From NCBI GenBank assembly GCA_044892505.1, contig CM097882.1, positions 283,030,001 through 283,094,000 on the forward strand: a DNA stretch of 64,000 bases, given 5' to 3'. This document shows positions 1 through 64,000 of the stretch, piece by piece (positions within the stretch are counted from its first letter, which is position 1; each line of letters starts with the position of its first letter). The translations under genes and the position numbers were made by a program. The stretch is from Schmidtea nova. Its lineage: Eukaryota. Below the pieces are notes generated by a model. It did no database searches and was not told the DNA's origin. It worked only from the letters and a program-made list of their open reading frames with translations.

Positions 1-1
1 A

Positions 2-3000
2 ATTGGATATATCTTTGTAAGTTATCGTCTTGGTTAGCGATTTTGTACACCATTCCCTAATATTCCTGAATAATGCTTCTTTTTCACTTTCGAATTTACA
101 CTCTTCTTTGTTTTTGGACATTATGATATTTCCTCTATCTAATAGCGTTAACAGTGTTTTCTGATCACAAACGAATTTTAATAGAAATCGTAATAACGCG
201 TTTTGTCCTTTGCTATATACTTCGTTTATATTTAACACCCATGTATCATTTTCGGATCTTTTCCATTTTATTAGCTTGCGTATTGTTTTGCAGTTACCGA
301 TTTTTATTGCTTCCTTTATTATATCACCTTTGATCAGTTCATCTATTTCCCAAGTGGCCTTCTCGATTATTTGTTTGAGCATTATCTGATTTGAGCTCCA
401 TATTGCGTGATTCAAGACTGTTTTGTTTTCTCTATCGCGTTCTGTCCAGTTGAAATCGGCATTTATCAAAAGGTCTATTATTGCTTTATCCGATTTGTAG
501 ATGGCTGCTACCATTAATGGTGTTTCTTGTTCGCTATTCCCAAAACCAAGGTGTTGGTTTGTTTCCTTAGCGATTTTTAGAAATTCTTTTACTCTCTCTA
601 CTTCTCCCCATTTTATGGCGTTATGTAATGCTGGTTGTCCTCCTATGTCTTCTAGTGAAAGTATTTCTGGAATCTTTTCCAGTAGTTCTGAAATGACTGG
701 TTTTGTTGGTAGTCCCCTTGCGTAATCACTAATTATCGACTGAATATCTCTTAATATATCGTCTCTGAAATGCCATTTTCCCATTATTTCTCTGGCTTTT
801 AGTACAATTTCCTTGTTTCTTTTTTCTCGTTGATTGTTCTCTGCTTCGGTGCTTTCATTGGTTGCTCTGAGCATATTCATTCTGGCTGTCTGGGATCTGG
901 TTATTATTCGTTCTTCTGGCGCTGTGGTTATTGTCTTTGGTACTTTTTTACATCTGCATGTATTAACGTATATTGGTCGTATCAATGGTCGATTAACAAG
1001 TTTTACCTTCACATTGTTTTCCTTTTTGTATATAACTTCGTAAGGGCCTTTTCCTGGTCTTTGTAGTTTTTTAACGGTTCCTGGTATTATTTCTGGGGTT
1101 TCTATCATTACCCAATCTCCGGGTTTAAGATCATTTGTTTTAACATTTTTCTTTTGATCGTGTAGGTCCTTGTAACTTTCTTGATAAAACTTTATGTTTA
1201 GTTCTGCTGTCTTCCATATCTCTTGCATTCGTTCTTTGAATTTGGTGACGTAATCATCTTCCTCCATATATTGAGACAAAGGTGGTTGATATTCAAGATC
1301 TATTGGCATATTGCATTCCCTTCCATACATTAATTGAAATGGACTCAATTTTGTTGCTGCGTGTATCGACATTCGGTATGCCATTAGACATAGCTTTATG
1401 TACTCATCCCAATCTGTTTGGTGTTTGCTTACATAATTGGATAACATTCGAATCAATGTGCCGTTAAATCTTTCCGTTTGTCCATTAGTTTGCGGATGAT
1501 ATGGTGACGTTCGTAATTTGGCTATTCTGAAGTAATTTGTTACTTCATCTAGTATTTCGCTCATAAAATTTGTTCCTTGATCTGTTAGTATTTGTTTCGG
1601 GGTTCCGTATCGACAACATATTTCCTCTACTAAAATTCTTGCTACGGTCTTTGCTTTTTGATCCGGCATCGCAAATGCTTCAGGGAATTTAGTCAAATAA
1701 TCCGTTATTACCAATATATATTGATTCCCGTTTAAACTTTCTGGCAATGGTCCTATTACATCCATCGCAATGGTAGTCATTGGTTCCGCTGGTATTGGCA
1801 TGGGTTTTAAGGGATTTTTCCATTTCTTCCCACTATCCTTTCTTGTGGCACAAGTTAAACAGTTCTTTATCCATTCCTTTACGTCTTCGTCCATTGTTGG
1901 CCAATAATATTTTTGTCTCATGCGATTTAATGTTTTCTTATCGGACATGTGTCCTCCCAACTTTCCGTCATGGTATTGAGTTATTATCTCTTTTCGTCTA
2001 TTACCTGGCAGACACATTAATCGTTTCTCTCCATCTCGTATTAATAACCATCCTTTTTCTATTGTGTATCGATGTTGGTATTTCCTCATGTGTTCCTTTA
2101 ACTCTGCATTGTCTTTGAATACATCCATATTTCGTGAGCTTAGGAATTCTATGATGGGTCTTAGTTCTTTATCCTCTTGCTGATCTTTCTTTAACTCACT
2201 GAAATCCAAATCCTCTGCTATCATTATGCATATTCTTTGCACTTCTGGGTCTGTTAGTTCTGGAAACGTTAATCTTGACATGCAATCTGCGTTGGCATTC
2301 GCTTTTCCTGATTTGAATTTTATATCTGGTGAATATTCTTGTAATTGCATCGCCCATCTCATTAATCTGCTGGATGTTTCCTTATGTTGTCCTAGCCATA
2401 CAAGTGGTTGATGGTCTGTGGTTATGCATATGACGTGTCCCCATAATAGATATTTGAAGTGTTTTATTGCTAATATTATTGCCAATGCTTCTCTTTCCGT
2501 TACTGAATAATTCTTCTCGTGTTTCTTGAATGTTCTGCTATAATATCCGATTACCCGCTCTTTTCCCTCGTCATCATATTGTCCTAACACTGCTCCTGCT
2601 GCATATCCACTTGCGTCGGTTGCGAGTAAAAATGGCTTTTTGAAGTCCGGGTGAACCAATATTGGTGCAGTTATTAGCTTATCTCTCAATGTTTCAAAGG
2701 CTGTTTGTTGTTCGCTTCCCCATATGAACGATACGTCTTTCTTTACTAGCTCCTGGATTGGTTTTGCAATCCCTGCGTAATCCTTTATGAATTTTCTATA
2801 GTAACCGCATAATCCGAGAAATTCTTGGATCTGCGTTATCGTCTTTGGTACTGGACATTCTTTTACTTTATCAATGTTTCTGGGATCTGGTTCCTTTCCT
2901 TTTGCGGACACAATATGTCCTAAGAATGTCACTTTCTCCTTTGCCCAATCGCATTTCGATGGTTTGAGCTTGAGTTTCCATTGTCTCAATCTAACAAATA

Positions 3001-6000
3001 CATCTCTGATATCTTGGATGTGTTGTTCAAATGTGCTTGAGTAGATCAGTAGGTCGTCAATGTAAACCATGCATTGTTTTATGCCGTGGGTAACGAAATT
3101 CATACATCTTTGAAATGATGCTGGCGCATTGGTTAGTCCGAATGGCATTTTCCTAAATTGGTACAAGTCTCTTCCGATAGTGAAAGCAGTTTTCTCTTTG
3201 TCTTCCTCCTTCATTTTAATTTGCCAGTATCCGCTTTTCAAATCTAATGATGTAAAGTATGCCGCTCCTTGTAATGTCAATAACATCTCGTTGATGTCTG
3301 GTAATGGGTATGTATCCCTTTTTGTAACTGTATTTAATCTCCGATAATCAATACAAAATCGTTGTGTTCCGTCTTTCTTTTTCACCATTACAACTGGGAA
3401 TTGCCACGGTGAGCAGCTTGGTTCAATTACTTCTGCGTCTAGCATTTTCTGTACCTCTGCTTCTGCTACTGATTTTTGCGCTTCAGCTAACTTGTATGGT
3501 CTTAAAGCAATCGGCGTTTCGTCTGTTAGTGGAATCGTATGTAGTGTGACGTCACATGTCCCTAGATCTAAATCGGATGCCGCGAATATGTCTTTATATT
3601 CTATCAGTAATCTTTCTAGCTGTTTCTTTTGATCCTCATTCAATAGTTGGCTATCAATGTTCCAAGTGGGTTCTTCCTCTTTTACTCCTTCTTTTATTGG
3701 TATTTCGATATCTATCATTGGAGTTAGTTTACCTAATCTTTCATTTTCATAAATTATTTTATCCTCTTCATCGAAATTTACTACATTTATTGGGATTTCT
3801 CCGTTGTCATTCGCACTCACTAATCCCCTTGCCATTGGCAACGACTTTCTCTTTTCAAATCTTTTACTGGGTTCAAAGATCATGTCACCTTCTATTGTAG
3901 GATCTATTTTTACGAAACATATTTTCTCTCTCCGTGCTGGTACGATTATTTGTTTCGAACTTGTTACTTTTGCTTCTATTGCGCATATCTGTCCTGTCCT
4001 ATCCTTCAATCTCATTGTTCCGAGGTCAATAACTATTTCTTTAAATAATGCTGGCATTAAATCTGTGCCTATAATGCATGGTACGCTTAGTGCTGGTATT
4101 ACTGCTACGTACGTTTCGATTTCCGTGTTTTGATGTTTTATCTTTACCCACCATCTTCCGGCAACTTCTACTACTTCTTTACTGCATGCTATTACGTGAA
4201 CGTTGGTTCTCTCGATATCCCGTCTTTGTTCTTGTGGTATCCATTTTATATCTATTGCTGAGATATTTGCTCCTGTATCGATCATCGCTTCTATTTCCCT
4301 TCCGTTAATTTCGATTGTTGTAGTTAATACTGGACCGGTGTTTGATGACATTACTGCAATTGTATGTGAGTCTCCTTGCGGATCTACGCTTCTGCACCGT
4401 CTCGTTCTATAGTCTTCTGGTATCATAGGATATATGTTTGTCATCGGCATCATTTGCATTGTATTTTGTCTCATCCCTGGTGTTGGTTCTTGGTACATGG
4501 TTGGTGGGGGTGCGTAACACTTCCACATTTCCGCTGGATTCTTTTCGACATACTGTGGTACTTGATTTTTAAATACTTGACCTCCTTCGTTATCATCATC
4601 ATCGTCGTCACTGGAATCGTCTTGGGTTCTGTACCCTTTCATTCTTTCCCATAGTCCTTTTCTCTCTTTCTTTAGTTGTTGTCTTGCTTGCTCGTTATTC
4701 ATTATCTTTTTAAATTTTCGTCCCACCTCTTCATCGGTTCCTTTCATTTTTGCCAGTATTTTTAGGAGTCTCTTTATTCGGTGAATATCTTTTGAATGAC
4801 CGTGTAATACCATTGTTTTAGCCAAAAATGGTAAGAATCCTACCACCAATTTCCAATTTACTTTCTTTTCTCTTTTATAGATGTCAAAACAGGCTAACAT
4901 TTGCGTTATTATTACCCGTATTATTTGTATAATTAGTATAACACCAAGTATTCCTGCCATCATTTGTCCAAATATTAAAAATCTTCCCCACATCGCTTTC
5001 ATCATGTTTTCCGTTGCCTTCTTAAAGTGGGCTGGTGACAATAATAATTCGTAATTTGGTCCACTTTGGTAATTTGTTCCTCCTGTTATTGTTACAATAC
5101 TGGATAACACCGCTTCTCGTCTTGCCGGAAATAGTATGTTTTGTCTTGCTGCTTCTAAATCCTTTGCACTATAGAATCCCATATTGCTTACATCTACGTC
5201 TTTAAATTTTCGTCCTTTTGATAGTTGCATTAATTCAAATTCTCTTGGTGCTGGTACCTCTGTTCTTGACGGAAACATAACCCAATTTCCGTCTGGTTTT
5301 TGGTATAGTGGTCCATATGCGTTGCTACAATTGAAAGGGTTTGGTTCGAAACTTACTGGATTTATGATTCTTGTCACTGGTTGTACATATCTTACTTTCC
5401 CTTTATATTCGATTTCTAGTTCGTTAGTACACTGACCTGGTTGTAGTTTTGTCATTGTCGCTACCTTCGCATTTGTCTTTTTACATATGTATACGTACAT
5501 GACCTCTCCGACTACTCTTCCAAAATGACCTTCTCTTAATGGTAATAATGGCATTGCACTATCCGGGTTTGTGATTGCTACTGCTAATTTTGTCTTTAAT
5601 ATTTCCCTATTTAATATGCAATCGTTGTTTATTAAATCGTAATACACTTTTTGTAGTGACGCTTGTCCTCTATGGAATAGAAAATCCATTTTATTGTTCA
5701 TGTAAAGGTGTAATTTAACATCGTTCGTGTGTACTTTGCGTTTCGCACTAGGTACTTCTTGTTTTGATACAAAAATGCCGGGGTAGTTGGTTTCCAACAT
5801 GGCTACTCCGCATTTCAAGGCTGTTTTTCCTTTTACAAACCTCATTCCGATATCTGCATCTGAGGTAATTAGTACCGTTGGTGTATTTCTCATTTTAATT
5901 TGTTTTTCTTGTGTTCGGGTTTCAATCTTTTTCTCTCCCCGTACTGTGTCTTGAAGTATTTTTCCTCTTGCTGCCTCGTCTTCTTCTTCCTCTTGGAAGG

Positions 6001-9000
6001 TTTTCCCTTGTATCTCATCGAATTCTGCTTCCTTTAACAGTTGTAGTTGACATTCCTTCCCTCGTATCTGGTAGGTTAGGGTTGACATACCAGTCTGACA
6101 AGTGTTTGACTCGATTTTGCACATAGGTAGAGTTTTCATTTCTCCCGTCGTTGGATCGAAGAATGCCTCGTACGTTTTTAGTTCCACTGTATACGTATCT
6201 ATTACCACTAGGTTTGTTGCTGCTACTCCGAATATTGGATATGTTGCTCCTTGGCAGTACCCTTCTCCTCCCGTAATAGCTCCTGCTACATAATATGTTT
6301 GTTGCAATATCACTCCCGTTTTTCCTCTTATCTTTACTCTATCTCTAGTCTCTACTTCTCCATGTTTAAATAATTTTTCACAGTCTTCTCCTTGCAGCAT
6401 TACCGATTCTCTTTCCGTTCCTGGCATCACGATTGCTGAATAATGGCGGTGCCCACAATAAAAAGCAAATCTGGTTTTATAAACTTTGCATTCTCTGACC
6501 ATTGTTCTTATCAGTTCAGCTTCCTGATATACGTGGTATAATTGTCTCTTTTTTAATGTTTTTAGCTCCGTTGGGGTTGCGTCTTTACATTGTTCTGTCC
6601 CTCGTAATGAGTATTTTTCACCTAATGCCATTTGATCACAATCGAATACTTCAAATGCTGTTGCTCCGTCAGTACTAATCATCCATATTAATATCATCAT
6701 AATGATAGAACTCAGGTTTAGTGATGATTTCCCGTTTCCTGTTCCCGACTTTTCCTTTTCCAATTCTCCCAATATCTCTTCGAATTTCTTTTTCATATTT
6801 TTGGCTTGGTTTTTCTTTTGGTTCGTTTTTGTGAATGTTTCCCATCCTCCTTTACTGATGATGTACGGTTCTATTTCTTTCTCTATAATTTTGGCTGTAT
6901 TCTTTATATGTCTTTCAAGTGCTGTGGGTTTCAGTCGACCTCTACTCAGTGTCAGCAGATTGTAGATGGTGTATGCCATAGCTATTAAATATTTGTTATC
7001 CGTCTCTGCTCCTTCCGTTACCTTCTTTATCAACATCGTGGTTCCTTGCCAATCTAGGTGGTTTGACCTTGTCTTCTCTTTTATTAATTCTGGTAGGATT
7101 GGTGCGATGGCGCTATGCAGTGATTTCGCCCTTTCGCTTATTTCATTTATTCTCCACCATTTCTTTAATTCTGGATCGATTATTGCCAGTATTTCCATTA
7201 ACATCTTTGATATCCATTCCTCGCCTTGGTATGTTTGTGTTGTTTCTTTTTCTTTCGTTTCGGCTATTTTATTTAGTTTCTTTAAACACAAATCCCATTG
7301 ATCCCGTCTTTTTTCCTCTCTTGATTTTATAACTACATTTGCTGGATCCATCTTGGGTCTACCTCTAGGTCGTTTATCCATTGTCGTGCCCGTTTCTACT
7401 AATCTTGTTTCTCGTCCAGTTTCTTCTGTGACGTCTCTTGGTTCATTGGCTCTTTCTTCTAACCATCTTTCCATTTCTTGTGTGAATTGTACGTTTTCTA
7501 CATTTGCCCTCCTTGCTTCCTCTTCTGCTATTTCATTTACTTCTTCTATGATTATTTCTTGTTCGACTTCATCTTCGGTGTTGGTTACCGGTATTGCTGT
7601 TGGTAATTCTTGAATTCTTTCGAAAATATTATCATCTTTCTCTTTTGTTAGCTCTATTAACTCCTCTAACATATCATCGCTATCTGTAAAAATTTCGTCT
7701 TCATCGTATGGTTCCGGTGGTGTTCTTTCTCTTGTCTCTCTTGGTGTTGTTCTAGTTTGTTCTGAGCTTGTTCCTGGAGTCATTACCGATTTCATTGGGC
7801 TCGGCGTACTCATACTTCCTTTTGGTTTCTTTTCCTCTTTCAATTTCAATGGTTGGCCTGCTATTGCTGCCACTGTCAATGTATTTGCGATATCTAATTG
7901 CGCTGGCGTTATTCCAATTTCCAAGCTGTTATCTAATGATCGTCCTTGGTGTTGTAAATGGAATGGTGGTTCATATCTCAATTTCTTTTTAATGTCTCGA
8001 ACTTTCTCCGCTATCCCTACCCAAAACTCTTCCTTTTCTTGGTTCGGATATACTATTCTTAGGTGTACTTTCTGTGGCGATTCCTGCGAGAATTCTTGGT
8101 TTCTCCATTTTTTAATTACGTGATCCAATTGTTCTGGACACCACTCGTTAACTCTTTTGTATTCGGCGATTGCTTTTGCTACTTTACGCAAGCATGTTAT
8201 GTCTTCTCCATTAACTACGAAAAAATCTGCGAGACCTTTTACTACTTTTCTCTTGCCGTGCGCATTGGTTTTTAATATTTCGACAAATTCCTCTGTTTTT
8301 TGTTTCTCTCTTTCCAACCACATGGTTGCCGTTTCTGGTCCGTCTATATCAGCTGGCATGGCTTTTCTTGTTACCATACAAACCCTTCCCGTTTCCGGTT
8401 TGTGATCGTCTTCTATGCCTATTTCGTATTCCTCTTCGTATTCGCCTGCTTTTGGTTCCCAACATTTTCCTCGTTCGTTCCACCGTTTTTCTACAGGTGT
8501 TCGTAATCGTCTGTTGAGATTGAGTTCTTCTAATACATCTTCCCATTCTGGCCAAATCCGCCAATTTCGATAAATGTCTACTATTTGTTGTAATTTATGC
8601 ACAACTTCTTTTTGTCGTTCCCGTTCTCTTTTCTCATCCTTAGCCGTTTCTCTTGGTGTATCGTCCATTCTGATAACGTGGATGGTTTGGTGATTATCCC
8701 ATATACCAATTTTATATAGCCGTCTTTCATCGTGATCCCATAATACATGTTCGTTGTATTTCATGATTATGTCATCTTCCCATTCTTCTTCTGGTTCTCT
8801 TTGTAATAGTGTCTCGTTGATGACATTTACTAATTCTTTTATGGTACAATCTGCTACCACTTCAATTTCTTTGGTATCCTCATTAGGTAACTCTACTGCA
8901 ATTTTCAGATCTGTTATTTTCCCTTGTCTGAACATTGCTTTTCCCATTTTGGCAATTACTTTTCCGTATGAGATCTGTGACCATCTCGTGTGACTTGTGT

Positions 9001-11701
9001 CACGTATGCACTCGATACATCGTTTCAACTTTTTGTATTCGCTTCTCATTAACTCCTTTCTATGTTTTTTGATTTGTGGGATGATTTGTTCTATCATGGA
9101 ATTTAGATTTCCTCGTAAGATTCGTCCTTTCTCATATTCTAACCGTGGTTTTATCTTCTTCTCGAAACACGTATTTGCTTCCTTTGCTACTTCTTGTAGG
9201 TTCTCTTCTCTCTTATCATCGCATATCGATAATGTTGTCACCTCTCCTGGCCATATGCCTGTTTCTATCAAATGCGTCCTTTTCTTCACTAGTCCATTCT
9301 GTGAATAGAGGAATTTGTTTTTATATGAACTCCCTAATCTATCCTCTACCCATTGGTAAATATCTTCCGTGAGTGGAGTTTTGATCCAAATCCTTGGCAA
9401 ACATGTTTTTATCTCTATTAGGATTATATATTCATGGAGTGGTTCTTTTAATAATTTTCCTAGGTATTGGCTTAGTGTTTCTACTTCCCGGCCTGGTAAC
9501 CACTCTTTATAGTTCATTTGTAATATCGCTCTCATGAATTTCCGATAGTGTTTCTTGTCGATGAACTCCTCATTATATATTACTTCTAGCGCGTTATCTA
9601 ATAATTTCTGGATCTCGTCCTCTTTTACTTGAATAGTTTCTGGCGTCTTTACTACTTCTATCTTTTTGTCTTCAATTTCCGGTTCGTTTAGCATATCTCC
9701 GGCTAGACTACTGACGTCACTATCCTCTTCGTCATCTGAAAAATTCTTTGCCTGGCCTCTCAACATGTTAATGTGTTTTATCTGGTTGATTTCACTTGGT
9801 GTATTTTCCGTTGATCTTGTTTCACTTTTAATAGCTTTTTGTGTTGATTCACTCTTGTCGTCTACTACTTCGACCTTTCTCAATTTTCGTTCTAACTCGT
9901 CTATTTCTCTCAACCGTCTTCGTATCATTTTCCCTTTAAATATTCGACTGATTCGTGTTTCGTGACGCACTGGCGATGGGATTCCTTCTGGTTCTATTTC
10001 CTTGATTACCATCACATTTCTTTTTGTCTCTACTACTCCCATGTTTTCCCATGTATCCGTTAGTTTCAATTTTACTTCTGGTGCACCTTCTATTTTTAGG
10101 AATGCTTCTCTGGGCAGTTTCGTTACTCCTGGAGCCATTTCATTCACTTTATTGAACAATATTTCTACTTCTTCCTTTATGTTATATTGGAATCGAAACA
10201 CGTGCTTGTTTGGCAAAATTACCATCATTCCTCTTTTCCCGAGTTTCCTTTTCTCTTCTTGGTTCCCTTCTTTTTCTACTTCCTTTTCTGTTTCTTTTTC
10301 TGCTTCTTCGTCTTCTTGTATTATCTCTTTTCGGCCTTCGTTGTTGGTTGGATTCGAGTTTGTTGGATTTATTTCTGGTACAGTCTCTTTCTCGTGGGTA
10401 TTTGTTTGATTGGTTGCTCTCATCATATTAATTCTTAGAGGTTGTCGTTCTCTTTCTTGCTGTTTTTGTTCCTCTTCTCTTTGTATTCTTGCCCATTCCT
10501 GAGCATGTCGTGCTTGACTTTCCCGATTCAATCGTTCGTTTTCGCTTTCTATTTTTCTCATCATATTGATTTGTTGTTGACCTGTTTGCGGATTTCCTCT
10601 GTTTGTATTGTTTATCAGCTCCGTCAATCTTTGAACCTCTTGCATTAAATGTATCTCTTTAGTGGTATTTTTATTTTGGTTATTATTATTACTATTTGGT
10701 TGGTTTCCGTATTCCGGTTGGTTTCCATTATTTGGCTGATTTCCATAATTCTGTCGGTTTCCACCAGTTGGTTGGTTTCCATAGTTTTGTCGGTTTCCGG
10801 TATTCTGCCAATTTCCTCGTTGATTGCTTCTTTGTCCGCAATTTCTTGATAGGTGTCCAGGTCGTCCACAATTAAAACAGGTTATTGTGTAACATCTGCT
10901 CTCTGAATGCCCTTTTACTCCACATTTTCCACAATTCAAGTTCTGATAACATTCTTGTTGCCAATGTCCCAATTTCCCACATGTTTTGCATTGTTTCGTT
11001 GGTCCTTGGGGGTTGTAATTGTTTTGATTTCCGTAATTTGATACTTTATTCCCTTCATTCCTTCGTTGCGGTGGTGGTCGGTTTAATTGTTGTGAATTTG
11101 GGATGTGGTTATTCAGGTTCACTTCTTGTTCGTTTTGTGCTGTATCCATAGCTAAATAGATTCTACCATCATTTCCTATCATGTGTAGTTCAAATCTATT
11201 AGCTGTTTCTAGTGCTTGGTCGATGGTTTTACAACCTTGGCATCCAACTTGCGCTCTTATGTCGGGTCTTCTTAATCCTCCCACAAAGATAGCTGCCATT
11301 AACTCCTCATTTATTGGACTGTCTTGATTGAAAATCAACTTTGCTAACTTTTTTAATTCGCTTGCATATACCGCATTCGATTCATTTATCTTTTGTTTCC
11401 TCATTGAGAATTCCGTGAATGCCTCATTCAATACTTTGTTTATTCCAAAGGTTTGTTGGAAAAAGTCCTTTATCGCTGACCAACTTGTAGGTGGATTAGT
11501 TCCATTTTTTGCTTCCAAATATAGATCTAATGCGCTATCTTTCAAATATAGCTGAATTCTGCTTACAGTTGTTTCTGGTTTCCACTTGCATACTTCCACG
11601 AATATGCCAAATTCCTTTAAGAAAGTTTCCAGTTTACTCGCATCTCCATTAAACGGTTCTCCGGAAAATTTGTCTTTTATCTCTTCTCTGGGTTCGCTCA
11701 T
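2..11701 (-). CDS. Single Gag-Ubl-Bcl2-Env-PR-RT-RH-IN-ankyrin polyprotein, at least 3900 aa, open at the window edge
   Basis: Anchor codons all share one frame (lowest codon coordinate = 2 mod 3): ATG 11699-11701, CCHC 10865, Ubl 8885 and 8063, GGW 6842, FYCG 6452, DTG 4277, YIDD 3053, GGH 1949, ankyrin 623. No ORF ending in this frame is listed in the track, consistent with no stop before position 1. The frame is open upstream to a TAA at 12161-12163. Confidence 0.9.
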   Translation of the reverse strand, partial: MSEPREEIKDKFSGEPFNGDASKLETFLKEFGIFVEVCKWKPETTVSRIQLYLKDSALDLYLEAKNGTNPPTSWSAIKDFFQQTFGINKVLNEAFTEFSMRKQKINESNAVYASELKKLAKLIFNQDSPINEELMAAIFVGGLRRPDIRAQVGCQGCKTIDQALETANRFELHMIGNDGRIYLAMDTAQNEQEVNLNNHIPNSQQLNRPPPQRRNEGNKVSNYGNQNNYNPQGPTKQCKTCGKLGHWQQECYQNLNCGKCGVKGHSESRCYTITCFNCGRPGHLSRNCGQRSNQRGNWQNTGNRQNYGNQPTGGNRQNYGNQPNNGNQPEYGNQPNSNNNNQNKNTTKEIHLMQEVQRLTELINNTNRGNPQTGQQQINMMRKIESENERLNRESQARHAQEWARIQREEEQKQQERERQPLRINMMRATNQTNTHEKETVPEINPTNSNPTNNEGRKEIIQEDEEAEKETEKEVEKEGNQEEKRKLGKRGMMVILPNKHVFRFQYNIKEEVEILFNKVNEMAPGVTKLPREAFLKIEGAPEVKLKLTDTWENMGVVETKRNVMVIKEIEPEGIPSPVRHETRISRIFKGKMIRRRLREIDELERKLRKVEVVDDKSESTQKAIKSETRSTENTPSEINQIKHINMLRGQAKNFSDDEEDSDVSSLAGDMLNEPEIEDKKIEVVKTPETIQVKEDEIQKLLDNALEVIYNEEFIDKKHYRKFMRAILQMNYKEWLPGREVETLSQYLGKLLKEPLHEYIILIEIKTCLPRIWIKTPLTEDIYQWVEDRLGSSYKNKFLYSQNGLVKKRTHLIETGIWPGEVTTLSICDDKREENLQEVAKEANTCFEKKIKPRLEYEKGRILRGNLNSMIEQIIPQIKKHRKELMRSEYKKLKRCIECIRDTSHTRWSQISYGKVIAKMGKAMFRQGKITDLKIAVELPNEDTKEIEVVADCTIKELVNVINETLLQREPEEEWEDDIIMKYNEHVLWDHDERRLYKIGIWDNHQTIHVIRMDDTPRETAKDEKRERERQKEVVHKLQQIVDIYRNWRIWPEWEDVLEELNLNRRLRTPVEKRWNERGKCWEPKAGEYEEEYEIGIEDDHKPETGRVCMVTRKAMPADIDGPETATMWLEREKQKTEEFVEILKTNAHGKRKVVKGLADFFVVNGEDITCLRKVAKAIAEYKRVNEWCPEQLDHVIKKWRNQEFSQESPQKVHLRIVYPNQEKEEFWVGIAEKVRDIKKKLRYEPPFHLQHQGRSLDNSLEIGITPAQLDIANTLTVAAIAGQPLKLKEEKKPKGSMSTPSPMKSVMTPGTSSEQTRTTPRETRERTPPEPYDEDEIFTDSDDMLEELIELTKEKDDNIFERIQELPTAIPVTNTEDEVEQEIIIEEVNEIAEEEARRANVENVQFTQEMERWLEERANEPRDVTEETGRETRLVETGTTMDKRPRGRPKMDPANVVIKSREEKRRDQWDLCLKKLNKIAETKEKETTQTYQGEEWISKMLMEILAIIDPELKKWWRINEISERAKSLHSAIAPILPELIKEKTRSNHLDWQGTTMLIKKVTEGAETDNKYLIAMAYTIYNLLTLSRGRLKPTALERHIKNTAKIIEKEIEPYIISKGGWETFTKTNQKKNQAKNMKKKFEEILGELEKEKSGTGNGKSSLNLSSIIMMILIWMISTDGATAFEVFDCDQMALGEKYSLRGTEQCKDATPTELKTLKKRQLYHVYQEAELIRTMVRECKVYKTRFAFYCGHRHYSAIVMPGTERESVMLQGEDCEKLFKHGEVETRDRVKIRGKTGVILQQTYYVAGAITGGEGYCQGATYPIFGVAATNLVVIDTYTVELKTYEAFFDPTTGEMKTLPMCKIESNTCQTGMSTLTYQIRGKECQLQLLKEAEFDEIQGKTFQEEEEDEAARGKILQDTVRGEKKIETRTQEKQIKMRNTPTVLITSDADIGMRFVKGKTALKCGVAMLETNYPGIFVSKQEVPSAKRKVHTNDVKLHLYMNNKMDFLFHRGQASLQKVYYDLINNDCILNREILKTKLAVAITNPDSAMPLLPLREGHFGRVVGEVMYVYICKKTNAKVATMTKLQPGQCTNELEIEYKGKVRYVQPVTRIINPVSFEPNPFNCSNAYGPLYQKPDGNWVMFPSRTEVPAPREFELMQLSKGRKFKDVDVSNMGFYSAKDLEAARQNILFPARREAVLSSIVTITGGTNYQSGPNYELLLSPAHFKKATENMMKAMWGRFLIFGQMMAGILGVILIIQIIRVIITQMLACFDIYKREKKVNWKLVVGFLPFLAKTMVLHGHSKDIHRIKRLLKILAKMKGTDEEVGRKFKKIMNNEQARQQLKKERKGLWERMKGYRTQDDSSDDDDDDNEGGQVFKNQVPQYVEKNPAEMWKCYAPPPTMYQEPTPGMRQNTMQMMPMTNIYPMIPEDYRTRRCRSVDPQGDSHTIAVMSSNTGPVLTTTIEINGREIEAMIDTGANISAIDIKWIPQEQRRDIERTNVHVIACSKEVVEVAGRWWVKIKHQNTEIETYVAVIPALSVPCIIGTDLMPALFKEIVIDLGTMRLKDRTGQICAIEAKVTSSKQIIVPARREKICFVKIDPTIEGDMIFEPSKRFEKRKSLPMARGLVSANDNGEIPINVVNFDEEDKIIYENERLGKLTPMIDIEIPIKEGVKEEEPTWNIDSQLLNEDQKKQLERLLIEYKDIFAASDLDLGTCDVTLHTIPLTDETPIALRPYKLAEAQKSVAEAEVQKMLDAEVIEPSCSPWQFPVVMVKKKDGTQRFCIDYRRLNTVTKRDTYPLPDINEMLLTLQGAAYFTSLDLKSGYWQIKMKEEDKEKTAFTIGRDLYQFRKMPFGLTNAPASFQRCMNFVTHGIKQCMVYIDDLLIYSSTFEQHIQDIRDVFVRLRQWKLKLKPSKCDWAKEKVTFLGHIVSAKGKEPDPRNIDKVKECPVPKTITQIQEFLGLCGYYRKFIKDYAGIAKPIQELVKKDVSFIWGSEQQTAFETLRDKLITAPILVHPDFKKPFLLATDASGYAAGAVLGQYDDEGKERVIGYYSRTFKKHEKNYSVTEREALAIILAIKHFKYLLWGHVICITTDHQPLVWLGQHKETSSRLMRWAMQLQEYSPDIKFKSGKANANADCMSRLTFPELTDPEVQRICIMIAEDLDFSELKKDQQEDKELRPIIEFLSSRNMDVFKDNAELKEHMRKYQHRYTIEKGWLLIRDGEKRLMCLPGNRRKEIITQYHDGKLGGHMSDKKTLNRMRQKYYWPTMDEDVKEWIKNCLTCATRKDSGKKWKNPLKPMPIPAEPMTTIAMDVIGPLPESLNGNQYILVITDYLTKFPEAFAMPDQKAKTVARILVEEICCRYGTPKQILTDQGTNFMSEILDEVTNYFRIAKLRTSPYHPQTNGQTERFNGTLIRMLSNYVSKHQTDWDEYIKLCLMAYRMSIHAATKLSPFQLMYGRECNMPIDLEYQPPLSQYMEEDDYVTKFKERMQEIWKTAELNIKFYQESYKDLHDQKKNVKTNDLKPGDWVMIETPEIIPGTVKKLQRPGKGPYEVIYKKENNVKVKLVNRPLIRPIYVNTCRCKKVPKTITTAPEERIITRSQTARMNMLRATNESTEAENNQREKRNKEIVLKAREIMGKWHFRDDILRDIQSIISDYARGLPTKPVISELLEKIPEILSLEDIGGQPALHNAIKWGEVERVKEFLKIAKETNQHLGFGNSEQETPLMVAAIYKSDKAIIDLLINADFNWTERDRENKTVLNHAIWSSNQIMLKQIIEKATWEIDELIKGDIIKEAIKIGNCKTIRKLIKWKRSENDTWVLNINEVYSKGQNALLRFLLKFVCDQKTLLTLLDRGNIIMSKNKEECKFESEKEALFRNIREWCTKSLTKTITYKDISN
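250..650 (-). other. Ankyrin-repeat region fused downstream of integrase (element 1)
   Basis: GQPALHNAIKWGEVREVKEFLK, EQETPLMVAAIYKSDKAIIDLLINADFNWTERD and ENKTVLNHAIWSSNQIMLKQII match the ankyrin TPLHxA...V.xLL pattern at about 33-aa spacing. Confidence 0.8.
1000..2000 (-). other. Integrase domain (element 1)
   Basis: YHDGKLGGH...CLTC zinc motif, AMDVIGPLP, LTDQGTNF, PYHPQTNGQTERFN, and C-terminal GKGPYEV. Confidence 0.97.
2290..3560 (-). other. Reverse transcriptase and RNase H (element 1)
   Basis: RFCIDYRRLN, LDLKSGYWQI, MPFGLTNAPASFQR, VYIDDLLI, FLGLCGYYRKFI, LATDASGYAAGAVL, YSVTEREALA, TDHQPL. Confidence 0.98.
3990..4330 (-). other. Retroviral-type aspartic protease (element 1)
   Basis: IEINGREIEAMIDTGANISAI ... 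CIIGTDLM. Confidence 0.95.
4800..6720 (-). other. Envelope glycoprotein, chuvirus-G / herpes gB-like (class III fusogen-like), element 1
   Basis: Hydrophobic signal SIIMMILIWMISTDGATA, then a Cys-rich ectodomain of about 550 aa (FEVFDC, YHVYQE, VRECKV..FYCGHRHY, NDCILNREILK..AITNP, GRVVGEVMYVYICK), then TM FLIFGQMMAGILGVILIIQII. Family assignment is from recalled motifs. Confidence 0.75.
6830..7300 (-). other. Bcl-2-like domain (element 1)
   Basis: BH2-like TAKIIEKEIEPYIISKGGWETF, preceded by BH1-like IKKVTEGAETDNKYLIAMAYTIY. It occupies the same position as a clearer copy in element 2. Confidence 0.6.
7860..10228 (-). other. Cluster of 2-4 ubiquitin-like/UBX-like beta-grasp domains (element 1)
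   Basis: About 8670-8910: LKIAVELPNEDTKEIEVVADCTIKEL...MKYNEHVLWD..RRLYKIGIWD..TIHVI. About 7860-8070: KVHLRIVYPNQEKEEFWVGIAEKVRDIKKKL..FHLQHQGRSLD. Weaker candidates at about 9225-9430 (LIETGIWPGEVTTL) and 10005-10228 (MMVILPNKHVFRF..LKLTDTWENMGV). Confidence 0.55.
10830..11701 (-). other. Gag (capsid-like region plus three CCHC zinc knuckles), element 1
   Basis: PFNGDASKLETFLKEF...YLKDSALDLY, then CKTCGKLGHWQQEC, CGKCGVKGHSESRC, CFNCGRPGHLSRNC. Confidence 0.93.
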
Positions 11702-12677
11702 TTCAATTCCGCTGTCTGTAGTTATTTTACTTTCGTTTCCTCTTGTTTCTAGTTCACTGTTAGGTTCGTCACTCGAATTTCGGTCGATCTCAGTTTCTTT
11801 TGCTGATTCGTTATCTGATGCTTTACTATCGTTATCGGTATCGTCACTTTCTGTTTCTTGTTCTACTTCGTCTTCTATTTCTTCTATATAATCGTTGTTG
11901 GTTTTGTCGACTTCTATTTCACTTATTGGGTTTCTCTCGGGTTCTGCTTGATTTTCTTTGTTGCTTGAACTGTTGCTTGTTACTGATAATTTATCGTTTT
12001 CGATAATCGACTTTTGTATTATTATCTGCCTTGCTTTACTTCCTTTTGGGCCTTTCTGATTATTATTCTTGGTAGCTTTATTCTTTTCTGCTGGTTTTAT
12101 TATGACACTCTTTTCTCCTTTTCTCAACGGAATTACTTTTGTATACTCAATTTTCCTGTCTTATCGTGTTCCGATTCTTTTCTTCCTTAGTTGATTGGTT
12201 TGGTTTGATTGATTTATCTAAAATACAAATGTCACTTCAACGATACTCTATTGTTATCGTTGCGCTTTTATTCCCTTTTTACGGGACTTCTCATTACTGG
12301 GTTTCTATTATTTTTCCCCATTCCCAGATTCCCCTTTATTTAAGTCTATTTAAATTATCTATATACTAGTCACAATTATCTATTTAGTCATAACAATTAT
12401 CTATCGGTTATTAAAATACATCAATTATTTTTCCCGCGGTCTCCCAATTTATTTGTCGTTCGAACGCTCTAATTCCCTGAGTCATTTGACTCGATTATTA
12501 TTTTATCATCTCTTTATCTTTCTCTCTGCTAGCCTCTAATTATTAATTCTGCCGGTCTTTCCGGTCAGCTCCTATTTCTCAATTCTACTTGCATGCATTA
12601 TTTTAGGTCGCATAATCAGCTTTACTCGCATTTCTCTATTATCGGTGCGCACTATTCTCATTATCGTCGACGATCAC

Positions 12678-13075
12678 AACTCTGGGCCTATATTCCCTCT
12701 GTTGTTATTTCTTATCACTTGCAACCCTGGGCCTATATTCCCTCCGTTGCTACTCAAATGATTGTAACCCTGGGCTTATATTCCCTCCGTTAATATCTTC
12801 CTTTAATTTTAAATAATTGCAACCCTGGGCCTATATTCCCTCCGTTGCTACTCAACAATTGTAACCCTGGGCCTATATTCCCTCCGTTACTATATATCCG
12901 GATATCCCTATTGGCTCCTTTGGCCTCTAATTAATATCAATTATCTCAAATGGCTCTTATGGCCTCAAATTCATATTTCATTATCTCAAATGGCTCTATT
13001 GGCCTTAAATTCATATCTCAATTATCTCAAATGGCTCTATTGGCCTTAAATCATATCTCTCAATAACGCCTAGCT
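12678..13075. repeat. Two short tandem arrays in the 5' leader of element 1
   Basis: About 5 copies of caaccctgggcctatattccctccgtt (12678-12890) and about 4 copies of atctcaaatggctctattggcct (12930-13060). Confidence 0.85.
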
Positions 13076-13103
13076 AGGTCATTCAATATGGCTCTTTGGC
13101 CTC

Positions 13104-13317
13104 AACCCTTTGTTTCAAGGGACAAACCGCTGATAACCCTTTGTTTCAAGGGACAAATTCTAATAACCCTTTGTTTCAAGGGACAAACCGCTGATAACCC
13201 TTTGTTTCAAGGGACAAATTCTAATAACCCTTTGTTTCAAGGGACAAACCGCTGATAACCCTTTGTTTCAAGGGACAAATTCTAATAACCCTTTGTTTCA
13301 AGGGACAAACCGCTGAT
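13104..13317. repeat. Alternating 31/30-bp tandem array (ABABABA) in the leader of element 1
   Basis: Core aaccctttgtttcaagggacaaa followed alternately by ccgctgat or ttctaat; unit starts at 13104, 13135, 13165, 13196, 13226, 13257, 13287. Confidence 0.95.
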
Positions 13318-13794
13318 AACTTTTCCTTAACCGGTTAATCGTAATTCTTAACTTCGCTAGCGACTACAATTTCTCAGCTGAGTTCTCTCAATTTCATGCG
13401 AGCTGATTATGCACCTCTTATTTTTCTCTATAATTCCTCGATTCTTTGTTTTATTACTAATTCTTTCGCTGATCAGTCATAATTCAATTTTTATTATTTT
13501 CTCTGCGCGCATCTTACCTCATCAGGGTTTTCCCTATTTCTCTCCCCAACCAAAATATACAAAAAGATCGCGTTGGTCTACTAATGCGGGATGTGGTGAT
13601 CAATCACATCACAAAAGCTTTCCAACATTTGCGATTGGCCCCTTTCTATATACCCCGAGTGGGTTGATCAACTGGTACCTCCCAATGGGTGCTTAACGGA
13701 CTACTTGACAGTAGCTCAAAAATTAATTAACATTGTTGATTGCTCCCTTGACTTTGTCATTCGATACAATATATTAACACACTCTAAATATTTA

Positions 13795-14256
13795 TTATAA
13801 ATAAACTACAATTTTATCAGCTACAGAGAAATTGCACATGGGGCACTCATCACACTTATTCGCACAGTTTTTACAGAATCGAAAATGTCCACATGGTAAA
13901 AACATTATTTGGATTTCACTGTTTTCGCATATGTAACATTGTTTATATTGTTTTGCTGCCTCGACCCCTTGCGACATCCATCGGTTATATGTTAGGCTTA
14001 ACTGCTGTTCTATATGTCGGCATCTGATATTCAACTCGGCATCCTCTAATCGTGCTTTGTACCATTTATATCGCGTATTTATATCGAGTTTATTTACTTT
14101 CTCTATGATTTTTATTAACTCAGTTGTTTCCTCAGTTTGTGTCGTAGGTTCCTCATATTCGGATGCTCTTATTCGGGTTATTTTTTCGCAGACTGTCTCA
14201 AATGTTTCGTTCTCGGTGTTGAAAAATTCCTCGATTTCTTTCAGTTTTTCCTCCAT
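13795..14256 (-). CDS. IAP/MDM2-type C-terminal RING-HC protein (153 aa, no BIR domain) between PBS and gag
   Basis: CYICENSEIQIMFLPCGHFRFCKNCANKCDECPMCNFSVADKIVVYL-stop: C3HC4 spacing with the short hydrophobic tail typical of IAP RINGs; coiled-coil-like N-terminus. Confidence 0.85.
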   Translation of the reverse strand: MEEKLKEIEEFFNTENETFETVCEKITRIRASEYEEPTTQTEETTELIKIIEKVNKLDINTRYKWYKARLEDAELNIRCRHIEQQLSLTYNRWMSQGVEAAKQYKQCYICENSEIQIMFLPCGHFRFCKNCANKCDECPMCNFSVADKIVVYL

Positions 14257-14562
14257 TTCCTAGATAATTTATTTAATTACTGTGTTAATATTATTCGAAA
14301 AGTAGTACTGTGTTTCGTTTCTGACAGTTTTATAGCCTCCCCCCGTGTTTCGGTAAAATGTCGTCCCGACCTGTTATTTATGAATGCATTTGTTTAATTT
14401 ATCTACTAATTTGTTTTAATTCTCTGTTTGTAATTATCTATTTCCACGCAACTCACTCTTATCTCGATTACTCTTTCGGTTACTATTTCTACTCACAAAA
14501 TTCTGATTTTAAATTTCTCTGTTGTCATTGGGTTCACATTTTCCGCATAAAAACAAAGTTGA

Positions 14563-14580
14563 ATCCCGGCTGAGCCCCCA
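14563..14580 (-). promoter_or_regulatory. Primer-binding site, tRNA-Pro-like (element 1)
   Basis: Minus strand TGGGGGCTCAGCCGGGAT matches the canonical tRNA-Pro PBS TGGGGGCTCGTCCGGGAT at 16/18. Confidence 0.8.
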
Positions 14581-15114
14581 AATTTATGCTGGGATTATGG
14601 GTGGGTTTTAAGTAATTCAAATAAACAATTAATCATACTAGGGATTCCGCGCCCATAACCATACATAACATGACTACTACACGCGTATGCCCTTGACTAT
14701 TCCCTACTAGTCAAGTTGGTACTGCATACGGTGGTGGAAAAATGATGGGCAGGTGAGCTTTGTCGCCAAAACTACTCCCCATTTATCTTCCCTCGGGTTC
14801 TTGCTGCCGATAGAAGGTCTTACGCATTTACATTCTATGGATGTTCGTTTCTTACTGCATTTTATACTACATATACTTATGATCTATCACACGCTTTTCC
14901 CAATGACGCTCTCCCTCGCTGTTCTACAAGCCGACGAAAACTCTCGCTGCTAAGCAACGGTCGGTGTAGGTTTTACGATGCGATTTTCAGTTCTACGAAT
15001 TACTTATGTAGTCTTATTTTATTTAGTGAAATCACAAGATGAGAGAAAAAATTTACCCAGTAATACTTTTATTGAAATAATAAAGACAGGTTGTTATTTT
15101 ACATTGAGGTTTTC

Positions 15115-15699
15115 CTATTCAAACTCCAGGCTAATCTCCTGGATTAACTCTGCTTCGGTTAAGGAATTCAGGTGGTGGATTTGTTCGTCCAGGCGCTTTG
15201 CAAATTCTCGGCGACGACGGCGCTGTCGCGATCCCATTCGATGTTTTCGAAGCTGTTGGTTTATGACCGGTGCTGACGCTATTATTCTCGGGGGATCACT
15301 GAGAAAAATGGGCAAATCTTCCGTTGTAAGAGTGGGTGCCATGATGATATCATCTTCTGTCCCGCAAGCGACATCTTGGTGAGTGCATGGTATCCAGCGC
15401 TGAGCCGTGATCGGCCGGATTAGCGCTCGCAATTCGGAGTCGATGTAACTTCTTGTTACTGCGTTCAGGCAATTTCGGAGTTCTCGCTGGACGGCATCCA
15501 GTTCCAATTTGGTTGTAGCCAATGCTTCCTGCACTCGCTCGAGTTTTTTCGACTGGTCCTTCATCTGTTCGGGCGAGAACCACTTCGCTTTCAATTCATC
15601 ATTGGCGACCGTGAGTCGCTTGATCTGTCGCTGCTGGTCCCTCAGCTTTCTCTCTTGAATTTGTCCCATGATTTTCTTCGAATTTTCTGAAGCCGGCAT
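15115..15699 (-). CDS. Unknown 194-aa coiled-coil protein with Arg-rich motif, inside the candidate LTR
   Basis: ATG-started ORF, GC-richer than its flanks, heptad-like N-half, RQRRRRR motif, and AATAAA on the minus strand at about 15068-15073. Confidence 0.55.
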   Translation of the reverse strand: MPASENSKKIMGQIQERKLRDQQRQIKRLTVANDELKAKWFSPEQMKDQSKKLERVQEALATTKLELDAVQRELRNCLNAVTRSYIDSELRALIRPITAQRWIPCTHQDVACGTEDDIIMAPTLTTEDLPIFLSDPPRIIASAPVINQQLRKHRMGSRQRRRRREFAKRLDEQIHHLNSLTEAELIQEISLEFE

Positions 15700-16015
15700 G
15701 TTGTCTGAAGATTATAACGATAAATCCACTGGAGGGCCTATCAATAATGTTATTTTATTTAAACAACTATTATTATTATTACACGAGATGTATATTAATG
15801 TTTTTAATTGTTGAGTTCTCTACAAAATTATTTAACTATCTAATCATTGAAGACTCAAAAGGTTTATTGAACTAATTTTATATTAATAAATGAATTTCCT
15901 AATGACTATAACAACTACAATACTAAATCTACATGACAACACTATTAACAAAACGAACATTTCAGAATTCTTTAAAACATTTATTTAATTTAAAAACAGG
16001 CGGCCATTGGTTCAG

Positions 16016-16492
16016 CTATTCATCCTCGGTCATTTTTCCTCGATACGAAAATACCGAGCGGATCTGCAAATTTGTATGGATTCCTGTGCTATTGGACGAG
16101 GCCTGCTGGAAACGGATTCTCTCAGCTTCTCGGAGGGGTCGGATGGCTGTATTGAACTTGAACCCCAATTCCTTGAAGGTAGAGGCTGGAATGAACCCCC
16201 AATAAATGACACATCTCGGGAATCCACCTTTGTCCAACATCATGATGAACCAGGCGGCGTGCCATGATTCGTATTCCTCGTCTGGAATGATTGGCCAACT
16301 AGCGCATCCCCGGTACCATACGTGATGCCGTGGATGGTCCCATACTGTAAATGGACAGGCGGTTTCGAGCTCTCGGCGCCATGCCCACATCTTTTGGTGA
16401 ATTTGCTGTAAAATCTCGAAAGGAGCCGGCTTTAATGGGCTAACTCGGGCTCGTTCTTGTCGTTTTTTGATAGTGTATCTATGCTTAGCCAT
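16016..16492 (-). CDS. Unknown 158-aa Trp/His-rich protein, inside the candidate LTR
   Basis: ATG-started ORF, GC-richer than its flanks, same strand as the element; no family recognised. Confidence 0.5.
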   Translation of the reverse strand: MAKHRYTIKKRQERARVSPLKPAPFEILQQIHQKMWAWRRELETACPFTVWDHPRHHVWYRGCASWPIIPDEEYESWHAAWFIMMLDKGGFPRCVIYWGFIPASTFKELGFKFNTAIRPLREAERIRFQQASSNSTGIHTNLQIRSVFSYRGKMTEDE

Positions 16493-18105
16493 GATTCCAA
16501 AATGATGCTGAATTTTATAATAGTTACAATTTACATCAATAATTAATCATAGTAAATGTTATCTCTCATCGTGATTCCCTTATTATTTGCCTTCCCCTTA
16601 GACCTTAGCTGAAATCAAGAAAAAACTGTTGTTTGTTACAGTATACATTACTCTCGTATCTACTTAGATTTATCTGTTTACGATCAAGTTGATAGACGAA
16701 AAATTGATGATTTGTCTGCTTGGATTTTCAAAATATTGGTACCTCAAAACGGAAACTCTCTCCCGTCATGTATCCCTAGTTTATTCGAAAAAACGCTCTT
16801 TTGTACCAAACGCGGTCGACATAATTTTCCTAAGGTTTATTAGACGTTTATTAAACAGCGGCGCTGTGGTGAGGGTGAAAAATTGTGCCTCCTCCCGGTT
16901 AACAACTTCTTTCATATCTTTAAGCTTTATCAAAAAATTCTCGTCCCCTCTGTAACTAAAATGATCAGAAAATAATTTCCCGGATTTGTTGGGTGTCCCA
17001 TGTGCAAGTCTCAACCACTACTAATAAAATTGTGCTTTACTATTTATTACTTTACCGTGTGTGGAGCCCTCGAGCACCACGCCACGGACGGACACCTTGG
17101 GAACCTAAAGCTCCCAACGGCGCAAAATTAATATGATCATTATATATTTTAATGTTGAGTCTAATCACAATAACGTTTAATTCATATAACAAATTTCAAC
17201 ACATGAATGCATAAACACATAAATAATTAGATCAATAGATAAATGACAAAGCAAATGACACAATCATGAATAAAATAATACAGAAACCAAAATACCTAAT
17301 TCGTCTGGGTTTGCTTCGATCGGTTCGTCTAGAATTCAAAGTCTATTTGATTAGTGAGCTAAATTTTACACTCTCAACTGACGTTGTAAGATTAGGTATT
17401 AAGTCTGTTTTATCCAAAGTCTGATCAGTATTTATACTGATCAGTCTGATCTAGACTGACCAATCGGATTTGGCCGATTTCATGGTGGGTTTTAATTATT
17501 GTTTTTGATTCTAATTAATTTTTATTTTTTAGATTGTATTCTTCCTTGGAGGTCCGGGTTTCAAAAACAATTATTCAATAACAAGTACTTTTATTTGGTT
17601 TTAATTATTATTATTTGTATTTTATTTGTTTTTAGATGTCTCCTGGGCCCGTTAATATCTATAAATTCATTTATTTTTATTTATAGCTTGTACTTAGTTA
17701 TTCTATATTTTTACTATATTATTCCTTTCTTTTAATAAATAAATATTCCCCTTTTTACCTTATTTTTCTCTTTTTTGTTTTAATTAATCTACTTTTATTT
17801 CATTTTTTTCTCTATTTGGCTGGCCCAACACAAATATCTTGATAAAATGTTAAATAACCTCAATATTAAATTACATTCATTGATTAAAACAAAAAAAAAC
17901 AGATTGATAAATAATAGGATTACAGACATATGGAGATAAGTTATAAGAAAATTAATATAATTAATACGGTATACATGTCAACCTGATATAGATCATTACA
18001 TTTTTAAACTCAAGGATGCCGGAAAACGGGATGACACTAAATATAGTAATTGTTATTTTGAACTGTTAAAAGTAGAAACTTTGATTAAAAACAAATATAA
18101 TTTAC

Positions 18106-18449
18106 GGTAAGTGCCGGTTTTGATACTATTTTGAATTTTTAATACTATTTTGAATTTTTAATAANNNNNNNNNNNNNNNNNNNNNNNNNNNNNNNNNNNN
18201 NNNNNNNNNNNNNNNNNNNNNNNNNNNNNNNNNNNNNNNNNNNNNNNNNNNNNNNNNNNNNNNNNNNNNNNNNNNNNNNNNNNNNNNNNNNNNNNNNNNN
18301 NNNNNNNNNNNNNNNNNNNNNNNNNNNNNNNNNNNNNNNNNNNNNNNNNNNNNNNNNNNNNNNNNNNNNNNNNNNNNNNNNNNNNNNNNNNNNNNNAAAA
18401 TTCAAAATAGTATTAAAAATTCAAAATAGTATCAAAACCGGCACTTACC
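18106..18449. mobile_element. Small TIR element (MITE-like) spanning an N gap
   Basis: ggtaagtgccggttttgatactattttgaatttttaatactattttgaatttt at 18106 is the reverse complement of the sequence from 18397 to 18449; the interior is N. Confidence 0.6.
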
Positions 18450-18518
18450 TAATTTACAAATAACAATTCTTGTCACTTAAAATGAAGAGCAGCAAAAATT
18501 GAATACATAAACTGAGTC

Positions 18519-18846
18519 AATTCTCAGTCTAATGACTCTAAAATCATTGCTATTTATAAGAATTTCAGTTGTTATTAGCTATTGAAACCTTTAAAATAGA
18601 GCATACAGTAAATCGAGCTCAGAATCGCATCATGCATTACACATTACATTTAAAAAATACACACAAATACAAAAACAATTAAATTCTCAGTTTAATGACT
18701 CTAAAATCATTGCTATTTATAAGAATTTCAGTTGTTATTAGCTATTGAAACCTTTAAAATAGAGCATACAGTAAATCGAGCTCAGAATCGCATCCTGCAT
18801 TACACATTACATATAAAAAATACACACAAATACAAAAACAATTAAA
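18519..18846. repeat. Direct tandem duplication, 2 x about 163 bp
   Basis: aattctcag..aatgactctaaaatcattgc...tacaaaaacaattaa starts at 18519 and again at 18682, nearly identical. Confidence 0.9.
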
Positions 18847-19788
18847 GTGGTGGATGTAATATTATTTCATTTTGGCAATTTTGATATTTGTTTTGATGAA
18901 ATTTGTTGAACCAGTGTTGCCTTATTTGTCATCAAGTTGAGATTCTGTGAACCTTAACAATATTAGTAAAAAAAGAATAAATAGCAATATTTTATTTGAC
19001 TCAATATTTCAAACATTTACTCGTGCGGAAATATATTTATTCAATAACATTTTTACACAATCACCGACAAGTCTCAATAATGGATTAAATTTTTAATCAG
19101 TTTAAATTAAGCATGTGGAAAATAGAAAGTAAATTAAATCAAGGAAAGTCAGATGCAAATAAATGAAAAGTTGTTCTAGTGTTAATTGAACCAAGAAAAT
19201 GTGAAAATTGGAAAAGTTAAAACAAGTTTGTTAGCTATGCTATCGTAGGCATAAGGCAAAAATAACAACAGAAATCATAAAATTGAAGAATTATTTAAAA
19301 TCTAATTAAAATTTTTTTGTAAGTCCTCAGGATTGTATAATAACCTCAAGATCATTAATGGAATATTGGAAATTAAAATTTGAAGCTAAAATAATATTAG
19401 CTAGCAGATAATTACAAAATTATTCCTAGCACAATAGTTTAATAGAAAGACAGTTTAGGAGTCTGAGATCAGAGTAGGATTCGAAAAAGACAATAAAGAT
19501 TGGTGAAGGGATTTTTGCATTAAAATTAGTAGAGAATGGAATCAGAGCAAAAATGATTTTAACTAGAAAACAAAGACAATAGCAAAGTCTAGTTCAAGTT
19601 TATTTTAATCATAAAGAATAACTTACAGGAACGTTTACAATTACAAAAGTTACAATGGAAGTTTTGAATTGCAAAATCTTTCAGAAAAACTATTAAAAAT
19701 ATTGAACGGTTTTAAACTTTCAGACGATATGGAAAAAAACATGCAAAAATACTTGAAATTTTGCAAAAATCTTTTGGTTTTATATTTT

Positions 19789-20571
19789 TTAAACATCTTC
19801 ATCGGAATCTGAAAAATCCATAAAATCGCGAACTTTTGGTTGATGTTTTTTCTTTCTAATTTTAATTTGAAATGGTTTGATTTTGCATTTAAGATTTAAT
19901 TTGAAATTTTCAATAATATTTCCAGAAGTATTTTCATTTAGAGTTTTGTCTATATCAATTTTATAATATGGATTAGAAATTTCTTTTTCGTTAACTGATT
20001 TGTTTTTGTTAACTGAATTTAAAGGTCGTTTCAAAACTTTAAATATATTGTTATTGGCAATTGTAGCAGCGTTAGTTTTAATATCATTGGATTTCATTTT
20101 GACTAAGATATTATTAGAATTTTCCATTTCAATAGTTGGTTTGTTTGTGCTACAAACTAGATTTATAGGAGCACATTTAAATTTATTTTTAGAAATTATG
20201 TTTGCTTGTTTAGCTTCAAGTTTATTTCTTGTAATTGATAATGTTGAATCAGCTTCCAGCTTTGGACTTACTATTGCTTTCATTTCCATTGTATCACAAT
20301 CTAACACTGCAATTGGTTTAATTATTGTTTCTACTTCAATTTTTTTTCGTTCTAATTTCAATTTAATTTTTTTAGCTTTGACTTTTGTTCCTTTCATAGA
20401 ATTTTCAGTTTCTTTTTTAATTTTTTCAATAATATTGTCTTTTGTATTTCTCCAATAACTGATAACAGCTGATGATCGCTGACAAAAATTTGCTACATCT
20501 TTTAGACTCATTCCATTTTCTAACATTTGAATAATTTTTAATTTTTCTAAATTAGGCATTTTATTTTTCAT
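19789..20571 (-). CDS. 260-aa ORF with an N-terminal psq/CENP-B-type helix-turn-helix and a Lys/Asn-rich tail
   Basis: KLKIIQMLENGMSLKDVANFCQRSSAVISYWRNTKDNI resembles the pogo/Tigger N-terminal HTH; no DDE domain follows. Confidence 0.5.
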   Translation of the reverse strand: MKNKMPNLEKLKIIQMLENGMSLKDVANFCQRSSAVISYWRNTKDNIIEKIKKETENSMKGTKVKAKKIKLKLERKKIEVETIIKPIAVLDCDTMEMKAIVSPKLEADSTLSITRNKLEAKQANIISKNKFKCAPINLVCSTNKPTIEMENSNNILVKMKSNDIKTNAATIANNNIFKVLKRPLNSVNKNKSVNEKEISNPYYKIDIDKTLNENTSGNIIENFKLNLKCKIKPFQIKIRKKKHQPKVRDFMDFSDSDEDV

Positions 20572-23004
20572 TTTAAAACACTTAAATAAATATATTCGCA
20601 GAATTAAATAGCTACTTTAGAATTTTAAAATGTTTTTAATTAAATTCTATTGGATAAATAAAATGGGAAATATTTATTATATTTTCAAAATTTAAATTTT
20701 GATAAAAATGAATTTTAAAATTTCATAATTAAAGCTCAAAACAATAATATATTTATAATATGTGAACATTTTAATTTATAAAGTTGTTAGGGTTGATTTA
20801 AACAGACCCAAAATTAAAAAATACACAGAAAACCGGGTAAGTGAAAAATGTCGAGCAATATAGGAAGTCCGAGTAGTAAATAAAATGACTAATGCCATTT
20901 AAAGGAAGCCATCCGCCAGGGCAGTCCTGAAAAATAGCTACGGAACTACGGAAATAATTTTCAAAGAACGATTATTATGTTTAGACAATGCCAGTATGAA
21001 AACCAAAGCTGTTGAAAGACAAGGGACAAGCAATTTAATAAAGAAAACCTGCTAATAGAGTCTGAGCGTACGCATCAACTATAGGTTGGCAAAATCAGAA
21101 TATAAACAAATTAGCGTCTAAAGTTTTAACCATATTGATGTCCAAAGTTGAGTTCCTCTTGGATAATCTGCCTTACGTCAATCAATTGTGTTGCCGACAG
21201 AAGAGAGCAAATCTAGTAACAATTGTGATTTATTGTTTTGAAGATAAAAATAAATTGTTCTGTGTTGGGTTTTTTTCAATTGATTTATAAAGAAAGAACA
21301 CGAGACAGAAAATAACTGACTTGTTAAATAATAACCCAACACAAGTAATTAAAGTTTTTAGGGTAAATTGAAAACTCGGGAGGTAATAAAACCCAAATTG
21401 GAAATTATAGAATTAAAATGCAGAGAAACTCCGAAAGATAAAAAATGAAAATTTTACTTTGCTGTCAAATTGAATTAGAACTCACTAAAATTAGTCTCTA
21501 TATAAACAAAAGCAAATACTCAAAATTTGCCAATTGGTCGAAGATAAATATATTGTTGTGGGTAATTCACTAACGAAGGGATAAGTGTAGTAAAACGTAT
21601 AACGATAACGTCAGCCTAATCAGATCAATTATTGTGTACCCTAATGTATCCAATGACAAAAACATGTGGTCAGCTCTGTTTAACGTGGTTAATAAAAATG
21701 TTTAATAAATAAATATTTGTTTTGAAATTTTTTCATTTTTAATTAAATTGTTTTTGAAAGATTTTACGTTGCGGTAATCTAGTTTGTGTGTGCGTCAAAT
21801 TCAGAATTAATAACTGTTGTCGCCGAATTATTAAAGAAATTAAAAACAAGTTGAACAACAAAATTATATGTCAAGAAATATAAAAGAAACAATAAAATAT
21901 AAGTTTTTCAAAATAGATTTATTATTTTAGATATTCAAAATTTTTATTATTTAATAATAATATTTGCATTTAATTTTATAACTATATTTGAATTTGTCTC
22001 ACCATTTGGTATCCTCTTATACCAGTTTCCCCCGTTAAATGTTTATTTTTAATTTTTGTAAATTAATAATTAATTTGTGTACTTTAATTATCATTATTAT
22101 AATTTGTGTTTTTTCATTGATTTCCACATAAATTTGTGCTTTTTATTTTTATTGCATGCTGTGTTGAGGCAACCCCAATATATTTTTCATAATTTAAATT
22201 AACCAATCAGAATTAGTTTACTATTTTAATAGATTTTTATTTATTTATATTTATCTGTGCACATACACATAATTGTTTTTTATGCATAATTTTTAATATT
22301 TTTTCTTTATAATTTACGGATTATATCTGAAATATTTTAATGCCTCAATTCATGATGAAAACTATCATGAATCGATGGAAAGTTATTATTCCCACATCCA
22401 TAACCACACCATGTACCAATTAAAATAATAATATTATTATTAATAAAAATATAAACCTTTTGTGAGCAGCTATTAAATTTGACAAAGTCTGGCTTTATGT
22501 TGTCTAATGTTCTCCTACAAAAAATTAAAATTAAGATTCTAGTCTCTAACGAGCCTTATAAGCAAGAATATCGCTCCCGTCAAAAAGAAGCATTTTAGTC
22601 TCTTTTGAGCCTTGGAAATGAAAAGTGAAATAAGTCTTTATCGAGACTNNNNNNNNNNNNNNNNNNNNNNNNNNNNNNNNNNNNNNNNNNNNNNNNNNNN
22701 NNNNNNNNNNNNNNNNNNNNNNNNNNNNNNNNNNNNNNNNNNNNNNNNNNNNNNNNNNNNNNNNNNNNNNNNNNNNNNNNNNNNNNNNNNNNNNNNNNNN
22801 NACTAGTATTGCTACTTATATAGAGTTTTATACCTTACATAAGGACCACTTGAATCAATTTTTATCATCTAAAAAATTATTTTTAAATAATAAAAATAAT
22901 TATATTATTAATAATATAAAAATTATCTTTTTTCAGCTTTGATCTTTTTTTACTATTAATATCAATAATTCCCATAATTATTTTACCATAATTACTCCCA
23001 TAAT

Positions 23005-23150
23005 TACTTTACTTAATAATAATATTATTATTAATAATTAATATCAATAATTTCCATAATGGATGACTATAGATCAAAATTTCTATAGTCATCCATTATG
23101 GGAATTATTGATATTAATTATTAATAATAATAATATTATTAAGTAAAGTA
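23005..23150. repeat. Near-perfect fold-back palindrome (69-bp arms, 8-nt loop)
   Basis: ...ccataatggatgactataga-tcaaaatt-tctatagtcatccattatgg...; the arms extend to tactttactt / aagtaaagta with about 2 mismatches. Confidence 0.92.
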
Positions 23151-23290
23151 AAACGCCATTTAAACAACAATCGAACAATATATTTCAAGAGACTCCCTGC
23201 CAGTATCAGGTATCCATAAAACTAAGCTAAATTAATGCTAAACAAACAATTATAAAAAATAGTTAGATAAGGATATTAACTTTTTTATTT

Positions 23291-23417
23291 TTTAGAAATT
23301 TTTTCAAACATTTCTTATAAAGTACAAATTTTAATTTATCAAGAAACAAACCACAAATTAACTTTTAAAAATGATTAATTATTTAAAAATTATAAAATAT
23401 TTTTAAATAAAAAAAAA

Positions 23418-23459
<42 letters not shown>

Positions 23460-23943
23460 CAAAAACATTTTATTTATTAAATTTTAACCCAAAACTAATT
23501 CAATTTAATAAATTCAATTTAAATTTTTATTTAATTTTATCATTCAATTTAATAGAACAAACCAAACAAACTATTTAAAAACATTCAAAACAACGTGTTC
23601 ATAGGATTCTGCATATTAATTTTACGATTCAACGATCTTATCAAGAAACGATCTTATCTTAGAAATTTTTTCAAACATTTCTTATAAAGTACAAATTTTA
23701 ATTTATCAAGAAATAAACCACAAATTAACTTTTTAAAATGATTAATTATTTAAAAATTACAAAATATTTTTAAATAAAAAAAATATTTATATATATTTAC
23801 AAAAACATTTTATTTATTAAATTTTAACCCAAAACTAATTCAATTTAATAAATTCAATTTAAATTTTTATTTAATTTTATCATTCAATTTAATACAACAA
23901 ACCAAACAAACTATTTAAAAACATTCAAAACAACGTGTTCACA
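23291..23943. repeat. Direct duplication of about 300 bp, differing mainly in a (TA)n tract
   Basis: ttagaaattttttcaaacatttcttataaagtac...aaaacaacgtgttca at 23291-23601 and 23659-23941. Confidence 0.9.
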
Positions 23944-24963
23944 GCATTCTGCATATTAATTTCAACGATCTTATCAACAACGCTTCACATATAATGATAA
24001 TTAAGATTCTTTGATAAGATTTTAAAATCAGACATACCAATCTATCTGTTCCATATTTTATTAGGATCATTAATATTGGACACTCCCTTCTGTCTACCAT
24101 GTTAAAGAACTCAAGTACAGAGATGACGGTCAGTTTCTCCAATGTATGTGGCATTACACCCATTACATGTAAATTGATAAACGAGATCTGAACACAATCC
24201 AACCGGAGTTTGTGACTTATTAACAAACATACTACTCACTTTTCACGAATTGGAGACAATCCTGAAGTTTAAACCACTCAATTGCTTTCCTATCTTCCTT
24301 TCATATGCTCAAAACCCCTCCGAATACAGCAATGCCATCGTGAATTTAGAATATTCTTGTTTGATAGATCCTATACTGCTATTCGCTACATCATCCAAAA
24401 TGTTATTATTAATAATGTTGGGTTATTAGCGAATAGTCGGTTGGTATCTGACTCTTGTATTCTTTCTTTGACAATAATGAATGAACACAATAAACACAAT
24501 AAATTAACACAATAAACAAACATAATAATCTTTTTGTTCAAACTGATCAAACAGAATTTCGATTACACAAAGTTATACAAATGTTCTTTTGCACTCTTTT
24601 TGCGTTAGGGTAGGCAATTCAATGGAAAATCTCTCTTTCTGGTACACAGGAAGAATTTATAAATCGTCACTCTAACCTTCAGTTCTCGTTCAAGCTCCGT
24701 TTTCGTCGTAACTTATTATCACCTCAAATTATAAATTTTTGCTTCGACCAAACTGGCGATTACGGCAAGTCTGTCAGTTTTATAGTGACTTGTAGCTTGG
24801 TCCTGTCACATCTTAATTAAGCTGTCAGCCAACTAATTTAATTTGGAGTTGCCCTTAAATGGATTTGTGGCTTCAATTAATCAATTAATTTCTTTAATTA
24901 TATGAATTTGTTGATGCCCCAGGACATTGTCATTTTCTTGAAGGATTGTCATTTTTTTACAAA

Positions 24964-26108
24964 ATGGCTACTCTGAGAGAGCTTACAGACTTTCAAAAAG
25001 GCATTATTTACTTATGTTACCTTTGTGAAAAAAGTCAGAGTGAAACTACTGCATTGACTGGCCATCCCAAAGGAACTATTAACTACTTCCGGAGGAAGTA
25101 CCGCCAGGAGCAGACACATGGCAACAAGCAACGTTCATCCTGCCCTAAACTTCTGAGCATCCATACACAACGGTAGCTGAAACGACTTGTGGTGGCTCAT
25201 CATCGGTTTCCCATATTCAAGTTAGTGTCCGCCTTTCGTCGCGCATTACATTTTCATGGTTACTATGGCAGATACTGCGCAAGGAAGCCTTTGATTACAG
25301 AAACAATTCGTCGTCGTCGCTTGAAGTGTTACCGGGAGAGAAGGAGTTGGACAGCAGATCAATGGCGTTCAGTCATTTGGAGTGATGTATCACCTTTCAC
25401 TATTTTCAAATCAGAAGGACAGCAATTCTGCTGGCGTCGTGTAGGAGAATGGTCACACCATGACTGCATTTAGCCAACTGTGAAATATGGAGGAGGCTCT
25501 ATCATATTTTGGAGTCTTTTCTCCGCTCGTAAACCTGGCCTTCTAGTGAAATTCAGCAATCACATGACCTCAGTGGAATATGAGTTTGTTTCCTTTCTCC
25601 CAGAAATTGAGAGGTTCATTTTCCAACAGGATAAGGCACAAATCCATACTTCGCACATTATGAAGGAATTCTTTCTGCAGCACAGCATCAACGTTTTGGA
25701 TTGTGTTCCACAAAGCCATTATCTGAATCCTATTGAGTTTCTGTGGGACGTCCTTGTTAGACGAGTTTACAAACATATTTCCATAGCACGTAACGCCGTT
25801 GAACTGGAAACACATCTGCATGAGGAATGGTCACACATATCCTCTGATTTCCTGGCAAAAGTGGTCGATGCAATGTCTTAACGAGTGTAACTTGTTATCT
25901 AGATGAAAGGTAATATAAGGAAGTACTAACTCTCAGCACTACAGACATTCAGTATTCGTATGTGTTTGTGACATTTGTTTCCATTGCTGTTCATTATAAA
26001 TTGTTCATTATAAACTGTTCATTATAAACTGTTCATTATAAACTGTTCATTATAAACAGCAATATGTAAATAACTGCCTAACTAAAGACTTTTGGTAGGC
26101 CGGGGTAT
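24964..26108 (+). mobile_element. Decayed Tc1-family DNA transposon (transposase with in-frame stops; one candidate TIR)
   Basis: Three track ORFs share one frame: HTH, RKPLI, VIWSD(V), VKYGGGSIIFW, FQQDKAQIH, PQSHYLNPIEFLWD. A TIR-like end ...cttttggtaggccggggta-TA lies at about 26085-26108; no left TIR found. Confidence 0.88.
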
Positions 26109-26149
26109 TACAAATTTTTATATAATAGTCCTTGCGGAAAGACTGTTGA

Positions 26150-26880
26150 AAACTTTAAGAAAAGCCTTAATCTAAGATTGTGTAAATCAGTATAAAAACT
26201 GATTACATATACATTCAAACCTATCTTTCGCAAAATATATAAGATTGATGACTACTTGATCCCTGTGCTTCTAAATAATGACTCTGTATGTTTATATAGA
26301 CGCAAATATATCGGTCAAACCGTACTTGATCTATCTAAACTTAGAATGTATCAACTCCAGTATGAATAATTACAACAATATCGTAATGAATTCAACTGTG
26401 AGATTAATATAGTTGCTGGCAATACAAACTCTTTTTTCTTGGAGGTTAAAAATTGTAAGTTGGATATTTTTTGTCGGCTATGGTTGGATAAAGGTTTTTA
26501 GACACTTCAAACTATGATCCGGATCATCCCTTGTACTCTAGGAACCTAGATTCCGTCATTGGCAAGTTCAAAGATGAGGAAAAAGGACTCAAATATAAGG
26601 AGTGGGTGTTTCTTAGATCAAAGTGTTACAGTGTTTTAGATGAAAAAGAAAGTATTAAGGTTAAGGGTATAACATTGAAGAATACAGACCCCAAACATCA
26701 GTTGAACTTGGATTGTTGTAATAATAATTCGATAGTTTTGGTCGACCAGTGGAGAATCTTTAGTAAAAATCATCAAAATTTTACTAATAAAATTTCTAAA
26801 ATAACTTTGACGAACCTTGACGATAAAATTCTTTGGATAAGTAAAATCAGAGTCTGACTTATGGTCATTATAGGGGTATA
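26150..26880 (+). pseudogene. C-terminal fragment of a Polinton/Maverick-type protein-primed family B DNA polymerase
   Basis: YIGQTVLDLSKLRMY, DTSNYDPDHPLYS..VIGKFKDE, FLRSKCYS, KVKGI, LTNLDDK, with stops and frameshifts. Confidence 0.8.
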
Positions 26881-27297
26881 GATGAGGTTATGACTGTGAG
26901 TGAAGATGATTAATTTGTCGATGAATTAATTTTAAAATATTTTGTGTTTTTTGATGTTTCTTATAATTTTTATGAATTTTATAAAGTTTTTTATTGTTTA
27001 CCATTCAATTGTAATTATTTTGTTATAATAATCTTTGAATTCTGATCATTTTAAAAGTTTTGGAAATTGTAAGAGCTGATCCTTGTCCGCGGACATTTAA
27101 AATTCTTCATGTTTTTCTTAATTTGTTGAAAAGAATTCGAATAAATTATTAAATTTGAAAATATTTGAAAGTTTTTGAAAATATTTGAAAGTTTTTGAAA
27201 AATAAAATAAAATAAAATAAAAATACAGTATTATGTCATCATATACGTAGCAAATGTATATATATATATATGAAATATTACATAATATATACAGGGT

Positions 27298-27368
27298 CTC
27301 CCACCCCAATCTAACATCGTCTCACCCCAATCTGACATCGTCTCACCCAAATCTGACATCGTCTCATC
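27298..27368. repeat. 21-bp minisatellite (about 3 units)
   Basis: caccccaatct(a/g)acatcgtct repeated. Confidence 0.85.
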
Positions 27369-28789
27369 AATTTTTGACAAGCGCCTGAAATATATAGTAT
27401 GATTAAAAATCATCAATGAATATAAAACTCTTCATTTTGTTAATATCAAGTAATATGTTAAAATAAATGTCGGTAAAATATTAGTACACAGTTATTACAA
27501 ATTCAGGAATCAAGAAATGTCATTGTTGGTTCGAACCAGAAATATTCCCAGCATTACGTCTACTGAAATTTGATCCAGTATGTGTCAACATATTTTCAAG
27601 TGGTAAAATTGTTATTCTTTGAATAAAACTTTGGATTATAAAAATTATGTATTATTAATTAAAATTATTAATTAAATAAATTTCGTTTGTATTAATTGTT
27701 ATTCATTGATTATGAAAATTTAAAAAATCTAAAAGTAAGAGTATTTTTATTTTAATTTTTATAATAATTTATTCTTTAGTTTATTTGTTAGAAGTAGTTC
27801 TCAAATAAATTCAAAAACTATACACGAAGATTATAAGTAATCTCGATTATTGTGCCCCCGAGTTGTTGGTACAAAATTTATACCATTACACGGGGATCAA
27901 TATCGAAGAGTTGCTCGAAATGCATTATGATATGGTGTTTGGGAGTGAAATCAAGTGTGTTGACAATTGCGTTGTATGTAAAGATTCAATGCGAATTTCA
28001 TGTACCAATGGATGCACTTGTTGTCATGACTTTAAAAGACAACAATCAGTACATATTTTGGCTACCAAAATTCGAAAGGCATACTATGATGAACTTTACA
28101 ATACAAAGAAATTGCTGAAGATTTATTTAAATAAAGATATAAAGAAATACTTTGTGCTTTTTGTTGTTTTTATAGTTTTTATGATTTTTTTATTGTTGAC
28201 GGTTAAAATATGAGTATTTTGATGTAAAGGTTTTTCGTGTAAGTTTGATCGCAGAAGACCAATTTTTCATGTTTTTACCCTTTTTTGTTCACCATTATAT
28301 TCTAGTAGATTGGTATAAATATTATTGAATTCTGAGCATTTTTTGATTTTTTGAAATTGTGGGAGTTGACCGTTTTTACATGTAAATTGACCGCTAACTT
28401 TAACATATCAATGTTTTTGTTGAAAAAATTAATTTATTTTTAGGTTTTGAAAAAAATTAATAATGTTATAATTTTTGATAATATTAGAAAAATAAAATTA
28501 AAATAATAAATTGTTCAGAATTGCATAATCAATCACGCAATGTTTAAGGTATTATGTAATGTGTCAGTGTTGTGTAATCGTTTACATAATACATAAAGTA
28601 CAGTGTAATAAAATGCTAAACATGTAAAATATTATGTAATATTCATAATATTACGTAATGGATGTATAACGATTACATAAGATTTACAACATTACAACAT
28701 TACAACATTATTATGTTGTGATTACGTAAGACATGTGAAAATTACGTACCACCGTGAAATTTACCCCGAGTCACTGTATAAATATTTCG

Positions 28790-28825
<36 letters not shown>

Positions 28826-30875
28826 CTTAGGATTAAATGACTTGTGCTAGACCACTCACTTTCTCCTACTTATTATGTCGTAGAAAAGGAGATAGAAAAA
28901 ACATAATCACACACAAACACAAAACATAGAAAGAAACAGGTGTAAACTTTCAAATGCGTTAACCATTTCATTCAGTAGTCTCACATAAAATTTTAATCAT
29001 CAGAAATATTGAAAATTAAATGGCCGATAAAATTTCTTTAAATGAATCTGAGGAATTAATCTTGAGTTTTCATGAAAATTATGAAATATCATCGTAAGTA
29101 ATTTAATTTAAGTTATAATAAATATTTATTTTCACAGAATTCAAGAAAATTCATTCTAACCCATTCCATTTTGTGAAGATGAATTTGGAGTACGGTCTCA
29201 CTTGTTTTTATTTATTAGAATATTTACTATGTTCTTAGCCTTTCAGATATTCCAACTCGACCAACTACACTACGTTCAATACCCGAACAAATGTTCGAAA
29301 ATCGTAAGTTGAAATAATATATGTTTAAAAAGTTATTAGAATATTATATGATTTCAGATATTGAAAAAAGAGGAATATATGCTAAGGAAAATAAATAAGA
29401 CTAATTTCATTTGGGAAGTTTACTTGGGCTTTCAAAAAATTCGATAAGAAAAATATTTTATAAATATGAAATATATGGCCAATACAAGTGGATAATACAC
29501 ACTTGATAAACGCTGTGCCGAAATATTGTGTACTTATTTAAAGAAATTTTGATCTATAGTCTTACCATTATGGGAAATATTGATAATAACATTACATTTT
29601 TATATATAAATTTTATTTTTATTATAATTTTTATATCTATACTGTAGTAAATAGAGAAATAATTACCAACAATAATGAAAGTTTATTGAAATAAAATTGT
29701 TTCTGTGCTATGATTTGCTTGTTCTGCTTTGACTCCATCTTCATATGCGTTATATCTATCACGAAGATGGTTCTGTTGTGGTTCTATCGCCTCCTAGGGT
29801 GCGACAGTTAATGTCTAAGATTGAATTAGACTGCAGCTGGGTAGAAGAAGAGACTAAAGAACCAATGTACGACACGTAGAATGACGTCTTGTCACTGCGA
29901 AGCGATGTGGCAATGTCGGTGTGTAGATCGGAGGTAACGGCGATTTCCCGTATTCTGTTATTAAAACGAGTGAGAATATAGGCTGGTAGAATCGGCCTGA
30001 TGAAATGAAAGTAAATTGTGGTTGAATAGTATGATGTTGAGGCAAGCACACTCCGAGATTGTGAATAATGCTTCTGTCAAAGACTTGTTGCGGCGGTTGA
30101 TGAATCTGATTGACCATATTATGCTGATTGGATACGGGAAGTTGCATTAGAACATCAGAATTTATTGAATAGGCTTCGTGAGCTACTGAACTGAGAATAG
30201 GATCGTGAATATATTGAAGATTTGTTAGGCTAGGTTGTGCTATTAGCTGTTGCTGGCATGTAGAATATGAAACAGATCCAAGAGGCAACGTAACTGTGAA
30301 TTGTGCAATTGTTGAGGGTAAACTATTCTTAGAAATTTTCTGTGAAGGCATAACATTCGTTTGATGAGATGACGAGAAATGTTCATGATAATTTGAATAG
30401 AAATTTACATTTTGTTCCGTTGATGATTTGTGAGAAAAATTTCAAGCCGTTTTAAAAGAAGTACAGGAAGATATCTTTTTAATAAATGTTTTATTTTATC
30501 TTATTAACTTTTGTTTTAGGGGTATCGGCAACGAAAGTTGCAACCCCGATATATGCATATTTTAATTTAATATATACATATATTATACATATATTATACA
30601 TTATTTAATTAATATATATAAATACATATATAGATATATGACGGAGGCACTACAATACTATAAAGTTCAATATTTTACTTTAAAGTAATTACATTATATA
30701 AAACAATTATTTATTTATTTGAGATAATTATTTATTTAACTGAGAAACCCTGTATAAATTATTAAAAAGTTTATTTCCGGTTTTATATTCTACATAATAT
30801 ATTGAAAAAGGAAAAACAAATGCGCTGTGCATATAAAAATGAATATATATTATTAAAAAATAGAAAAAAAAATTT

Positions 30876-31697
30876 TTATTTATCTTGCATAAATAAAATA
30901 TTTTGAAGATCTTTTACTTTTAACATTAAAAGCAGAAAACGTTCACTGTCGGTATATTCTTTACATATAATCAGTTTTTCATAGAGCTCTTGAGCTTCTT
31001 TACTTGATTTATCTTCGATTAGATTGAAAGCGCTTATAATTGCTTCATTTAAGTCAATATGGTACCTAAATAACCTATAAAACACTTCATATTCATGAGA
31101 ACAAATAGGACGTAAATGGCCTTCATATTTCAAAATATCATAGTAACTTTTAAAATTTGAAAGATGTTCATCTGTAAGTTCTTCGGACTCTGATCCTGAT
31201 GTGTAAATTGATTCCATATCGGAGTCTTCGTCGCTTATATCTATGCCCATTTCATTTGGATCGTCTTTATTATCACCGTCAGTGGACAAACTCAAACATA
31301 AAATGTTGTCCGTTTTATATTGTAAGCAAGTGGGATCATCTAAGATGTCAAGATATTCCCAATTTTTAATTTTTTCATTTCTTTCATCTTCCGAGTCAAA
31401 AAATATTTTTAATATGTCTGTAGCATGTTTTTCCAGTAGTTCTTTTCTGTTTCTTTCATAGTGTTTTACTTGTAATTTTTCAGAACTATTAAGTTTACAT
31501 GCAAAATTAATATTTATTGGTTTATCAAGTAAATATTTAGTATTGGTTGATATAATATTTTCATTTGAAAAATATTTGTTCATTTTTTTATCTTTTTTAT
31601 TATTTTTAATTTTTATAAGACTTTGATAAAATTCATTACTGGAATTAATATTATTACATTTGTTTTTTTCAGTGTTTCTGGTATTGATTGTATCCAT
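30876..31697 (-). CDS. Intronless 273-aa ORF of unknown function (Asn/Lys-rich N-terminus, acidic middle, helical C-terminus)
   Basis: Long intact ATG-to-stop ORF in DNA of very high AT content, where such lengths are unlikely by chance; no family recognised. Confidence 0.5.
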   Translation of the reverse strand: MDTINTRNTEKNKCNNINSSNEFYQSLIKIKNNKKDKKMNKYFSNENIISTNTKYLLDKPININFACKLNSSEKLQVKHYERNRKELLEKHATDILKIFFDSEDERNEKIKNWEYLDILDDPTCLQYKTDNILCLSLSTDGDNKDDPNEMGIDISDEDSDMESIYTSGSESEELTDEHLSNFKSYYDILKYEGHLRPICSHEYEVFYRLFRYHIDLNEAIISAFNLIEDKSSKEAQELYEKLIICKEYTDSERFLLLMLKVKDLQNILFMQDK

Positions 31698-32150
31698 AAA
31701 ATAATAATTTAAGACAACAAAATTTAAAGGAATAAAATATATATTTATTTACAATTATTTAAACAAATAAAATATTATGACAACTTATTATCTAAATTAT
31801 TTTTTAAAATATTATTCATATCTATCTTAAAACGATACACTAACTTAAATACGCTAACAAATATTTTATTAAAAATAATTTCTTTAAAATTTTATAAATT
31901 CAGATTAAATTTAAATTTTTTAATATTTTAAATAAATTTTTAAAATAATTTAATTAAAAAAAATATTTAATTTTAAATGTCATTGTCTTACAACTTTGCT
32001 TTCTTTTTTTTCAAAATTCAAAACAATTCTATATATTATTATTATAAATAATTTCCATAATGGATGACTATAGATCAAAATTTCTTTAAATAAGTACACA
32101 ATATTTCGGTACAGCCTTTATCAAGTGTGGAAACAAAAAGATAATTACGA

Positions 32151-32235
<85 letters not shown>

Positions 32236-34381
32236 AATTTTTTTAGTTAAAAAATATTTAACAATATTTATATTTTTTATTTTTAAAAAAATTTAAAAAA
32301 TATAATTAGAAATTTTTTTTAAGATTTATAAAGTTTTAAAAAGAAAAATTTTTTAAATATTATCATATTTTCACCAACGCTATTAAGTTTCCTAAAAATT
32401 TAATATACCTGCATTTTTTGCAATTATTGTCGTTGATTTTTTCTTAATTAACTTTCTTGTTTAATTTACAATTAGCTTTATTATTTTTCCATTCAATATT
32501 CTTGCTCTCATTTCTAATTGCTTTTTTAAATTCCTTCACTAATTTTTCTCTCTTTTACTACAGAAAATTAGTCCGTTATGTGCACAAGAGCTCAGAAATG
32601 TTTTGGTCCTACATATACTGAAGTGTGCTACCGCCATTTAGTAAAGGGATTTTTAAAAGAGGTGTATAATTTAGAGAAATAAGTAAATATTGTCTCACTG
32701 GAGACAGTCAACGATTGATTAATTTTGAAATTAATTTATTACCAAGTATATTGTGCAGAATATTTATTTGGATAGGCGTCTGTTGTTAATTATTCTAGTG
32801 CCATGTTTTCTGTGTTATGTATTGAATAAAAATTAATAATTAACTATGGTCAATCCAAATAAATAATATTTGGGTTTAAAAAGATCTTTTAGATTTTATT
32901 GTAATTTTATCATTTTTTTGTTTTGTCGACTCATGTTTTATTTTCAACTTGTTATCATTACAAAATAGTTTTGATCAGTTTGTTATTTGCTGTTAAGATG
33001 ATCGAACTTTAAACATATACTGTTGTGTATAATTTTAACACATATCAAACGCCATTTGATAAGGCATTACATATGTGTTATCGGATGCCACGATTAGTCT
33101 TTTAAGAATCTTAACCGTTTTCTGAGAATCATCCAAGAAAATTCAGCATTGGCACATGTTAATATAATCCGGACTTGGAAGTGTCATATACAATTGAACT
33201 AGCTTTTGAATAATTAGATTTTTAAATTATTTATTTTCAACTAATGTCATTGATTCTGTAAATTCACATTGAAGCATCTCTTCTTTGTCTTGTAACATCT
33301 GGATGTCCCTTACAAACCTGTTCAATCTATGATTTTGTAGTCTAATACCTAACGTTTGTTTATGTTGTTGATGTTTGTAGTGGTCTAAAAATTGATGATT
33401 ATCTATGAAGCGATTGTACCTCACGACACAATAAAATACAAAGCCAACAAACAATGACTGATGTGCTTTGGTTTCGGAAGGTTTCAGCGCATCAAGTTTG
33501 GTGGTCTCTCAACAAAAACCCAAGCTTTAAAACTCGTATCCAATTTGAACGCAGATAAATCGTTATTTTGTTTTAATTATTTAGTTTTTTGAGCTTTTGA
33601 AATCTGCTGCAATCGCTATTTTCTCACCATCAATTTATATCGTTCTCTATATACAGTTCTGGCATTAATTGGTTCGTTCTCATCTTGGTGAAGAAGCATT
33701 ATTTGCAACAATGTACATTGTTTGGATCGACTCATGTGACACTGCTAATGATAGGCACTTCTTCGCATTTGATGATTGACAATTTATTCAATGTATTTTC
33801 AATGACAGTTGCTAGAAATTTATGTAATGATATTATGACAAATATGGTTGGGTTTTTCGTCGGAAGTAGTCCGCTAATTATATTTTATTCATTGGGTTTT
33901 GTTTATATTTTCTCTCAAGCCTTGATCAACTGGCCAGAATTTTATTCTCTACAAGATGGCCAACTTGAAAATTCAAAATCTTTGGTGTTTTGCGCGCCGC
34001 ACACGTGTTTGTTGATATTGATTGGTTTACTTTGATGAAGTAATAAAGATAATGAGTTTTCACATTAACAGTGTATATGTAGAATTTAATTTCTTATAAA
34101 ATGACCTAAATAAAAATATAAAATTAGTCATTTTCGTGTTGCACACATTTTTTATTGTTACTTTTGTAATTTTGAACAATTTAAAATAATTTTATAGAGT
34201 TTTCATTTTATGTATAAATTTTCCACTAAATTGTTTGATTAGAAAATAAAAAGTTATCGTTTTACTGTTACACACTGGTTTTGTTGTAAATAATGTTAAT
34301 ACTTCTAAATCTGCAGATTCACAGTAATAAATTATTTTATTTAATTTTCCCCTATCAGTTACACATATAAATTATTTATAT

Positions 34382-35870
34382 CTATATAAAGAAGCTCAGT
34401 GTCGTCGGAGTGTTTATTACCAAGTGGTAATCCACCACGGATCCCCCTTTGAAAAAGTTATACATCTCCATATCTTGAAGCAATTCGATTGGAGATTTCA
34501 AAGTCATCAAAGTGGAATTCCATGACATGCCTGGAATTCCCAAGAAATTAAGAGGCTCAAGTTGGTTATGTGGAATGTACTTTACCCTAAATTGCTGAAA
34601 AAAGTCGGCAAGTAAGAAAACATCCAATTTCAGGTATGGCATCATATAATAAAACAATGTTTCACAATTAAATTCATCCCATATATGTTGAGCTTTTTCA
34701 TACTCGTCGATATTAACTCCCTCCCAAATCGGTGGCAACTCGTATGTATTTTGTAAAACCTCGAAGGAAGTTGCAAAATTATATGTGAATATGCCTTTGG
34801 AAGTAATAATAGTCTGTATAAATTCAGATGAAGTAAGAGGAAAATCTGTCTTTACAGCATCGTTTAAGCTGCAGCTTACAAATTGGCAAGAATCGAGAAA
34901 TTTAATAGTTAAACTATTGACTCTTGCATATAAAGTCAAAAACTTTTCATTTGTAGTAGAAATACAACTTATATTCCAATTTGGAAATTTATTTAAACCA
35001 TACTTGAGGATATGATGTAAATCATATCCACGAGAATTATGAAATGTTACTGGCATGATTAATCTTATTTGCCGAGGAAAATTGCCTTTAAGAGCAAGCC
35101 ACGCCCAAGTATTTACCTGTATAATGGTCATGATCTTTAACCGGATTTTTCAAAGGTTTATTACACAAATAACAAATTGTAGAACGAAATGATCTTATTT
35201 GTGCAGGGGAAAAATATTCCATTTTCCTTTTGGAATTATTTATAAAGTAAGGTAAAACTACTTTTTCTCCTATATCATTGATTTCAGTCAAAAACTCTTC
35301 TACAAAATTAAGACCATAAAAGCTTTTATACGATTTTTCTCCGATTAAGTTATTAATAAGCAACAACTTAGCAGAAATAGGCAAGTAAAGTTGAAAATAC
35401 TTATCTTCCTTGGGTAAAACAGCCTCAAAATTGGCATATACGACGAAAGGAGGGGTAAAAATCTTTTACCAATCTTTAAATTTCAATTTCTTATCTGAAG
35501 GTAGTGTATAAAGTTGTACCTAACTGGTTTTTGTACATAAAGCCTGATGTTTCTCAAAAGCTTCAGTCAATCTAAATCCATTTAAGAAACACTCGCACAA
35601 AATGCTCTAAATTATAACATTAGAAAGAGTTTGGCAATTCAAGAGCCTGTCAAGATTGGTAACTCCTATATAATGAAAAGAGTCACTTTCCTCTAACAAA
35701 ATCAAATTAATTGGAGTGCCACCTACAACCTTTGACCTATGAATAATATCTACGAATGGATGTTTCATGACTTCATTCTCCTCATTAATATTATTTAGAT
35801 CATACTCGTCATATGAAAGGACAATAATAGCTACCAAGGGTTTTTCGCTTCAAATTTGGATACATTACAT
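34382..35870 (-). pseudogene. N-terminal/exonuclease part of a Polinton-type polB with an endonuclease VII-like domain
   Basis: NLILL..HYIGVTNLDRLL, FVVYANFE, ICYLCNKPLKNPVKDHDHYTGKYLGVAC, FHNSRGYDLHHI, KFLDSCQF, YLKLDVFLLADFFQQFR, DMEMYNFFKGG; frameshifted and truncated. Confidence 0.85.
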
Positions 35871-38054
35871 AATTTCATTGGAAGATCAGAAGGATCCAAA
35901 ACAAGGTCTAAGGAATTTTAATTAGATGCTTTTTTTCTGTTTCGATGATTGTTATCTACGTTATCGTATTTTAAAATAGCCAAAATGCTATATATAAAAC
36001 ATAAGATCAGTATTTTTTACATCGACAGTTAAATATAATATTTATATAAAATAATTTTAATTAAAATTATATAAAACTTATTACAAAATGAATTTAATGA
36101 TGGTGGGTTGAACAAGAACCGTAACCACTCAATATACTTATTTGTGAATACTTTGTAAGTTTAAAGCTTATTTCTTTAATTTTATTAATTTTTTTTTAAT
36201 TAAATTACTAATTAATTAAATTTTTAATTAAATTACTTTGTTTTAATTAATTACTAATTGCTGTTATTTTCGCAGACTTTAGTCATTTTTTCGCTTAATA
36301 GAGCAATACATTCATCTATAAAGGTATCACTCATGGGTTTTGCAGAATTTGATATTATAAAAGATTGGAATTGTCTACCATTTTCAAATTATACATCAAT
36401 GCAAAATTGTACTTTTACATATCCTATTTTGGAAATAATTGAATTAAATTTATTTAATAAAGCGAAGGGATAATTAATTTATTTAAATATAAAGAATTCA
36501 CATCCATTTTTACAATGGCATGCGATTTTTTAAAATTATATTTAACCAGGTTCAACAGAACCGCCATATTGGACAACATTTAAATTAGGAATAACTAAAA
36601 CATCGTCATTTGATGAATGAACATCTTCATCAACGGAAATTATAATTACTTTTGCTGGTTTAGGACAAGCGCTAACAGTTCGTCGTTTATTTTTATTAAT
36701 TAATGCAAAAAGATTTTTCTTAGTACATGAGAATTGATTTAAATGGAAATAATGTTAAAAATAAAAATCAATATATGTTATATTTTGGGTGCTCTTACAA
36801 ATGGGTCATAAAAAGAAGATGACTTGGTTAATTATAAAACGATATTATTGTTCCATTAATTTGTGGCAGTCGTTATGATTTGATGAATTACAATAATTCG
36901 GATAAAAATTACCTTAAATATGAAATATTTTTAAATTTATCCGAAAATCATTAAAATATAAAAATAAATTAATAAAAAATTAGAATTAACAGAAAATCAA
37001 TATGAAATTTAGAATAATTATTAGTTAAATATAATATTTATATAAAATAATTTTAATTAAAATTATATAAAACTTATTACAAAATGATAATAAATTAATT
37101 TGTTTAAATTAATTTTTTAAGAAAAGTAAAAATTATTTAAATTATTACAAAATATTATCAAAATTACATATTTACAAATATTATACTAAAATAATTTACT
37201 AAACTAATCAAATTAATTAAAATTAATCAATACTTACATTGAATGTTTATTGATTCATTAGGTATGATTCCATCAATCATAATATTTTTGTCACTAACAA
37301 TCTTTATTTGGACGTGATTTTGATCATTCATATTTGCATTACCTAAATTAAAAATTAAATAATATACTAAATTAAAACTTAAATACCATTTTCTTCCACA
37401 TTTTCTAAAATCGATTTCCCAATTGAATAATTGATATTACCTAAATTAAAACTAATTGATAATAAATTAAAAAATAAATTTATCATTTTCTTTGTCACTT
37501 GGTTTTTCGTTCATAAAACTAGTTGTTCTAGCTTTCATTTTAAGTTTTCTGTATTTGTTAAAGTGAATAATGAATAAAAGATTATTATTTATATATCAAA
37601 GTTATTACACACACATAACTTTTGGCCAATCAAAATCGAGTAAAGTGTAGGAAATTTATTCTTATCAGAGAATCAGAATCGAGTAAAGGGTAGAAAATTT
37701 ATTATTATCAGCAAATAAAATTCAAGAAATGGTTAAAAAATTATGACTTAACATTTATTGCGTCGCAGTATTTTAAAAAACTAAATAATTTTTTAAAAAC
37801 CGATTTGACGCTATAATTTAGTTAAAATCATATTATTTCACCAAATTATAATTTACATCAAAGTTATAAAATAATTCAATAAATTCCATATACGTCATAT
37901 TATTACAATAAATTTGATTAAATATTTGAATGAATTACATCTAAATTACATTACAGTAATTACGTCAGTTATAAAAATTATTGTAATAATTTTTGATAAA
38001 ATATATTAGAATTGTCAATAACAAACATACACATAAAACATATATATATATATA

Positions 38055-40406
38055 CAGTTGAACTTCCCTAAGTCGAATAACCATAGTTCACTGAAAAAAA
38101 TTCGAGTTATAGAAATAATAACTCCAAAATGTGTAGAGTAGACGTTAAACAATCTTTTGACAGTAAATATGTACATATTATGAGTATCTATAAACAAAAA
38201 AATAACATTACATTATTATTTATTGTTTTATAAAACATTATTTTTTTAAAAAGTCAGTAATTTTTGTTAAACAATTCTTTATCCATAAAGTTCTCTAAAG
38301 TTGATAACGCGCGATACACTTCGTCTGTAAGATTCGTTTTTGAACACAAATATTCACTACACTTACTTAAAAAATTACGCATTTCTTTGTTTGTAGGTAG
38401 AATCGGCACTGGAAAGGTATTTTGGATGCTCGAAAAGACATTGACATTGTCATCTTTATCTTCTCTTCGTGATTTTTAATCATGTTTAAAATATCGAAAT
38501 CTGTTGGATAGTCCGCTCTAACCACGTCTTCATCTACAGACAAAAAATCACCAAGAGACACTGTATAGCCGAAATTTTGTTGATTATAAATGTCAAACAC
38601 AGATCTCAATTCTGACAGAGGCATATCATCTTCTTCACTACAATTGCTTTCGCCGTGTTTTTTGAAGCCAGCCTTTGTGAAACAATTTTTTATGGTTGCT
38701 TGCTGTAGATCGGTGTTCCACGCTTTCGACAAGTTTGTTATAGCATCCCATAAAGTAATATTTCCCGCTTGATTGTCTTCTTCTAAGGCAATTAAAGTTT
38801 TTCTCGTAATTCTTGTTCTATAGTGCAATTTCATATTGTTGATAATTCCTTGGTCCATAGGTTGTAATTTTGCGTCATGTTTGGTGGGAGAAAAACTACA
38901 CGAATCGAATTAAACTGCTTAGTAATTTTTGGATGTGTCGGACAGTTATCCACAAACAGCAAGATTTTACGTTTTTCGGCATTAAATTTCTTGTCTAAAC
39001 TAGAAAGCCATTCTTCATAAACTGCGCTTGTCATCCAAGCCTTTTTGTTGCTTCTGTATATCACTGGTAAAAAACGTTTTCCTTTGAAGCAACGCGGACT
39101 TTGGGATTTTCCAATGACCAACAGTTTTTTTATTTCGATACCACACATATTGGCTCCTACCATGACGGTGATTCTTTATTTGATGTGCTTTCCGCCGAAG
39201 CACTTTTCGTCTTTAAAGGTTAACGTTTTATCAGGCAAACATTTAAAAAATAAGCCCATCTCGTCAACGTTAAAAATGTCTTTTTCATGATAAGATGCTA
39301 TATTTTCCGGTAAAATATTGTTGCGCCACTCTTCACAATTATGTTCATTAACATCTGCACTTTCACCACACAGAACCTTTTGAATAATATTATGCCTCTT
39401 CTTAAACTTATCTAACCAACCTACACTGGCGACGAAATTTGTGTGTCCCAGACTCTCAGCAAAATAAAGTGCCTTTTCCCTAATAAGTAGGCCAGACATT
39501 GGTACATTCTTATCCCGAGCCATTTTAAACCATTCCAAAGTAACTTTGTCAATATCTTCGTAGGCACAGTTTTGAAACATTTGCGATCAGTAGTAACACC
39601 ATTTTCGGCCTTCTTCATAACTTCTTCGCGGTTTTTTATAATTGAAGAAAGTGTATTTGGAGGAATCCCAAAGTCTTCAGCAATCACATTTTTCTTTTTA
39701 ATGCCTTTATCAACTTCACTTATCAACCTCACTTTGTCAGATAACTACATCGTATTTAGTTTTTTTTTCTGGCCACTCATATTCGCAATTGTTACGGCAG
39801 AAGAAAGAATGTGTTTAAACTTACAAATTTGATTGATTTATAACTCTTTTACTATAAAAAATTAATATCTATATAAATCTCCCAGAAGCTATAATGCTAT
39901 TATCAGCAATTATATTCATACAGTAGCATATTAGAAAAACGAATGGATTTAATTTTATAAATTTTTTACCTAATAACCAGTTCGTCTATTATTTGTTTAT
40001 TTGTATGCAGAAAAAAAATTTCTGTGAAATTATATTATTTTTAATGCGATTACCTATTATACTTACAGATACATATTTGCTAATAGCTCTCGGTATTACA
40101 GCCAATAAATACTTTACAATCTTTTTATGTCAGCAATATTTGGAGAGATTCGTTACAATAAAAAGAAATATACATTTTGGGAAGTACGCAGTAAAAATAA
40201 TTCGAGATATAGCAATTATTTTATATGTAAATTTGACCAAATTGACAAATTTTAACTTCGAGTTATGGGAAAATTCGAGCTATGGAAATTTGAGTTATGG
40301 AGCCTAATTCAAATGGAAAATGCTATCTAAACGTATGAATTTTTTAAAAAATTCGAGTTATATTAATATTCGAGATATATAAGTTCGAGTTATTGAAGTT
40401 CAACTG
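38055..40406 (-). mobile_element. Tigger/pogo DNA transposon, apparently full length, with a disrupted transposase (about 38367-39780)
   Basis: TIRs begin CAGTTGAACTTC at both ends with flanking TA. The transposase has CENP-B HTH, SVGWLDKFKKRH, FNVDEMGLF, NKKAWMT, LFVDNCPTH, FLPPN and MDQGII, split by frameshifts and a stop. Confidence 0.93.
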
Positions 40407-40509
40407 TATATATATATATATTGAGTATGCAATAGAAAACTAAATTCTATCTATACATGAACACAATAAATATTCAATAAATCTATGCTAAATAGCCGAA
40501 AAATTCAAT

Positions 40510-41285
40510 ATTTTAATATAAAAGTTTTAATCAAACCATTTTGTAAATACATACATTTATCTTTACTTATTGACTATTAAAACTCAATACAATTATTTTA
40601 AATAGGTTAAATATACAAATTTGATTACAAAACACGTGTGTAATAAAAGTACATCAACATACTAAATTTTCAATCAAACCATTTTGTAATAAATTTTATA
40701 CATACAATATTATAATGAAAACTTAAAGTAATTTTAGTTAGATGAAAAATGGAAAATTAATTACAAAACATGTTTGAAACACGAAAAGCGGGAACTTTTA
40801 AATTTCTAATCAAGCTATTTTATACTAATTTTATATATACTAAAATGAAAACTCACTAAAATTACTTTTTATAGTTTAAAAATGCAAAGATTAATAACAA
40901 AACACGTGTGCATCACAAACTAGGATAATTTTCAAATTTCTAATCAAGCCATTTTGTAGGAAATAAAATTTTATCGCTACATTATTACAATTTAAACTCA
41001 TTAAAATTAATTTATATATATGTGAAAAATGCAAATTTAAGTGCAAAACAAGTGCATATTAAAAACACACCAACACACTAAATTTTCAATCAAGCCATTT
41101 TGAACATTTAAATTTTATACATACAATGTTACAATGAAAACACAACAAAATTATTTTATATAGGTTAAATATAAAAATGAATAACAAAGCACGTGTGCAC
41201 AACACAACCACAACAGTTTAAATTTTGAATAAAGTCATCTTGTAGAGAATTAAATTCTGTCTATACATTGTTACACTTAAAACCT
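40510..41285. repeat. Diverged tandem array of about 140-bp units (about 6 copies)
   Basis: aatcaa(a/g)ccattttgt recurs at about 40529, 40672, 40808, 40942, 41088 and 41228, with acaaaacacgtgtg at the same phase. Confidence 0.75.
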
Positions 41286-41390
41286 GATCAGACCAGAATA
41301 AAGTGCCTAAAACCTCGTTAGAAAAAACAGGAGAGAAGGTATATGTGTGGAGTCAAACACAAAGACATGCGTGGGCGTAAAATTTTAAAC

Positions 41391-41612
41391 AAAGACATAC
41401 CCTCTCTCCCTCCCCCCGGGGTAGAAATATTTTCTTTATGACTCATCGCGATGACTCATTTTAAATTTGAATTTTAAATTTGAATTTTCCAAGGTCAGAT
41501 AAGGTCAAACCTTCAAATAAGGGTACCATTTGAAAGTTCTTTGAGAGATCTTTTCAAAAATCATACCCTCGAAGGTTTATGGAGGGTCACAACCTTCAAG
41601 GGGTCAAAAAAC
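41391..41612 (+). repeat. Terminal-like sequence with an inverted partner at 61750-61992
   Basis: aaagacataccc..atgactcatcg..atgactcatttt..aaggtcagat..ccctcgaaggtttatggaggg is a diverged reverse complement of 61750-61992. Confidence 0.75.
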
Positions 41613-42106
41613 CTTTAATTTTTTCAAAATCAATAACAATTTAAGTTGCAAGGAAACTATATGGATCAACAACCGAAAAACCCGTTTCCATGATGCTTTC
41701 CAATCTATTGAATGCAAGGATCAAGAAAATTGGTTTATTACCATAATCATTAAGTGAAATAAAATCGATACAAAATATGTTATAACTCCAATTTGGAGAA
41801 TTGACAGTGCACGATTTGTGTAAATGTTATTCAATAAATTTTACTATTATCAATTTTATCTTTTTATATCAATCCTTATTTTCAAATTAAGAACGTTAAT
41901 TGTGAATCAAAGCCAATTCTAAAATCAGGAATTCAAATATCTGACGTATGTCAACAATCAAATGCTTCTTTTGATGATTTCAAGTTAATCAGTGATATCT
42001 TTGACATTATGACAAACGAATTGCTTACTGGTGAAATAAAATGATTAACCGAAATGTTTGATGACACAATAAAATGTTTAAATGAGGTCTTGGATCAGTT
42101 AAAACA

Positions 42107-44056
42107 TGGTAGCAGAGCGTGGTTCCCTTCGAGGGGCCACGCACAGATTTTCGGAATGATAGCTCAGGTGAGGGGCTTCCAAGATTGATCCAGCCTCACC
42201 ACAATGAAGGTCCTAATAAACATAAACTAATTTTAATATTATTTGGAAAGGGGAACCGGAGAACCCACCAACTCGAGGAACTACCTCCAAAATTGGATGA
42301 CCAGACATTCGAACGTTTTTGCTATAAAAGTGATTTTTATTTTGAATTGGTCATTTATTTTTATATTAAATATCATTATTTGTACAATGTTTATGTAAAA
42401 TTATCCATTCCTCTCTCCCCCTCTTCTCTTTGCGACATTCTGGTACAAGTTTAACGCACTAAGGGACCGGAAAAGGTGCTGCTATGAGCCCCAGCATTCT
42501 TTTCAATTAAGAAGGATTTTGTAGAGAAAAAGACTGGAGGAAAACATCATAGTTTGTTACATATTTGAAGAATGAAAGAATCGGGAGAAGACAACAATCA
42601 AAGACCTCAAACACATATCACTAGGTTGGTTACAGGTAAAAAGTCAAATGATATGTGCTACATAAGTCTCAGGACAATACGTATTATTTTAGAAGAGAAT
42701 GGAAAGAGAATAAAGGTCAACGCATTGCTAGACGATACAAGTACGGTTAGTTACGTTAGTATGTATGTGTCTAGAGAACTACAATTATCAGGATCAAAAA
42801 TTAATGTTCCAGTTAGAGTAATAGGAGGCAAAAGAGAAAATATAGAAGCGCACAGAGTCACAATGAACTTAATAAGTGTAGATGGTATGATGGTCAAAGA
42901 ATTTCATGCTTGGTCGGTAGAGAGGGTAACAAGTGAATTGCGAGTGATCGATTGGAAAAAAGCAATTCATAACTGGGATCATTTGAGACAAATCAGATTT
43001 GCAACGGCTGGAAATAGATTATCAGTGGATGCGCTTCTTGGGGCTGACTATGCAGGTCTACAAAGAGCAATAAGAGATATGTGGACGTGAAGGAGAACCG
43101 ATAGCTAGGTTAACTCCATTGGGATGGGCTTGCATCGAGAAAGAACGATCGAGTATTCCGTGCAGTAAACAGACTCACTTCATTCAATCTTATTTTACAA
43201 CAAATGAAGTGTTACAACAACAGCTCCAACAATTCCGGGAGGTTGATATAATTGAGATAGATGAAGTAACAATGTCACCAAATGACTACAAATTGGATGA
43301 CCAAATAAGAAAAGAAATGATTAAAACGTACAAGACATTAGACCCGATAAAATATGCTTTAGTTAAAGAACTAGTTTCGTCGAAAATTGCCTTACAAATA
43401 AATATCGACAAACTTGAGGAAACTGTTGATGTACTTTCAAAGGAGTCATTTGTTACAAAGAATAGATTAATCAATGCTCTGGACGATAAACAACATTTAC
43501 AAGACGAACTAAAACAAATTAAAGACAGATTTTGTAAACAGAGAAATATAGGAGAGAAAAACCTAAAAAACAAAGAGACATTTTTGCAGAATACAAAAAG
43601 ATTGCGAAAGATTCAGTGTAAGGTCCAAAGATTCAAAAACAATAAATATCATCAACAAAGACTATGAGGTCATTGATCATTCGAAATTTATAATATTGGA
43701 ATGTGAAAAGTGCAATGAAAGATCTCTTAATCATCGTTATAAAGATAAACCAGGGAGTGGTGTTAACACTGATGTCGAACAATCAACGATTAATAATGAA
43801 GTTCGTTGGGTATTCTTTTCAACGATTGCCCCATATTTTGAAGGAATATTTGGAGCTATAATGAAGTGTGTGACAATAGCGGTTAATGCGGTTTTAGAGA
43901 AGGTTGATATAACGGTTGAAAGATTGAGTGGTGTATTTATCGCAGTGGATAGAATGCTGAATTCCCGACAGCTGGTGATGCAAAACACGAGAGAAAAAGA
44001 AAGAAAAGCTAAATGTTGCATTCGGATTGACACTAATGTGTCAAGGGGGAGGAATG
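42107..44056 (+). mobile_element. Internally deleted BEL/Pao LTR retrotransposon remnant
   Basis: PBS-like TGGTAGCAGAGCGTGGTT (tRNA-iMet-like) directly after CA; Gag ..GKHHSLLH; protease ALLDDTS..SY, WDHLRQIRF..VDALLGAD, PIARLTPLGW; integrase tail APYFEGIF..RMLNSRQL; purine tract AAGGGGGAGGAA then TG at 44055. No RT/RNase H seen. Confidence 0.8.
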
Positions 44057-44984
44057 GATAATCGTGGCTCAAAAATTTGAGCCTATCTGTGTGCGCGTTA
44101 ATATTGTTTATCGCGTCTGTGTGCGAGTTTCATGTTTTTTTGGTTTACTGCGTCTGTGTGCGCATAATTTTGGCTAAATTATTCGCGTCTGTGTGCGCAA
44201 CCAGATGTATGATATTCGCGTTTTGTGTGTGCAGGTGTTCATTTTTTTCTAGTTTATCGATTTGAATTTCTAGGAATAATTAATTTTAGAGCTTTTGTTT
44301 ATTCGGAGCGTTTTCAACTGAATTTCGAACAGATATTTTGATTTGGGCTTAGAAGATTATATTCAAATATTTTGCGGAGTAATTCTTACCAGTTGACTGG
44401 AATTCTTTTCAAATGACGTAAAACTTGATCTCGTTACAATTCAATCATATCAGCAACGTTCGCACACAAGAAGATTCTAATTCGATGGTTGATATTCAAA
44501 CTGAAGACGATGCTTTGGAAATGAAAGAGTGTATTTCTATAGATTGTGAAAATAATATTATATCACCAAGAGATATCAATCCTTCTTTTCAAATTAAGAA
44601 CGTTAATTGTGATTCAAGTCCAATTCTAAAATCGGGAATTAAAATATCTGACGTATGTCAACAATCCAATGCTTCTTTTGATCATTTCAAGTTAATCAGT
44701 GCTATCTTTGACATTATGACAGACGAAATGAGGTATTNNNNNNNNNNNNNNNNNNNNNNNNNNNNNNNNNNNNNNNNNNNNNNNNNNNNNNNNNNNNNNN
44801 NNNNNNNNNNNNNNNNNNNNNNNNNNNNNNNNNNNNNNNNNNNNNNNNNNNNNNNNNNNNNNNNNNNNNNNNNNNNNNNNNNNNNNNNNNNNNNNNNNNN
44901 NNNNNNNNNNNNCAAATTTTATAAGTTAATGTGTGTGTCACATATCTTTGTTTATCATCTTGCAATTTCTTTGTCAACTTTGAC

Positions 44985-45160
44985 GTGTATTGCAATGCTT
45001 TTGTTAATATTGCATATGGATTGCATTATCTTTGTTAAGCTGTATCTGTAATGTAATGTCTTTGTTAAGTTGCATCTGGATTGCAATGTCCTAGTTAAGT
45101 TGCATTTGCAGTGCAATGTCGTTGTTAAAGTGCATCTGCATCTGCATTGCGATGTGCTTG
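44985..45160. repeat. 30-bp minisatellite (about 5 units)
   Basis: tgcaatgtc..gttaagttgcatctggat consensus; reads as a 10-aa repeat in ORF 44955-45221. Confidence 0.75.
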
Positions 45161-45277
45161 TGTAAATTGGAGTAGGAAATTTTTTAAAATAGTGGTAAAA
45201 AAAGTTTTCAATTACGCACACACACCATCTCGGTTATGATACTCATCTGTCAATTACCTTTTGTTTGATATACATAT

Positions 45278-46071
45278 TGTTGGGTATTTTGTTGAAAGTC
45301 GGTTCTAATTTCTGACTCCTGGTGTTCTTTTAACAAATAATTAACCCAACACAATAACCTTTATTTCAATATCACACTTTATCACAATGATTGAACAATA
45401 TAAGAACTGTCTTTTCACACTGAACTTAACTGCTTTCAAGTCACTTGCTGCAAGGGATAAGTCTCCCAACGGAAGATCTCCCTTTCTGGTGCGCAAACAA
45501 ATGAATTAAATTTTACTCTACAACACTACCTTTTCGGACTCTTCTTCTAATTTTAATCTGTTCATTTTGAAATCTTATCTCTTCGACCACTGGCCCCACA
45601 TTGCAATTTGCTTCTCCTTTTATAGTGCTTCCTCCTTAATGCTTGATTGTTCTGTCTCCCAATTTTGACATTTTAATCTACGACTCAAATTAAACTGTCA
45701 TATTGTAATTTAGTAGCTCTCGCCGTTTCCACATCCTTAGAGCAAATTGAACTGTCACTTCGCTTGAGCGGGTTTCTCTCCTCTCTCGGGCTCTCCATTG
45801 GCTCGGGTTTCCCATTGTCTCGGGCTTTCCCTTAGCCAATTAATTCTTAATTAATATTTTAAATTTTTAATTGTTTCTTTCTGGGGACCCCCCATCGATT
45901 TTATTTTTATTTATTTGAATTCGTCTCATAATTTGGCACACACCCATACCAATTTCCCCCATGATATATTAATTTTAAATTTTATTAATTTTTTAATTAA
46001 TGTTTTAATATTTGGTGATTTTTGCAATTTTATTACTTTTAAATTTTGAGTCACTTTGACAAACCCCAACA
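45278..46071 (-). repeat. 3' LTR of element 2 (794 bp)
   Basis: TGTTGGG...CCCAACA termini; identical to 60038-60831 except at 45769 and 45922. Confidence 0.98.
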
Positions 46072-46086
46072 TATCTCCCCCCTTTA
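46072..46086 (-). promoter_or_regulatory. Polypurine tract of element 2
   Basis: Minus strand AAAGGGGGGAGATA immediately before the 3' LTR TG. Confidence 0.9.
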
Positions 46087-47058
46087 ATTAAGATTCGTCC
46101 TCTAATCTATCTTATAATTCAATATATAAATATGAGAGCACCCCGAAAGGCAACTTTTACTGCTACTAATAATAATAATTCTACTAAATAGAACAATAAT
46201 AAAAATAATATTTTGTCCGTCCAAATCTAAATTTACTTTTCCAAAATATTTAACACCTCTTTTTAACGAGAAGGGATGTCAATGACNNNNNNNNNNNNNN
46301 NNNNNNNNNNNNNNNNNNNNNNNNNNNNNNNNNNNNNNNNNNNNNNNNNNNNNNNNNNNNNNNNNNNNNNNNNNNNNNNNNNNNNNNNNNNNNNNNNNNN
46401 NNNNNNNNNNNNNNNNNNNNNNNNNNNNNNNNNNNNNNNNNNNNNNNNNNNNNNNNNNNNNNNNNNNNNNNNNNNNNNNNNNNNNNNNNNNNNNNNNNNN
46501 NNNNNNNNNNNNNNNNNNNNNNNNNNNNNNNNNNNNNNNNNNNNNNNNNNNNNNNNNNNNNNNNNNNNNNNNNNNNNNNNNNNNNNNNNNNNNNNNNNNN
46601 NNNNNNNNNNNNNNNNNNNNNNNNNNNNNNNNNNNNNNNNNNNNNNNNNNNNNNNNNNNNNNNNNNNNNNNNNNNNNNNNNNNNNNNNNNNNNNNNNNNN
46701 NNNNNNNNNNNNNNNNNNNNNNNNNNNTCTTTATCTCGTTTATTTTTTTTGAGCCAGTGAACTGGCAAAAATCTAAATTTAAATTTAACTATGATATTAA
46801 ATCCTGTCATTCACGGAGCAATGGGCTGGCGAATGATGGGTGTTTATTCGTATTATAAAAGAAAATATCGAGACATATCAATCTTCCACTTCAGAATTTA
46901 GAAAATATCGACCTTTGTATAGAACTTTTGAAAAATGTATACTGCATTTATCAGAAGCAATGAAATTCGGCTTAATCTGACTATCTTAAGCTTTATTTTA
47001 AGTAATCTCGGAGGCATCAAAATAAGGGAAAATTCTCACGTAATTTTTTTATTTATTT

Positions 47059-47101
<43 letters not shown>

Positions 47102-47237
47102 TTAATAATAATAATAATAATGTGTTATTTATTGTCAAAAAATTAAATATTCATTGATATATTCATCAACGATGTTAGCAACTGTTGTAATAGATAATAA
47201 GTAGTGTGTTCGAGAAAAAAAAATTTCAATGATAATG

Positions 47238-47276
<39 letters not shown>

Positions 47277-47729
47277 TACCTGATCCTACCTCCTTATCTC
47301 ATGCTCATAATATTACTATAATACTAATAATAAGTGACGGTCGCCTTCTTCAGTCCCTGTCCAGGGATCCAAGCCCCGGTGACTGAAATTGGACACTTTC
47401 ATTTTATTATTATGTCCATATTTAATTTCAATAACTTTGTAACTTTGATAACGTCGGTGTATAATAACAATGCTGATATACTACAATTAATAATACGATT
47501 CTGATACTATTAATAATAATAAACTCTGAATTTTTAAATCATTGATTATAATTCTGACAATTTTTATTTTGATAATAAATTTTTTTTTTGATTTTTTTTT
47601 TTTTTTTTTATATTTAATTAAATTTTGCATTATTTTTATCAATAATGATTTGGGGGTTACCATTAAACAAATAAGAGACAAAATTCGCTAAAGTTTTATT
47701 TATAAATTTATAAATACAAATATAAAATT

Positions 47730-49134
47730 TTAATTGAATTTTAACTCAAAACTTTCTTCACCATGGCAATATTGGACAATTGTTCCTTTTCGCACATACG
47801 TCTTCCCTGCATATGTTATCGAATTTTCTATTTGCAAATTTGAACCCACTTTTCTTTTCCTAGTTTCTTTGGCTGTTGAACCCTTTATAAGTGTTGACTT
47901 TGCTCTTCCACTAATTGAGCTTGTAAATATTGCCAAACTTTCTTCGATGGGCTCTAGACTAGTTTCCTCTGCAAAATTCAATTGTATTTCAATTTCCATT
48001 ATTGATGGTTCTTCTATTGTCAGATCCACTGTTGTTGTCATTTCCGATGTGCTCTGTGTTGCTCGTAAATTTCTGTATTCCTCCAGTGAATATATTTTTG
48101 AGGGCTGTTTCCTGGGAATCATCACATCATCGATCCATTGACTCTCCACTTTCAAATAAACTTTTCTAATGCTTTTCACATCTTCCAACGCAGTGTGGAT
48201 GCTTGTTTGTGTTTTTCCCGCATAATTCTTCAGTGATTGTTTTTAACTTAAACCATTCTCCTTTTCGGCTTACCTTCATTGATTTTAACACTTGCGCTGC
48301 TGCTAAATCTCGAATGCCATATACTTTATTGATCCAAATTCCAAGATTATTCAATTCCGCTTGGAGATCATGACCAATCAGTATTTTCCCTATGGTCAAC
48401 CTCTGAATATCTTTCATCTCCTGATATTGATCTGCCTGATTTCTACTGGCCACTTCCGTTATTCCGTGGATTTTGGAATTAAAATGTCTTATTTTCCCTC
48501 TTGGTGTAATGTATGTATTTTTTATAATTTTTCCATAATAATTTAGGATTGCGATTGACAACGGAATCATTTTTCCGCTTTCGGAGCTTCCATATTCCGC
48601 ATCGATAAACAAAATTCGATTACGGATTTCTTCTATATCCATCTCCTTTCTAACAAATGAGAGCTTCCTTTTTAACATTTCATCTGAAATTGCCATCAAA
48701 TTCTCATCATTAGCTTCTGTCGGATGTGTACTTGGAATTTCTCCAGCTTCATTTTCAATTCTGGTTTCGATAACCATTATGGCATCCTCGTTTGCGGCTC
48801 GCAGCAAATTGAACATTATTTCCCTCTGCAGTTTCCACGTAGTAAATTTTTCCAATTCCTTCCGAATCTGATTCCTTTCGTTCAACATTTCTACCGTGCC
48901 TTTTATTATGTGGAGGTAATATTGTTCTTTTCTTGCTAACTGCATTTCCTCTAATAACTTCATTTTGTTGTTTCTGTGCACTTTTAGAATTTGTATTTTC
49001 ATTCTTCTGTCATCACTTCGAAGGTAGTTGGGAATTTGCAGATTGTTGTTGATCTGGAATTTTTGTCCGGCATGGCTTCTGCTGAGTCTGGCGTAACTGT
49101 CGTATACCGATCTTGGCCATTGTAATTGTTCCAT
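47730..49134 (-). pseudogene. REX4/ISG20-like DEDDh 3'-5' exonuclease, frameshifted near 48190-48215
   Basis: ILFIDAEYG (ExoI), KIHGIT, ILIGHDLQAEL (ExoII), IRDLA, FKLKTITEEL, then in the adjacent frame IHTALEDVKSIRKVY (ExoIII HxxxxD). Confidence 0.85.
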
Positions 49135-49551
49135 TTGCTAAAATTATTGAATTTTTAATTTACTTTAATTTTAGAATTTGAAACTATGATCGAGGTTGGG
49201 CACCCAAAGGATATCGTCTCAATCAATAGTTGTATAAATAAAAATATTTAATTAATTACCTATTTATTTGAATTTGAAAAATTCGGAATCTCAGAAATTT
49301 TGAAATTCAAAATTTTGAGTTTTTGAAATTTTAAATCTAACGGTTTAACACGTATCCTATATACCCTCTTAAATTTCCTTCCCCTTTTTAATTTCTTCTT
49401 TTTATCCAATCAAATTCATTTGCCAAGCGATCCTTGAAAGCAGTTTTACATCAAAAATAAAAAGTGTTTCATAAAATGTAATGCTATCAATAAATAAATA
49501 ATAAATTCGACACTACTGTTACTCATATTGCATGCAGAAATCATTATCTTA

Positions 49552-50720
49552 CTACACAAATGTCTCATCGTAGACAAACCAAGGTCTCGAAGGTTCGGAT
49601 TGATTTGCCGGAGATTGAAATGATTTTTCGAATATGCACAATACGATAGCAATGATAACTGTTAGAATTACTGCTAAAGAAATGATGATTATAATCAATG
49701 TTATGCACATTTTTTCATTATTCATTTTTTGGAACAATTTAGTTTGATTTTTTACAATTGATTTTTTGATAGGAATGTTATTAAGAAATGTTGTGGTTTG
49801 ATATTGGTGTGAATCGTTTGGGTATGCTTCATCATATGAGACTTGAATGAGTTTATTTTCGACAAACGTTATCTGCCATAGATTTGAATATAGAGTACGA
49901 CGATAATATTTGATTTTTACGAGAACTAATTTCGACATTGGGTTTGCTTGCGATTGTTGAAAAATTATTGTTTGAGATTGTCTTTTGCTGTCTAGAATTG
50001 CTTGCATTTTCCCATAACAATATATAACCGCCTTTTGATTCGGGTCTGTTTGCCTGGTGACTTTTATTGCTTGATGGTAGATGTGAAATTGAACTCTTCG
50101 TTTCATTAATTAATGTTATCGTTTGTTGACTGGTGTGAACTTTAACCCATTGATTCTCTGTATTGGTGCCATTTTCATATAAAGTCTTCTCATAATAGTG
50201 AATCACAACATTATAAGTCTGAAATAACTTTAACTTAATATAATTTATGAAGGGTTTTCTACTATTCAATGTGTCTATTGCATAATTTTGGAAAATCGTT
50301 TTTACTTGTTGGGATTCTTGGGGTTCCCAATATACATTAATACTATTTATCGAAGGTTCAATTGATACCAAATTGTTCCGATTTTTTGTCCAAATTTCTA
50401 GGCGTATTATATTACGTATTTCCGTAGTATTCTTTTTAGGATCTAGCTGTGCTACCAGCCAGGGATATTTGTAATTCATTGTCAGATGACGTGCAACATG
50501 ATAATTATTATTATAATTCAATTTCACCGGGGGTTCAAAATAATTTAATAAATTATTTATTTCTACTTCCTCATCTTTTTCACAGGAATAAATCCACACA
50601 ATCTGAGTACATGTTGCAAATGTATTGATTCTCTCTAACAATGGGATTCGTTTTGTTGCAACCGTTGGAAGAAATCGTACTGCATTCGCACACAAAACAT
50701 TCAACATCATTACTGTAGAA
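49552..50720 (-). pseudogene. Second type-I membrane glycoprotein downstream of integrase (frameshifted)
   Basis: Signal-like KILLISTVMMLNVLCANA in ORF 49853-50977, a beta-rich ectodomain with NxS/T sites, and TM MCITLIIIIISLAVILTVIIAIVLCIF plus a short tail in ORF 49552-50106. Confidence 0.6.
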
Positions 50721-50967
50721 ATTAATAAAATTTTATTAATGTAGCTTGATGGGGCTGGATTTCTATTATACCTCTGTTTGATTGCTTCATCTTCCTTCCG
50801 TTTTGATCGTAATGGGTATTGTTTTAACTCTTCCACCGGCACCTTTTTACAGCGGTTTACATGAACAACTATTGTTCCAGCTTTTTTATTATTCTGTGGA
50901 CGCAACTTTAGATTAGTCTCTGTAGCATCACATACTACATATGGTCCTTTAAAAGGTCTTTGCAGTT

Positions 50968-53640
50968 TCACTGACAATCCTTTAGTCGGCTCTGGTTTAT
51001 TTCATACACTAAATCTCCAATTTTAATATCATGCGCATGTGCGCGTTTATCATAGCACTCTTTATAAGCTTCTTGATGGTGTTTTATTTTAAGACCTGCT
51101 TGACCCCATACTGACTGCAATCTCTCTTGCATAATTACTTTATAATCGGATACGTCCATATATTGGGAAATCGGTGGCGGAAATTTCAAATCAATTGGCA
51201 TATTATTACGTCGTAAATACATAAGGTAGAAAGGTGTTTCACCGGTACTTTCATTAACTGCATTCCGATATGCAAATAGGCATGGTTTAATATACAAATC
51301 CCAATCTTTTTGCTTTCTATTTACATAAGAAGATATCATATTTATTAGTGTTCCATTGAATCTTTCCACTAAACCGTCTGTTTGTGGATGATAAGGTGAT
51401 GTACTTATTTTCATTATTCCGAATAACTCCGTGACTGATTTGAATAAATCACTTTGAAAATTTGTTCTTTGATCTGTAAGTAATTTTTTTGGTGCTCCAT
51501 ATCGGAATATTATGTTTTCAACAAATATTTTTGCTACTGTCTCTGCTTTTTGATTTGGCATAGGATAAGCTTCTGGCCATTTTGTTAAATAGTCACAAAA
51601 GACAATAATGTATTTATTTCCATTTGTCGTTTCTGGTAGTGGACCCACGATATCCATTGCCGTCATTTCCATCGGCGCTTGTGGTACTGGCATTGGCTTT
51701 AAAGGAACTTTAATTTTCTTTCCTGTATTTCTCCTGGTTAGACATATTTCACACGTATGACACCACTGTTTGACCTCTTGCTCCATCGTGTCCCAATAAT
51801 ATTTTTGCTTTAATCTCGATAATGTTTTACGTGCTGATAAATGTCCTCCCAATGCTCCATCATGATACAACAACAGTAATGATCTTCGATGTTTTGTTGG
51901 AACGATAATTAATAAATTTTCATTTTTCACACATTTTAGCAAACCGTCATGGACAACATATTTATGTTTTTCCTCAACAACATGTTTCCAGTCACTCTCT
52001 TTTTTGATGGTGACAGCATGTTGACGTAGCCGATTTAATTCAATATCACTTTCTTGATCATTTTGTAATTCTTTTAGATTATTTACAGTTTTAATTGCCA
52101 TAAATATTGTATTTTCATAATTTATTTCATTTCTACCATCCACATTTTCGTCATTAATTCTCGATAACGCATCGGCATTGGCATTTGACCTTCCTGTACG
52201 GTACTTTATATCGAAATCATATTCTTGCAGCGCAATTGACCATCTGATTAATTTGCTGGCTGAATCTCTGTGCCTCATGAGCCATTGCAGTGGATTATGG
52301 TCTGTAAAAACAATAAACTTTCTACCGATTAGGTATTGTCTGAAAGTAGTTATTCCATATACCAACGCTAAAGTCTCTTTTTCGATTGTAGAATAATTCT
52401 TTTCATGTGGCTTTAATGTTCGACTAGCATAAGCAATTACATGATTTTTTTCACCTTCCACTTGTTGACCCAACACTGCTCCTAATGCGAAATTACTGGC
52501 ATCTGTCATTAATATGAACTGTCTCTTAAAGTCTGGACATCTCAAAATCGGTTGTTTTAATAAACTTTCTTTCAGAATATCAAATGCATTTTGTTGAGCC
52601 GTCATCCATTTAAATTTAGTTTGCTTTTTAAGTAGTATATTCAAAGGTTGTGCTACATGCGAAAACTTTTTAATAAATTTTCTATAATAACCTGCTAAAC
52701 CAAGAAATTGTCGAACTTGATCAACATCTTTTGGAATTGGATAATTTTTGATTTTCTCTACATTTTCGGGATTTGGCTGTAATCCACGTCTTGAAATAAT
52801 ATGACCCACATAAACAACTTCATACTTTCCCCATTCGCATTTTGATGGTTTTATTTTTAGATTTGCTTTTAATAATCTTTTGAATACTGTTTCAACATCT
52901 TTTAAATGCTCTTGAAAACTGCCTGAAAATATTATTATGTCATCAATATAGACTAATGCATGTGGAATGTCTCGCAATACGAAATTCATGCCTCTCTGAA
53001 AAGTAGCAGGTGCTCCAGTTAATCCAAATGGTAAAACGTTAAACTCGTATAGGTCTTTACCATCTGAAAATGCAGTTTTTCTCTTGTCATCCTCTTTTAC
53101 TTTAAATTGGTTGTATCCTTTATTTAAATCAATTACTGTGAAAAATTGTACCTCGCCCATTTGATCAAACATTTCCTGTGGAACTGGAATAGGATATGTA
53201 TCTTTTCTCGTGACCTGATTCAACTTTCGATAATCTACACAAAATCGCAAATCTCCATCTTTCTTTTTAACAACCACTATCGATGATGACAATGGTGATG
53301 AACTGTCTCGTATAATATTGAATTCCTTCATTGCTTTAATTTGTCGATCACTTTCTTCTTGATAAACGTAAGGAATTCTATATGGTCTCAATTTGATAGG
53401 AGTTTCATCCAGCAAAGGTATCTCATGCTCAATTATTTGAGTAAGTCCCAAATCGTATTCATGTTTAGCAAACACACTTTTGTATTTCATCAATAGTGCT
53501 GTAAATTCTTGCTTTTGCTCAGCTGTTAAATCATTGCTTGTAACTTGAGGTTGCTTATAAATTTTGATATTTCTCGGTAGCTTTTGAGCTTCTTCAGCTT
53601 CGATTTTTGTCAGTTTCCCCACTTTTGTTTTGGGTTGCAT
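50968..53640 (-). CDS. RT-RNase H-integrase portion of Pol (element 2)
   Basis: FCVDYRKLN, LPFGLTGAPATFQR, YIDD, TDASNFALGAVL, TDHNPL, YHDGALGGH..CEIC, MDIVGPLP, PYHPQTDGLVERFN. Confidence 0.97.
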   Translation of the reverse strand: MQPKTKVGKLTKIEAEEAQKLPRNIKIYKQPQVTSNDLTAEQKQEFTALLMKYKSVFAKHEYDLGLTQIIEHEIPLLDETPIKLRPYRIPYVYQEESDRQIKAMKEFNIIRDSSSPLSSSIVVVKKKDGDLRFCVDYRKLNQVTRKDTYPIPVPQEMFDQMGEVQFFTVIDLNKGYNQFKVKEDDKRKTAFSDGKDLYEFNVLPFGLTGAPATFQRGMNFVLRDIPHALVYIDDIIIFSGSFQEHLKDVETVFKRLLKANLKIKPSKCEWGKYEVVYVGHIISRRGLQPNPENVEKIKNYPIPKDVDQVRQFLGLAGYYRKFIKKFSHVAQPLNILLKKQTKFKWMTAQQNAFDILKESLLKQPILRCPDFKRQFILMTDASNFALGAVLGQQVEGEKNHVIAYASRTLKPHEKNYSTIEKETLALVYGITTFRQYLIGRKFIVFTDHNPLQWLMRHRDSASKLIRWSIALQEYDFDIKYRTGRSNANADALSRINDENVDGRNEINYENTIFMAIKTVNNLKELQNDQESDIELNRLRQHAVTIKKESDWKHVVEEKHKYVVHDGLLKCVKNENLLIIVPTKHRRSLLLLYHDGALGGHLSARKTLSRLKQKYYWDTMEQEVKQWCHTCEICLTRRNTGKKIKVPLKPMPVPQAPMEMTAMDIVGPLPETTNGNKYIIVFCDYLTKWPEAYPMPNQKAETVAKIFVENIIFRYGAPKKLLTDQRTNFQSDLFKSVTELFGIMKISTSPYHPQTDGLVERFNGTLINMISSYVNRKQKDWDLYIKPCLFAYRNAVNESTGETPFYLMYLRRNNMPIDLKFPPPISQYMDVSDYKVIMQERLQSVWGQAGLKIKHHQEAYKECYDKRAHAHDIKIGDLVYEINQSRLKDCQ

Positions 53641-54696
53641 CTAAATAGTTTTTGTGCCACAATTCGCTATTCGCACTGGCACTAATTTATTTTTGACTCT
53701 CACTATCTCATCACACATAGGTAAATCATATTTTTCTATTAATTTTAGATTTGGTTCGAATATGCATTCTTCACCTGGTGCATTCGTTACATCTGCATAA
53801 TATATTATTTCGCTTTTTGATGGTATATCAACTAATTGATTTATGAAAACTTCTCCTACCTCCTCAATAACCTCACCAGTTTGACCTTTTATTATTTTCC
53901 CGGTATTTAAATCAAGTGAAATTCCTTTTAACTGTTCCATAACGTCCATACCGATAAGGCATTTTACGGGGCTTCTTCTCATTACTGTTACCCAGTGAAT
54001 AATCTCCTGATCTCCAATCTTCAATTTTGCGTTAACTTTTCCTATAATATTCAGCAGATTATGCGACATTGATTTGATACGCTTATTTGTCGGCCTCATC
54101 TCTTTTCTTTCTCGACTCGTTAATAATTCCTCTGACACTATCGTATGACTTGAACCTGAATCTAGTAAAGCTTGCACTCTTCGACAATTAAACAAAACAT
54201 CGATCCGAGGTTGTTTTCCTTCCACCTTCATTGTCATTAATGCATAACTGCACGGTAATCCAAGCATATTTTTGCGTTCGATTTCCGCACTTGTTGGTTC
54301 AATTTTCTCTGATGTAATTCGAATCTCATCATCTAATGGTTTCATCTCTTTTAATTTTTCGTTTGGATATACAGGTGCTGTTGGTACAAATGTTGGAGTA
54401 TACCATCGTGTTAACGTATCAATTCCGCCTAATTTTGGCATTGGTTCGAGCAAGAACCTAGTTTCTGGTTCTGTTTTATTTTTCAATATCCCTCTTCGCA
54501 AATATTTCAACTCGGTATTACCTCCGTCATTGTTATTGTTCTGACTATTGATCTCTTCCGATTGACATAATGATTCCTCACTTTTTTGATCCTTTCTCAA
54601 TTGTGCTCTTACATTTGCCATTTCTTTGTATTGATGATTTGTAATGAAAAATCTGGCCAAAAATGGATACAACCGATTATTATTTTCCATGACCAT
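53641..54696 (-). CDS. Env cytoplasmic tail/linker plus aspartic protease (element 2)
   Basis: VQALLDSGSSHTIV...CLIGMD; same frame as the RT ORF, separated from it by a single TAG. Confidence 0.92.
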   Translation of the reverse strand: MVMENNNRLYPFLARFFITNHQYKEMANVRAQLRKDQKSEESLCQSEEINSQNNNNDGGNTELKYLRRGILKNKTEPETRFLLEPMPKLGGIDTLTRWYTPTFVPTAPVYPNEKLKEMKPLDDEIRITSEKIEPTSAEIERKNMLGLPCSYALMTMKVEGKQPRIDVLFNCRRVQALLDSGSSHTIVSEELLTSRERKEMRPTNKRIKSMSHNLLNIIGKVNAKLKIGDQEIIHWVTVMRRSPVKCLIGMDVMEQLKGISLDLNTGKIIKGQTGEVIEEVGEVFINQLVDIPSKSEIIYYADVTNAPGEECIFEPNLKLIEKYDLPMCDEIVRVKNKLVPVRIANCGTKTI

Positions 54697-57600
54697 CCGG
54701 AAATAGCGTATATTCTATGTGCTGACAACACTTGCGATACTATCACTTTCATTGTTACTGCAATTACGTAGATTCCAATTAAACCGGCACAAGCTTGCCC
54801 TAAGAACATAAATTTACCCCAAATCTTTTCCATTGTTTTATATGTGGCTCTTTTGAAATGATCGGGTGTTAACAAATATTCGTAGTTAACTTTTCCTTCT
54901 CCATTTGGTAATATTGTATCAACCATTTCTGAAATTACCCTTTCCTTTTTTGATGGAAATAGCAAGTTTCTTTGAGCCTCTTCGATGTCTTCACTCGCAT
55001 ACAACCCCATTTGTGCCATTTTATTCAATGACGTAAAATTTACCAAATATTCTAAATTTGTTAGCTCTAATTTATCAGGAGTTTTAACTCCTCGGTAGTC
55101 TGGTAACGCTACCCATGAATCCGGCGTTAAGCGATATAACGGAGCAAGTAATCAATTACATTGTAATATTTTTGGTTTAGCCTGTACTTCGAGCAATATT
55201 CGAGTGATTGGTTCCATAAATCGTAACTTGCCACCAACACTTACGGGTAATTCATTCGTACATTGTTCATATTTCGCAATCTTTACAGCAACTTCCTTAC
55301 ATTTGAAGCTGTACAAAGCTTCTCCAAAAATTCTCGTGAAGACCCCACTTTCCGATATCAACATAGGTGCTACCAAATTTGGGTTTGTGACTGCCATAGC
55401 CATCCGATTTCGAAGAATCTCTTTATTTAATTTACAGTCATTTAGGATCATTTCTCTATATACATTCTCCATGACGTTCTGACTAAAATGGAATAAATAA
55501 TCAATTTTATTATTAAAATAGTGCGTTAATTTAATGTCGCCTGTATAAACTCTCGTTTTTGCGTCTTCAACTATTCCCTTTGATACATAGACACCTTTAT
55601 AATTTGTTGCATACACCACTCTTCCACATTTATTAGTAGGTTCCTTTTTTATGAAACGCATGCGGTCCGTTGGCGATGTTGACATCAACACTGCACTTGT
55701 TTGTCTGGTCATTATCGGAATCGATTTAATTGACTCTTTTGGTTTATAATTCAGAGCAAAACTATCAGGTCTTTCTTTGAATTGTTCTCCGATTATTTCT
55801 TTAAAATTCATTGTCTTTAAATGAGCCAAATTACATTTATTTACTTTAACATCATAAACTAAAATTGATTCTCCCGTTTGACAATTTGTCTGTTTCATAT
55901 TGCAAAATGGATGTGTTTGCAATTTACCTGTATCATCATCAAATGCTCCTTCGAACTCTCTCAATTCTGTAAGGTACTCTTCAAGTACTACCGTTTTATC
56001 CACAATTTTACCATCCATTTTATACGGTTCACCTTCGCAATCACCATTTGCTTTCATGGTTCCTTTCACAACTACTGTCTCTCTCGTTCTATGATTCAGT
56101 TTGGCTTTTAATCGAATTTCCGAACTTATTTTTAATTCTCCGGTTTGAAATGCTGTTAAACCATTTTCTGGAAAAATTTCAACGGGTCTAGGTATTGCTC
56201 TCACTTTTATCAATGACGTGTGACTCCATTTTCCACAATAAAACACAAATGTTGTATGTTTGACAATACACTCTCTAACTTTAGTTCGTCGTAAATCTGA
56301 CTCTTGATACACATGGTATTTTACATCATTTTCGATTTGTAATTTACTCGGATAGGCATCTGGGCATTCTGACATATCTACCACTGAGTAAATCTTTCCA
56401 ATTTCGGTTTGGGAGCAATCATATGCAACCAATGACGTCGCTTGTGCAATAACTGTACACAAGATAATCATTGTAAACATCAACCATGGGAATATTCCGA
56501 TTCTCTTTGTTTTCGAACTGACTTTATCACATAATTCTCTTGTCTTTTCCTCATTTTCTTTTATATCTAGTGGTGGACACAATATCTTCCAGCCACCCTT
56601 TTCTTTTACCCAATTTATTAAATATTCATTAAGCATCCTGGCTGCCGTATCTATTAAATCATCCAACTCTTTCGACTTTACAAACGCATACGTTCCTATC
56701 TCTAAAATCGCATACGTCAAACTCGTCAATACTACCTCCCTATTCACTTCCTTTTGGATCAACTCTTCAAAAACCTTTCTCTCACAGAAATTATTTCCTC
56801 TACCAAATCGTTGTACTACTTCAGGAAGCCTATTTTTCAATTCTTTGACTATCTCTTCCACATCTTCCTCCACTTGTAATTCTATCTTAAACATTGGATA
56901 TATCGTTTTAAGCAGATGCTTTAATATCTGTTTTGTTTCATCTACTTCTTTTTCAACTCTTACCAAATTTCTCTTTATTTCATACAAAGTTCTAGGTTTC
57001 CCATTTTTATTGCTAACTTCATTAAGCACATCTGATTTTTGTCTTTCCGCTTCCTGTACCTGATCTCTCACTATTGGATTCTTCTGAAAACTGCCATCTA
57101 TAATAGTCTCATTTTCTTCAGTTTCTTCGATTTCCTCTTCCCCTTCGTCTGATTCTGAATTATCTAATTCTTCCATTCTTCCTACTTGTACTTCCTTCAC
57201 CGCTACTATTCGATTTATTACATATCCATTACTTCCCTCCATACTTAAATATCCCTCTTCATTTACTTCTAACGGTAAACACCCGCAATCATATAGATAC
57301 TCGTCATCATCTAGCAGTTCCCCTTTATACCTCAACGTTATGATTCCATCCGTTCCTAACATTTTCGAAGCTCTTCTACGTACCCTTTTTACCTTTGTGC
57401 ACCAATGCTCTTCAGTATATTCCGTCTTTCCACGCTCTTCATAATCTATTGCTATAACTAAATGATTCTGCTCGACTCTGTCTTTTCTAAGCTCTTTACC
57501 CATTTTCCTCAATAAGCTTTTAAGCTTTTTACTGTATCTAGTTCTCCCAAATAAATATGGTCGTATTAAATTCGCGATTTCTACTTTATCTTTAGATTCA

Positions 57601-58520
57601 AGCTCACATTCCTCGATCATTTTTAATTTGTCATTTATTTCATTTTCATCTCCACTATATAATGCATCATTTAACTCTTTTGTAATTTCAACTGGATCTC
57701 TTTTAATTATCACACAATCTTTTTGTAACGTAATTATTTGCAACTCGTTTTCATTACCTGGAATAAACCCACAATCTATTAAATATTCGTTATCTTCTAA
57801 TTTTCGATTTTTAAATCTCAACTCTCTCATTAATCCATCTCGTTTGTCTGTTAATTTATTTTTTAAATCTCTCACACAATCATTGGCGTCACAACGTATA
57901 CAATTTACACTTTTATCACTCTCATCAACAACATCAATAAAAATAAAATCTAACCATTCCTTTTCTCGAAACATTTTCCCAAATATTTTCATCATATCTT
58001 TTATTTCGTCTCTATCCTTTGAATTCACTTCACAATAACTCGCACATACATTAATTACACTTTTTAATTTCCTCATATTCAATGACATTTGACTCAATTC
58101 TTTTAGCGAACTCATTATTTTGGATGAATCTTCTCTTCTCGCTTCTATTAATTTTTCAATTCTTGTTATAATCATTGTCGATAATTCAATTCCTAGATCA
58201 TCTTTCACATCTTTTCTCCTCGATTCTTCTTCCGTCTTTTCTTGTGGATCATACATCATATGGTTATCCATTTCCTCGTCGGATTCAAATTTAGACATTA
58301 GCCGATCCAAACGTCGACCTATTTCTTTAACTTCGCTTTGGATTCTTTCTTTGAAATCATCGGGCTGAACAAATGCTACATTGTCATTCAGAGATTTATC
58401 ATTTTGAAATCGGATTGTCTTCTTTAGTATTGGTCTTTGGAACTTGTCGTTATTTCTGGGACATGATCTGGCGATATGTCCATACCCTCTACATGAGTGG
58501 CATTGAATTTGACCTTGCAA
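54609..58520 (-). pseudogene. CCHC - Ubl x2 - Bcl-2-like - signal peptide - gB/chuvirus-like Env - TM (element 2), with an in-frame TGA at 55152
   Basis: ORFs 55152-58520 and 54609-55046 share a frame. Ubl at about 57730-57955 and 57260-57465; BH1/BH2 at about 56580-56790; signal IGIFPWLMFTMIILCTVIAQA; env motifs co-linear with element 1; TM FMFLGQACAGLIGIYVIAVTM. Confidence 0.85.
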
Positions 58521-58586
58521 ATTAACCTTGTCTCTTTGTGGTGACGGTGATGTTGACGGAGATCTTGATTTAGCATAACAATTTCT

Positions 58587-59632
58587 CTACACATGTCCTT
58601 TCTTTCCGCAATTGTAGCAGTGCAGAGTATCATTGTTTCGTTGTTCCACATTGCTAAATTTATTAAAACTTTTATCACCATTACCTTTCATCCACTCTGG
58701 CCACATTCGCCTTGGGCTCTGCGTACTACCTTTGAACCAACATTGACTACTATTATGACCCATCTTTTGGCAATTATTACATTGGATTGGAGTTGGGCTT
58801 CTTTGGGATCTGTTTTTGAGCCAACATTGATTCACATGATGTCCCATTCTTTGACAATGGCTGCATTGTATTGGCATTTCTTTCTCCTCCATTGGAGCAT
58901 TAGTTGTTTGACTTGATTGGAATTTGGCTTTGAATTTTGGCGAAGGACTGCTATATTGTTGAAATCTGTTGTTCTTCTCAGGAGTTACTGATCGTTCTTG
59001 TTTTTGTTCCATCATTGCAAACGATTCTGAATTTGATTGTGTACTTTTCAAATTAAGCTCAATTTTCATGGCCTTTTGATTAATTCATCGAAGTTGTTGA
59101 AATCGACATAGCATAAAGCCTTTTTGATTTCCTTTTTAACTCCCGATAAAAATTGATCTTGCAACAGTTCCCTTACTTGCTTTGCCACTTCTGGTTGATC
59201 GGGTTTGGTTTCGAAAGCTTTTTCTGCAAGAGTCGTTAGATGATAAGCAAATTCACTTACAGATTCATCAGATTTTTGCATTCGATTGTAAAATTTTTGG
59301 CGCATAATCCTTTTGATATCTCCTCCGATCAATTTAGCGGCTAATGAATCTTTAAGTCTCATCCAGTCATTTCCGATTGTCCTTTTGTCAATTTGTTGCC
59401 ATACTTCTCTGGCTGCTCCCTTTAAATACAAGGGCAATCTTTGTATCATCGTGGCTTGGCTCCATCCATACGCATTGGCATACATATAATAGTCTGCCAT
59501 GAAATCGACAAATTCAACTGGATCTCCTCCATATTGGTTAACTGGTAGCTTTTGACAACTAGCGAGATCATTGCCATTTCCTGCATGACTTGTCGACATC
59601 GGCGCTTCATCATTACTATTTGAATTGCTCAT
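58587..59632 (-). pseudogene. Gag of element 2 (frameshift near 59066; TAG inside the third zinc knuckle)
   Basis: YGGDPVEFVDF..RLPLYLKGAAREVW, then CSHCQRMGHHVNQC, CNNCQKMGHNSSQC, CYNCGKKGHV*RNC. Confidence 0.9.
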
Positions 59633-60016
59633 ATTATTCTGATATTTCGTTTGGCTTCTTAATTGACAAAATGGTCGAGTTGGTAACGTTTTCTCTCGTC
59701 TAAATTTTAAAATATCAATTATTAAATTTACCCTTTATTAGTCTTTATTTTCTCAAACTTCAATTTTCACTTTTTCACGATTCAACTTTTATTCACACAA
59801 AAATTTCCAATTTATTTCTAAGAATTTACTTTTCAATATAATTAATTTATTTTCACAATTCTTTTTCAACTTTTTCAATATTTTCAATTTATTTTCAATG
59901 CTTTCAGTTTCAAATTTCTCTCAATATCTACTCTATTCACTAACGATATCACCGCTTTTCACACGTTTTATTGTAATTTATTCAATTAATTCTCCACCAA
60001 TTCTTCACCGACTTTG

Positions 60017-60034
60017 ATCACGTCGGGCTCACCA
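60017..60034 (-). promoter_or_regulatory. Primer-binding site, tRNA-Trp-like (element 2)
   Basis: Minus strand TGGTGAGCCCGACGTGAT matches the tRNA-Trp PBS TGGTGACCCCGACGTGAT at 17/18; 3 nt from the LTR end. Confidence 0.88.
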
Positions 60035-60037
60035 AAA

Positions 60038-60831
60038 TGTTGGGTATTTTGTTGAAAGTCGGTTCTAATTTCTGACTCCTGGTGTTCTTTTAACAAATAA
60101 TTAACCCAACACAATAACCTTTATTTCAATATCACACTTTATCACAATGATTGAACAATATAAGAACTGTCTTTTCACACTGAACTTAACTGCTTTCAAG
60201 TCACTTGCTGCAAGGGATAAGTCTCCCAACGGAAGATCTCCCTTTCTGGTGCGCAAACAAATGAATTAAATTTTACTCTACAACACTACCTTTTCGGACT
60301 CTTCTTCTAATTTTAATCTGTTCATTTTGAAATCTTATCTCTTCGACCACTGGCCCCACATTGCAATTTGCTTCTCCTTTTATAGTGCTTCCTCCTTAAT
60401 GCTTGATTGTTCTGTCTCCCAATTTTGACATTTTAATCTACGACTCAAATTAAACTGTCATATTGTAATTTAGTAGCTCTCGCCGTTTCCACATCCTTAG
60501 AGCAAATTGAACTGTCACTTCGCTTGAGTGGGTTTCTCTCCTCTCTCGGGCTCTCCATTGGCTCGGGTTTCCCATTGTCTCGGGCTTTCCCTTAGCCAAT
60601 TAATTCTTAATTAATATTTTAAATTTTTAATTGTTTCTTTCTGGGGACCCCCCATCGATTTTATTTTTATTTATTTGAATTTGTCTCATAATTTGGCACA
60701 CACCCATACCAATTTCCCCCATGATATATTAATTTTAAATTTTATTAATTTTTTAATTAATGTTTTAATATTTGGTGATTTTTGCAATTTTATTACTTTT
60801 AAATTTTGAGTCACTTTGACAAACCCCAACA
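60038..60831 (-). repeat. 5' LTR of element 2 (794 bp)
   Basis: Direct repeat of 45278-46071, adjacent to the PBS. Confidence 0.98.
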
Positions 60832-61992
60832 ATATTATAAGGTTTTAAAAATTTGAATCTTGGACCTTTCGAGGATATGAGCTTCGAACTCACCTTTGAA
60901 GTACCTTTACTTTGATATCTATATTATACATATACTATATAGTTTTGAAGATTTTGGATCCCTTGAAAGTTTTAAAGGTTTGAAGGTTTAACACTCACCA
61001 TTAACCTTTGTAAGTATGAGCATGATACTCACATTTCAAATACCTTTTGTTTGATATGTATATTATGAGGTTTTAAAATTTTTGAACCTTGGATTCTTTA
61101 AGGGTATGACCTTCAAACTCACTATCAAAAGTCCTTTTGAATGATATATAACTTGTAAGGTTTGAAAAACATTTAAGTTTGGACACCCCTTGAAAGTTAT
61201 TGACACACCATAAACCTTCGATGGGATGACCATCATACTTACCTCTCGAATACATTTCTAGTGATATATATATATATATATATATATAATAAGGTTTGAA
61301 AAAAGTTGAAGGTTTTAGACCTTTTGAAGGTTCAGGACCCTCCATAAACCTTCAAGGGTATGGCCATCCTACTCAACTCTCAATTGCCTTTCGAATGATA
61401 TATAACTTGTAAGGTTTAAAGATTTTTGAAGGTTTTGCACCCTTTTAGGTAGTATCACCCACCAACCTCGAGAGTTTGACAATAATACTTACATCTCAAA
61501 TACCTTTTGAATGATATATAATATATAAGGTATGAAAAAATTTGAAGGTTTTGCATCCTTTAAGGGTCGAGCATCCATTTTAGACCTTCGAGGGTACAAC
61601 CGTCGTGTGCACCTCNNNNNNNNNNNNNNNNNNNNNNNNNNNNNNNNNNNNNNNNNNNNNNNNNNNNNNNNNNNNNNNNNNNNNNNNNNNNNNNNNNNNN
61701 NNNNNNNNNNNNNNNNNNNNNNNNNNNNNNNNNNNNNNNNNNNNNGAAGGTTTTAGACCCTTTGAAGGTTCAGAACCCTCCATAAACCTTCGAGGGTATA
61801 ATCCTTGTATAGACCTCTCCAAGACCTTTCGAACGATACCCTTGTTTGAAGGTCTGACTATATCTGACCTTTGGAAATTCAAATTTGAAATTTGAAATGA
61901 GTCATCGATGAATGATAATGATGAAACATCGATGACCTCATGCCGATGAGTCATAGAAATTTTTATAACCCCCCCCCGAGGGGTATGTCTTT
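60832..61992. repeat. Diverged GAAGGT-rich tandem array ending in a TIR-like segment
   Basis: Recurrent tacc(t)tttg..tgatatata..taaggttt..aa..tttgaaggtttt..accc units of roughly 110-150 bp, ending ...gagtcat..ggggtatgtcttt. Confidence 0.75.
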
Positions 61993-62009
61993 ATTATGAT
62001 TCATTTTCT

Positions 62010-63845
62010 TTGTCTCCAGTACGCACACTGTGTAATTATTACGCAGGACTGTGTAATTATTACGCAGGACTGTGTAATTATTACGCAGGACTGTGTAATT
62101 ATTACAGAAAATTTATAAAGAATTATTCAAAATTTGCACGAATAATAGAATCGGTGTGTGGAAACGATAAAGACAAATTAGTTTGGTCACAAGAATGTGA
62201 AGGAAGTTTTGAGGAATTGAAGAAAGCATTAGCAACTACACCTGTTCTAATATATCCTGATTATTAGAAAGAATTTATTCAGGATACGGATGCTAGTTTC
62301 AACACCATATGAGCTGTTCTCTCACAGATTGATTACTTAAGTAATGAACGTGTTATTACCTATGGTTCACATACGGGGAGTAAACATGAAATAGGATACT
62401 GTATCATGAGAAAGGAACTTTTAGCAATTTATTACTTTGCACAGCATTTTAAGCATTATCTTTAAGGTAAGCGATTTCAGATAAGAACGGATCACGAGGC
62501 TATAACATTTATGATGACAACTAAAAAATCTATAACAGCAGATTTTCAGACATGGATAAACTTTTTGAGTGGTTTAGATATGAATATTAAATATCGAAAA
62601 GGAATTGATCATTCGAACACTGATGCGTTTTCGAGAGATAAATGTGAGAGATGTACACAGTGTATGAAAATTCATGAAGATGAAAATACAGAAAATGTAA
62701 AAACTAGATTGTTGGCAATGACAGCTACTAAACAAGGATTTCAATGACAAAAAGGTAATAAAGAGGTAAAACATATGAGAAAAACAATTAATAAAATTGA
62801 TACAAAAAGATTTAAAATAGACGAAGATTTAATTTTAACAAGAGAAAATTAAACTTGGATTCCAAAAGAAAATAGAATAGAATTTGTGAAAAGCATGCAC
62901 AAAATGCTGTGTCACGCTGGATGTAAGAAGGTAATCGATTATATTAAAGTTAATTACGATATGGAAGAATTAAATACAATTGCGACTCAATGTATACAAA
63001 GTTGTGAAATATGTCAGAAAAGAAAACTTTGACAACAAAAACAAAAGAAATAATTGTAAAAACAGAAGTTGTGGAACCTTTTGAAGTTATAGCGATAGAT
63101 TTTTGTGTACCTTTACAGACGAACATTTATGGAAAGAAATATATGTTGGGAATTATTAATAAGTGTAGTTGATACATTTCGTTAACAGCAGTTGCAAAGC
63201 AAGATGAAAAGCTACAGAGGATACTATTATGAAATTCTGGATATTAAATTATGGGGCACCTATAATTATTCAAGTTGATTGTGGCAAATTATTTGAGTCT
63301 AACTTGATAAAAGAGTTGACAAAGAATCACAATATACAGCTACAATTTTCTAGCCCTTATTATCATAATACTAATGGTTTGATTGGAAGACAATTTTGAA
63401 CAATACGAGATTTTATCAGTACATCATTAAATGACAAGCTTAAGAGGAATTGGGTTGAAGTGTTACTTGAAATCGAGTTTACTTTAAATGCAACTATTCA
63501 AAGCACAATTGGAAAGAGCCCCTCAAACGCAGTATTTGATTTCCAAATATCTAGAGAATGGAACAATAATAATAGAAGATACAACGATGGAAGTAAAATA
63601 GGACGAAGTACAATCAAAACAAAGAAATGTAAATTATAAAAATGAGAACCGGATACACCGAGATTTCGATATAGATGAAGAAGTTTGAGTTAAAGTAGAT
63701 GTGAGAAAAAAGAGGAAGACTGATAAATAGAACCTTTTATCGTTCTTAGAAAAATACATGCAAATAGCTATGAATTACGTGACAGAGATGGAAAAATGAT
63801 GGTCAGGAACGTTGAATGGCTAAAGCCTTTTAAACAAGGGGGATT
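62010..63845 (+). pseudogene. Third, heavily decayed Gypsy pol fragment (end of RT, RNase H, integrase)
   Basis: GLCNYYRKFIKNYS, TDASF, RKELLAI, RTDH, HKMLCHAG..CEICQKRK, SPYYHNTNG, with many stops; purine tract AAGGGGGA at about 63836. Confidence 0.88.
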
Positions 63846-64000
63846 TTATGGATATTTAAATAGCTAATTTATAAATAATATATATTGTATTATAAGTAAT
63901 CAATATTATTATATAGTAAAATTATTATAAGTATAAATGCTGGCATACATAACTGTCATTATTATTTAATTGATTAATTCGCCATTTTAAATCTTTGTTC

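Follow-up and report, generated by a model that had tools for sequence, protein, structure and literature searches.

Burro-1 to -4 and GYPSM1, retroelements of dugesiid planarians, were described in 2019 as proviruses interfering with apoptosis and ubiquitin (PMC6431247, section 7). They contain Gag, ubiquitin-like (Ubl) or SUMO-like domains and a BCL2-like domain, an Env encoded in frame between gag and pol, and the order protease (PR), reverse transcriptase (RT), RNase H (RH), and integrase (IN) (PMC6431247). Judged by this described architecture, two elements in the locus analysed here, A and B, are of the same type, and A additionally shares with them the giant single ORF, ankyrins, an accessory MATH/TRAF ORF, and long LTRs (PMC6431247). 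Burro elements measure near or over 30 kb and have multi-kb LTRs; A measures 28.3 kb with 3.2-kb LTRs, and B is, at 15.6 kb with 0.8-kb LTRs, half the size. As the Burro architecture is planarian-like, it agrees with the planarian host that was proposed in the initial annotation of this DNA.

The Burro-type cargo probably plays the part that accessory genes have in a complex retrovirus and is predicted to keep the producing cell alive and to aid passage to neighboring cells. This reading builds on the observed architecture of the elements, their recent amplification, the purifying selection on their cargo, and the constraint on Env in young copies of A.

Two Unlinked Insertions

The window, i.e., the entire stretch of 64,000 nucleotides analysed, contains two independent Burro-type Ty3/gypsy insertions with an envelope gene. 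They are unlinked, lie 27 kb apart, and their RTs are 51% identical; the RT tree comprised only local sequences and metagenome contig L066. Both elements show the Ty3/gypsy order PR-RT-RH-IN and are flanked by LTRs with a target duplication. A conserved domain is found between PR and RT in both, where a dUTPase-like domain was sought, and no Pfam family could be assigned to it. The LTRs and all coding features given below with window coordinates are on the minus strand.

The 5' LTR of A (3,245 bp, TG...CA, 14586..17830) is 100% identical to its 3' LTR (L002:9502-L001:2746), contains two ORFs that are 176 and 198 codons long, and the target duplication is TTTG (4 bp). The polyprotein (2..12160, running on to L001:6738) is a single open frame of 5,140 codons from stop to stop. 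It includes a Gag with three CCHC knuckles (10811..11701; recognized in the sequence and as Pfam zf-CCHC) and PR, RT, RH, and IN (1436..4321), which were identified by Pfam and have their catalytic motifs. Beyond the window, in L001, A continues with a second ankyrin cluster, a membrane protein with predicted fibronectin-III (FN3) repeats, TRAF, and three further ORFs.

Element B has a 5' LTR of 794 bp (60038..60831) with two mismatches to the 3' LTR (45278..46071), which is preceded by a polypurine tract, and its target duplication is ATAT. Altogether, B contains 8 breaks. Its polyprotein (49552..59734) is divided into eight pieces by four frameshifts and three in-frame stops and reads, in order, Gag, two helical-plus-Ubl modules, a Bcl-2-like domain, Env, PR, RT, RH, IN, and a second membrane protein. 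Sister copies of B have the identical order within one frame.

All the domains listed in the initial annotation do exist in the elements of the window according to Pfam and profile matches, each with qualifications discussed below. However, the combined cargo results from adding up two unlinked insertions: neither window element carries the full set, and the toolkit is divided over two families, with the exonuclease profile and the FN3 profile each matching just one of them. Domain order is constant in three to four B subfamilies and in two A subfamilies, whilst contig L066 represents a third lineage, in which pol and ankyrins are joined to a second membrane protein, a DEDDh exonuclease that is intact, and a helical-Ubl ORF. 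Most likely, the modules were drawn from cellular genes; they are shuffled among families and converge on the functions of large viruses.

Envelope and Second Membrane Proteins

An Env resembling the fusion glycoproteins of mononegaviruses and chuviruses is encoded by both elements (Monjiviricetes_fusion, E 4e-69 and 2e-52). In A, it spans 4874..6658 (PF24664, E 4.5e-69; transmembrane segment at 4907-4963) and follows a hydrophobic segment (6671..6727) that is, from hydropathy and context, the predicted Env signal and might also anchor the Bcl-2-like domain by its tail. The Env of B (54609..56435) contains an in-frame stop and is 35% identical to that of A.

Both polyproteins end in a second protein consisting of a signal, an ectodomain, and a transmembrane segment. 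In A, this protein lies just outside the window, in L001, and is predicted to consist of FN3 repeats. The model of these repeats has a pLDDT of 80; all 50 of the structural matches listed are FN3-type chains by title (Z 6.6-8.0), although not a single Foldseek row reached E<=0.001 and the maximum Z was 8.0. Of the profile matches, 11 of 14 are FN3-bearing proteins, and all 10 atlas rows are FN3 (scores 0.80-0.83, to be taken as a lead only). The counterpart in B (49552..50750), which is frameshifted in the window copy, has no detectable homology to the FN3 repeats of A, and its C-terminal part is deleted in one copy and changed in another subfamily. The two membrane glycoproteins announced in the initial annotation correspond to an Env and a second surface protein in each element; that they are glycosylated is suggested by sequons.

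RING, Bcl-2-Like, Ubiquitin-Like, and Ankyrin Modules

A RING was found in A only (Pfam zf-C3HC4_3, E 2e-11), at the C-terminus of a leader ORF (13795..14259) with a helical N-terminal part. Its nearest solved relatives are the RINGs of XIAP and cIAP (E 2e-10), and this C3HC4 type is also shared with MYLIP, MEX3C, and CGRRF1. Pfam detected no BIR in A or B, and no BIR-like spacing is present on the coding strand of the window, L001, or L002. Thus, the designation IAP-type is correct for the RING itself, but, judged from its sequence, the protein is not an IAP. A splice-acceptor-like AG is located 3 nt upstream of the ATG of this ORF. More generally, YAG was found within 3 nt of the ATG in all six separate accessory ORFs, as compared with 18 of 984 ATGs when a less strict rule was applied, in a control that was not matched to the AT-richness of intergenic DNA. 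Four contig sets compared with positions 1-14500 of the window yielded no usable information on splicing or strand.

The BIR, a feature of Burro elements, occurs in another, third family of this genome, which has neither pol nor Env, reaches a high copy number, and carries a BIR-IAP, TRAF, RING, and ankyrins. Its BIR+RING gene and the separate BIR-less RING of A are 42% alike over 43 residues. Since this family is abundant, Env is not needed in cis for spread. According to the accessible text of PMC13465017, an anti-apoptotic role that protects stem cells has been reported for the IAP of Burro1 (B-IAP), likewise a BIR+RING protein (Lee et al., 2026, Dev Cell); like A, Burro1 thus carries a retroelement-borne IAP-type RING, in its case linked to stem-cell survival.

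These data raise the question of mutualism between host and transposon, in which the anti-death cargo would be retained chiefly because it protects regeneration and the stem cells of the host, which would tolerate the elements in return. The role reported for the Burro1 BIR+RING protein (in the part of PMC13465017 that cites Lee et al., 2026) and the abundance of the pol-less family with its BIR-IAP, TRAF, RING, and ankyrins are in agreement with such a relationship. However, the BIR is absent from both window elements, the selection seen in element lineages that have many dispersed young copies fits selection for replication, and stem-cell protection accounts for neither Env nor the FN3 protein nor the exonuclease. 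As the main explanation, mutualism is therefore considered unlikely, but it is compatible with the cargo serving a complex retrovirus.

Both elements encode a Bcl-2-like domain (6806..7243 in A; 56547..56999 in B, where the predicted Env signal comes next). The Pfam Bcl-2 scores (E 8e-4 for B and 0.09 for A) are each under the curated cut-off, but a profile of seven sequences matches Bcl-xL, Bax, and Bcl-2 (E 2e-4 to 2e-3), chiefly across BH2. The domains are helical, ~140 amino acids long, and followed by a hydrophobic tail. The BH2 motif is retained, with GGW as the sole invariant in the aligned sequences, and the BH1 motif, NWGR, is absent. In a structure model of the whole cargo, the Bcl-2 part has a pLDDT under 50; just residues 13-247 are partly confident, and no Foldseek row reached E<=0.001.

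Element A contains three modules of a helical unit plus a Ubl (7841..9613; the third recognized via homology to a related family) and B contains two (57192..58199). A profile of 13 modules matches single ubiquitin-fold chains (E 1e-5 to 1e-4). The Ubls are internal parts of the polyprotein and, because a helical unit of ~75 amino acids precedes each of them, they are not directly tandem; the Ubl domains proposed initially are supported, but not a direct tandem arrangement. For the helical unit, three TFIIS N-terminal (TND/LW) rows were found at Z 8.5-8.9, level with unrelated helical repeats, and no TND was among 29 profile matches. Ankyrins were found in A only, in a first cluster in the window (41..808; Ank_2, E 1e-10) and a second beyond it (E 3e-3). 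The combination of ankyrins and MATH/TRAF occurs in A; neither was detected in B by Pfam or profiles.

The Exonuclease

A DEDDh exonuclease is present only in B, as a separate gene (47730..49137; RNase_T, E 2e-4). In the window copy, a frameshift separates ExoII from ExoIII, but 25 of 30 B copies have all three motifs in one frame (piN/piS 0.25). Its profile matches cellular ISG20, ISG20L2, and SDN1 across their complete catalytic domain (E 6e-16 to 3e-11, best for ISG20L2 at 6e-16), and it retains the ExoI D-x-E and ExoIII H-x4-D motifs of these proteins. Unlike them, it has a Glu as the ExoII acid in all B-type sequences, an extra N-terminal domain of 170 amino acids, and an acidic tail. From its sequence, the enzyme appears to be of the ISG20/SDN1 type rather than of the arenavirus/coronavirus type: neither arenavirus NP nor coronavirus nsp14 was among the five PDB matches of its profile at E<=1. 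The ISG20/SDN1 subfamily acts on single-stranded RNA. Because of this subfamily and the missing match to NP or nsp14, the clearance of dsRNA that had been envisaged for the exonuclease is unsupported. The alignment contains no conserved Cys cluster. Exonucleases of arenavirus NP and coronavirus nsp14 belong to a host-interfering class, and zinc fingers are mentioned as a feature in the accessible part of PMC7968707.

The initial annotation also saw in the cargo a resemblance to large DNA viruses. As the best-matching proteins of solved structure are cellular (XIAP/cIAP, Bcl-xL/Bax, ubiquitin, and ISG20L2/ISG20/SDN1), this resemblance is an analogy. An origin of the toolkit from large DNA viruses, or from arena- or coronavirus-like RNA viruses, is very improbable. 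The Env family is shared with mononegavirus-like viruses, and a planarian nidovirus possesses ankyrins and a DEDDh exonuclease, but its ankyrin was best matched by flatworm proteins (both in the part of PMC6211748 available). Moreover, the best solved matches of the RING, Bcl-2-like, Ubl, and exonuclease modules are all cellular, and viral contigs yielded only five weak exonuclease matches (21-32% identity), whilst no match was found in annotated phages.

Alternatively, the cargo may serve replication or assembly of the element, i.e., folding or scaffolding, membrane targeting, and trimming of RNA or cDNA ends or proofreading of a 15-30 kb genome, rather than manipulation of host defenses. Integral Ubls cannot be conjugated, the BH1 motif of the Bcl-2-like domains is gone, and 3' end processing was proposed for the DEDDy/DEED exonucleases of rotifer LTR elements (in the available text of PMC5408684). 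Yet an exonuclease is lacking in A, the larger of the two elements, which argues against a need for proofreading, and it is not obvious what TRAF, the IAP-type RING, and the full IAP of the related family would do in replication, as they all suggest death and innate pathways. Thus, this possibility appears improbable.

Selection on the Cargo

Between subfamilies, dN/dS ranged from 0.05 to 0.50 for the cargo of B and from 0.06 to 0.34 for that of A, with most values at 0.05-0.4, many of the dS values being close to saturation. For A, it was 0.08-0.10 in the RING leader ORF and 0.07-0.08 in the Bcl-2-like domain. One helical-unit interval reached 1.05. Within 21 young copies of A, 20 of which were added because of their open frames and thus bias the set toward constraint, piN/piS was 0.01-0.02 for Env, 0.01 for RT, 0.14 for RING, 0.11 for the Bcl-2-like domain, 0.15 for TRAF, 0.21-0.22 for ankyrins, and 0.19-0.42 for FN3. 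Env of A is under constraint equal to that of RT in these copies, which matches what cell-to-cell spread would predict. Positive selection on the FN3 repeats was considered, as these are 91-100% identical among young copies, and was rejected, as every ratio was below 1.

These data support the view that the cargo is a fixed part of families under purifying selection, which indicates a use without telling which. The chance that it is captured DNA which evolves neutrally, as a hitch-hiker in a few copies, is negligible. The window copy of B, with its 8 breaks, and the near-neutral C-terminal part of the second membrane protein of B (piN/piS 0.97 in 27 young copies) could be cited in its favor, but the cargo is present in every subfamily examined, frames have stayed open though synonymous sites are near saturation, and dN/dS well under 1 largely refutes neutrality.

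A Possible Mode of Action

If the cargo indeed serves a complex retrovirus, the single polyprotein would cross the ER membrane four times, as signal-Env-transmembrane segment, pol, and signal-second protein-transmembrane segment. Signal peptidase would release the two surface proteins and the element protease the cytosolic modules. The Bcl-2-like domain could retain the Env signal helix, using it as its tail anchor, and dampen apoptosis, although it probably lacks a classical BH1 groove. RING, TRAF, and the exonuclease may be produced from separately spliced mRNAs, as an acceptor-like AG precedes the start codon of each. Together with the ankyrins and Ubls, RING and TRAF would divert ubiquitin and innate signaling, whilst Env would fuse membranes and the FN3-repeat protein may function in attachment or cell contact. 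In the weakest step, proposed only tentatively, the exonuclease would trim single-stranded RNA or DNA ends, most likely clearing by-products of the element or small RNAs that trigger silencing.

More speculatively, and rather doubtful in its full breadth, Burro-type elements might constitute a clade of invertebrate retroviruses that are both complex and infectious, equipped with a class III fusogen and an FN3-repeat attachment protein cut from one polyprotein, spliced accessory genes, swappable modulators of death and ubiquitin, and a captured ISG20-like nuclease countering small-RNA defense, which would spread from cell to cell in an animal rich in stem cells, accompanied by pol-less, IAP-carrying satellites. 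The adult stem cells on which planarians rely are protected by PIWI silencing (accessible part of PMC8532177) and, therefore, an element that moves between cells while blocking death or silencing would bear on the access of transposons to stem and germ cells, and also on the mutualism reported for Burro1. It would extend a known but thinly described group toward a complex-retrovirus life style.

Comparison with Known Systems

Ankyrin, vBcl-2, and RING proteins of poxviruses and the IAPs and viral ubiquitin of baculoviruses are host-interfering functional classes. The cargo of A and B is alike in functional class to these proteins and to arenavirus NP and coronavirus nsp14, but no specific sequence link to any of them was found.

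Ty3/gypsy elements of the gag-env-pol type with a gB-type Env, known from flatworms, nematodes, and bryozoans, resemble A and B in the position of Env between gag and pol and in their multiple young copies (PMC13524379, in part). The accessible text of that paper mentions neither ankyrin, exonuclease, nor Burro, and no accessory cargo is apparent in it. In LTR elements and Terminons of bdelloid rotifers, a separate exonuclease ORF (ORF3) follows pol, as in B, with a change from DEDD to DEED, and roles in end processing or silencing were proposed for it (available part of PMC5408684). However, ORF3 is RNase D-like, of the DEDDy type, and evolves without departure from neutrality according to the same text, whereas the exonuclease of B is an ISG20/SDN1-like DEDDh enzyme that does depart from it.

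Section 7 of PMC6431247 mentions neither a DEDDh exonuclease nor a second membrane protein with FN3 repeats, nor does it include a leader RING lacking the BIR. The exonuclease gene and the FN3 protein were also absent from the Burro literature searched, outside Grohme 2018 and Lee 2026, whose text or supplements may already describe them. Thus, compared with the Burro elements, the core idea of the present reading is already known, and the exonuclease and FN3 cargo would be the added part, offering concrete single-gene handles on counter-defense and cell-to-cell spread.

Organization of element A

The window (283030001-283094000 within a 1.25-Gb genome) contains most of element A, which extends on the minus strand over 28.3 kb, from window position 17830 to L002:9502 in a flanking fetched stretch, and is delimited by an LTR pair and a 4-bp flanking duplication. 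The LTRs, 3,245 bp each, are 100% identical. A single frame of 5,140 codons encodes, in order, Gag, three helical+Ubl modules, a Bcl-2-like domain, Env, protease, RT, RNase H, integrase, two ankyrin clusters and a second membrane protein. The leader holds a RING ORF. Downstream of the polyprotein, beyond the window, lie four more reading frames: one of 119 codons, a full TRAF-like gene, one encoding a coiled coil and a small one with a TM segment. The TRAF-like gene (L001:4782-6191, just past the window) lay outside the view of the initial annotation. It is full and intronless, encodes a RING, zinc fingers, a coiled coil and a MATH domain, and has a dN/dS of about 0.15.

Both LTRs also encode two ORFs (window 15115-15711, 198 codons; 16016-16546, 176 codons), which stay open in a sister subfamily at 29-38% identity and for which a Pfam search gave no family. 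The stretch between the RING ORF and gag (window 12660-13320) contains three tandem arrays, all short (about 43, 40 and 61 bp), and a mostly N-masked inverted repeat of 172 bp lies immediately outside the 5' LTR (window 18106-18449).

Element B and the intervening DNA

Element B (window 45278-60831, minus strand) is bounded by 794-bp LTRs with two mismatched sites. Its polyprotein is disrupted by four frameshifts and three stops, and its separate exonuclease gene by one frameshift. The eight disabling breaks, despite only two LTR mismatches, suggest that the sequence was copied from an already defective template. The RTs of A and B share 51% identity. The architecture of the elements suggests a dugesiid planarian as the host. 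Between the two lie 27 kb of AT-rich sequence with fragments of a viral/organellar-type DNA polymerase B, of Tc5/pogo and DDE transposases, and of the protease of another retroelement (window 34382-35149, 38367-39586, 25474-25881 and 42569-43090).

Identity of the cargo domains

The initial annotation likened the combined cargo of both elements to the host-manipulation toolkit of large DNA viruses. The domains it listed are indeed present according to Pfam, profile and structure matches, albeit with corrections. The RING of element A is of the IAP type, with XIAP/cIAP RINGs as best match (E 2e-10), but neither a Pfam search nor a scan for BIR-like spacing found an accompanying BIR. The Bcl-2-like domains gave weak yet consistent matches: all eight PDB rows of one search, and the best 60 of 130 rows of a profile search, were cellular Bcl-2-family chains. 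BH2 is retained, but NWGR, the BH1 motif of the family, is absent. The exonuclease also stands, but as an ISG20L2/ISG20/SDN1 type (E 6e-16 to 3e-11), and none of its five matches at E<=1 among solved structures was viral. In an alignment, its ExoII site has Glu in B-type rows and Asp in the fetched stretches L066 and L068.

The Ubls are integral domains. They matched only as a profile, to single ubiquitin-fold chains (E 1e-5 to 1e-4), and structure comparison returned three ubiquitin-like rows (Foldseek probability 0.87-0.97). Every Ubl is preceded by a helical unit of ~75 aa (window 57477-58199 in B; 8081-9613 in A), for which modelling provides a weak lead to a TFIIS-N-like fold.

The Env proteins of both elements strongly match PF24664. 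The second membrane protein of A has four repeats with an invariant C-W, C and C. For one repeat, a fold was predicted with pLDDT 80, and all 50 structural neighbours listed were FN3-type by title (Z 6.6-8.0, middling on the scale of the tool). Three other comparisons concur; the repeats are predicted to be of FN3 type. A profile search found no relationship between it and the second membrane protein of B.

Conservation and selection

Judged from sequence comparisons, the cargo is a family trait under selection. In a search with the A LTR, the best 40 matches formed 20 pairs, 19 of them spaced about 25 kb. The exonuclease query yielded 150 scored matches, of which 62 had 94-100% identity and the other 88 had 71-80%. 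Domain order was shared by nine of ten fetched B-type copies; the remaining copy matches over the exonuclease only.

Among three B subfamilies, dN/dS ratios, which are rough since many dS values are near saturation, were 0.02-0.04 for RT, 0.04-0.08 for Env, 0.05-0.29 for Ubls, 0.10-0.50 for helical units (one interval up to 1.05), 0.20-0.39 for Bcl-2-like domains, 0.14-0.35 for the second membrane protein and 0.07-0.26 for the exonuclease flanks; in the exonuclease core, dS was saturated and dN about 0.2. Between A and one sister subfamily (two of four fetched copies entered), the equally rough values were 0.08-0.10 for the RING ORF, 0.07-0.30 for Ubls, 0.07-0.08 for Bcl-2-like domains, 0.06-0.10 for ankyrins, 0.15-0.32 for the FN3 protein and 0.15-0.16 for TRAF. 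Among 21 young A copies (that of the window and 20 selected for open frames), piN/piS was 0.01-0.02 for Env, 0.01 for RT and 0.05-0.47 for the remaining cargo. All three exonuclease motifs were in one frame in 25 of 30 B copies, with a core piN/piS of 0.25. The shared domain order, together with ratios mostly well under 1, argues against a neutral cargo foreign to the family, which the initial annotation had named as grounds for rejecting its view; one exception is the C-terminal part of the second membrane protein of B, with a piN/piS of 0.97 among 27 copies.

Modular cargo across related elements

In a domain-by-domain profile comparison, neither window element carried the full cargo set. 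Since the cargo is spread over A, B and related elements, the combined list represents a clade-wide pool rather than one element. The viral-toolkit interpretation is partly supported.

A third family has a leader RING, Ubl, protease, ankyrins, TRAF and a 399-codon BIR...RING gene, and in neither of the two fetched copies did the interval between the LTRs match Gag, Env, RT or integrase. This pol-less, IAP-bearing family is likely a helper-dependent cargo carrier, as judged from its gene content. It is abundant and ~23 kb long, with LTRs 99.8% identical and several coiled-coil/TM ORFs (fetched stretches L123-L126 and L127-L130). A metagenome element (L066:3-11517), of a third RT lineage, carries pol, with a second protease-like domain downstream of its integrase, as well as ankyrins, a helical+Ubl ORF and a second membrane protein (fn3 E 0.17); in it, a catalytically dead exonuclease ORF adjoins an intact one. 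Helical+Ubl or Bcl-2-like modules occur in 11 further proteins, two of them with Gag.

In the sister subfamily of A, a single frame encodes a tandem pair of diverged FN3-repeat membrane proteins (L057:3394-7200). In a B-family copy (L038:509-8407), a deletion drops the second membrane protein and leaves integrase and the exonuclease ORF fused in a single frame. A 601-codon exonuclease homologue that has lost catalytic residues (L079:293-2095) is possibly a domesticated copy; the 25 kb retrieved upstream of it gave no match to a domain of A- or B-type elements.

Possible mode of action

Hydropathy predicts a signal-ectodomain-TM arrangement twice per polyprotein in both A and B; with two such units, each polyprotein would pass through the ER membrane four times. 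About 40 residues separate the end of the Bcl-2-like domain from the Env signal, which may stay on this domain as a tail anchor, like that carried by cellular Bcl-2. A YAG lies within 3 nt of the ATG in all six separate accessory ORFs versus 18 of 984 ATGs (a comparison with a looser rule and an imperfect control), and these ORFs may be expressed from spliced or trans-spliced mRNAs. The death and ubiquitin modules could let the producing cell survive and stay quiet, Env together with the FN3 protein may serve transfer, and the exonuclease would trim single-stranded ends.

Comparison with known elements

The toolkit interpretation is largely anticipated in print. The literature searched mentions neither an ISG20-type exonuclease nor an FN3 protein for Burro elements, although the primary Burro papers and supplements, outside that search, may have them. 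DnaQ-like exonuclease is listed as a known accessory domain (in the part consulted of PMC6338049), rotifer LTR elements carry DEDDy/DEED exonuclease ORFs (excerpt of PMC5408684), and a planarian nidovirus and viral exonucleases are treated in portions of PMC6211748 and PMC7968707. Flatworms contain gag-env-pol elements with a gB-type Env (excerpt of PMC13524379). BURRO1 is described as being under PIWI control (a passage in PMC8532177), and a Burro1 BIR+RING protein is reported, from a 2026 paper, to protect stem cells (a passage in PMC13465017). Closest to the present elements among known systems, Burro/GYPSM1 encode BIR, ankyrin, BCL2-like, Ubl/SUMO and MATH/TRAF domains and an in-frame Env, and section 7 of PMC6431247 terms them possible proviruses that may meddle with apoptosis and ubiquitination.

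What the first reader, a model, noticed from the sequence alone, without database searches (positions are those of the whole stretch)
1..880. Ankyrin repeats fused in frame downstream of integrase
Seen: after the GPY motif the frame continues for about 330 more codons to the window edge, with at least three ankyrin-like repeats. Known: the usual Gypsy integrase C-terminal add-on is a chromodomain. Inference: this is either an integration-targeting module or, since a candidate cleavage motif (MNMLRATN) precedes it, a released host-interaction protein like poxviral ANK proteins.
Basis: partly seen in the sequence, partly recalled or inferred. Interest (0 to 1): 0.75.

Follow-up and report, generated by a model that had tools for sequence, protein, structure and literature searches.

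The report
Ankyrin tail on giant Gypsy polyprotein
A real ankyrin-repeat domain is fused in frame behind the integrase of a giant, envelope-carrying Gypsy-type retroelement, which fits the planarian 'Burro' kind of element where ankyrin repeats were already reported, so it is a new member of a known oddity and not a new class.

Summary
On the minus strand, window 2-12160 is one stop-free frame of 4053 codons that runs off the left edge. Its order is Gag with three CCHC knuckles, a rhabdo/chuvirus-type fusion glycoprotein, protease, RT, RNase H, integrase, then 346 more codons after the GPY motif. That tail scores above Pfam's ankyrin cut-offs. It folds as an ankyrin solenoid with three confident repeats and about six or seven in all. 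Its codon usage matches the rest of the polyprotein.

The quoted cleavage-like motif belongs to a short motif, [IM]NM[ML]R, found four times in this polyprotein against 0.04 expected. One copy sits exactly between integrase and the tail.

The architecture matches the published giant 'Burro'/GYPSM1 Gypsy-like elements of planarians. Those have a huge single polyprotein, env in frame between gag and pol, and ankyrin repeats.

Metagenomic relatives (about 50% identical pol) all carry 360-1400 residues after integrase, with changing content. Two carry ankyrin modules at other positions. The second, broken element in the window has none.

The most likely role is a protease-released host-interaction module; this is inferred, not shown. 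No F-box/PRANC was seen, and the C-terminus lies outside the window.

The parts
2..12160 (-). Single stop-free polyprotein frame of element 1 (4053 codons, first Met at codon 154). It is open at the window's left edge, so the C-terminus is not seen.
11270..11551 (-). Gag core. The Retrotrans_gag match is below Pfam's cut-off (21.8 versus 24.1 bits).
10838..10993 (-). Three CCHC zinc knuckles (nucleocapsid part of Gag).
10556..10570 (-). Copy 1 of the recurring [IM]NM[ML]R motif (residues 531-535).
10418..10432 (-). Copy 2 of the motif (residues 577-581). Its nine-residue context is nearly the same as that of copy 4.
9758..9772 (-). Copy 3 of the motif (residues 797-801).
4877..6727 (-). Class III fusion glycoprotein of the rhabdovirus/chuvirus type, in frame between gag and pol. 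It runs from a signal-like hydrophobic segment to a transmembrane segment.
4049..4321 (-). Retropepsin-type aspartic protease.
2909..3385 (-). Reverse transcriptase.
2333..2722 (-). RNase H.
926..2008 (-). Integrase: H2C2 zinc domain, catalytic core and the GPY-containing C-terminal part.
857..880 (-). Copy 4 of the motif with its context (residues 3761-3768). It marks the boundary between integrase and the tail.
2..865 (-). The tail: 288 visible residues after the motif. It has two N-terminal helices, then the ankyrin solenoid, then a helix, and is cut by the window edge.
131..703 (-). Ankyrin-repeat domain, about six or seven repeats. The three best-defined repeats are at about 356-652.
13795..14256 (-). 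153-residue ORF upstream of gag that ends in an IAP-type RING finger. It may be an accessory gene of the same element; this is not shown.
45278..60835 (-). Second, distantly related element of the same architecture, LTR to LTR. It is the in-window comparator and has no ankyrin module.
45278..46074 (-). 3' LTR of element 2 (798 bp, 99.6% identical to the 5' LTR).
60038..60835 (-). 5' LTR of element 2.
49853..59734 (-). Broken gag-glycoprotein-pol gene of element 2, given as one part. Against relatives it shows roughly 2-3 frame changes and 2-4 in-frame stops.

Best explanation
The ankyrin repeats are a genuine accessory domain at the visible C-terminal end of the polyprotein of an intact giant Gypsy-type (Metaviridae) retrovirus-like element. 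The element is of the kind described in planarians as Burro/GYPSM1. One huge frame encodes Gag, an in-frame fusion glycoprotein taken from a negative-strand RNA virus, protease, RT, RNase H, integrase and then extra modules.

The tail is translated as part of the polyprotein. It is most likely cut off by the element's own aspartic protease at the [IM]NM[ML]R site that separates it from integrase. Once free, the six-to-seven-repeat ankyrin solenoid would act as a protein-binding module on a host pathway. The company it keeps points to cell-death, ubiquitin or innate-immune signalling: an IAP-type RING ORF in this element, an ISG20-like ORF in its neighbour, and apoptosis and ubiquitin domains in Burro.

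Shown: the frame, the domain identity, the fold, the motif recurrence, and the variable post-integrase modules in relatives.
Inferred: cleavage at the motif, release of the tail, and the host target.
For: Part of the element:
- The frame is unbroken and the domain order is clear.
- The tail's codon usage correlates with the rest of the polyprotein at r 0.887, against 0.871 +/- 0.061 for control windows. Its GC3 is 0.32. AT-rich ORFs elsewhere in the window give r 0.67-0.69 and GC3 0.15-0.20.

Ankyrin identity and fold.

Motif:
- It occurs four times against 0.04 expected, at two places after the zinc knuckles, at residue 797 and at the integrase/tail boundary.
- Its centre is a Met-Met or Met-Leu pair. 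That fits the hydrophobic P1/P1' preference of retropepsins, which is established knowledge.
- The nine-residue contexts of copies 2 and 4 score 39, against a shuffle mean of 28.8.

The post-integrase region is a variable module slot:
- All 17 metagenomic relatives extend 360-1400 residues past integrase with differing content.
- P0209 has its ankyrin module between the glycoprotein and the protease. P0223 has one far behind integrase. These two modules are homologous to each other (32% identity, E 7e-42). An integrase-tethering role would not survive such moves.
- In the five near-identical P0209 copies, the variable columns pile up in the ankyrin and post-integrase parts: 14 of 783 columns against 7 of 3274, Fisher p 3e-6.

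Published precedent: Burro/GYPSM1 has a 4873-residue polyprotein, env in frame between gag and pol, three CCHC knuckles and ankyrin repeats (PMC6431247).

The best viral structural match of the tail is the polyprotein of a planarian nidovirus whose ankyrin domain was proposed to be an IkB mimic (PMC6211748).
Against: - No cleavage has been observed. The motif is absent from the PR/RT and RNase H/IN boundaries and is not conserved in relatives, so it could be some other short linear motif.
- The tail resembles the relatives' ankyrin modules only at the generic ankyrin level, about 21% identity and 28 bits, no better than unrelated ankyrin proteins.
- No close copy of the tail exists in 1.84 billion representative proteins. 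Conservation among copies of this element is therefore untested.
- The end of the ORF is outside the window.
- The Burro hallmarks BIR, BCL2-like, MATH and dUTPase were not found here.
- The host was not identified by any tool. A planarian is inferred only from the AT-rich flanks and the literature.
Confidence: 0.6

Rival explanations
1. The ankyrin domain stays attached to integrase and steers integration by binding a chromatin or nuclear protein. It would be a functional replacement for the chromodomain of chromoviruses.
For: It sits exactly where Gypsy chromodomains sit, right after the GPY part of integrase, and this integrase has no chromodomain. Ankyrin repeats are protein-binding modules. 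Cleavage at the motif is not demonstrated.
Against: - A motif that recurs at other domain borders separates it from integrase.
- In relatives the ankyrin module lies between the glycoprotein and the protease, or hundreds of residues behind integrase.
- Nine relatives place a protease-like domain, not a targeting domain, directly behind integrase.
Confidence: 0.2
2. The tail is a passenger: a host ankyrin exon picked up recently or fused by chance, with no role for the element.
For: No close relative of the tail is found anywhere. Only one copy is visible. The second element in the window lacks it.
Against: - 346 stop-free codons have a chance probability of about 2e-12.
- Codon usage and GC3 match the element, not the AT-rich surroundings.
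- The junction carries the element's own recurring motif.
- No host-like donor above about 35% identity appears in the exhaustive search.
- Ankyrin modules are kept in intact relatives.
Confidence: 0.08
3. The ankyrin domain serves the particle itself, for example in trafficking or assembly, by binding the cytoplasmic tail of the in-frame glycoprotein or Gag. It would not target a host defence pathway.
For: In relative P0209 the ankyrin module lies directly behind the glycoprotein's membrane anchor, on the cytoplasmic side. An element that makes Gag, envelope and Pol from one chain needs ways to bring the products together.
Against: - Most relatives with the same glycoprotein have no ankyrin module at all: 15 of 17. 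It is therefore not needed for the shared life cycle.
- Variation concentrates in the accessory parts, which fits an interface with the host better.
Confidence: 0.1

Closest known systems
Burro / GYPSM1 giant Gypsy-like LTR retrotransposons of planarians (Jurka 2007; Grohme et al. 2018; reviewed in PMC6431247)
   Same: - One enormous polyprotein frame.
- A typical Gag with three CCHC knuckles.
- env in frame between gag and pol, with likeness to mononegavirus fusion glycoproteins.
- PR-RT-RH-IN order.
- Ankyrin repeats and RING/apoptosis-type accessory domains.
- Accessory ORFs next to the polyprotein.
- An AT-rich host genome.
   Different: BIR, BCL2-like, MATH/TRAF and dUTPase-like motifs were not detected in the visible 4053 residues. 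No sequence comparison with Burro could be made. The place of the ankyrin repeats in Burro is shown only in a figure that is not held. The host of this window was not identified.
Chromoviruses (Ty3/Gypsy elements with a chromodomain at the integrase C-terminus)
   Same: An extra protein-binding domain is appended in frame right after the GPY part of a Gypsy integrase.
   Different: The domain is an ankyrin solenoid, not a chromodomain. A recurring cleavage-like motif separates it from integrase. In relatives the module is not tied to integrase.
Ankyrin domain in the single-ORF polyprotein of Planarian secretory cell nidovirus (PMC6211748)
   Same: An ankyrin domain is carried inside a giant viral polyprotein, downstream of the replicative enzymes, and is proposed to be released by proteolysis. 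It is the best structural match of the tail in the viral library (E 3.3e-7, TM 0.67 on the query, 270 columns).
   Different: It is an RNA virus with unrelated enzymes. Identity is only 20%. Three repeats were reported there, against about six or seven here. A shared origin is not shown, and I did not make the direct sequence comparison.
Poxvirus ankyrin / PRANC (F-box-like) host-range proteins
   Same: They are virus-encoded ankyrin-repeat proteins thought to bind host factors. Several poxvirus ankyrin proteins appear among the structural matches.
   Different: The defining C-terminal PRANC/F-box was not found in the visible part. Those are separate genes of DNA viruses, not polyprotein domains.
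Arthropod Gypsy and BEL/Pao elements that captured chuvirus-like glycoproteins (PMC7642597; PMC13524379)
   Same: An LTR retroelement carries a glycoprotein of the same Pfam family (Monjiviricetes_fusion).
   Different: In those elements the glycoprotein is described as a gene next to pol. Here it lies inside the gag-pol frame. No ankyrin module is mentioned in the one of these papers that I searched for the word.

Membership tests
Ankyrin repeat domain (Pfam clan Ank) | Profile match above the curated cut-off. | tested here: met
   Ank_2 scores 42.1/40.5 bits (cut-off 27.3), Ank_4 32.4 (22.7), Ank_3 27.0 (22.3) and Ank 22.6 (21.1).
Ankyrin repeat domain (Pfam clan Ank) | Stacked helix-turn-helix repeat solenoid. 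| tested here: met
   In the AlphaFold model made with an alignment, blocks over residues 40-170 mostly have pLDDT 84-95 and show paired helices. Foldseek aligns 200-230 columns with gankyrin, Bcl-3 and MIB1 ankyrin domains at rmsd 3.5-5 A.
Ty3/Gypsy (Metaviridae) LTR retroelement | Pol domain order PR-RT-RNase H-IN, with an H2C2 zinc domain and a GPY motif in integrase. | tested here: met
   Pfam coordinates. GPY is at residue 3705.
Ty3/Gypsy (Metaviridae) LTR retroelement | Long terminal repeats flanking the element. | tested here: inconclusive
   For element 1 the 3' end is outside the window and no 5' LTR boundary could be fixed. The related element 2 has 798-bp LTRs that are 99.6% identical.
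Burro/GYPSM1-like giant planarian Gypsy elements | A single giant polyprotein with env in frame between gag and pol. | tested here: met
   One 4053-codon frame. Monjiviricetes_fusion (E 4.5e-69) lies between the CCHC knuckles and the protease. This matches the description in PMC6431247.
Burro/GYPSM1-like giant planarian Gypsy elements | Ankyrin repeats in the polyprotein. | tested here: met
Burro/GYPSM1-like giant planarian Gypsy elements | BIR, BCL2-like, MATH/TRAF, Ubi2/SUMO-like and dUTPase-like motifs. | tested here: not met
   None was found at E up to 0.1-0.5 in the whole protein or in pieces. Only an IAP-type RING was found, in a separate upstream ORF. More domains could lie beyond the window edge.
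Burro/GYPSM1-like giant planarian Gypsy elements | Sequence similarity to Burro elements, and a planarian host. | not tested
   No Burro sequence was returned by any tool, and fetching one was left out under the bar on animal proviruses. The host is inferred only from flanks of 20-30% GC and the >70% A/T reported for Schmidtea (PMC11410931).
Chromovirus | A chromodomain at the integrase C-terminus. | tested here: not met
   No chromo match.
Poxvirus-type ANK/PRANC proteins | A C-terminal PRANC/F-box-like domain after the ankyrin repeats. | tested here: inconclusive
   There is no PRANC or F-box match at E up to 10 in the visible 333 residues, but the true C-terminus lies outside the window.
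IkB-like ankyrin inhibitors | Specific likeness to the IkB/NF-kB ankyrin domain above other ankyrin proteins. | tested here: inconclusive
   Bcl-3 is rank 6 among PDB folds, with scores like those of gankyrin, MIB1 and EHMT1. The sequence matches are generic ankyrin proteins.

The most novel reading that the evidence does not exclude
Two unrelated giant-polyprotein agents of planarians have each taken up a host-type ankyrin domain as an immune-evasion (IkB-like) module, or exchanged it. One is this envelope-carrying Gypsy-type endogenous retrovirus and the other is the planarian nidovirus. The retroelement would release its copy by its own protease at a dedicated site behind integrase. That would make the post-integrase region of these elements a swappable 'accessory gene slot', comparable to the accessory genes of complex retroviruses.
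Probability: 0.15. Interest if true: 0.65.

Novelty: new member of a known kind. Interest (0 to 1): 0.4.

Why it matters
Retroelements rarely carry host-interaction domains, and Gypsy integrases are known for chromodomains, not ankyrin repeats. This window shows an apparently intact example of a little-studied group. In this group Gag, a captured RNA-virus fusion protein, Pol and changing accessory modules are all made from one chain. The modules seen are ankyrin, an IAP-type RING, an ISG20-like nuclease, extra protease-like domains and Ig domains.

It also gives a concrete place to look for evidence of polyprotein processing: a motif repeated four times. And it links the ankyrin tail structurally to the ankyrin domain of a planarian RNA virus.

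The basic fact, ankyrin repeats in a giant planarian-type Gypsy polyprotein, has been in the literature since 2007-2019. The gain is therefore detail and a new lineage, not a new principle.

Tried and rejected
- Word search for long proteins sharing the tail: nothing found.
- Exhaustive search of 1.84 billion representatives with the 288-residue tail: 2145 hits, all generic multi-ankyrin proteins at about 23-41% identity. None of the best 150 has any Gag, Pol or glycoprotein similarity. The ten best by single-domain score are plain ankyrin arrays. No donor and no close copy was found, which is uninformative about copies in the host genome.
- Single-sequence AlphaFold of the tail: unusable, pLDDT 45. 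It was replaced by a model built with an alignment.
- Search for a matching 'junction motif' in 12 relatives: none is above shuffles. Exact 4-mer recurrence in relatives: nothing.
- Word search with the glycoprotein region: it returned only five relatives already known.
- tRNA scan and Rfam scan of the window to identify the host or a primer-binding partner: both empty.
- Bacterial promoter/terminator scan of 1-1200: irrelevant to a eukaryotic element, and not used.
- Grohme et al. 2018 could not be read.
- Rejected: a chromodomain-type add-on (no match), a chance open frame (p about 2e-12), and a host exon fused by insertion (codon usage and motif).
Full report
**What is there**

The finding lies on the minus strand. 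Window 2-12160 (-) is one stop-free frame of 4053 codons that runs off the left edge of the window. Pfam places the following along it:
- a weak Retrotrans_gag match and three CCHC knuckles (residues 391-441);
- a Monjiviricetes-type viral fusion glycoprotein (E 4.5e-69), bounded by a signal-like hydrophobic segment (1812-1836) and a transmembrane segment (2392-2428);
- a retroviral protease (2614-2704), RT (2926-3084) and RNase H (3147-3276);
- the integrase zinc domain and core (3385-3556);
- Ank_2 at 3845-3934 (42.1 bits, cut-off 27.3).

The GPY motif is at residue 3705, and 346 codons follow it.

**Is it more than chance, and does it belong to the element?**

- From the base composition of the tail, the chance of 346 codons without a stop is about 2e-12. 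The other five frames of window 1-1090 hold 9-42 stops each.
- The tail's codon frequencies correlate with the rest of the polyprotein at r 0.887. Random 288-codon windows of the same polyprotein give 0.871 +/- 0.061.
- Its GC3 is 0.32, against 0.30-0.33 elsewhere in the polyprotein. Two AT-rich ORFs elsewhere in the window give r 0.67-0.69 and GC3 0.15-0.20.

The tail is therefore part of the same gene, not a host exon read through by accident.

**The ankyrin domain**

- On the tail alone, four ankyrin profiles pass their cut-offs.
- PDB sequence matches are designed ankyrin proteins covering tail residues about 60-231.
- A single-sequence AlphaFold run failed (pLDDT 45).
- With a 22-sequence alignment (A1) the model reached mean pLDDT 72.8, with most blocks over residues 40-170 at 84-95. 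It shows three canonical helix pairs, a capping pair before them and two less confident pairs after them.
- Foldseek against the PDB aligns 200-230 columns with seven-repeat ankyrin domains: gankyrin, Bcl-3, MIB1, EHMT1 and RNase L.
- No PRANC, F-box or enzymatic domain appears in the visible part. The true C-terminus is outside the window.

**The motif in front of the tail**

Its core, [IM]NM[ML]R, occurs four times in the polyprotein against 0.04 expected. Two copies lie behind the zinc knuckles (531, 577), one at 797, and one between integrase and the tail.

The nine-residue contexts of the copies at 577 and 3761 are nearly identical. They score 39, against a shuffle mean of 28.8 (sd 2.5), and 39 was also the highest score any of 200 shuffles reached.

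A Met-Met or Met-Leu centre fits the hydrophobic P1/P1' preference of retropepsins, which is established knowledge. Cleavage itself is an inference. The motif is not seen at the PR/RT or RNase H/IN borders, and relatives show no comparable recurrence.

**Relatives**

- Neither the word search nor the exhaustive search of 1.84 billion representatives found a close copy of the tail. The hits are generic multi-ankyrin proteins, and none carries Gag, Pol or glycoprotein similarity.
- A search with the RT-IN region found unnamed metagenome proteins of 2300-4057 residues (ENA, JGI, Logan and NCBI assemblies, one labelled as from a bacterial bin). They are 39-51% identical in pol and almost all carry the same glycoprotein family.
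- Of the 17 mapped relatives, 16 show the order glycoprotein, RT, IN, mostly with a protease between glycoprotein and RT. Seven of them also show a Gag/zinc-knuckle match. The 17th, P0223, begins within pol and shows no glycoprotein.
- All 17 continue 360-1400 residues past integrase. Beyond the conserved GPY part this extension varies by lineage. Nine have a protease-like domain directly behind integrase, and two have immunoglobulin domains.
- Two have ankyrin modules. In P0209 the module lies between the glycoprotein's anchor and the protease (2122-2332). In P0223 it lies about 620 residues behind integrase and in front of a further protease-like domain. These two modules are homologous to each other (32% identity over 225 residues, E 7e-42). 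The window's tail resembles them only at the generic level: about 21% identity and 28 bits, which ranks fifth among unrelated ankyrin proteins.
- P0209 stands for five near-identical, full-length copies. Their few differences concentrate in the ankyrin and post-integrase parts: 14 variable columns in 783, against 7 in 3274, Fisher p 3e-6.

**The second element in the window**

A distant relative lies at 45278-60835 (-). It is 32-40% identical in protein and has 798-bp LTRs that are 99.6% identical.

Its gag-glycoprotein-pol gene is broken. Alignment to relatives shows roughly 2-3 frame changes and 2-4 in-frame stops. It has no ankyrin module.

Behind integrase it carries ORFs with hydrophobic, membrane-like stretches. 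It also has a 322-residue ORF weakly like the ISG20 exonuclease (PDB 1wlj, E 6e-4).

**Comparison with the literature**

Arkhipova and Yushenova (PMC6431247) describe the giant Gypsy-like Burro/GYPSM1 elements of the planarian Schmidtea mediterranea:
- a 4873-residue ORF1 polyprotein (5140 residues in a Dugesia relative);
- a typical Gag with three CCHC knuckles;
- env in frame between gag and pol, with hits to mononegavirus fusion glycoproteins;
- accessory motifs including RING, MATH, BIR, BCL2-like, SUMO-like and ankyrin repeats;
- accessory ORFs that in other species are domains of the polyprotein.

This window's element matches that architecture point by point. It has AT-rich flanks (20-30% GC), like the >70% A/T Schmidtea genome (PMC11410931). 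A separate upstream ORF (13795-14256) carries an IAP-type RING.

It lacks detectable BIR, BCL2-like, MATH and dUTPase motifs in the visible part. I therefore file it as a new member or lineage of that known kind, not as Burro itself. I could not compare sequences with Burro, and no tool identified the host.

**The nidovirus parallel**

In the viral structure library, the tail's best match is the replicase polyprotein of Planarian secretory cell nidovirus (E 3.3e-7, TM 0.67 on the query, 270 columns, 20% identity). That RNA virus also carries an ankyrin domain inside a single giant polyprotein. Its authors proposed that the domain came from the host and acts as an IkB mimic (PMC6211748). This is a lead, not proof. 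Other giant-virus and poxvirus ankyrin proteins follow within two orders of magnitude.

**How it most likely works**

- Shown: the tail is translated with the polyprotein unless splicing intervenes, it is an ankyrin solenoid, and a recurring motif marks its border.
- Inferred: the element's protease frees it, and it then binds a host protein. The likely pathways are cell death, ubiquitin or innate signalling, judging by the accompanying RING and ISG20-like ORFs and by the Burro domain set.
- The changing position of ankyrin modules in relatives argues against an integrase-tethered targeting role.
- I put about 0.6 on the released host-interaction reading, 0.2 on integrase-tethered targeting, about 0.1 on a role in the particle's own assembly, and under 0.1 on a functionless passenger.

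- I also did not fetch Burro or the planarian nidovirus by accession.
- The continuation left of position 1 could not be retrieved.
- The N runs were left as they are.

- While reasoning about the second element's ORF table, I worked out where one of its interruptions lies.
- I recalled from memory a short cleavage-site peptide of a human retrovirus as an analogy.

Noticed in passing
window 4877-6727 (-): A rhabdovirus/chuvirus-type class III fusion glycoprotein (Pfam Monjiviricetes_fusion, E 4.5e-69) lies inside the gag-pol frame, with a signal-like segment before it and a transmembrane anchor after it. One chain would have to cross the membrane twice in order to leave Gag and Pol on the cytoplasmic side.
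   Followed up: partly
window 13795-14256 (-); also 15115-15699 (-) and 16016-16492 (-): Upstream of gag on the same strand is a 153-residue ORF ending in an IAP-type RING finger (Pfam 43.8 bits; XIAP/cIAP RING E 2e-10). Two more ORFs there have no matches. GC stays at 0.35-0.39 up to about 18 kb and then falls to 0.2-0.28, so these may be accessory genes of element 1.
   Followed up: partly
window 12660-13320: Three families of tandem repeats (units of about 30-55 nt) lie between the RING ORF and the start of the polyprotein frame.
   Followed up: no
window 10691-10816 (-): An 18-nt periodic repeat encodes a Gly/Asn/Gln/Pro-rich stretch right after the zinc knuckles.
   Followed up: no
window 45278-60835 (-): This is a second element of the same architecture but a distant lineage. 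It has young LTRs (99.6% identical), yet its polyprotein gene is broken. Behind integrase it carries ORFs with hydrophobic, membrane-like stretches and a 322-residue ORF (48166-49134) weakly like the ISG20 exonuclease (E 6e-4), instead of ankyrin repeats.
   Followed up: partly
proteins P0209-P0253 (metagenome relatives): The relatives occur as clusters of 5 and 21 near-identical full-length polyproteins, on contigs only slightly longer than the ORF (12.6-16.9 kb). Nine of 17 have an extra protease-like domain behind integrase, several have two protease domains before RT, and two carry immunoglobulin domains.
   Followed up: partly
tail model m7ed231b52aa0 (window 2-865, -): The best match in the viral structure library is the polyprotein of Planarian secretory cell nidovirus, which also has an ankyrin domain. 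This hints at a planarian host and a shared source of the domain.
   Followed up: partly
window 62082-63014 (+): A third RT/RNase H fragment, about 30% identical to element 1, lies on the opposite strand.
   Followed up: no
window 34385-35149 (-): An ORF matches organellar/viral type B DNA polymerase (DNA_pol_B_2, E 4e-8). It may be a Maverick/Polinton-like remnant.
   Followed up: no
window 18098-18158 and 18397-18456: A 61-nt inverted duplicate (96.7% identical) flanks the N run at 18165-18396. It may be an assembly feature at the edge of element 1's GC plateau.
   Followed up: no

What the first reader, a model, noticed from the sequence alone, without database searches (positions are those of the whole stretch)
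2..11701. Hidden polyprotein of at least 3900 aa that threads an envelope glycoprotein between Gag and protease in one reading frame
Seen: every anchor motif from the Gag ATG to position 2 is in one frame, and I translated the env-TM-to-protease junction without a stop (..GLWERMKGYRTQDDSSDDD..IDTGA). Known: env-bearing LTR elements (retroviruses, errantiviruses, Ascaris Tas, mosquito BEL/Pao elements with chuviral glycoproteins) normally carry env as a separate ORF 3' of pol. Inference: here Gag and accessory domains stay cytosolic, an internal signal inserts the ectodomain into the ER, and the TM returns the chain to the cytosol for PR-RT-IN. That is a flavivirus-like polyprotein topology in a retroelement, giving 1:1:1 Gag:Env:Pol unless splicing intervenes. 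The ORF track misses it because it has no stop in the window. I cannot confirm this layout is undescribed.
Basis: partly seen in the sequence, partly recalled or inferred. Interest (0 to 1): 0.95.

Follow-up and report, generated by a model that had tools for sequence, protein, structure and literature searches.

The report
Burro-like retroelement with in-frame envelope
The window holds an intact giant Ty3/Gypsy-type endogenous retrovirus whose single reading frame of at least 3,900 codons really does carry a chuvirus-like fusion glycoprotein between Gag and protease, but this layout has already been published for planarian Burro elements and for GAG-ENV-POL errantiviruses.

Summary
The minus-strand frame 11701->2 is open for 3,900 codons, while the other five frames hold 100-434 stops. 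It encodes, in order: Gag with three CCHC knuckles, about 1,300 aa of accessory sequence, a signal-like segment, a glycoprotein ectodomain, one transmembrane span, PR, RT, RNase H, IN and ankyrin repeats.

The glycoprotein is a class III fusogen. It hits Pfam Monjiviricetes_fusion at E 4e-69. Its AlphaFold model (pLDDT 85) matches herpesvirus gB at E 1e-14 and chuvirus glycoproteins at E 1e-42.

The layout is not a one-off. A second, diverged and broken element in the same window (45278-60831, LTRs 99.7% identical) has the same gene order. At least eleven proteins from public assemblies, only 28-40% identical in env, keep env and PR in one chain.

The topology features (signal-like segment, single span before PR) are conserved across these relatives.

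The layout is not new. Arkhipova & Yushenova 2019 described in-frame env between gag and pol in planarian Burro elements. Chary & Hayashi 2026 described GAG-ENV-POL elements with gB-type ENV in flatworms, bryozoans and nematodes.

Verdict: a real, well-preserved new member of a known kind. The host could not be identified.

The parts
2..11701 (-). Element 1: open reading frame of 3,900 codons (Gag-accessory-Env-PR-RT-RH-IN-Ank); it leaves the window at position 2 without a stop
10712..11701 (-). Element 1 Gag region (aa 1-330), with three CCHC zinc knuckles at 10838-10990
   Evidence: weak similarity to the Gag parts of P0003 and P0004
6722..10711 (-). Element 1 accessory region (aa 331-1660). 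No Pfam family found. Its last ~200 aa are helical with a GGWE motif (BCL2-like candidate, not established for this copy)
6653..6721 (-). Internal signal-peptide-like segment (aa 1661-1683): short hydrophobic core followed by a small-x-small motif, just before the conserved start of the ectodomain
4976..6652 (-). Env ectodomain (aa 1684-2242), a class III (gB/chuvirus G-like) fusogen; all 21 near-invariant family residues are present
4892..4975 (-). Env transmembrane span (aa 2243-2270), the only strong span in the 3,900 aa
4337..4891 (-). Env cytoplasmic tail and acidic linker to PR (aa 2271-2455). It contains an amphipathic stretch that does not score as a membrane span
4037..4336 (-). Retropepsin (PR), with the D-T-G active site
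2909..3385 (-). Reverse transcriptase (RVT_1, YIDD motif)
2333..2722 (-). RNase H
1436..2008 (-). Integrase (H2C2 zinc finger plus rve core)
359..628 (-). Ankyrin repeats downstream of IN, in the same frame
11702..17500 (-). Probable 5' leader or accessory part of element 1, assigned by composition only. Contains tandem repeats at 12912-13320 and three same-strand ORFs, including an IAP-type RING ORF at 13795-14256. The 5' LTR was not identified; GC falls to about 0.22 at ~17.5 kb
   Evidence: no homologues in relatives, so membership is unproven
45278..60831 (-). Element 2: complete LTR element of the same architectural type. LTRs of 794 nt at 45278-46071 and 60038-60831 (99.75% identical), TG..CA ends, 4-bp target-site duplication
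60016..60034 (-). Element 2 primer-binding site, 3 nt downstream of the 5' LTR; a polypurine tract abuts the 3' LTR at about 46072-46085
50786..59632 (-). Element 2 coding region, in the order gag-accessory-env-PR-RT-RH-IN-tail, colinear with element 1. It is broken by 6 interruptions (3 frame changes, 3 same-frame stop sites): gag 2, env 2, PR/RT boundary 1, post-IN 1
54723..56495 (-). Element 2 env domain (signal-like segment to membrane span), 32% identical to element 1 env. Its N-terminal two thirds lie in one uninterrupted 1,122-codon stretch with the last Gag knuckle and the accessory region
51343..54216 (-). Element 2 PR (53923-54216), RT (52795-53271), RNase H (52219-52608) and IN (51343-51903) domains
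48166..49134 (-). Element 2 accessory ORF downstream of pol, exonuclease-like. Homologous ORFs follow the polyprotein in two relatives, one of them annotated RNase_T

Best explanation
Element 1 is a young, apparently intact copy (as far as the window reaches) of a giant Ty3/Gypsy-type endogenous retrovirus of the Burro / GAG-ENV-POL errantivirus kind. A class III fusion glycoprotein, most similar to those of chuviruses (Jingchuvirales), was captured long ago together with its own signal peptide and membrane anchor. It sits in frame between the Gag-accessory part and PR-RT-RH-IN.

Shown here: the single frame, the domain order, the fusogen fold, and the conservation of order, frame and hydrophobic segments in many diverged relatives.

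Inferred mechanism: the genomic RNA is translated as one chain. Gag and the accessory modules stay in the cytosol. The internal signal-like segment (aa 1661-1683) targets the ribosome to the ER, and the ectodomain is translocated. Signal peptidase cuts after the small-x-small motif. The single span (aa 2243-2270) stops transfer, so the tail, PR, RT, RNase H, IN and the ankyrin repeats are made in the cytosol. Retropepsin then releases the cytosolic products.

A further inference: the upstream product keeps the signal segment as a C-terminal membrane anchor. This would suit the BCL2-like module that the literature places directly before env in Burro.
For: - Open frame of 3,900 codons, log10 P = -126 by chance.
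- Pfam domain order.
- Env fold: Pfam PF24664 at E 4e-69. A profile of 100 homologues hits 37 herpesvirus gB sequences in the PDB. The AF2 model has pLDDT 85.1. Foldseek matches gB at E 1.6e-14 over 640-780 columns and chuvirus glycoproteins at E 1.7e-42, TM-score 0.55-0.63. All 21 near-invariant family residues are retained.
- Conservation of the layout: element 2 in the same window has the same order. P0001-P0005 (2,627-4,057 aa) are colinear with element 1, at 31-37% identity in env and 43-45% in PR-IN. P0017, P0019 and P0021, at 28-31% env identity, also keep env and PR in one chain.
- Topology: exactly one strong membrane span lies between the ectodomain and the first PR in 11 of 13 long chains. 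The hydrophobic segment plus small-x-small motif precedes the conserved ectodomain start in the five relatives aligned through that point, besides element 1; the L004 row has the hydrophobic segment too but ends before it. The segment lies 39 aa before a conserved Cys. In 86 free G-sized homologues the N-terminus lies a median of 44 aa before that Cys, and 70 of the 86 have a hydrophobic core there. So it is the ancestral G signal peptide.
- No conserved Met precedes the signal segment in the relatives, which argues against an independent env start.
- Cytosolic-type modules (ankyrin) follow the span, either before PR (P0003) or after IN (element 1).
- Literature: in-frame env in Burro (PMC6431247); GAG-ENV-POL with gB-type ENV (PMC13524379).
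Against: - There are no transcript or protein data, so splicing cannot be excluded.
- No dedicated signal-peptide or topology predictor was available. I used Kyte-Doolittle windows and a 19-residue sum on the Hessa scale, whose values I recalled from the literature.
- The charge difference across the span is small (+2 versus +3).
- An internal signal after about 1,660 cytosolic residues is unproven for any retroelement.
- The BCL2-like assignment is weak here. The window's own segment gives no Pfam hit. Bcl-xL appears only at E about 1.2. Pfam Bcl-2 hits only 2 of 6 relatives (best E 0.0017). The structure model was unusable (pLDDT 41).
- Element 2 as it stands is not one frame (6 interruptions).
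- Element 1's 3' end, its LTRs and its host are unknown.
Confidence: 0.7

Rival explanations
1. The continuous frame exists in the DNA, but expression is retrovirus-like. Env is made from a spliced subgenomic mRNA (for instance one that borrows the gag start codon), or Gag-Pol is made from an mRNA with the env segment spliced out. In that case the giant membrane-threaded chain is rarely or never produced.
For: By established knowledge, retroviruses and insect errantiviruses express env from spliced RNA. The relatives have no conserved Met before the signal segment, so an env-only mRNA would need an upstream start codon, as some retroviruses do.
Against: Splicing would not require env to stay in the same frame as both gag and pol without a single stop. 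Yet that is kept in element 1 and in at least eleven other chains that are only 28-40% identical in env. The hydrophobic segments needed for co-translational threading are also conserved.
Confidence: 0.24
2. The env segment is a decaying relic or a nested insertion of an endogenous viral element inside an ordinary Gypsy element. It has no function, and the open frame reflects only the youth of the copy.
For: Element 2 has a broken env, and one relative contig (L005) has the env region split over separate ORFs.
Against: The order and frame are shared by lineages below 50% identity to each other. All 21 near-invariant residues and 14 ectodomain cysteines are kept. The fold model is confident. 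The signal and anchor are conserved.
Confidence: 0.04
3. Assembly artefact: a chimeric join of unrelated sequences happens to produce a long frame.
For: The window contains five N runs, so the assembly is not gap-free.
Against: There is no N run inside 2-11701. Chance is excluded. The same architecture occurs in independent assemblies from ENA, NCBI and JGI.
Confidence: 0.02

Closest known systems
Burro (GYPSM1) giant Gypsy-like LTR retrotransposons of planarians (Grohme et al. 2018; Jurka 2007; domain analysis in Arkhipova & Yushenova 2019, PMC6431247)
   Same: A giant single ORF1 that starts with Gag plus three CCHC knuckles. A long accessory region with ubiquitin-like and BCL2-like modules. 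Env in frame between that region and PR, with hits to mononegavirus fusion glycoproteins. Then PR-RT-RH-IN and ankyrin repeats. Also tandem repeats and accessory ORFs, and an AT-rich host genome.
   Different: No sequence comparison with Burro was possible, because no reference sequence was reachable. In the window's part of the ORF, Pfam finds no MATH_TRAF_C, no BIR, and no dUTPase between PR and RT. The BCL2-like module is not detectable in this copy. Published ORF1 lengths are 4,873-5,140 aa, whereas this ORF reaches 3,900 aa and is cut by the window. The review likened the env to gypsy Env by HHpred, whereas here the fold is clearly class III (gB/chuvirus G). The host is unknown.
GAG-ENV-POL 'errantiviruses' with HSV/gB-type ENV in Platyhelminthes, Bryozoa and Nematoda (Chary & Hayashi 2026, PMC13524379; nematode elements of Sacco et al. 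2022)
   Same: Ty3/Gypsy pol, a gB-type (class III) ENV, and env placed between gag and pol. Many young copies have nearly identical LTRs, as element 2 does here.
   Different: That paper treats gag, env and pol as three ORFs and allows gaps of up to 2 kb. It does not mention fusion into one frame ('polyprotein', 'fused', 'single ORF' and 'in-frame' each occur 0 times). The giant accessory regions are not discussed there.
Anakin and other mosquito BEL/Pao and Gypsy elements with a captured chuvirus glycoprotein (Dezordi et al. 2020, PMC7642597)
   Same: An LTR retroelement captured the same glycoprotein family (Jingchuvirales-type G, Pfam PF24664).
   Different: The backbone is BEL/Pao and the hosts are arthropods.
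Glycoproteins of Jingchuvirales and herpesvirus gB (class III fusogens)
   Same: Same fold over the whole ectodomain, conserved cysteines, an N-terminal signal and a single C-terminal anchor.
   Different: Sequence identity is 10-20% to the named viral proteins. Here the protein is not free-standing but embedded in a retroelement polyprotein.
Polyproteins of flaviviruses and pestiviruses (functional analogy only)
   Same: A cytosolic capsid-type protein is followed by an internal signal sequence, lumenal glycoprotein ectodomains and membrane anchors that return the chain to the cytosol for the enzymes. Processing is shared between host signal peptidase and a viral protease.
   Different: There is no homology. 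Those viruses have many spans and several glycoproteins, RNA replication enzymes instead of RT and IN, and a serine protease rather than an aspartic one. The analogy has not been tested for this element.

Membership tests
Ty3/Gypsy (Metaviridae) LTR retroelement | pol domain order PR-RT-RNase H-IN, with the IN H2C2 finger and rve core | tested here: met
   element 1; element 2. The closest named pols are Ty3/gypsy or erranti-like at about 35% identity.
Ty3/Gypsy (Metaviridae) LTR retroelement | Long terminal repeats with TG..CA ends, a short target-site duplication, PBS and PPT | tested here: met
   Met for element 2 only: 794-nt LTRs 99.75% identical, TG..CA ends, 4-bp duplication, PBS and PPT. 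For element 1 the 3' end lies outside the window and the 5' LTR was not found, so these features are not testable for it.
Ty3/Gypsy (Metaviridae) LTR retroelement | Gag with CCHC nucleocapsid knuckles | tested here: met
   Three CCHC knuckles at aa 238-288. Element 2 has Retrotrans_gag plus knuckles.
Burro-type giant elements | env in frame between Gag/accessory domains and PR, within one giant ORF | tested here: met
   description of the family.
Burro-type giant elements | Accessory modules: ubiquitin/SUMO-like, BCL2-like directly upstream of env, and ankyrin repeats after IN | tested here: inconclusive
   Ankyrin: met. BCL2-like: GGWE motif in 4 of 7 aligned sequences, Pfam Bcl-2 in 2 of 6 relatives at best E 0.0017, Bcl-xL at E about 1.2, model unusable. 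Ubiquitin: found in relative P0003, not in element 1.
Burro-type giant elements | MATH_TRAF_C, BIR, and dUTPase between PR and RT | tested here: not met
   No Pfam hit in the 3,900 aa or its sub-pieces. BIR lies C-terminal in Burro and could be beyond the window. Divergence beyond Pfam's reach is possible.
Burro-type giant elements | Total length above about 25-30 kb; host in the planarian family Dugesiidae; sequence similarity to Burro-1 to -4 | not testable with these tools
   The element leaves the window; by composition at least about 17.5 kb of it is inside. No host gene, tRNA or Rfam family is present in the window. Exact-match look-ups were empty. No Burro reference sequence was reachable.
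GAG-ENV-POL errantiviruses with HSV/gB-type ENV | gB-type (class III) ENV lying between gag and a Ty3/gypsy pol | tested here: met
   family description.
Class III viral fusogens (gB / rhabdovirus G / chuvirus G) | Characteristic multi-domain ectodomain fold with a central helix and a single C-terminal anchor | tested here: met
   Foldseek probability 1.00 to more than 50 gB chains over the full ectodomain. TM-score 0.55-0.63 to chuvirus G models. One span. Trimerisation and fusion activity are not testable here.
Pfam PF24664 Monjiviricetes_fusion | Score above the curated gathering threshold (27 bits) | tested here: met
   233.6 bits for element 1, 178.4 bits for element 2, 215-326 bits for relatives.
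Flavivirus-like membrane-threaded polyprotein (works-like claim, not membership) | Internal signal sequence cleaved by signal peptidase, and an odd number of spans returning the chain to the cytosol | tested here: inconclusive
   The sequence features are present and conserved. Cleavage and topology themselves cannot be shown by sequence.

The most novel reading that the evidence does not exclude
The family translates Gag, a complete class III envelope protein and Pol as one chain threaded once through the ER membrane, a strategy otherwise known only from RNA-virus polyproteins. The captured glycoprotein's signal peptide would double as the C-terminal membrane anchor of the upstream anti-apoptotic (BCL2-like) module. 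The family would also be far more widespread and diverse than the planarian Burro elements: at least ten lineages below 50% identity occur in environmental and host-associated assemblies, with shuffled accessory modules, duplicated proteases, a conserved downstream exonuclease and possibly a second membrane protein.
Probability: 0.4. Interest if true: 0.6.

Novelty: new member of a known kind. Interest (0 to 1): 0.35.

Why it matters
The copy is unusually well preserved. It has 11.7 kb of uninterrupted coding sequence with every family-conserved env residue in place, so it is useful for annotating this genome and as a clean example of the GAG-ENV-POL single-frame layout.

- A firm structural assignment of the in-frame env to class III, chuvirus-like fusogens.
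- Positional evidence that the internal hydrophobic segment is the ancestral G signal peptide.
- The conservation of 'one span before PR' across lineages that share only 28-45% identity.
- The finding that the single-frame layout occurs in many unnamed lineages in public assemblies.

These points make the membrane-threaded polyprotein hypothesis concrete enough to test with transcript and proteome data. There is also a practical lesson: ORF listings that drop frames running off a contig hide such elements.

Tried and rejected
- Exact look-up of ten complete ORFs of the window in the 15-billion-protein collection: none found, so no host identification.
- tRNA and Rfam scans of the window: nothing.
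- ORFs between 18 and 45 kb: only other mobile elements (Polinton-type PolB, pogo-type DDE, another retropepsin), no host gene.
- Single-sequence search of env against PDB sequences: empty. The profile and the fold search were needed.
- Pfam on the accessory region, the env-PR linker and the PR-RT spacer: nothing credible, hence no MATH, BIR or dUTPase.
- AlphaFold on the pre-env segment with six sequences: pLDDT 41, unusable. I spent no fold search on it.
The whole L005 locus was still among the files of a later local BLAST database and gave no hit.
- Search for element 1's PBS using element 2's PBS: only element 2 matched. Element 1's 5' LTR remains unlocated.
- The upstream same-strand ORFs of element 1 (RING and others) have no homologue in relatives, so their membership rests on composition only.
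- Sacco et al. 2022 and Grohme et al. 2018 are not held, and the eLife paper has no supplementary files held.
- Chance and assembly artefact were rejected as explanations.
- The N runs in the window were left untouched.
- The consensus lines that the alignment tool printed were not used.
Full report
**1. The observation**

Translating the minus strand from 11701 to 2 gives 3,900 codons with no stop, and the frame leaves the window still open. The other five frames of the same stretch carry 100-434 stops, and their longest open runs are 78-169 codons. From the strand's base composition a stop is expected every 14 codons, so an open run of this length has log10 P of about -126. No N run lies inside it. 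The ATG at 11701 is the first Met of the frame. The ORF tool does not list the frame only because it omits ORFs that run off the source.

**2. What the frame encodes**

Pfam on the whole chain, with motif positions, gives this order:
- three CCHC knuckles (aa 238-288)
- Monjiviricetes_fusion viral glycoprotein (PF24664; 233.6 bits, E 4.1e-69)
- retropepsin (aa 2461-2551, D-T-G)
- RVT_1 (aa 2773-2931, YIDD)
- RNase H (aa 2994-3123)
- integrase H2C2 and rve (aa 3232-3403)
- ankyrin repeats (aa 3692-3781)

The roughly 1,300 aa between Gag and env, the env-PR linker and the PR-RT spacer give no credible Pfam hit.

**3. The env segment is a class III fusogen of the chuvirus type**

A full HMMER scan of 1.84 billion representatives with aa 1650-2330 found 989 relatives (49 below 1e-30). 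The nearest roughly twenty lie inside much longer proteins. After them comes a large set of free 650-700-aa proteins at 23-27% identity.

A profile of 100 of these hits 37 distinct herpesvirus gB sequences in the PDB at E about 0.002. The AlphaFold model built on that alignment is confident (mean pLDDT 85.1, with 371 of 681 residues at 90 or above). Foldseek places it with herpesvirus gB at E 1.6e-14, probability 1.00, over 640-780 columns. Against predicted viral structures it sits closest to chuvirus-type glycoproteins (Soybean thrips chu-like virus 4, Tacheng tick virus 4, Wenling crustacean virus 14 and others) at E 1e-42 to 1e-36 and TM-score 0.55-0.63.

All 21 near-invariant residues of the family, including 11 cysteines, are present in the window's copy.

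**4. The layout is conserved**

Inside the window, a second element lies at 45278-60831 on the same strand. It has:
- 794-nt LTRs that are 99.75% identical
- TG..CA ends and a 4-bp target-site duplication
- a PBS three bases after the 5' LTR
- a polypurine tract before the 3' LTR

It is colinear with element 1, at 32% identity in env and about 40% in PR-RT-IN, and has the same order gag-accessory-env-PR-RT-RH-IN. One uninterrupted stretch of 1,122 codons runs from the last Gag knuckle through the accessory region and the signal-like segment into the first two thirds of env.

As it stands, its coding region is interrupted six times between the gag ATG and the end of homology. There are three frame changes and three same-frame stop sites: two interruptions in gag, two in env, one at the PR/RT boundary and one after IN.

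Outside the window, a search restricted to env but with length matching on the whole chain found five proteins of 2,627-4,057 aa that carry PF24664, PR, RT, RNase H and IN together. All are colinear with element 1, at 31-37% identity in env and 43-45% in PR-IN, with env upstream of PR. The representative scan added more distant chains at 28-31% env identity. P0019 has Retrotrans_gag, env and PR. P0017 and P0021 have env, PR, RT, RNase H and IN.

These proteins come from ENA, NCBI and JGI assemblies. One sits in a genome bin labelled Flavobacteriaceae, which must be a misbinned eukaryotic contig.

**5. Topology**

The only strong membrane span in the 3,900 aa is aa 2243-2261, extending to about 2270. 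A later amphipathic stretch (aa 2283-2301) scores far from insertion. In 11 of 13 long chains, exactly one strong span lies between the ectodomain and the first PR.

Before the ectodomain there is a short hydrophobic core (aa 1666-1675), followed by a small-x-small motif and then the conserved start of the ectodomain. All seven aligned sequences have the hydrophobic core, and the five relatives aligned through to the ectodomain start also show the small-x-small motif before it.

In 86 free G-sized homologues the N-terminus lies a median of 44 residues (IQR 41-48) before a conserved cysteine, and 70 of them have a hydrophobic core there. In element 1 the internal core starts 39 residues before the same cysteine. 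So the internal segment is the signal peptide of the captured glycoprotein, retained inside the polyprotein. No Met is conserved in front of it.

But they are sequence features. Translation as one chain, signal-peptidase cleavage and stoichiometry remain inferences. The hydrophobicity scale values were recalled from the literature, and no dedicated predictor was available.

**6. The module before env**

The literature places a BCL2-like motif directly before env in Burro. The evidence here is:
- a GGWE motif in 4 of 7 aligned sequences
- Bcl-xL at E about 1.2 in two PDB sequence searches, over the same C-terminal part
- Pfam Bcl-2 as the top family across relatives, but in only 2 of 6 (best E 0.0017) and not in the window's copy
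- a structure model that failed (pLDDT 41)

I therefore treat the BCL2-like assignment as unproven for this copy. The idea that the signal segment doubles as its tail anchor is speculation.

**7. Comparison with what is known**

Arkhipova & Yushenova 2019 (PMC6431247) analysed planarian Burro (GYPSM1) elements. ORF1 is 4,873 aa in Schmidtea mediterranea and 5,140 aa in a second planarian. It has an N-terminal Gag with CCHC knuckles, then MATH, a ubiquitin/SUMO-like module, a BCL2-like module, an env region hitting mononegavirus fusion glycoproteins, PR, dUTPase, RT, RH, IN, BIR and ankyrin. [quoted passage not shown]

Chary & Hayashi 2026 (PMC13524379) report that Ty3/gypsy elements of Nematoda, Bryozoa and Platyhelminthes carry only HSV/gB-type ENV, arranged GAG-ENV-POL. 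They cite Sacco et al. 2022 for nematodes.

The window's element fits both descriptions in layout, fusogen class and accessory style. It lacks detectable MATH, BIR and dUTPase in the part visible here. Its pol is ordinary Ty3/Gypsy; the best hits are unnamed at 45-48% identity, and named ones are at about 35%.

I could not compare it with Burro sequences or name the host. I therefore file it as a new member of a known kind. It would be 'already known' if the host turns out to be a planarian whose Burro family includes it.

**8. Verdict**

Interest is moderate to low (0.35). The biology is striking, but the central claim is published. The additions here are confirmatory and refining.

Noticed in passing
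window 45278-60831: A complete second LTR element of the same architectural type: 794-nt LTRs 99.75% identical, 4-bp target-site duplication, PBS and PPT. The coding region nevertheless has six interruptions, which is many for such similar LTRs. Either an already defective copy was mobilised in trans, or the assembly has indel errors, or some boundaries are natural.
   Followed up: partly
window 48166-49134 (-); L002 12411-15688; L003 11946-12911: An exonuclease-like ORF downstream of pol in element 2 has homologues downstream of the giant ORF in two relatives (E 1e-32 and 4e-24). One of them is annotated RNase_T. It appears to be a conserved accessory gene of the family.
   Followed up: partly
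window 49552-50977 (-); C-terminal tails of P0001-P0005, P0008, P0017: After IN, element 2 encodes a signal-like segment, a region of about 300 aa with several N-glycosylation sequons, and a strong membrane span. Relatives have one or two strong spans in their post-IN tails. This may be a second membrane protein in the classical env position.
   Followed up: no
P0001, P0002, P0004, P0008, P0010, P0011: Several relatives carry two to four retropepsin-like domains in one chain, one directly after env. P0001 and P0002 also have a DDI-type aspartyl protease after IN.
   Followed up: no
window 11702-17500 (-): Upstream of gag in element 1 there is an acidic in-frame open stretch without a Met, tandem repeats (40-nt and 31/61-nt units at 12912-13320) and three same-strand ORFs. 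One of them has an IAP-type C3HC4 RING (13795-14256, E 2e-11). They have no homologue in the relatives. GC drops sharply at about 17.5 kb.
   Followed up: partly
L004 = NCBI GCA_003506685.1 contig DNYW01000170.1: A 9-kb contig in a metagenome bin labelled Flavobacteriaceae encodes a 2,627-aa env-PR-RT-RH-IN polyprotein of this eukaryotic retroelement family. It is almost certainly a misbinned contig.
   Followed up: no
window 34382-35131, 38367-38858, 42572-43667, 41866-42023 / 44573-44730: The rest of the window is a mosaic of other mobile elements: a Polinton/Maverick-type PolB fragment, a pogo-type DDE_1 transposase fragment, another retropepsin-bearing fragment, and a 158-nt repeat pair at 93% identity. 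No host gene, tRNA or Rfam family was found.
   Followed up: partly
P0003 (L001 281-12454): In this relative the ankyrin repeats lie between env and PR instead of after IN, and a ubiquitin domain lies between Gag and env. The accessory modules are shuffled within the family but stay on the predicted cytosolic side.
   Followed up: partly

Follow-up and report, generated by a model that had tools for sequence, protein, structure and literature searches.

A Bcl-2-fold domain of a Burro-type retroelement in Schmidtea nova, likely captured once and possibly a membrane-anchored blocker of host cell death

Introduction

Burro elements of planarians carry a BCL2-like motif, and their env lies in frame between this motif and the protease (PR) (PMC6431247). 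A Burro-like element of Dugesia tigrina has an ORF1 of 5,140 aa with two CCHC knuckles (PMC6431247). The domain and its place before env are therefore already in print; in our literature search only PMC6431247 describes it, and Lee et al. 2026 or supplements may hold more. Errantiviruses with the order GAG-ENV-POL are reported from Platyhelminthes, Nematoda and Bryozoa in the available part of PMC13524379. As for cell death, the IAP of Burro1 reportedly shields stem cells from apoptosis (Lee et al. 2026, as cited in the accessible part of PMC13465017), and poxvirus Bcl-2 proteins with altered NWGR still bind BH3, according to an excerpt of PMC7719400.

Here we analyse a Bcl-2-like domain in element 1, one of two elements within a 64,000-nt stretch of the Schmidtea nova genome (hereafter the window). 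An earlier note on this DNA had described it as the second and more diverged of two such domains, the other belonging to element 2.

Results

Element 1 and its polyprotein

The features of the two elements are collected in Table 1. The polyprotein frame of element 1 has no stop between 12160 and the start of the window (4,053 codons) and continues for 1,086 codons in the adjoining stretch, giving 5,140 codons from stop to stop. Pfam matches follow the order CCHC knuckles, env, protease, RT, RNase H, integrase and ankyrin. The whole element measures about 28.3 kb, and this copy is young, because its 5′ and 3′ LTRs are identical (blastn matches of 2,647 and 599 nt with a one-base overlap, 100% identity). 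The RING finger of the accessory ORF is presumably of IAP type. A tandem repeat array of 30/31 nt occupies 13104-13320, between this ORF and gag, and the 5′ LTR itself holds two open frames, at 15115-15711 and 16016-16546 (-), of 198 and 176 codons, with no convincing Pfam match. Pfam gave no hit in element 1 for ubiquitin/SUMO-like or dUTPase-like motifs; weak ubiquitin hits were found in element 2 (E 0.027) and in the protein row P0006 (E 0.0046). Within env, the segment 6100-5800 (aa 2021-2120) is 57% identical between subfamilies A and B and its flanks 80-89%, which makes it a candidate variable surface region as judged from the sequence.

Element 2 belongs to family C. A repeat at 45273-45572 recurs at 60033-60332, 14,760 nt away and 99% identical, and the pair probably belongs to the LTRs of this element. 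Downstream of element 2, the frame 48166-49137 (-) has an exonuclease-like end, which we take to be of the DEDDh type; Pfam has no such hit there.

Table 1. Positions of the main features of elements 1 and 2 in the window
Feature	Position	Strand	Basis and remarks
Single polyprotein frame: gag (CCHC knuckles)-accessory region-Bcl-2-env-PR-RT-RH-IN-ankyrin	2..12160	(-)	ORF and Pfam; extends past the window
Env, class III type fusion glycoprotein	4720..6655	(-)	Pfam PF24664, E 1.3e-71; far end approximate
Env TM	4963-4907	(-)	Hydrophobic-segment prediction
Internal env signal sequence: hydrophobic core and predicted signal-peptidase site	6656..6712	(-)	Small residues at -3/-1
Bcl-2-fold domain, predicted helices a1-a8	6821..7240	(-)	AlphaFold model, VIA-align range 31-172, profiles, alignment; fold extends over about 7240-6820
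Extra predicted helix ahead of the fold, L-x-x-I spacing	7250..7321	(-)	Spacing common to six families; L19 and I22 near-invariant in alignment A2
Basic motif R-G-R-P, which we take to be AT-hook-like	7352..7375	(-)	Shared with families B and E and rows P0003 and P0006
Accessory ORF with C-terminal RING finger, between 5′ LTR and gag	13795..14259	(-)	Pfam zf-C3HC4_3, E 2.3e-11
5′ LTR, 3,245 nt	14586..17830	(-)	blastn against the 3′ LTR beyond the window
Bcl-2 domain of element 2 (family C), homologous to that of element 1	56565..56963	(-)	Model pLDDT 79, Z 13.1; this copy split over several frames

Homology to the Bcl-2 family

With the Pfam profile PF00452, the element-1 domain scores 13.8 bits (E 0.085), under the curated cut-off of 31.4, and a copy of family E lies above it (33.6). 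A cellular-type profile was then built from 16 non-element rows, namely 13 host-type exons and 3 cellular-type proteins. It gives the element-1 domain 24.4 bits, a score reached by none of 2,000 shuffles (maximum 9.0), nor by any of 181 further segments taken from this polyprotein (maximum 8.9). A leave-family-out profile made from families C-F only yields 27.4 bits, where the null reaches at most 10.4, and a six-family profile finds Bcl-xL with an E of 2.4e-6. Some searches were empty: phmmer with the element-1 domain alone returned no PDB hit at E 10, and word-index protein searches gave 0 of 785 and 0 of 2,707 candidates.

The AlphaFold model of the element-1 domain is mediocre (pLDDT 64, pTM 0.62). 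When it was compared with 48,161 chains, the top 10 matches were all Bcl-2 family members (Z 6.6-8.0, aligned residues 31-172); the best was KsBcl-2 (rmsd 3.7 Å over 118 residues), with a Z of 8.0, a value in the range that the structure tool rates common among helical bundles. All 40 rows listed by Foldseek for this model against the PDB are Bcl-2 family, none of them at E <= 0.001; at that threshold neither model had a match in the PDB, nor had element 1 one in the viral library (best 0.28). The element 2 model (pLDDT 79) has a best match at Z 13.1, rmsd 2.8 Å and 129 residues, and its top 34 rows are of Bcl-2 fold. The element-1 domain is thus predicted to have the seven to eight helices of the fold around a central hydrophobic helix a5 (Z 8.0, with the mediocre model), and its homologue in element 2 reaches Z 13.1.

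Compared directly, the two window domains show little similarity (BLASTP 22% over 142 aa, E 0.002; hhalign probability 40%; identity 14-22% across alignments), and the case for their homology is made by bridging families and by structural matches that they share. The structural comparison suggested in the earlier note was made through these shared matches, so that the agreement of the two domains as Bcl-2 folds is an indirect one. Its description of the element-1 domain as the more diverged holds on every scale used: 13.8 vs 19.8 bits with Pfam PF00452, 24 vs 34 bits with the cellular-type profile (element 2's family being scored via copy L111), and Z 8.0 vs 13.1.

Motifs of the domain

The two peptides quoted in the earlier note lie at 7039-6833 on the minus strand, inside the polyprotein frame. 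BH2 reads IISKGGW, with GGW at 6850-6842, and GGW is invariant in alignment A1. The BH1 position is more eroded, with T-D-N-K in place of N-W-G-R (7003-6992). The BH1 Trp occurs in none of the 17 element rows vs 11 of 13 host rows. The BH1 Gly is kept in 1 of 17 element rows, a loss that carries little weight because this residue is absent also from 11 of 13 host rows. The position of the BH1 Arg is basic in 14 of 17 element rows; families C, D, H, I, J and K have no basic residue there. In one family F copy, L071 (G000:C1:280918144-280918338), Trp stands at the BH1 position where four sister copies have Arg, either a chance change or an older state.

The extra helix predicted ahead of the fold was compared with the BH3 pattern, which includes Gly-Asp. 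It has BH3-like spacing and no Gly-Asp. The spacing is clearest in families E and F (L121 and L125, L-R-E-I-A), again without the Asp. Such a helix could fill a groove in trans.

Families and copies

A search of the genome gave 920 candidates, and all of the best 150, which were scored, match the domain: 83 copies belong to family A (92-100% identity) and 67 to family B (85-87%), whose longest frames reach about 5,650 codons. A stop falls inside the match in 4 of these 150 copies, a sample biased toward best hits. At least ten families in the genome, in three main groups, carry the domain, including compact ones whose frames measure about 3,000-3,400 codons; between groups the domains are 11-25% identical. 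The domain is present in every family sampled, most of which were found through the domain itself. The earlier note saw GGW and the position kept in two diverged families; with at least ten families compared, the position still holds, the domain standing 45-70 residues ahead of the predicted env cleavage site. A profile search of 1.84 billion proteins returned 13 hits, 10 of which are further element-type rows; six of the ten have env downstream and a seventh has gag upstream, while P0007, P0009 and P0011 come without context shown.

In two further family pairs the domain diverges faster than env and pol: identities for domain, env and pol are 50, 82 and 89% between families C and D, and 43, 72 and 80% between E and F. 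The three regions each pair the six families alike. A copy designated L113 (G000:C1:352989731-352999700) departs from family C as far as BH2 (dS ~0.5) and shows no silent change from the linker on. From this pattern L113 reads as a recombinant with its crossover between the domain and the env signal; because the recombination point falls between BH2 and the signal, the domain appears exchangeable apart from env. The idea, raised by an apparent rise in dS at the domain start, that the domain travels with env-pol was ruled out, since the L113 domain goes with the gag side.

Selection

The domain is under purifying selection. Between 11 copies of A and 10 of B its dN/dS is 0.066 (0.034-0.109), at a dS of 1.28 that is near saturation, and no bootstrap sample reaches 1. 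An unsaturated pair within family C gives 0.27 (0.15-0.47). Values of 0.13 for C-D and 0.19 for E-F were obtained at saturated dS, and two close pairs are uninformative. The earlier note had named a ratio of about 1 as the outcome that would speak against it; the ratios lie below 1 (A-B 0.066, the family C pair 0.27), and such low values are not specific to the domain. Indeed, all 18 polyprotein segments tested, low-complexity linkers included, have dN/dS well below 1, with 0.003 for RT, 0.060 for env and 0.13 for the acidic linker beside the domain; the A-B dN of the domain is 0.085 vs 0.09-0.10 in the neighbouring linkers. Within families, pN/pS is 0.12-0.16 in 37 copies, to which we give little weight because of how the copies were picked (30 as best protein-level hits, 7 as long open frames). 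This selection shows that the protein matters to the element, not that the domain acts as a Bcl-2.

Origin

The tree was computed from an alignment of 130 columns and 33 rows, in which each host row is one exon and the external rows had been retrieved by the element profile; its branches are long. All 17 element rows fall on one side of a branch with support 97/99 (99/99 under LG+G4). As the element copies form a single clade, one old capture from a cellular Bcl-2 gene followed by inheritance is the simplest history and, as far as the sequences indicate, a likely one. The phylogeny against host paralogues, by which the earlier note hoped to name the donor, leaves none singled out, because none of the seven candidate sister groupings was rejected (p-AU 0.16-0.46). 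A host Bak-type BH3 exon was not found in three upstream stretches. The host also has an expanded group of small Bcl-2-like genes without the BH1 Gly, related to P0013 (L066, L068, L072, L080, L086 and L089).

The earlier note had concluded that the domain is ancestral and selected rather than a one-off capture. Its age (at least ten families, 11-25% identity) and the purifying selection stand. The opposition of the two histories does not, because a single clade (97/99) fits one old capture that was then inherited. Taking identity and history jointly, we are confident that the element-1 segment is a strongly diverged, conserved Bcl-2-fold domain with this history of a single old capture.

The env signal

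The domain sits in an open minus-strand frame just before the env signal, as first noted; counted from GGW (6850), the hydrophobic core (6712) is 46 residues away and the predicted cut 65. Across 18 rows, BH2 lies 45-79 residues ahead of this conserved predicted cut, and 17 of the 18 have small residues at -3/-1 (background 10%). The hydrophobic segment after the domain thus has the features of a signal peptide. Along the frame, 6712-6656 is the first strongly hydrophobic segment, followed by the env TM (4963-4907); from this order, Gag and the Bcl-2 domain are predicted to be cytosolic, env lumenal, and pol cytosolic again. In element 1's family the hydrophobic core is short, and the tail lies 43 residues from BH2 vs 17-24 in three cellular rows. 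About 975 residues upstream of the domain stands the last protease-site-like word of the K/R/Q-I-N-M type, and the domain is therefore probably the end of a large accessory protein.

Discussion

Our reading as a whole is that the Bcl-2 domain of this Burro-type element, captured once, serves as a membrane-anchored blocker of host cell death, an explanation that we consider evenly balanced. Cytosolic synthesis of the polyprotein would proceed as far as the internal signal, and this signal would direct env into the ER. A signal peptidase cut behind the signal would leave the Bcl-2 domain cytosolic with a C-terminal hydrophobic tail, as in the topology of cellular Bcl-2, so that the signal segment of env would double as the membrane anchor of the domain. 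The element protease would release the domain from Gag; in element 1's family the released piece would probably measure about 1,000 residues and end with the domain. The domain may then capture BH3 helices or pro-death Bcl-2 proteins of the host in a non-canonical groove, and the cell expressing the element would be kept alive. This anti-death mechanism, modelled as it is from sequence and predicted folds, is tentative and falls slightly short of an even call. Points in its favour are the fold, the tail, the RING ORF, the report on the Burro1 IAP and the basic residue that most element rows keep where BH1 has Arg. Against it stand the BH1 Trp, gone from 17 of 17 element rows, the basic residue missing in one family group, and the ER anchor; a signal-derived anchor would place the domain in the ER, not on mitochondria.

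Since the NWGR of BH1 is lost, a non-apoptotic role is conceivable. Vaccinia A46, A52, B14 and K7 are Bcl-2-fold proteins that block host immune or stress signalling, and the element domain might likewise be a Bcl-2 fold with a closed groove acting in this way. The loss of the NWGR and BH3 signatures is consistent with such a blocker, as are the faster divergence of the domain relative to env and pol in two family pairs, the presence of A52, B14, N1L and A46 among the structural matches, and the ankyrin cargo of the element, to which TRAF/MATH can be added for Burro (PMC6431247). These poxvirus proteins rank low, however, at Z 5.0-7.0 vs Z 12-13 for BH3-binding Bcl-2 proteins with the better model, that of element 2, and BH2 and the membrane tail are well preserved, so that we regard a closed-groove signalling blocker as unlikely.

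A structural role in particle assembly is improbable. In this case the domain would serve Env as a leader in the cytosol and link the polyprotein's Gag side to the membrane, for which the leader peptides of foamy viruses offer a parallel. The position ahead of the signal is constant in 18 rows, and no other strong hydrophobic segment occurs upstream within the frame. Yet the signal by itself would provide the tether, the crossover of L113 between BH2 and the signal indicates that the domain can be swapped apart from env, and gag-env-pol elements of other phyla are described with no occurrence of Bcl in the available text of PMC13524379. We find it very improbable that the domain is a passenger, retained only for the polyprotein frame and its folding: the low dN/dS of all 18 segments, linkers too, would suit this, but upkeep of the frame would not preserve a fold of 140 residues with its GGW across families 11-25% identical, the domain is in every family sampled (though most were found via the domain), and A and B have no fixed amino-acid difference across the 17 residues of helix a4. 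Independent captures by different families, or chance resemblance, which the mere 14-22% identity of the window domains could suggest, are largely refuted and barely credible given the single clade of the 17 element rows (97/99; 99/99 under LG+G4), the same family pairs from domain, env and pol, and null tests (shuffles and other polyprotein segments) far below the score of the domain.

The anti-death reading can be drawn out further. An ancient clade of viral-type Bcl-2 proteins belonging to planarian env-carrying retroelements, captured once, stripped of NWGR and ER-anchored by the env signal, might act through a non-canonical interface, in ER death, calcium or immune signalling, as a second arm beside the element's IAP that keeps host stem cells alive; in this full form it is speculative and rather unlikely. 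If the domain does block cell death, it would correspond, in a retroelement, to the Bcl-2 proteins that DNA viruses carry, and would be a second anti-death factor beside the Burro1 IAP, itself reported, in the portion of the source available, to aid regeneration.

Among known systems, the GAG-ENV-POL errantiviruses with an HSV/gB-type Env share the gene order and the class III type env with element 1, as far as PMC13524379 was accessible, whereas its main text, to the same extent, has no mention of Bcl or Burro. The cellular Bcl-2 family (PF00452, including the 13 host-type exons) shares the helix pattern and BH2 (I/V-x-x-x-GGW); unlike it, the element-1 domain is without NWGR and without the BH3 Gly-Asp, scores under the Pfam cut-off and has no identifiable sister paralogue. 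The viral Bcl-2 proteins of dsDNA viruses (KsBcl-2, BHRF1, A179L, M11L and F1L), as presented in the accessible part of PMC11209288, resemble it in their compact fold, eroded BH motifs and C-terminal hydrophobic tail. According to that same part they are products of stand-alone genes with tested BH3 binding, whereas here the domain belongs to a retroelement polyprotein and has a predicted cleavable env signal as its tail.

The closest likeness is to the Burro/GYPSM1 giant gypsy-like elements of planarians, with their single ORF, Gag, two CCHC knuckles, BCL2-like motif, in-frame env, pol and ankyrin. The ubiquitin/SUMO-like and dUTPase-like motifs of the Burro description, for which HHpred was used, have no Pfam hit in element 1, and the section concerned names the BCL2 motif without structure, selection or tree (PMC6431247). 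Burro-type elements are giant LTR elements of about 30 kb with many copies, and element 1 agrees in size (28.3 kb) and copy number. The ORF has 5,140 aa both here and in the Burro-like element of Dugesia tigrina; because these lengths are equal, element 1's family is probably that family or a very close relative. Unlike in the Dugesia tigrina element, the domain is also found here in compact families with frames of ~3,000-3,400 codons. Our finding adds no new system, since Bcl-2 cargo is already on record; what it adds is support for a whole folded domain, one likely capture, and its retention by at least ten families.

Follow-up and report, generated by a model that had tools for sequence, protein, structure and literature searches.

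The closest described systems are the Burro/GYPSM1 elements of planarians, giant Ty3/gypsy elements of more than 30 kb whose single giant open reading frame (ORF) encodes a Gag with CCHC knuckles, a mononegavirus-like Env placed between gag and pol, and ankyrins, with a MATH domain that is part of the polyprotein in some and of an accessory ORF in others. One ubiquitin-like motif has been named in them, a Ubi2/SUMO-like motif that precedes a BCL2-like motif (PMC6431247). A passage on Burro1 gives an anti-apoptotic role to its B-IAP, second-hand and cited from Lee et al. 2026 (PMC13465017), and an excerpt of another paper reports Burro1 transcripts on PIWI loss (PMC8532177). Burro elements are abundant in planarian genomes, and one of them is reported, on the strength of such passages, to keep stem cells from apoptosis. 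Half of their polyprotein still lacks annotation. Ubiquitin folds are also built into other proteins. The SLD of Rad60/NIP45, Ubl1-5 of USP7, OASL and the Ubl of coronavirus nsp3 function as integral type II ubiquitin-like domains, and the inserts of the pestivirus BVDV are near-authentic ubiquitins cut after GG.

The window, i.e. the whole stretch of 64,000 nucleotides analysed here, carries on its minus strand an element (element 1) that is a Burro-type giant Ty3/gypsy element, as judged by comparing its architecture with the published description; on this account its host is probably a planarian. Its main features are the following.

2 to 12160, minus strand: polyprotein frame in the order Gag, insert, Env, protease, reverse transcriptase (RT), RNase H, integrase, ankyrin; 4,053 codons in the window, 5,140 from stop to stop
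10838 to 11701, minus strand: Gag capsid-like region and CCHC zinc knuckles (zf-CCHC E 7.5e-6; capsid by eye and by homology to sister families)
4871 to 6655, minus strand: Monjiviricetes (chuvirus-like) fusion glycoprotein, in frame, between gag and pol (PF24664 E 4.5e-69)
14587 to 17830, minus strand: 5' LTR of 3,244 bp, same sequence as the 3' LTR in L037/L036, with a 4-bp target-site duplication

The frame is free of stops and exits the window, and its length followed in the genome is 5,140 codons. Pfam matches along it come in the order zinc knuckles, Monjiviricetes fusion glycoprotein, protease, RT, RNase H, integrase and ankyrins. As in Burro/GYPSM1, a single ORF holds Gag, Env, protease, RT, RNase H and integrase, Env lies between gag and pol, a ubiquitin/SUMO-like domain precedes a BCL2-like domain that precedes Env, ankyrins are present, and MATH is found in ORF1 or in an accessory ORF (PMC6431247). 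The second element of that study likewise has an ORF1 of 5,140 aa without MATH. The TRAF/MATH accessory ORF, compared by published description, lies downstream of the polyprotein here (L036) and upstream in PMC6431247. Element 1 measures about 28.3 kb. Its two 3,244-bp LTRs are identical and flanked by the target-site duplication, so its insertion is recent. The region U2-U3 described below has 953 candidate copies in the genome; of the 142 scored, at 85-100% identity, 130 are free of stops by manual count. Each of the segments U1, U2, U3 and U4 is full length and uninterrupted in all 30 near-identical loci.

Several further ORFs accompany element 1. Between LTR and gag, a 154-codon ORF (window 13795-14259, minus strand) ends in an IAP-type RING (PF13920 E 2.3e-11), and no BIR was seen in it. 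Two ORFs inside the LTR (15115-15711 and 16016-16546, minus strand; 198 and 176 codons) had no match in the Pfam search. Downstream, a TRAF-type ORF (L036:4785-6191, minus strand) carries RING, zinc fingers and MATH by eye, and the polyprotein tail (L036:6741-9998, minus strand) holds extra ankyrin-like repeats, three cysteine-containing fibronectin-like repeats and a hydrophobic helix.

An initial annotation, made from the sequence alone, had placed four ubiquitin-like domains between Gag and Env. All four segments are indeed found on the minus strand within the one stop-free frame, where it had located them:

10001 to 10234, minus strand: U1, conserved segment whose pattern is ubiquitin-like but whose fold is unproven, without a helical partner (pLDDT 28-50; fails the leave-one-out test; dN/dS 0.10-0.19)
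9221 to 9439, minus strand: U2, predicted ubiquitin-like (beta-grasp) domain (Z 10.0, rmsd 2.0 to ISG15/SUMO2/ubiquitin; leave-one-out 13.2 bits)
8666 to 8920, minus strand: U3, predicted ubiquitin-like (beta-grasp) domain (pLDDT 59-85; Z 8.6, rmsd 2.5 over 73 to the Dsk2 UBL; Pfam Ubiquitin_4 E 0.053; leave-one-out 9.6 bits)
7859 to 8080, minus strand: U4, predicted ubiquitin-like domain (pLDDT 68-86; Z 11.2, rmsd 1.6 over 70; leave-one-out 15.0 bits)

The insert was modelled with AlphaFold2 in two parts, aa 635-1200 from an alignment of 12 rows (mean pLDDT 46.9) and aa 1270-1800 from one of 17 rows (mean pLDDT 62.7). The first model shows a beta-grasp topology in U2 (pLDDT 49-74) and in U3, and the second a four-helix segment (pLDDT 79-89), then a beta-grasp U4, then a helical domain. 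When the models were compared with solved ubiquitin-like domains by VIA-align, U2, U3 and U4 gave the Z scores listed above, the rmsd for U2 being over 71-73; Foldseek results were concordant. In a leave-one-out test, each segment was scored by a profile of the other domains plus one near-canonical ubiquitin. The scores of U2, U3 and U4 were reached by none of 167 other windows, and among 500 shuffles of each by 0, 1 and 0, respectively. The module profile, searched against solved proteins, had ISG15 as its best match (E 1e-4), 37 of the 40 matches listed being ubiquitin-like by name; a second search with the family profile again matched solved ubiquitin-like proteins, with a best E of 2e-4. 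Two of 16 module sequences matched Rad60-SLD, at E 0.0038 in the better case. Single sequences gave little: U3 had no PDB match at E 10, and the Pfam search of U1, U2 and U4 returned nothing ubiquitin-like. These data support three segments, U2, U3 and U4, as predicted ubiquitin-fold domains.

The fourth segment did not follow. U1 scored 0.1 bits in the leave-one-out test; 92 of the 167 other windows and 262 of its 500 shuffles did as well or better. Its PDB search gave 5 matches, none of them ubiquitin-like. Compared as a profile with all the other segments together, it reached P 0.01 over 33 columns; in pairwise comparisons of shallow profiles, neither U1 nor U2 nor U4 resembled U3 significantly. 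The alignment available for U1 is shallow (five rows of low diversity) and its model, of low confidence, shows the elements in the order expected of the fold, strand-strand-helix-helix-strand, so we retain a ubiquitin fold for U1 as possible, if somewhat improbable.

The segments had also been described as separated by acidic linkers. This is mostly wrong, since predicted helical segments precede U2, U3 and U4, and acidic stretches are mainly found in the interval from U1 to the first helical segment and after U4. The remainder of the insert comprises:

9758 to 9772, minus strand: recurring short motif, candidate protease site, between U1 and H2 (further copies start at 10654, 10570, 10432 and 880)
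9440 to 9625, minus strand: H2, predicted helical segment before U2, of low confidence (pLDDT 39-49)
8921 to 9208, minus strand: H3, predicted helical segment before U3, of low confidence (pLDDT 32-62)
8336 to 8653, minus strand: spacer; a TRAF-type MATH domain occupies the equivalent place in L086/L088
8081 to 8335, minus strand: H4, four-helix segment before U4, confidently predicted; weak TFIIS-N-like lead
7352 to 7375, minus strand: motif that we take to be AT-hook-like (also in L038, L086 and L056)
6818 to 7321, minus strand: predicted Bcl-2-like domain (Z 13.1, rmsd 2.9 over 138 to Bfl-1; Pfam PF00452 E 0.099)
6656 to 6727, minus strand: hydrophobic helix before Env (hydropathy peak over 1.6 in 6 of 7 frames scanned)

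The ten best VIA-align rows for the domain at 6818 to 7321 belong to the Bcl-2 family throughout; to the predicted Bcl-2 fold are added a BH2-like end and a C-terminal hydrophobic anchor. The hydrophobic helix that follows is likely to be both the signal peptide of Env and the tail anchor of the upstream product. The short motif occurs at aa 503, 531, 577, 797 and 3761, with one more copy within U3; it flanks U1 and precedes the ankyrins. Its pattern was picked after the motifs had been seen, which inflates the shuffle count; as a cleavage site it is a candidate. In the Gag-Env interval of one- and two-unit families the motif is absent, save for one match inside a helical segment of L041. Neither the helical partners, nor the Bcl-2 fold downstream, nor the published Burro ubiquitin-like domain had been mentioned in the initial annotation.

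Relatives were gathered within the genome by Pfam searches for Bcl-2, BIR and MATH, and examples were taken. A single helical-plus-ubiquitin-like unit is present in 18 loci (L054-L071, which by eye form two families and include one partial locus). Two units are present in element 2 of the window and in L041 and L042, which are related to it, and element 1, L038-L040, L043, L090 and L086 have three. The units of element 2 are as follows.

57711 to 58205, minus strand: element 2, first helical and ubiquitin-like unit (Pfam ubiquitin E 0.039)
57192 to 57701, minus strand: element 2, second helical and ubiquitin-like unit (by alignment only)
56517 to 57029, minus strand: element 2, Bcl-2-like domain, ahead of an Env of the same type (PF00452 E 0.001)

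In both L086 and L088, a MATH domain follows the U3 unit and U1 is absent. L086 runs on into H4-U4, which is the published Burro1 order; U4 therefore corresponds in position to the Ubi2/SUMO-like motif published as lying between MATH and BCL-2. When L086 was left out of the module profile, its three units were still found (E 1.1e-4, 3.6e-12 and 2.8e-7). The profile made from one- and two-unit families alone matched M3 and M4 weakly, with 1.5 and 4.8 bits, and 1 of 100 shuffles scored higher. Outside the genome, no homologue was found when longer proteins were searched with the whole insert, 1.84 billion representatives with U2-U4, and proteins of 77-326 aa with the module alignment; nor did these searches find a host protein with a helical-plus-ubiquitin unit.

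One ubiquitin/SUMO-like domain at the position of the insert was thus already known (PMC6431247), compared with the three supported here, each with a helical partner, and with one to three units by family. The three supported domains, the repeated helical-plus-ubiquitin unit and its variable number are new: in the literature searched (Grohme 2018, Jurka 2007, Lee 2026 and supplements lay outside it), neither several ubiquitin-like domains nor a helical partner was found in Burro. The ubiquitin-like domain in itself is no news and the gain is moderate; the repeated unit ties the insert to the TRAF and IAP cargo of the element and, together with the Bcl-2 fold and its putative tail anchor, offers defined soluble domains for partner searches.

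We hold with moderate confidence that the three predicted ubiquitin-fold domains belong integrally to a helical-plus-ubiquitin unit that is repeated in a Burro-type Gag-Env insert, and that they would serve as docking sites or decoys for host ubiquitin/SUMO-dependent cell-death and immune signalling. The starting points are the single frame, its conservation, the absence of di-glycine, the one to three units by family and a divergence that is fast when set beside that of RT; for U2, U3, U4 and the Bcl-2 domain, the folds are predicted. We read the domains as docking or decoy modules because of their company. This consists of the Bcl-2 fold, the RING-zinc finger-MATH ORF in L036, the RING ORF at 13795-14259, the reported role of the Burro1 IAP, and a derivative family (L084:2806-5997, L082:3504-6509 and L080:7161-9998) that has H4-U4 attached to protease and ankyrins, with TRAF and BIR-RING ORFs after them. 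Burro1 B-IAP is alike in being an element-borne regulator of cell death, element 1 having a RING ORF before gag and other families BIR-RING ORFs; it differs in that the cited work, as far as the passage goes, is on an IAP gene (PMC13465017). The putative decoy or adaptor role that the initial annotation had raised in general terms is in that form the best reading.

In such a scheme, cleavage would take place near aa 797 by the element protease and in front of Env by signal peptidase, and the product released would be of about 1,040 aa, comprising the three units, the AT-hook-like motif and the Bcl-2 fold. This product would face the cytosol with the Env signal helix as its anchor, an arrangement that recalls the tail anchor of cellular Bcl-2 proteins. 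It may then act beside the TRAF and IAP-type RING products of the element in favour of host cell survival.

Divergence between families bears on this reading in both directions. Compared with L086/L087, the identity is 91% for RT and 81% for integrase, whereas it is 41% for U2, 36% for U3, 39% for H4, 52% for U4 and 33% for the Bcl-2 domain. This contrast fits host-facing cargo, or an exchange of the gag-env block. In Gag (47%), Env (51%) and protease (55%), too, identity falls well below that of RT, and recombination of the whole block may account for the difference. The low confidence of H2 and H3 and the lack of significant mutual resemblance among the four segments, in pairwise comparisons of shallow profiles, also count against docking or decoy modules.

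Long Env leaders link capsid to envelope, or recruit budding machinery, in some retroviruses. The insert could likewise be a structural cytoplasmic leader of Env, connecting capsid and envelope or recruiting ESCRT. Indeed, in all families examined it stands in frame between the nucleocapsid and the Env signal helix and keeps at least one unit. However, the number of units varies from one to three, a MATH domain can sit within the array, and H4-U4 is kept in the derivative family, in whose examined stretches (L080, L082 and L084) no match to the RT or Env of element 1 was seen. We consider an Env leader unlikely, while ranking it first among the alternatives.

The helical partners suggest another role. 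If they were TFIIS N-terminal-type domains, they could form, together with the AT-hook-like motif, a nuclear chromatin tether on the model of the LEDGF architecture, or a decoy for transcription-elongation factors. The helical-segment profile matches the N-terminal domain of MED26 over its full length (E 0.021), hhalign of the helical segments to host TFIIS-N exons gave P 0.0026 and 0.0058 with the tryptophan of the last helix of H4 in register, and the AT-hook-like motif is found in 4 of 7 frames scanned. On the other hand, the MED26 match was lost with two other alignments, the best helical window of 322 was outscored in the TFIIS-N scan by three overlapping Env windows, and among the 53 matches of a PF08711 search none lies in a frame longer than 732 aa. 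Moreover, a membrane anchor is predicted for the product, whose sequence changes much faster than that of integrase. Ubiquitin and Bcl-2 rows took up the fold-match lists, in which neither the helical segments nor U1 figured. The TFIIS-N-like identity of the helical segments is a weak lead, and a nuclear tether or elongation-factor decoy is rather improbable. Equally speculative is a combined scheme in which Burro would derive a single membrane-anchored effector from the Gag-Env interval, with tandem TFIIS-N-like/ubiquitin-like units, an AT-hook and a Bcl-2 fold using the Env signal peptide as tail anchor. Units would then be gained and lost as the element competes in an arms race against host SUMO/ubiquitin and transcription-elongation factors, while a soluble pool could act as a LEDGF-like chromatin tether. 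The genome itself holds tandem arrays of TFIIS-N genes (G000:C1:216.19-216.25 Mb, C1:28.8-28.9 Mb and C2:284 Mb), one of them with more than 25 copies at a spacing of about 1.2 kb.

The type of ubiquitin-like domain can be assessed from a few positions. Modifiers that are conjugated or cleaved are defined by a C-terminal di-glycine, UBX domains, which are p97 adaptors, by an FPR loop between strands 3 and 4, and proteasome-binding UBLs of the Rad23/Dsk2 type by the Leu8-Ile44-Val70 hydrophobic patch. No GG occurs in element 1 between aa 467 and 1770, in keeping with the earlier remark that no segment ends in a clear LRGG, nor at the domain ends of the 14 rows aligned to ubiquitin, with which they share 9-21% identity; U4 ends in a single conserved glycine. 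The UBX loop FP[RK] is missing from the Gag-Env interval of all 7 frames scanned. In the sequence alignment, as distinct from the models, the Ile44 column of U2, U3 and U4 reads Y, K and Q and the Leu8 column K, P and P. As there is no GG, no FP[RK] and Y/K/Q in the Ile44 column, the domains appear to be integral, and their surfaces, judged by alignment, neither UBX-like nor Rad23-like. Integral, non-conjugatable domains, as first proposed for all four segments, are supported for the modelled U2, U3 and U4, U1 being unconfirmed; the label UBX-like does not hold. U2-U4 resemble type II ubiquitin-like domains in their beta-grasp, their tandem arrangement and the absence of di-glycine, and they differ by their low identity to ubiquitin and by the helical segment before each. 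SUMO, ISG15 and ubiquitin rows are tied in the fold matches, so that no solved subfamily stands out.

These surfaces weigh on the proposal that the domains recruit p97 (UBX-like) or the proteasome (Rad23/Dsk2-like) and so cause extraction or degradation of the insert or of a bound host factor. UBX, Dsk2 and NUB1 domains are among the fold matches, and a membrane-anchored leader could need extraction. Yet the surface motifs usual for either partner are absent, and UBX rows score no better than SUMO or ISG15. The adaptor role suggested earlier for proteasome or p97 is not supported, and we regard it as very unlikely.

Selection was estimated by comparison with L038, L043 and L090. The dN/dS values are 0.06-0.19 for U1-U4 in unsaturated comparisons and 0.13-0.31 for the linkers. 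On these ratios the whole frame is under purifying selection, linkers included, and the domains do not appear specially constrained. This is what folding or spacing modules without specific partners would show, kept for the frame and fold of the polyprotein, with canonical binding surfaces gone and the number of copies variable. Such modules would not be expected to hold 26 of 74 columns invariant across five rows, as U4 does, nor to include the best conserved part of the insert relative to L086 (U4 again), nor to persist in the derivative family, and we judge this explanation highly improbable.

Pestivirus-like processing signals, at which deubiquitinases or SUMO proteases of the host would cut, share with the array a ubiquitin fold inside a viral polyprotein, BVDV rows being among the fold matches, and find some echo in the terminal glycine of U4 and in cleavable ubiquitin fusions of another retroelement family of this genome, but divergent domains without GG, with the candidate protease motifs lying elsewhere, leave this suggestion of the initial annotation with hardly any probability.

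In that other family (L072:4747-4974, plus strand, also L073-L077), a near-canonical 76-aa ubiquitin with terminal di-glycine stands in frame directly before a Gag-like region. By analogy with the pestiviruses, this ubiquitin-Gag fusion would be a true cleavable fusion. The family is a large, BEL/Pao-like repeat family by eye, in which the ubiquitin sits behind a mosaic of host gene pieces, presumably Hsp70-like, glutathione-reductase-like and calmodulin-like. Of the best 150 ubiquitin matches, 136 score 103-109 bits, mostly in long frames; 6 loci were examined, 3 of them fully.

An origin of the array from the MATH-plus-Ubl array of USP7 was considered and set aside: a single Foldseek row at 10% identity points to it, and the MATH of the element belongs to a TRAF-type RING-zinc finger-MATH gene. 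TRAF-type MATH matches, dense and diverse and in short frames, also fill G000:C2:405-455 Mb, probably an expanded host gene family. Element 2 (window 48166-59734, minus strand) is a second Burro-type copy, split into several frames, other copies having a frame of 3,393 codons; its ORF at 48166-49137 resembles a DEDD exonuclease by eye, and the Pfam search gave no such match. Finally, near-perfect palindromes with arms of 172 nt and 70 nt are present at window positions 18106-18449, mostly masked, and 23004-23151.

Follow-up and report, generated by a model that had tools for sequence, protein, structure and literature searches.

A RING-only open reading frame upstream of gag in a giant Burro-type retrotransposon of Schmidtea nova

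A giant retrotransposon of Schmidtea nova carries, ahead of gag, an intact open reading frame (ORF) for a protein of 153 amino acids that ends in a RING domain. This ORF lies inside the element, is cargo of its family, and is under purifying selection. It runs on the minus strand from an ATG at 14256 to a TAA at 13795 of the window (13795..14256), by which we mean the whole stretch of 64,000 nucleotides that we analyzed. With middling confidence, we propose that it encodes an E3 ubiquitin ligase that acts as a dimer and is aimed at a host protein by a targeting domain of its own, and that it is likely expressed from its own spliced mRNA.

The element, as assembled from the window and the adjacent genomic DNA, comprises 28.3 kb between two identical long terminal repeats (LTRs) of 3244 bp. 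The 5′ LTR (14587..17830, minus strand) has TG...CA ends, its 100% identical 3′ partner lies 25 kb downstream and outside the window, and TTTG is duplicated at the two ends of the element. The primer-binding site (PBS; 14563..14580, minus strand) is complementary at 18/18 positions to the end of one of this genome's tRNA-Pro(TGG) genes with CCA appended. From the PBS to the ATG of the RING ORF there are 306 nt, so a preliminary description of this DNA was right to place an intact ORF of 153 codons about 300 bp after the PBS on the element's strand, and its assignment of the PBS and LTR holds as well. The genes for the primer tRNA of these elements form a long 308-bp tandem array (G000:C1:459609706 onward), and the tRNA-Pro(TGG) pattern has 1106 matches genome-wide. 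The LTR contains two ORFs of 158 and 194 amino acids (16492-16016 and 15699-15115, minus strand) with no Pfam match. Just outside the 5′ LTR lies a perfectly spaced inverted repeat of 172 bp, at 97% (18106-18449).

We refer to this element's family as A, to its sister subfamily (at 76-83%) as B, and to a third family as C. A genome search with the RING ORF gave 9316 candidates, of which 150 were scored; all 150 matched, 93 of them at 90% identity or above, and 136 have no internal stop. Among the 87 gag copies found at or above 96%, 86 have the ORF 1973-2329 nt upstream, and in the remaining one it lies at 20 kb. Seven of the 93 RING copies are unlinked to gag by their coordinates, and all seven are within element sequence that is diverged, deleted, or interrupted. 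We fetched 50 copies, and the start, stop, and length of the ORF are identical in all of them; 49 lack an internal stop, and in 48 the PBS is found 319-416 nt upstream (searched for within 900 nt). Subfamily B retains the start, stop, and length of the ORF too, along with two similar-sized ORFs in its very diverged LTR. Between A and B, dN/dS for the RING ORF is 0.05-0.09 in 10 of 10 pairs, and in both halves of the ORF where dS could be computed, although these values are approximate because dS is near saturation (pS of 0.64). On the same comparison the RING ORF (0.086) falls between the gag core (0.044) and TRAF (0.154) or env (0.163). Given the low dN/dS and the 136 of 150 matches without an internal stop, the ORF is not there by chance. 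Flanking host DNA was considered and rejected, given the identical LTR pair, the linkage to gag, and the placement of the unlinked copies within element sequence. The preliminary description had allowed that other full-length copies might lack the ORF, or that the PBS and LTR might be misassigned and the ORF be host sequence; because linkage is family-wide, the PBS is conserved, and the ORF is under selection, neither is the case.

Downstream of the RING ORF are tandem repeat arrays of families D3 and D10 (12660..13320, minus strand) and then ORF1, a polyprotein of 5140 codons from stop to stop (1..12160, minus strand) that runs past the end of the window. ORF1 contains gag with zinc knuckles, a weak Bcl-2-like region, a class III env, protease (PR), reverse transcriptase (RT), RNase H, integrase, and ankyrins. 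The match of the Bcl-2-like region is weak (E=0.11), with no match in the PDB, and the region is homologous to the Bcl-2/env region of a second element in the window. No ubiquitin-like (Ubl) match was obtained in four segments of ORF1; weak Ubl and/or Bcl-2 matches occur in the second element and in family C. Beyond ORF1 are a TRAF ORF (MATH, E=2e-21) and three further ORFs. The TRAF-like ORF is full length, with zinc fingers, a coiled coil, and MATH (L031:4782-6191, minus strand, past the window's left end and downstream of pol), and it is under purifying selection. The second element has gag, env, and pol over about 15 kb (45273-60900, minus strand) but is broken into several frames, and it has a different PBS, a leader of about 400 nt, and no RING ORF.

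This architecture makes the element a Burro-type giant gag-env-pol retrotransposon, an assignment that rests on the architecture rather than on a reference Burro sequence or an RT tree. The Burro/GYPSM1 elements of planarians have the same size of about 30 kb, LTRs of several kb, a single gag-env-pol ORF of about 5000 amino acids, and env between a BCL2-like region and PR, as here, and they share the ankyrins, the TRAF cargo, the tandem repeats, and the presence of accessory ORFs (PMC6431247 section 7). The cargo listed for them is BIR, MATH/TRAF, BCL2, Ubl, and ankyrin, with no mention of a stand-alone RING ORF before gag (PMC6431247 section 7). Unlike in that description, TRAF is here a separate ORF downstream of pol, and families A and B lack BIR. 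GAG-ENV-POL errantiviruses of Platyhelminthes with a gB-type env have the same ORF order and a class III env; neither "RING" nor "Burro" occurs in the main text of the paper that describes them (PMC13524379). The preliminary description had likened the extra ORF to that of Ogre elements; this is apt as a positional analogy only, as the family is Burro and not Ogre. Ogre elements, which belong to Ty3/gypsy, are likewise giant and have an extra ORF, with ORF1 placed upstream of gag, but their hosts are plants. The function of the extra ORFs of Ogre is not known (PMC6431247 section 7).

Pfam's zf-C3HC4_3 matches residues 105-143 of the RING ORF (E=2.3e-11). The C3HC4 RING proper, from Cys107 to Cys141 with Asn142 at the linchpin site, and the tail KIVVYL with Tyr152 occupy 13798..13938 (minus strand). 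The zinc ligands have the spacing seen in IAPs, and the eight ligands are invariant in 49-50 of the 50 fetched copies. In two sequence searches of the PDB, the best matches were the RINGs of XIAP and cIAP2, and MDM2 was not among the matches at E≤0.001 in either search. When a predicted (AF2) model was compared to structures with Foldseek, IDOL, cIAP2, and XIAP ranked first, with the RING superposing on them at 1.0-1.6 Å, and MDM2 appeared only at rank 37. The RING had been described as IAP/MDM2-style; because MDM2 is missing from the sequence matches, it is of the IAP/IDOL type rather than the MDM2 type. The protein is not itself an IAP (BIRC), which has at least one BIR domain: as had been noticed at the outset, Pfam finds no BIR in the ORF, and the rest of the coding strand lacks one too in both A and B. 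Nor does the ORF have a match to UBA, CARD, or FERM.

Among the terminal hydrophobic residues that had been pointed out as needed for dimerization is Tyr152. It lies 11 residues past the last cysteine, which is the register of Phe616 in cIAP1 (Cys605+11; PMC6349121 section 8). Ile109, His124, Pro139, Met140, and Tyr152 are each invariant in 50/50 copies, and all of these except Pro139 correspond to residues in a map drawn from the structure of cIAP1-UbcH5B-Ub, namely Val573, His588, Ile604, and Phe616 (PMC6349121 section 8). Two other residues of cIAP1, Met575 and Arg614, are replaced by Glu111 and Val150. The linchpin arginine is also absent, with Asn142 in all 50 copies. Across lineages the linchpin is N in A and B, K or R in family C, and D in P0002, a homologue discussed below; it is arginine in the B-IAP-type gene of this genome and in three of three RING exons that do not look like parts of elements. 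The proline site drifts as well (P, V, or N), while the tail aromatic is retained in every lineage (Y, Y, F, Y) and the tail pattern K-I-x-x-aromatic is common to the four. Because the linchpin is asparagine, we predict a ligase activity that is moderate. Linchpins elsewhere compare as follows: XIAP, a dimer, has tyrosine there and is active, and even glutamate weakens it just slightly (PMC12326332 section 13); RNF38, a monomeric RING, is almost inactive with a non-basic linchpin (PMC12326332 section 8); cIAP1 R606A is defective (PMC6349121 section 8); and RBX1 also has asparagine at this site.

Residues 1-104 (13945..14256, minus strand) form an N-terminal domain that is predicted to be all-helical and has no match to a known family; it is a candidate for the part that targets or oligomerizes the protein. 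A helix at residues 73-104 is predicted to lead into the RING (pLDDT 67-85 by block). The first AF2 model was poor (pLDDT 54); in the second (pLDDT 70, pTM 0.44), pLDDT is low at residues 32-56 and the packing of the front domain is only tentative. Foldseek gave no credible match for the front domain, Atlas returned no usable match for residues 1-104, and word-index searches of proteins of near length gave no match at E≤0.001. A homodimer prediction scored 0.00, which is no evidence either way. We also considered a UBA-like front domain, which was rejected by profile alignment and shuffle tests. Compared to cIAP1/2, XIAP, BIRC7, and IDOL/MYLIP, then, the protein shares the C3HC4 spacing, the pre-RING helix (as predicted here), the hydrophobic residues facing the E2, and the aromatic at Cys+11, but it differs in its asparagine linchpin, its novel N-terminal domain, and its lack of any match to their BIR, UBA, CARD, or FERM domains.

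Burro elements are known to carry another RING gene. B-IAP of Burro1 is described as a protein with a BIR plus a RING, and it is reported to shield planarian stem cells from caspase-mediated death (PMC13465017). A search of the S. nova genome for BIR domains is dominated by a BIR...RING ORF of 399 codons that fits B-IAP as described there. Like our ORF, B-IAP is an IAP-type RING on a Burro element, but it has a BIR, a different position, and an unrelated front domain. The two genes coexist in family C, which is a high-copy, non-autonomous Burro derivative of about 21 kb from LTR to LTR (G000:C1:350785689-350810602) with the same PBS. In the two copies of C that we examined, gag, env, RT, and integrase are missing, and the main frame is at most 1197 codons in all 150 scored copies. 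What family C keeps is an ORF of 1045 codons (Ubl-like, protease, and ankyrin), TRAF, the 399-codon BIR-RING gene located after TRAF, several intact coiled-coil or membrane ORFs, and, between the PBS and the main ORF, a RING ORF of 160 amino acids. This 5′ ORF is a full-length homologue of ours at 27% identity and is intact in 149/150 and 150/150 scored copies. Families A and C have homologous front domains (z=12.5, with 0 of 2000 shuffles scoring as high), and these are unrelated to the pre-RING region of B-IAP (z of 0.1-0.4). A profile alignment of the ORF and B-IAP (hhalign, 97%) is confined to 52 RING columns, and the RING is identical to that of B-IAP at 18 of 46 positions, as compared to 20 for family C and 22 for P0002. 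Because family C has a full-length homologue of the ORF alongside a distinct BIR-RING gene, the ORF is not a truncated B-IAP but an independent gene.

P0002 shows that the gene exists in another organism's sequence data. It is a full-length homologue of 160 amino acids whose identity to the sequences scored in this genome does not exceed 40%, and it was the only such homologue among the 150 matches listed in a HMMER search of representatives. The other matches listed are centered on the RING, and any helical extension beyond it is weaker, as judged from the 10 sequences that we inspected. Overall identity to the homologues in family C and P0002 is 27-31%, with the front domain conserved, and that domain of about 100 residues matches only homologues of this ORF.

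How might the protein act? The pre-RING helix, the RING, and the tail would form a dimer in the style of the IAPs, with Tyr152 priming E2~Ub in trans, and the N-terminal domain would replace the BIRs as the selector of substrates. We infer this last role from the conservation of the domain and from the way in which RING ligases arrange their domains. Substrates would most likely belong to apoptosis and TRAF signaling, at which the rest of the element's cargo is directed, and the outcome would be survival of the cells in which the element is expressed. The preliminary description had offered a dominant-negative or a retargeted IAP ligase, and the latter seems to fit best, as the front domain is conserved and is unrelated to the pre-RING region of B-IAP. 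It had also suggested joint action with the Bcl-2 and Ubl cargo, which for Bcl-2 is not borne out: both of the family C copies that we checked have the RING ORF but show no match to the Bcl-2-like region, and the second element in the window has a Bcl-2-like region without a RING ORF. More specifically, and only tentatively, we suggest a separately spliced Burro E3 whose helical domain marks a host defense or cell-death protein for destruction. It would be a retrotransposon's counterpart of the viral accessory proteins that degrade restriction factors, more widespread than B-IAP and retained by non-autonomous copies.

In a version of the dominant-negative idea, the protein might instead have little ligase activity of its own and, rather like MDMX, serve as a partner or decoy that heterodimerizes through its helix and tail with the RINGs of host IAPs or B-IAP and tunes, stabilizes, or redirects them. 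We consider this rather unlikely. It would account for a tail that is kept in four lineages while the linchpin and the proline site drift, and for the presence of the ORF beside B-IAP in family C. Yet A and B have no BIR gene and the ORF is still under strong selection there, so B-IAP cannot be the partner that it needs. Also, the hydrophobic residues that face the E2 are retained, and a pure decoy has no need of a conserved front domain of 100 residues. On these features a ligase of moderate activity appears likelier than a partner or decoy.

Alternatively, the protein could be an E3 or adaptor for the element's own life cycle that ubiquitinates Gag or the polyprotein, or removes a silencing or restriction factor, with no link to cell death. 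The lack of a BIR and the failure to co-segregate with the Bcl-2-like region are what we would expect if so, and large DNA viruses often encode small RING proteins. But family C retains the ORF while lacking gag (although action in trans is possible), the most similar RINGs are those of IAPs, and TRAF is part of the element's cargo too, so we think this improbable. Finally, a remnant of B-IAP or an upstream ORF that merely dampens the translation of gag, as the RING match to B-IAP and the position before gag might suggest, is very improbable and largely refuted by the restriction of that match to the RING, by the unrelated front domains, by a RING no closer to that of B-IAP than to those of family C and P0002, by the fact that family C has both genes, and by the strong selection on the ORF's amino acids.

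Burro elements, their apoptosis and ubiquitin cargo, and B-IAP were already known. In the literature that we searched, we found no description of an ORF with only a RING, either in Burro elements or ahead of gag, let alone one with its own conserved domain; the primary Burro papers (Grohme 2018, Lee 2026) and their supplements, which may annotate the ORF, are outside this scope. The ORF described here adds a second RING gene that is distinct from B-IAP: families without B-IAP have it, one family has it beside B-IAP, and it also occurs in sequence data from another organism. If the dimeric E3 that we favor is an active ligase, it would offer a direct way to study how a retrotransposon alters the ubiquitin signaling of its host, and the front domain would represent a new kind of module for binding substrates.

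With an ORF in the way, gag needs some route around it, as had been recognized, and among splicing, re-initiation, and an IRES, splicing is what the sequence suggests. Scanning to gag is implausible, as 41 ATGs intervene between the PBS and the ATG of gag. A candidate 3′ splice acceptor at 14260..14268 (minus strand) has a YAG that ends 3 nt before the ATG of the RING ORF. Both A and B have a YAG at this site, and in family C one immediately precedes the ATG; in A the pyrimidine tract is weak (5/12) and the TAG doubles as an in-frame stop. More broadly, the accessory ORFs with a YAG ending no more than 6 nt ahead of their ATG number 6 of 7 in family A, 7 of 7 in subfamily B, and 7 of 9 in family C, as compared to 15-20% of other ATGs. 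Discounting in-frame TAGs lowers these counts to 4, 4, and 5, and A and B, being related, are not independent of each other. For gag-pol the candidate acceptor is TTTGTATTTTAG (12218..12229, minus strand), which is conserved in A and B and is followed by 516 nt without an ATG up to the ATG of gag at 11701. This stretch, of 516-655 nt, has no ATG in 18 of the 18 copies that could be measured (21 were tried), with about 5 expected (0 and 1 of 300 in simulations).

Taken together, the acceptor-like YAGs and the ATG-free stretch before gag make it likely that the RING ORF and gag-pol are on separate spliced mRNAs, with acceptors at 14260 and 12218 that would be joined by cis-splicing or, alternatively, by spliced leader (SL) trans-splicing. 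SL trans-splicing exists in free-living flatworms (PMC8629364). For cis-splicing, a weak candidate donor is GC/GTAAG at 14823 in the LTR (14816..14828, minus strand). It is present in 45 of 48 loci of A and B (two B copies lack the GT and one is unmatched) and absent from family C. GTGAGT donors after the PBS are present in A, absent from most copies of B, and absent from C, so we found no universal donor across the three families. No genomic copy of a spliced RNA turned up among 40 scored of 4528 candidates or among the RING-copy loci that were checked, and four sequencing runs of unrecorded kind, as contigs, contained no joint at the predicted splice sites, which is uninformative. The acceptor pattern makes a testable prediction as to how gag is expressed behind another gene in a 28-kb element.

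Two other features of this region are worth recording. First, ORF1 has an open extension without an AUG (12160-11702, minus strand), with 153-208 codons before the first ATG of gag in 12 of the 13 copies that were tried; it contains no stops where about 10 are expected, and its omega is 0.30. The extension opens with a conserved AAA-ATT-G, which could be a non-AUG start. Second, a non-coding block after the stop of the RING ORF (13790-13500, minus strand) is 84-88% identical between A and B, which is above the identity of the ORF itself, and it is a candidate for a packaging signal or another RNA signal.
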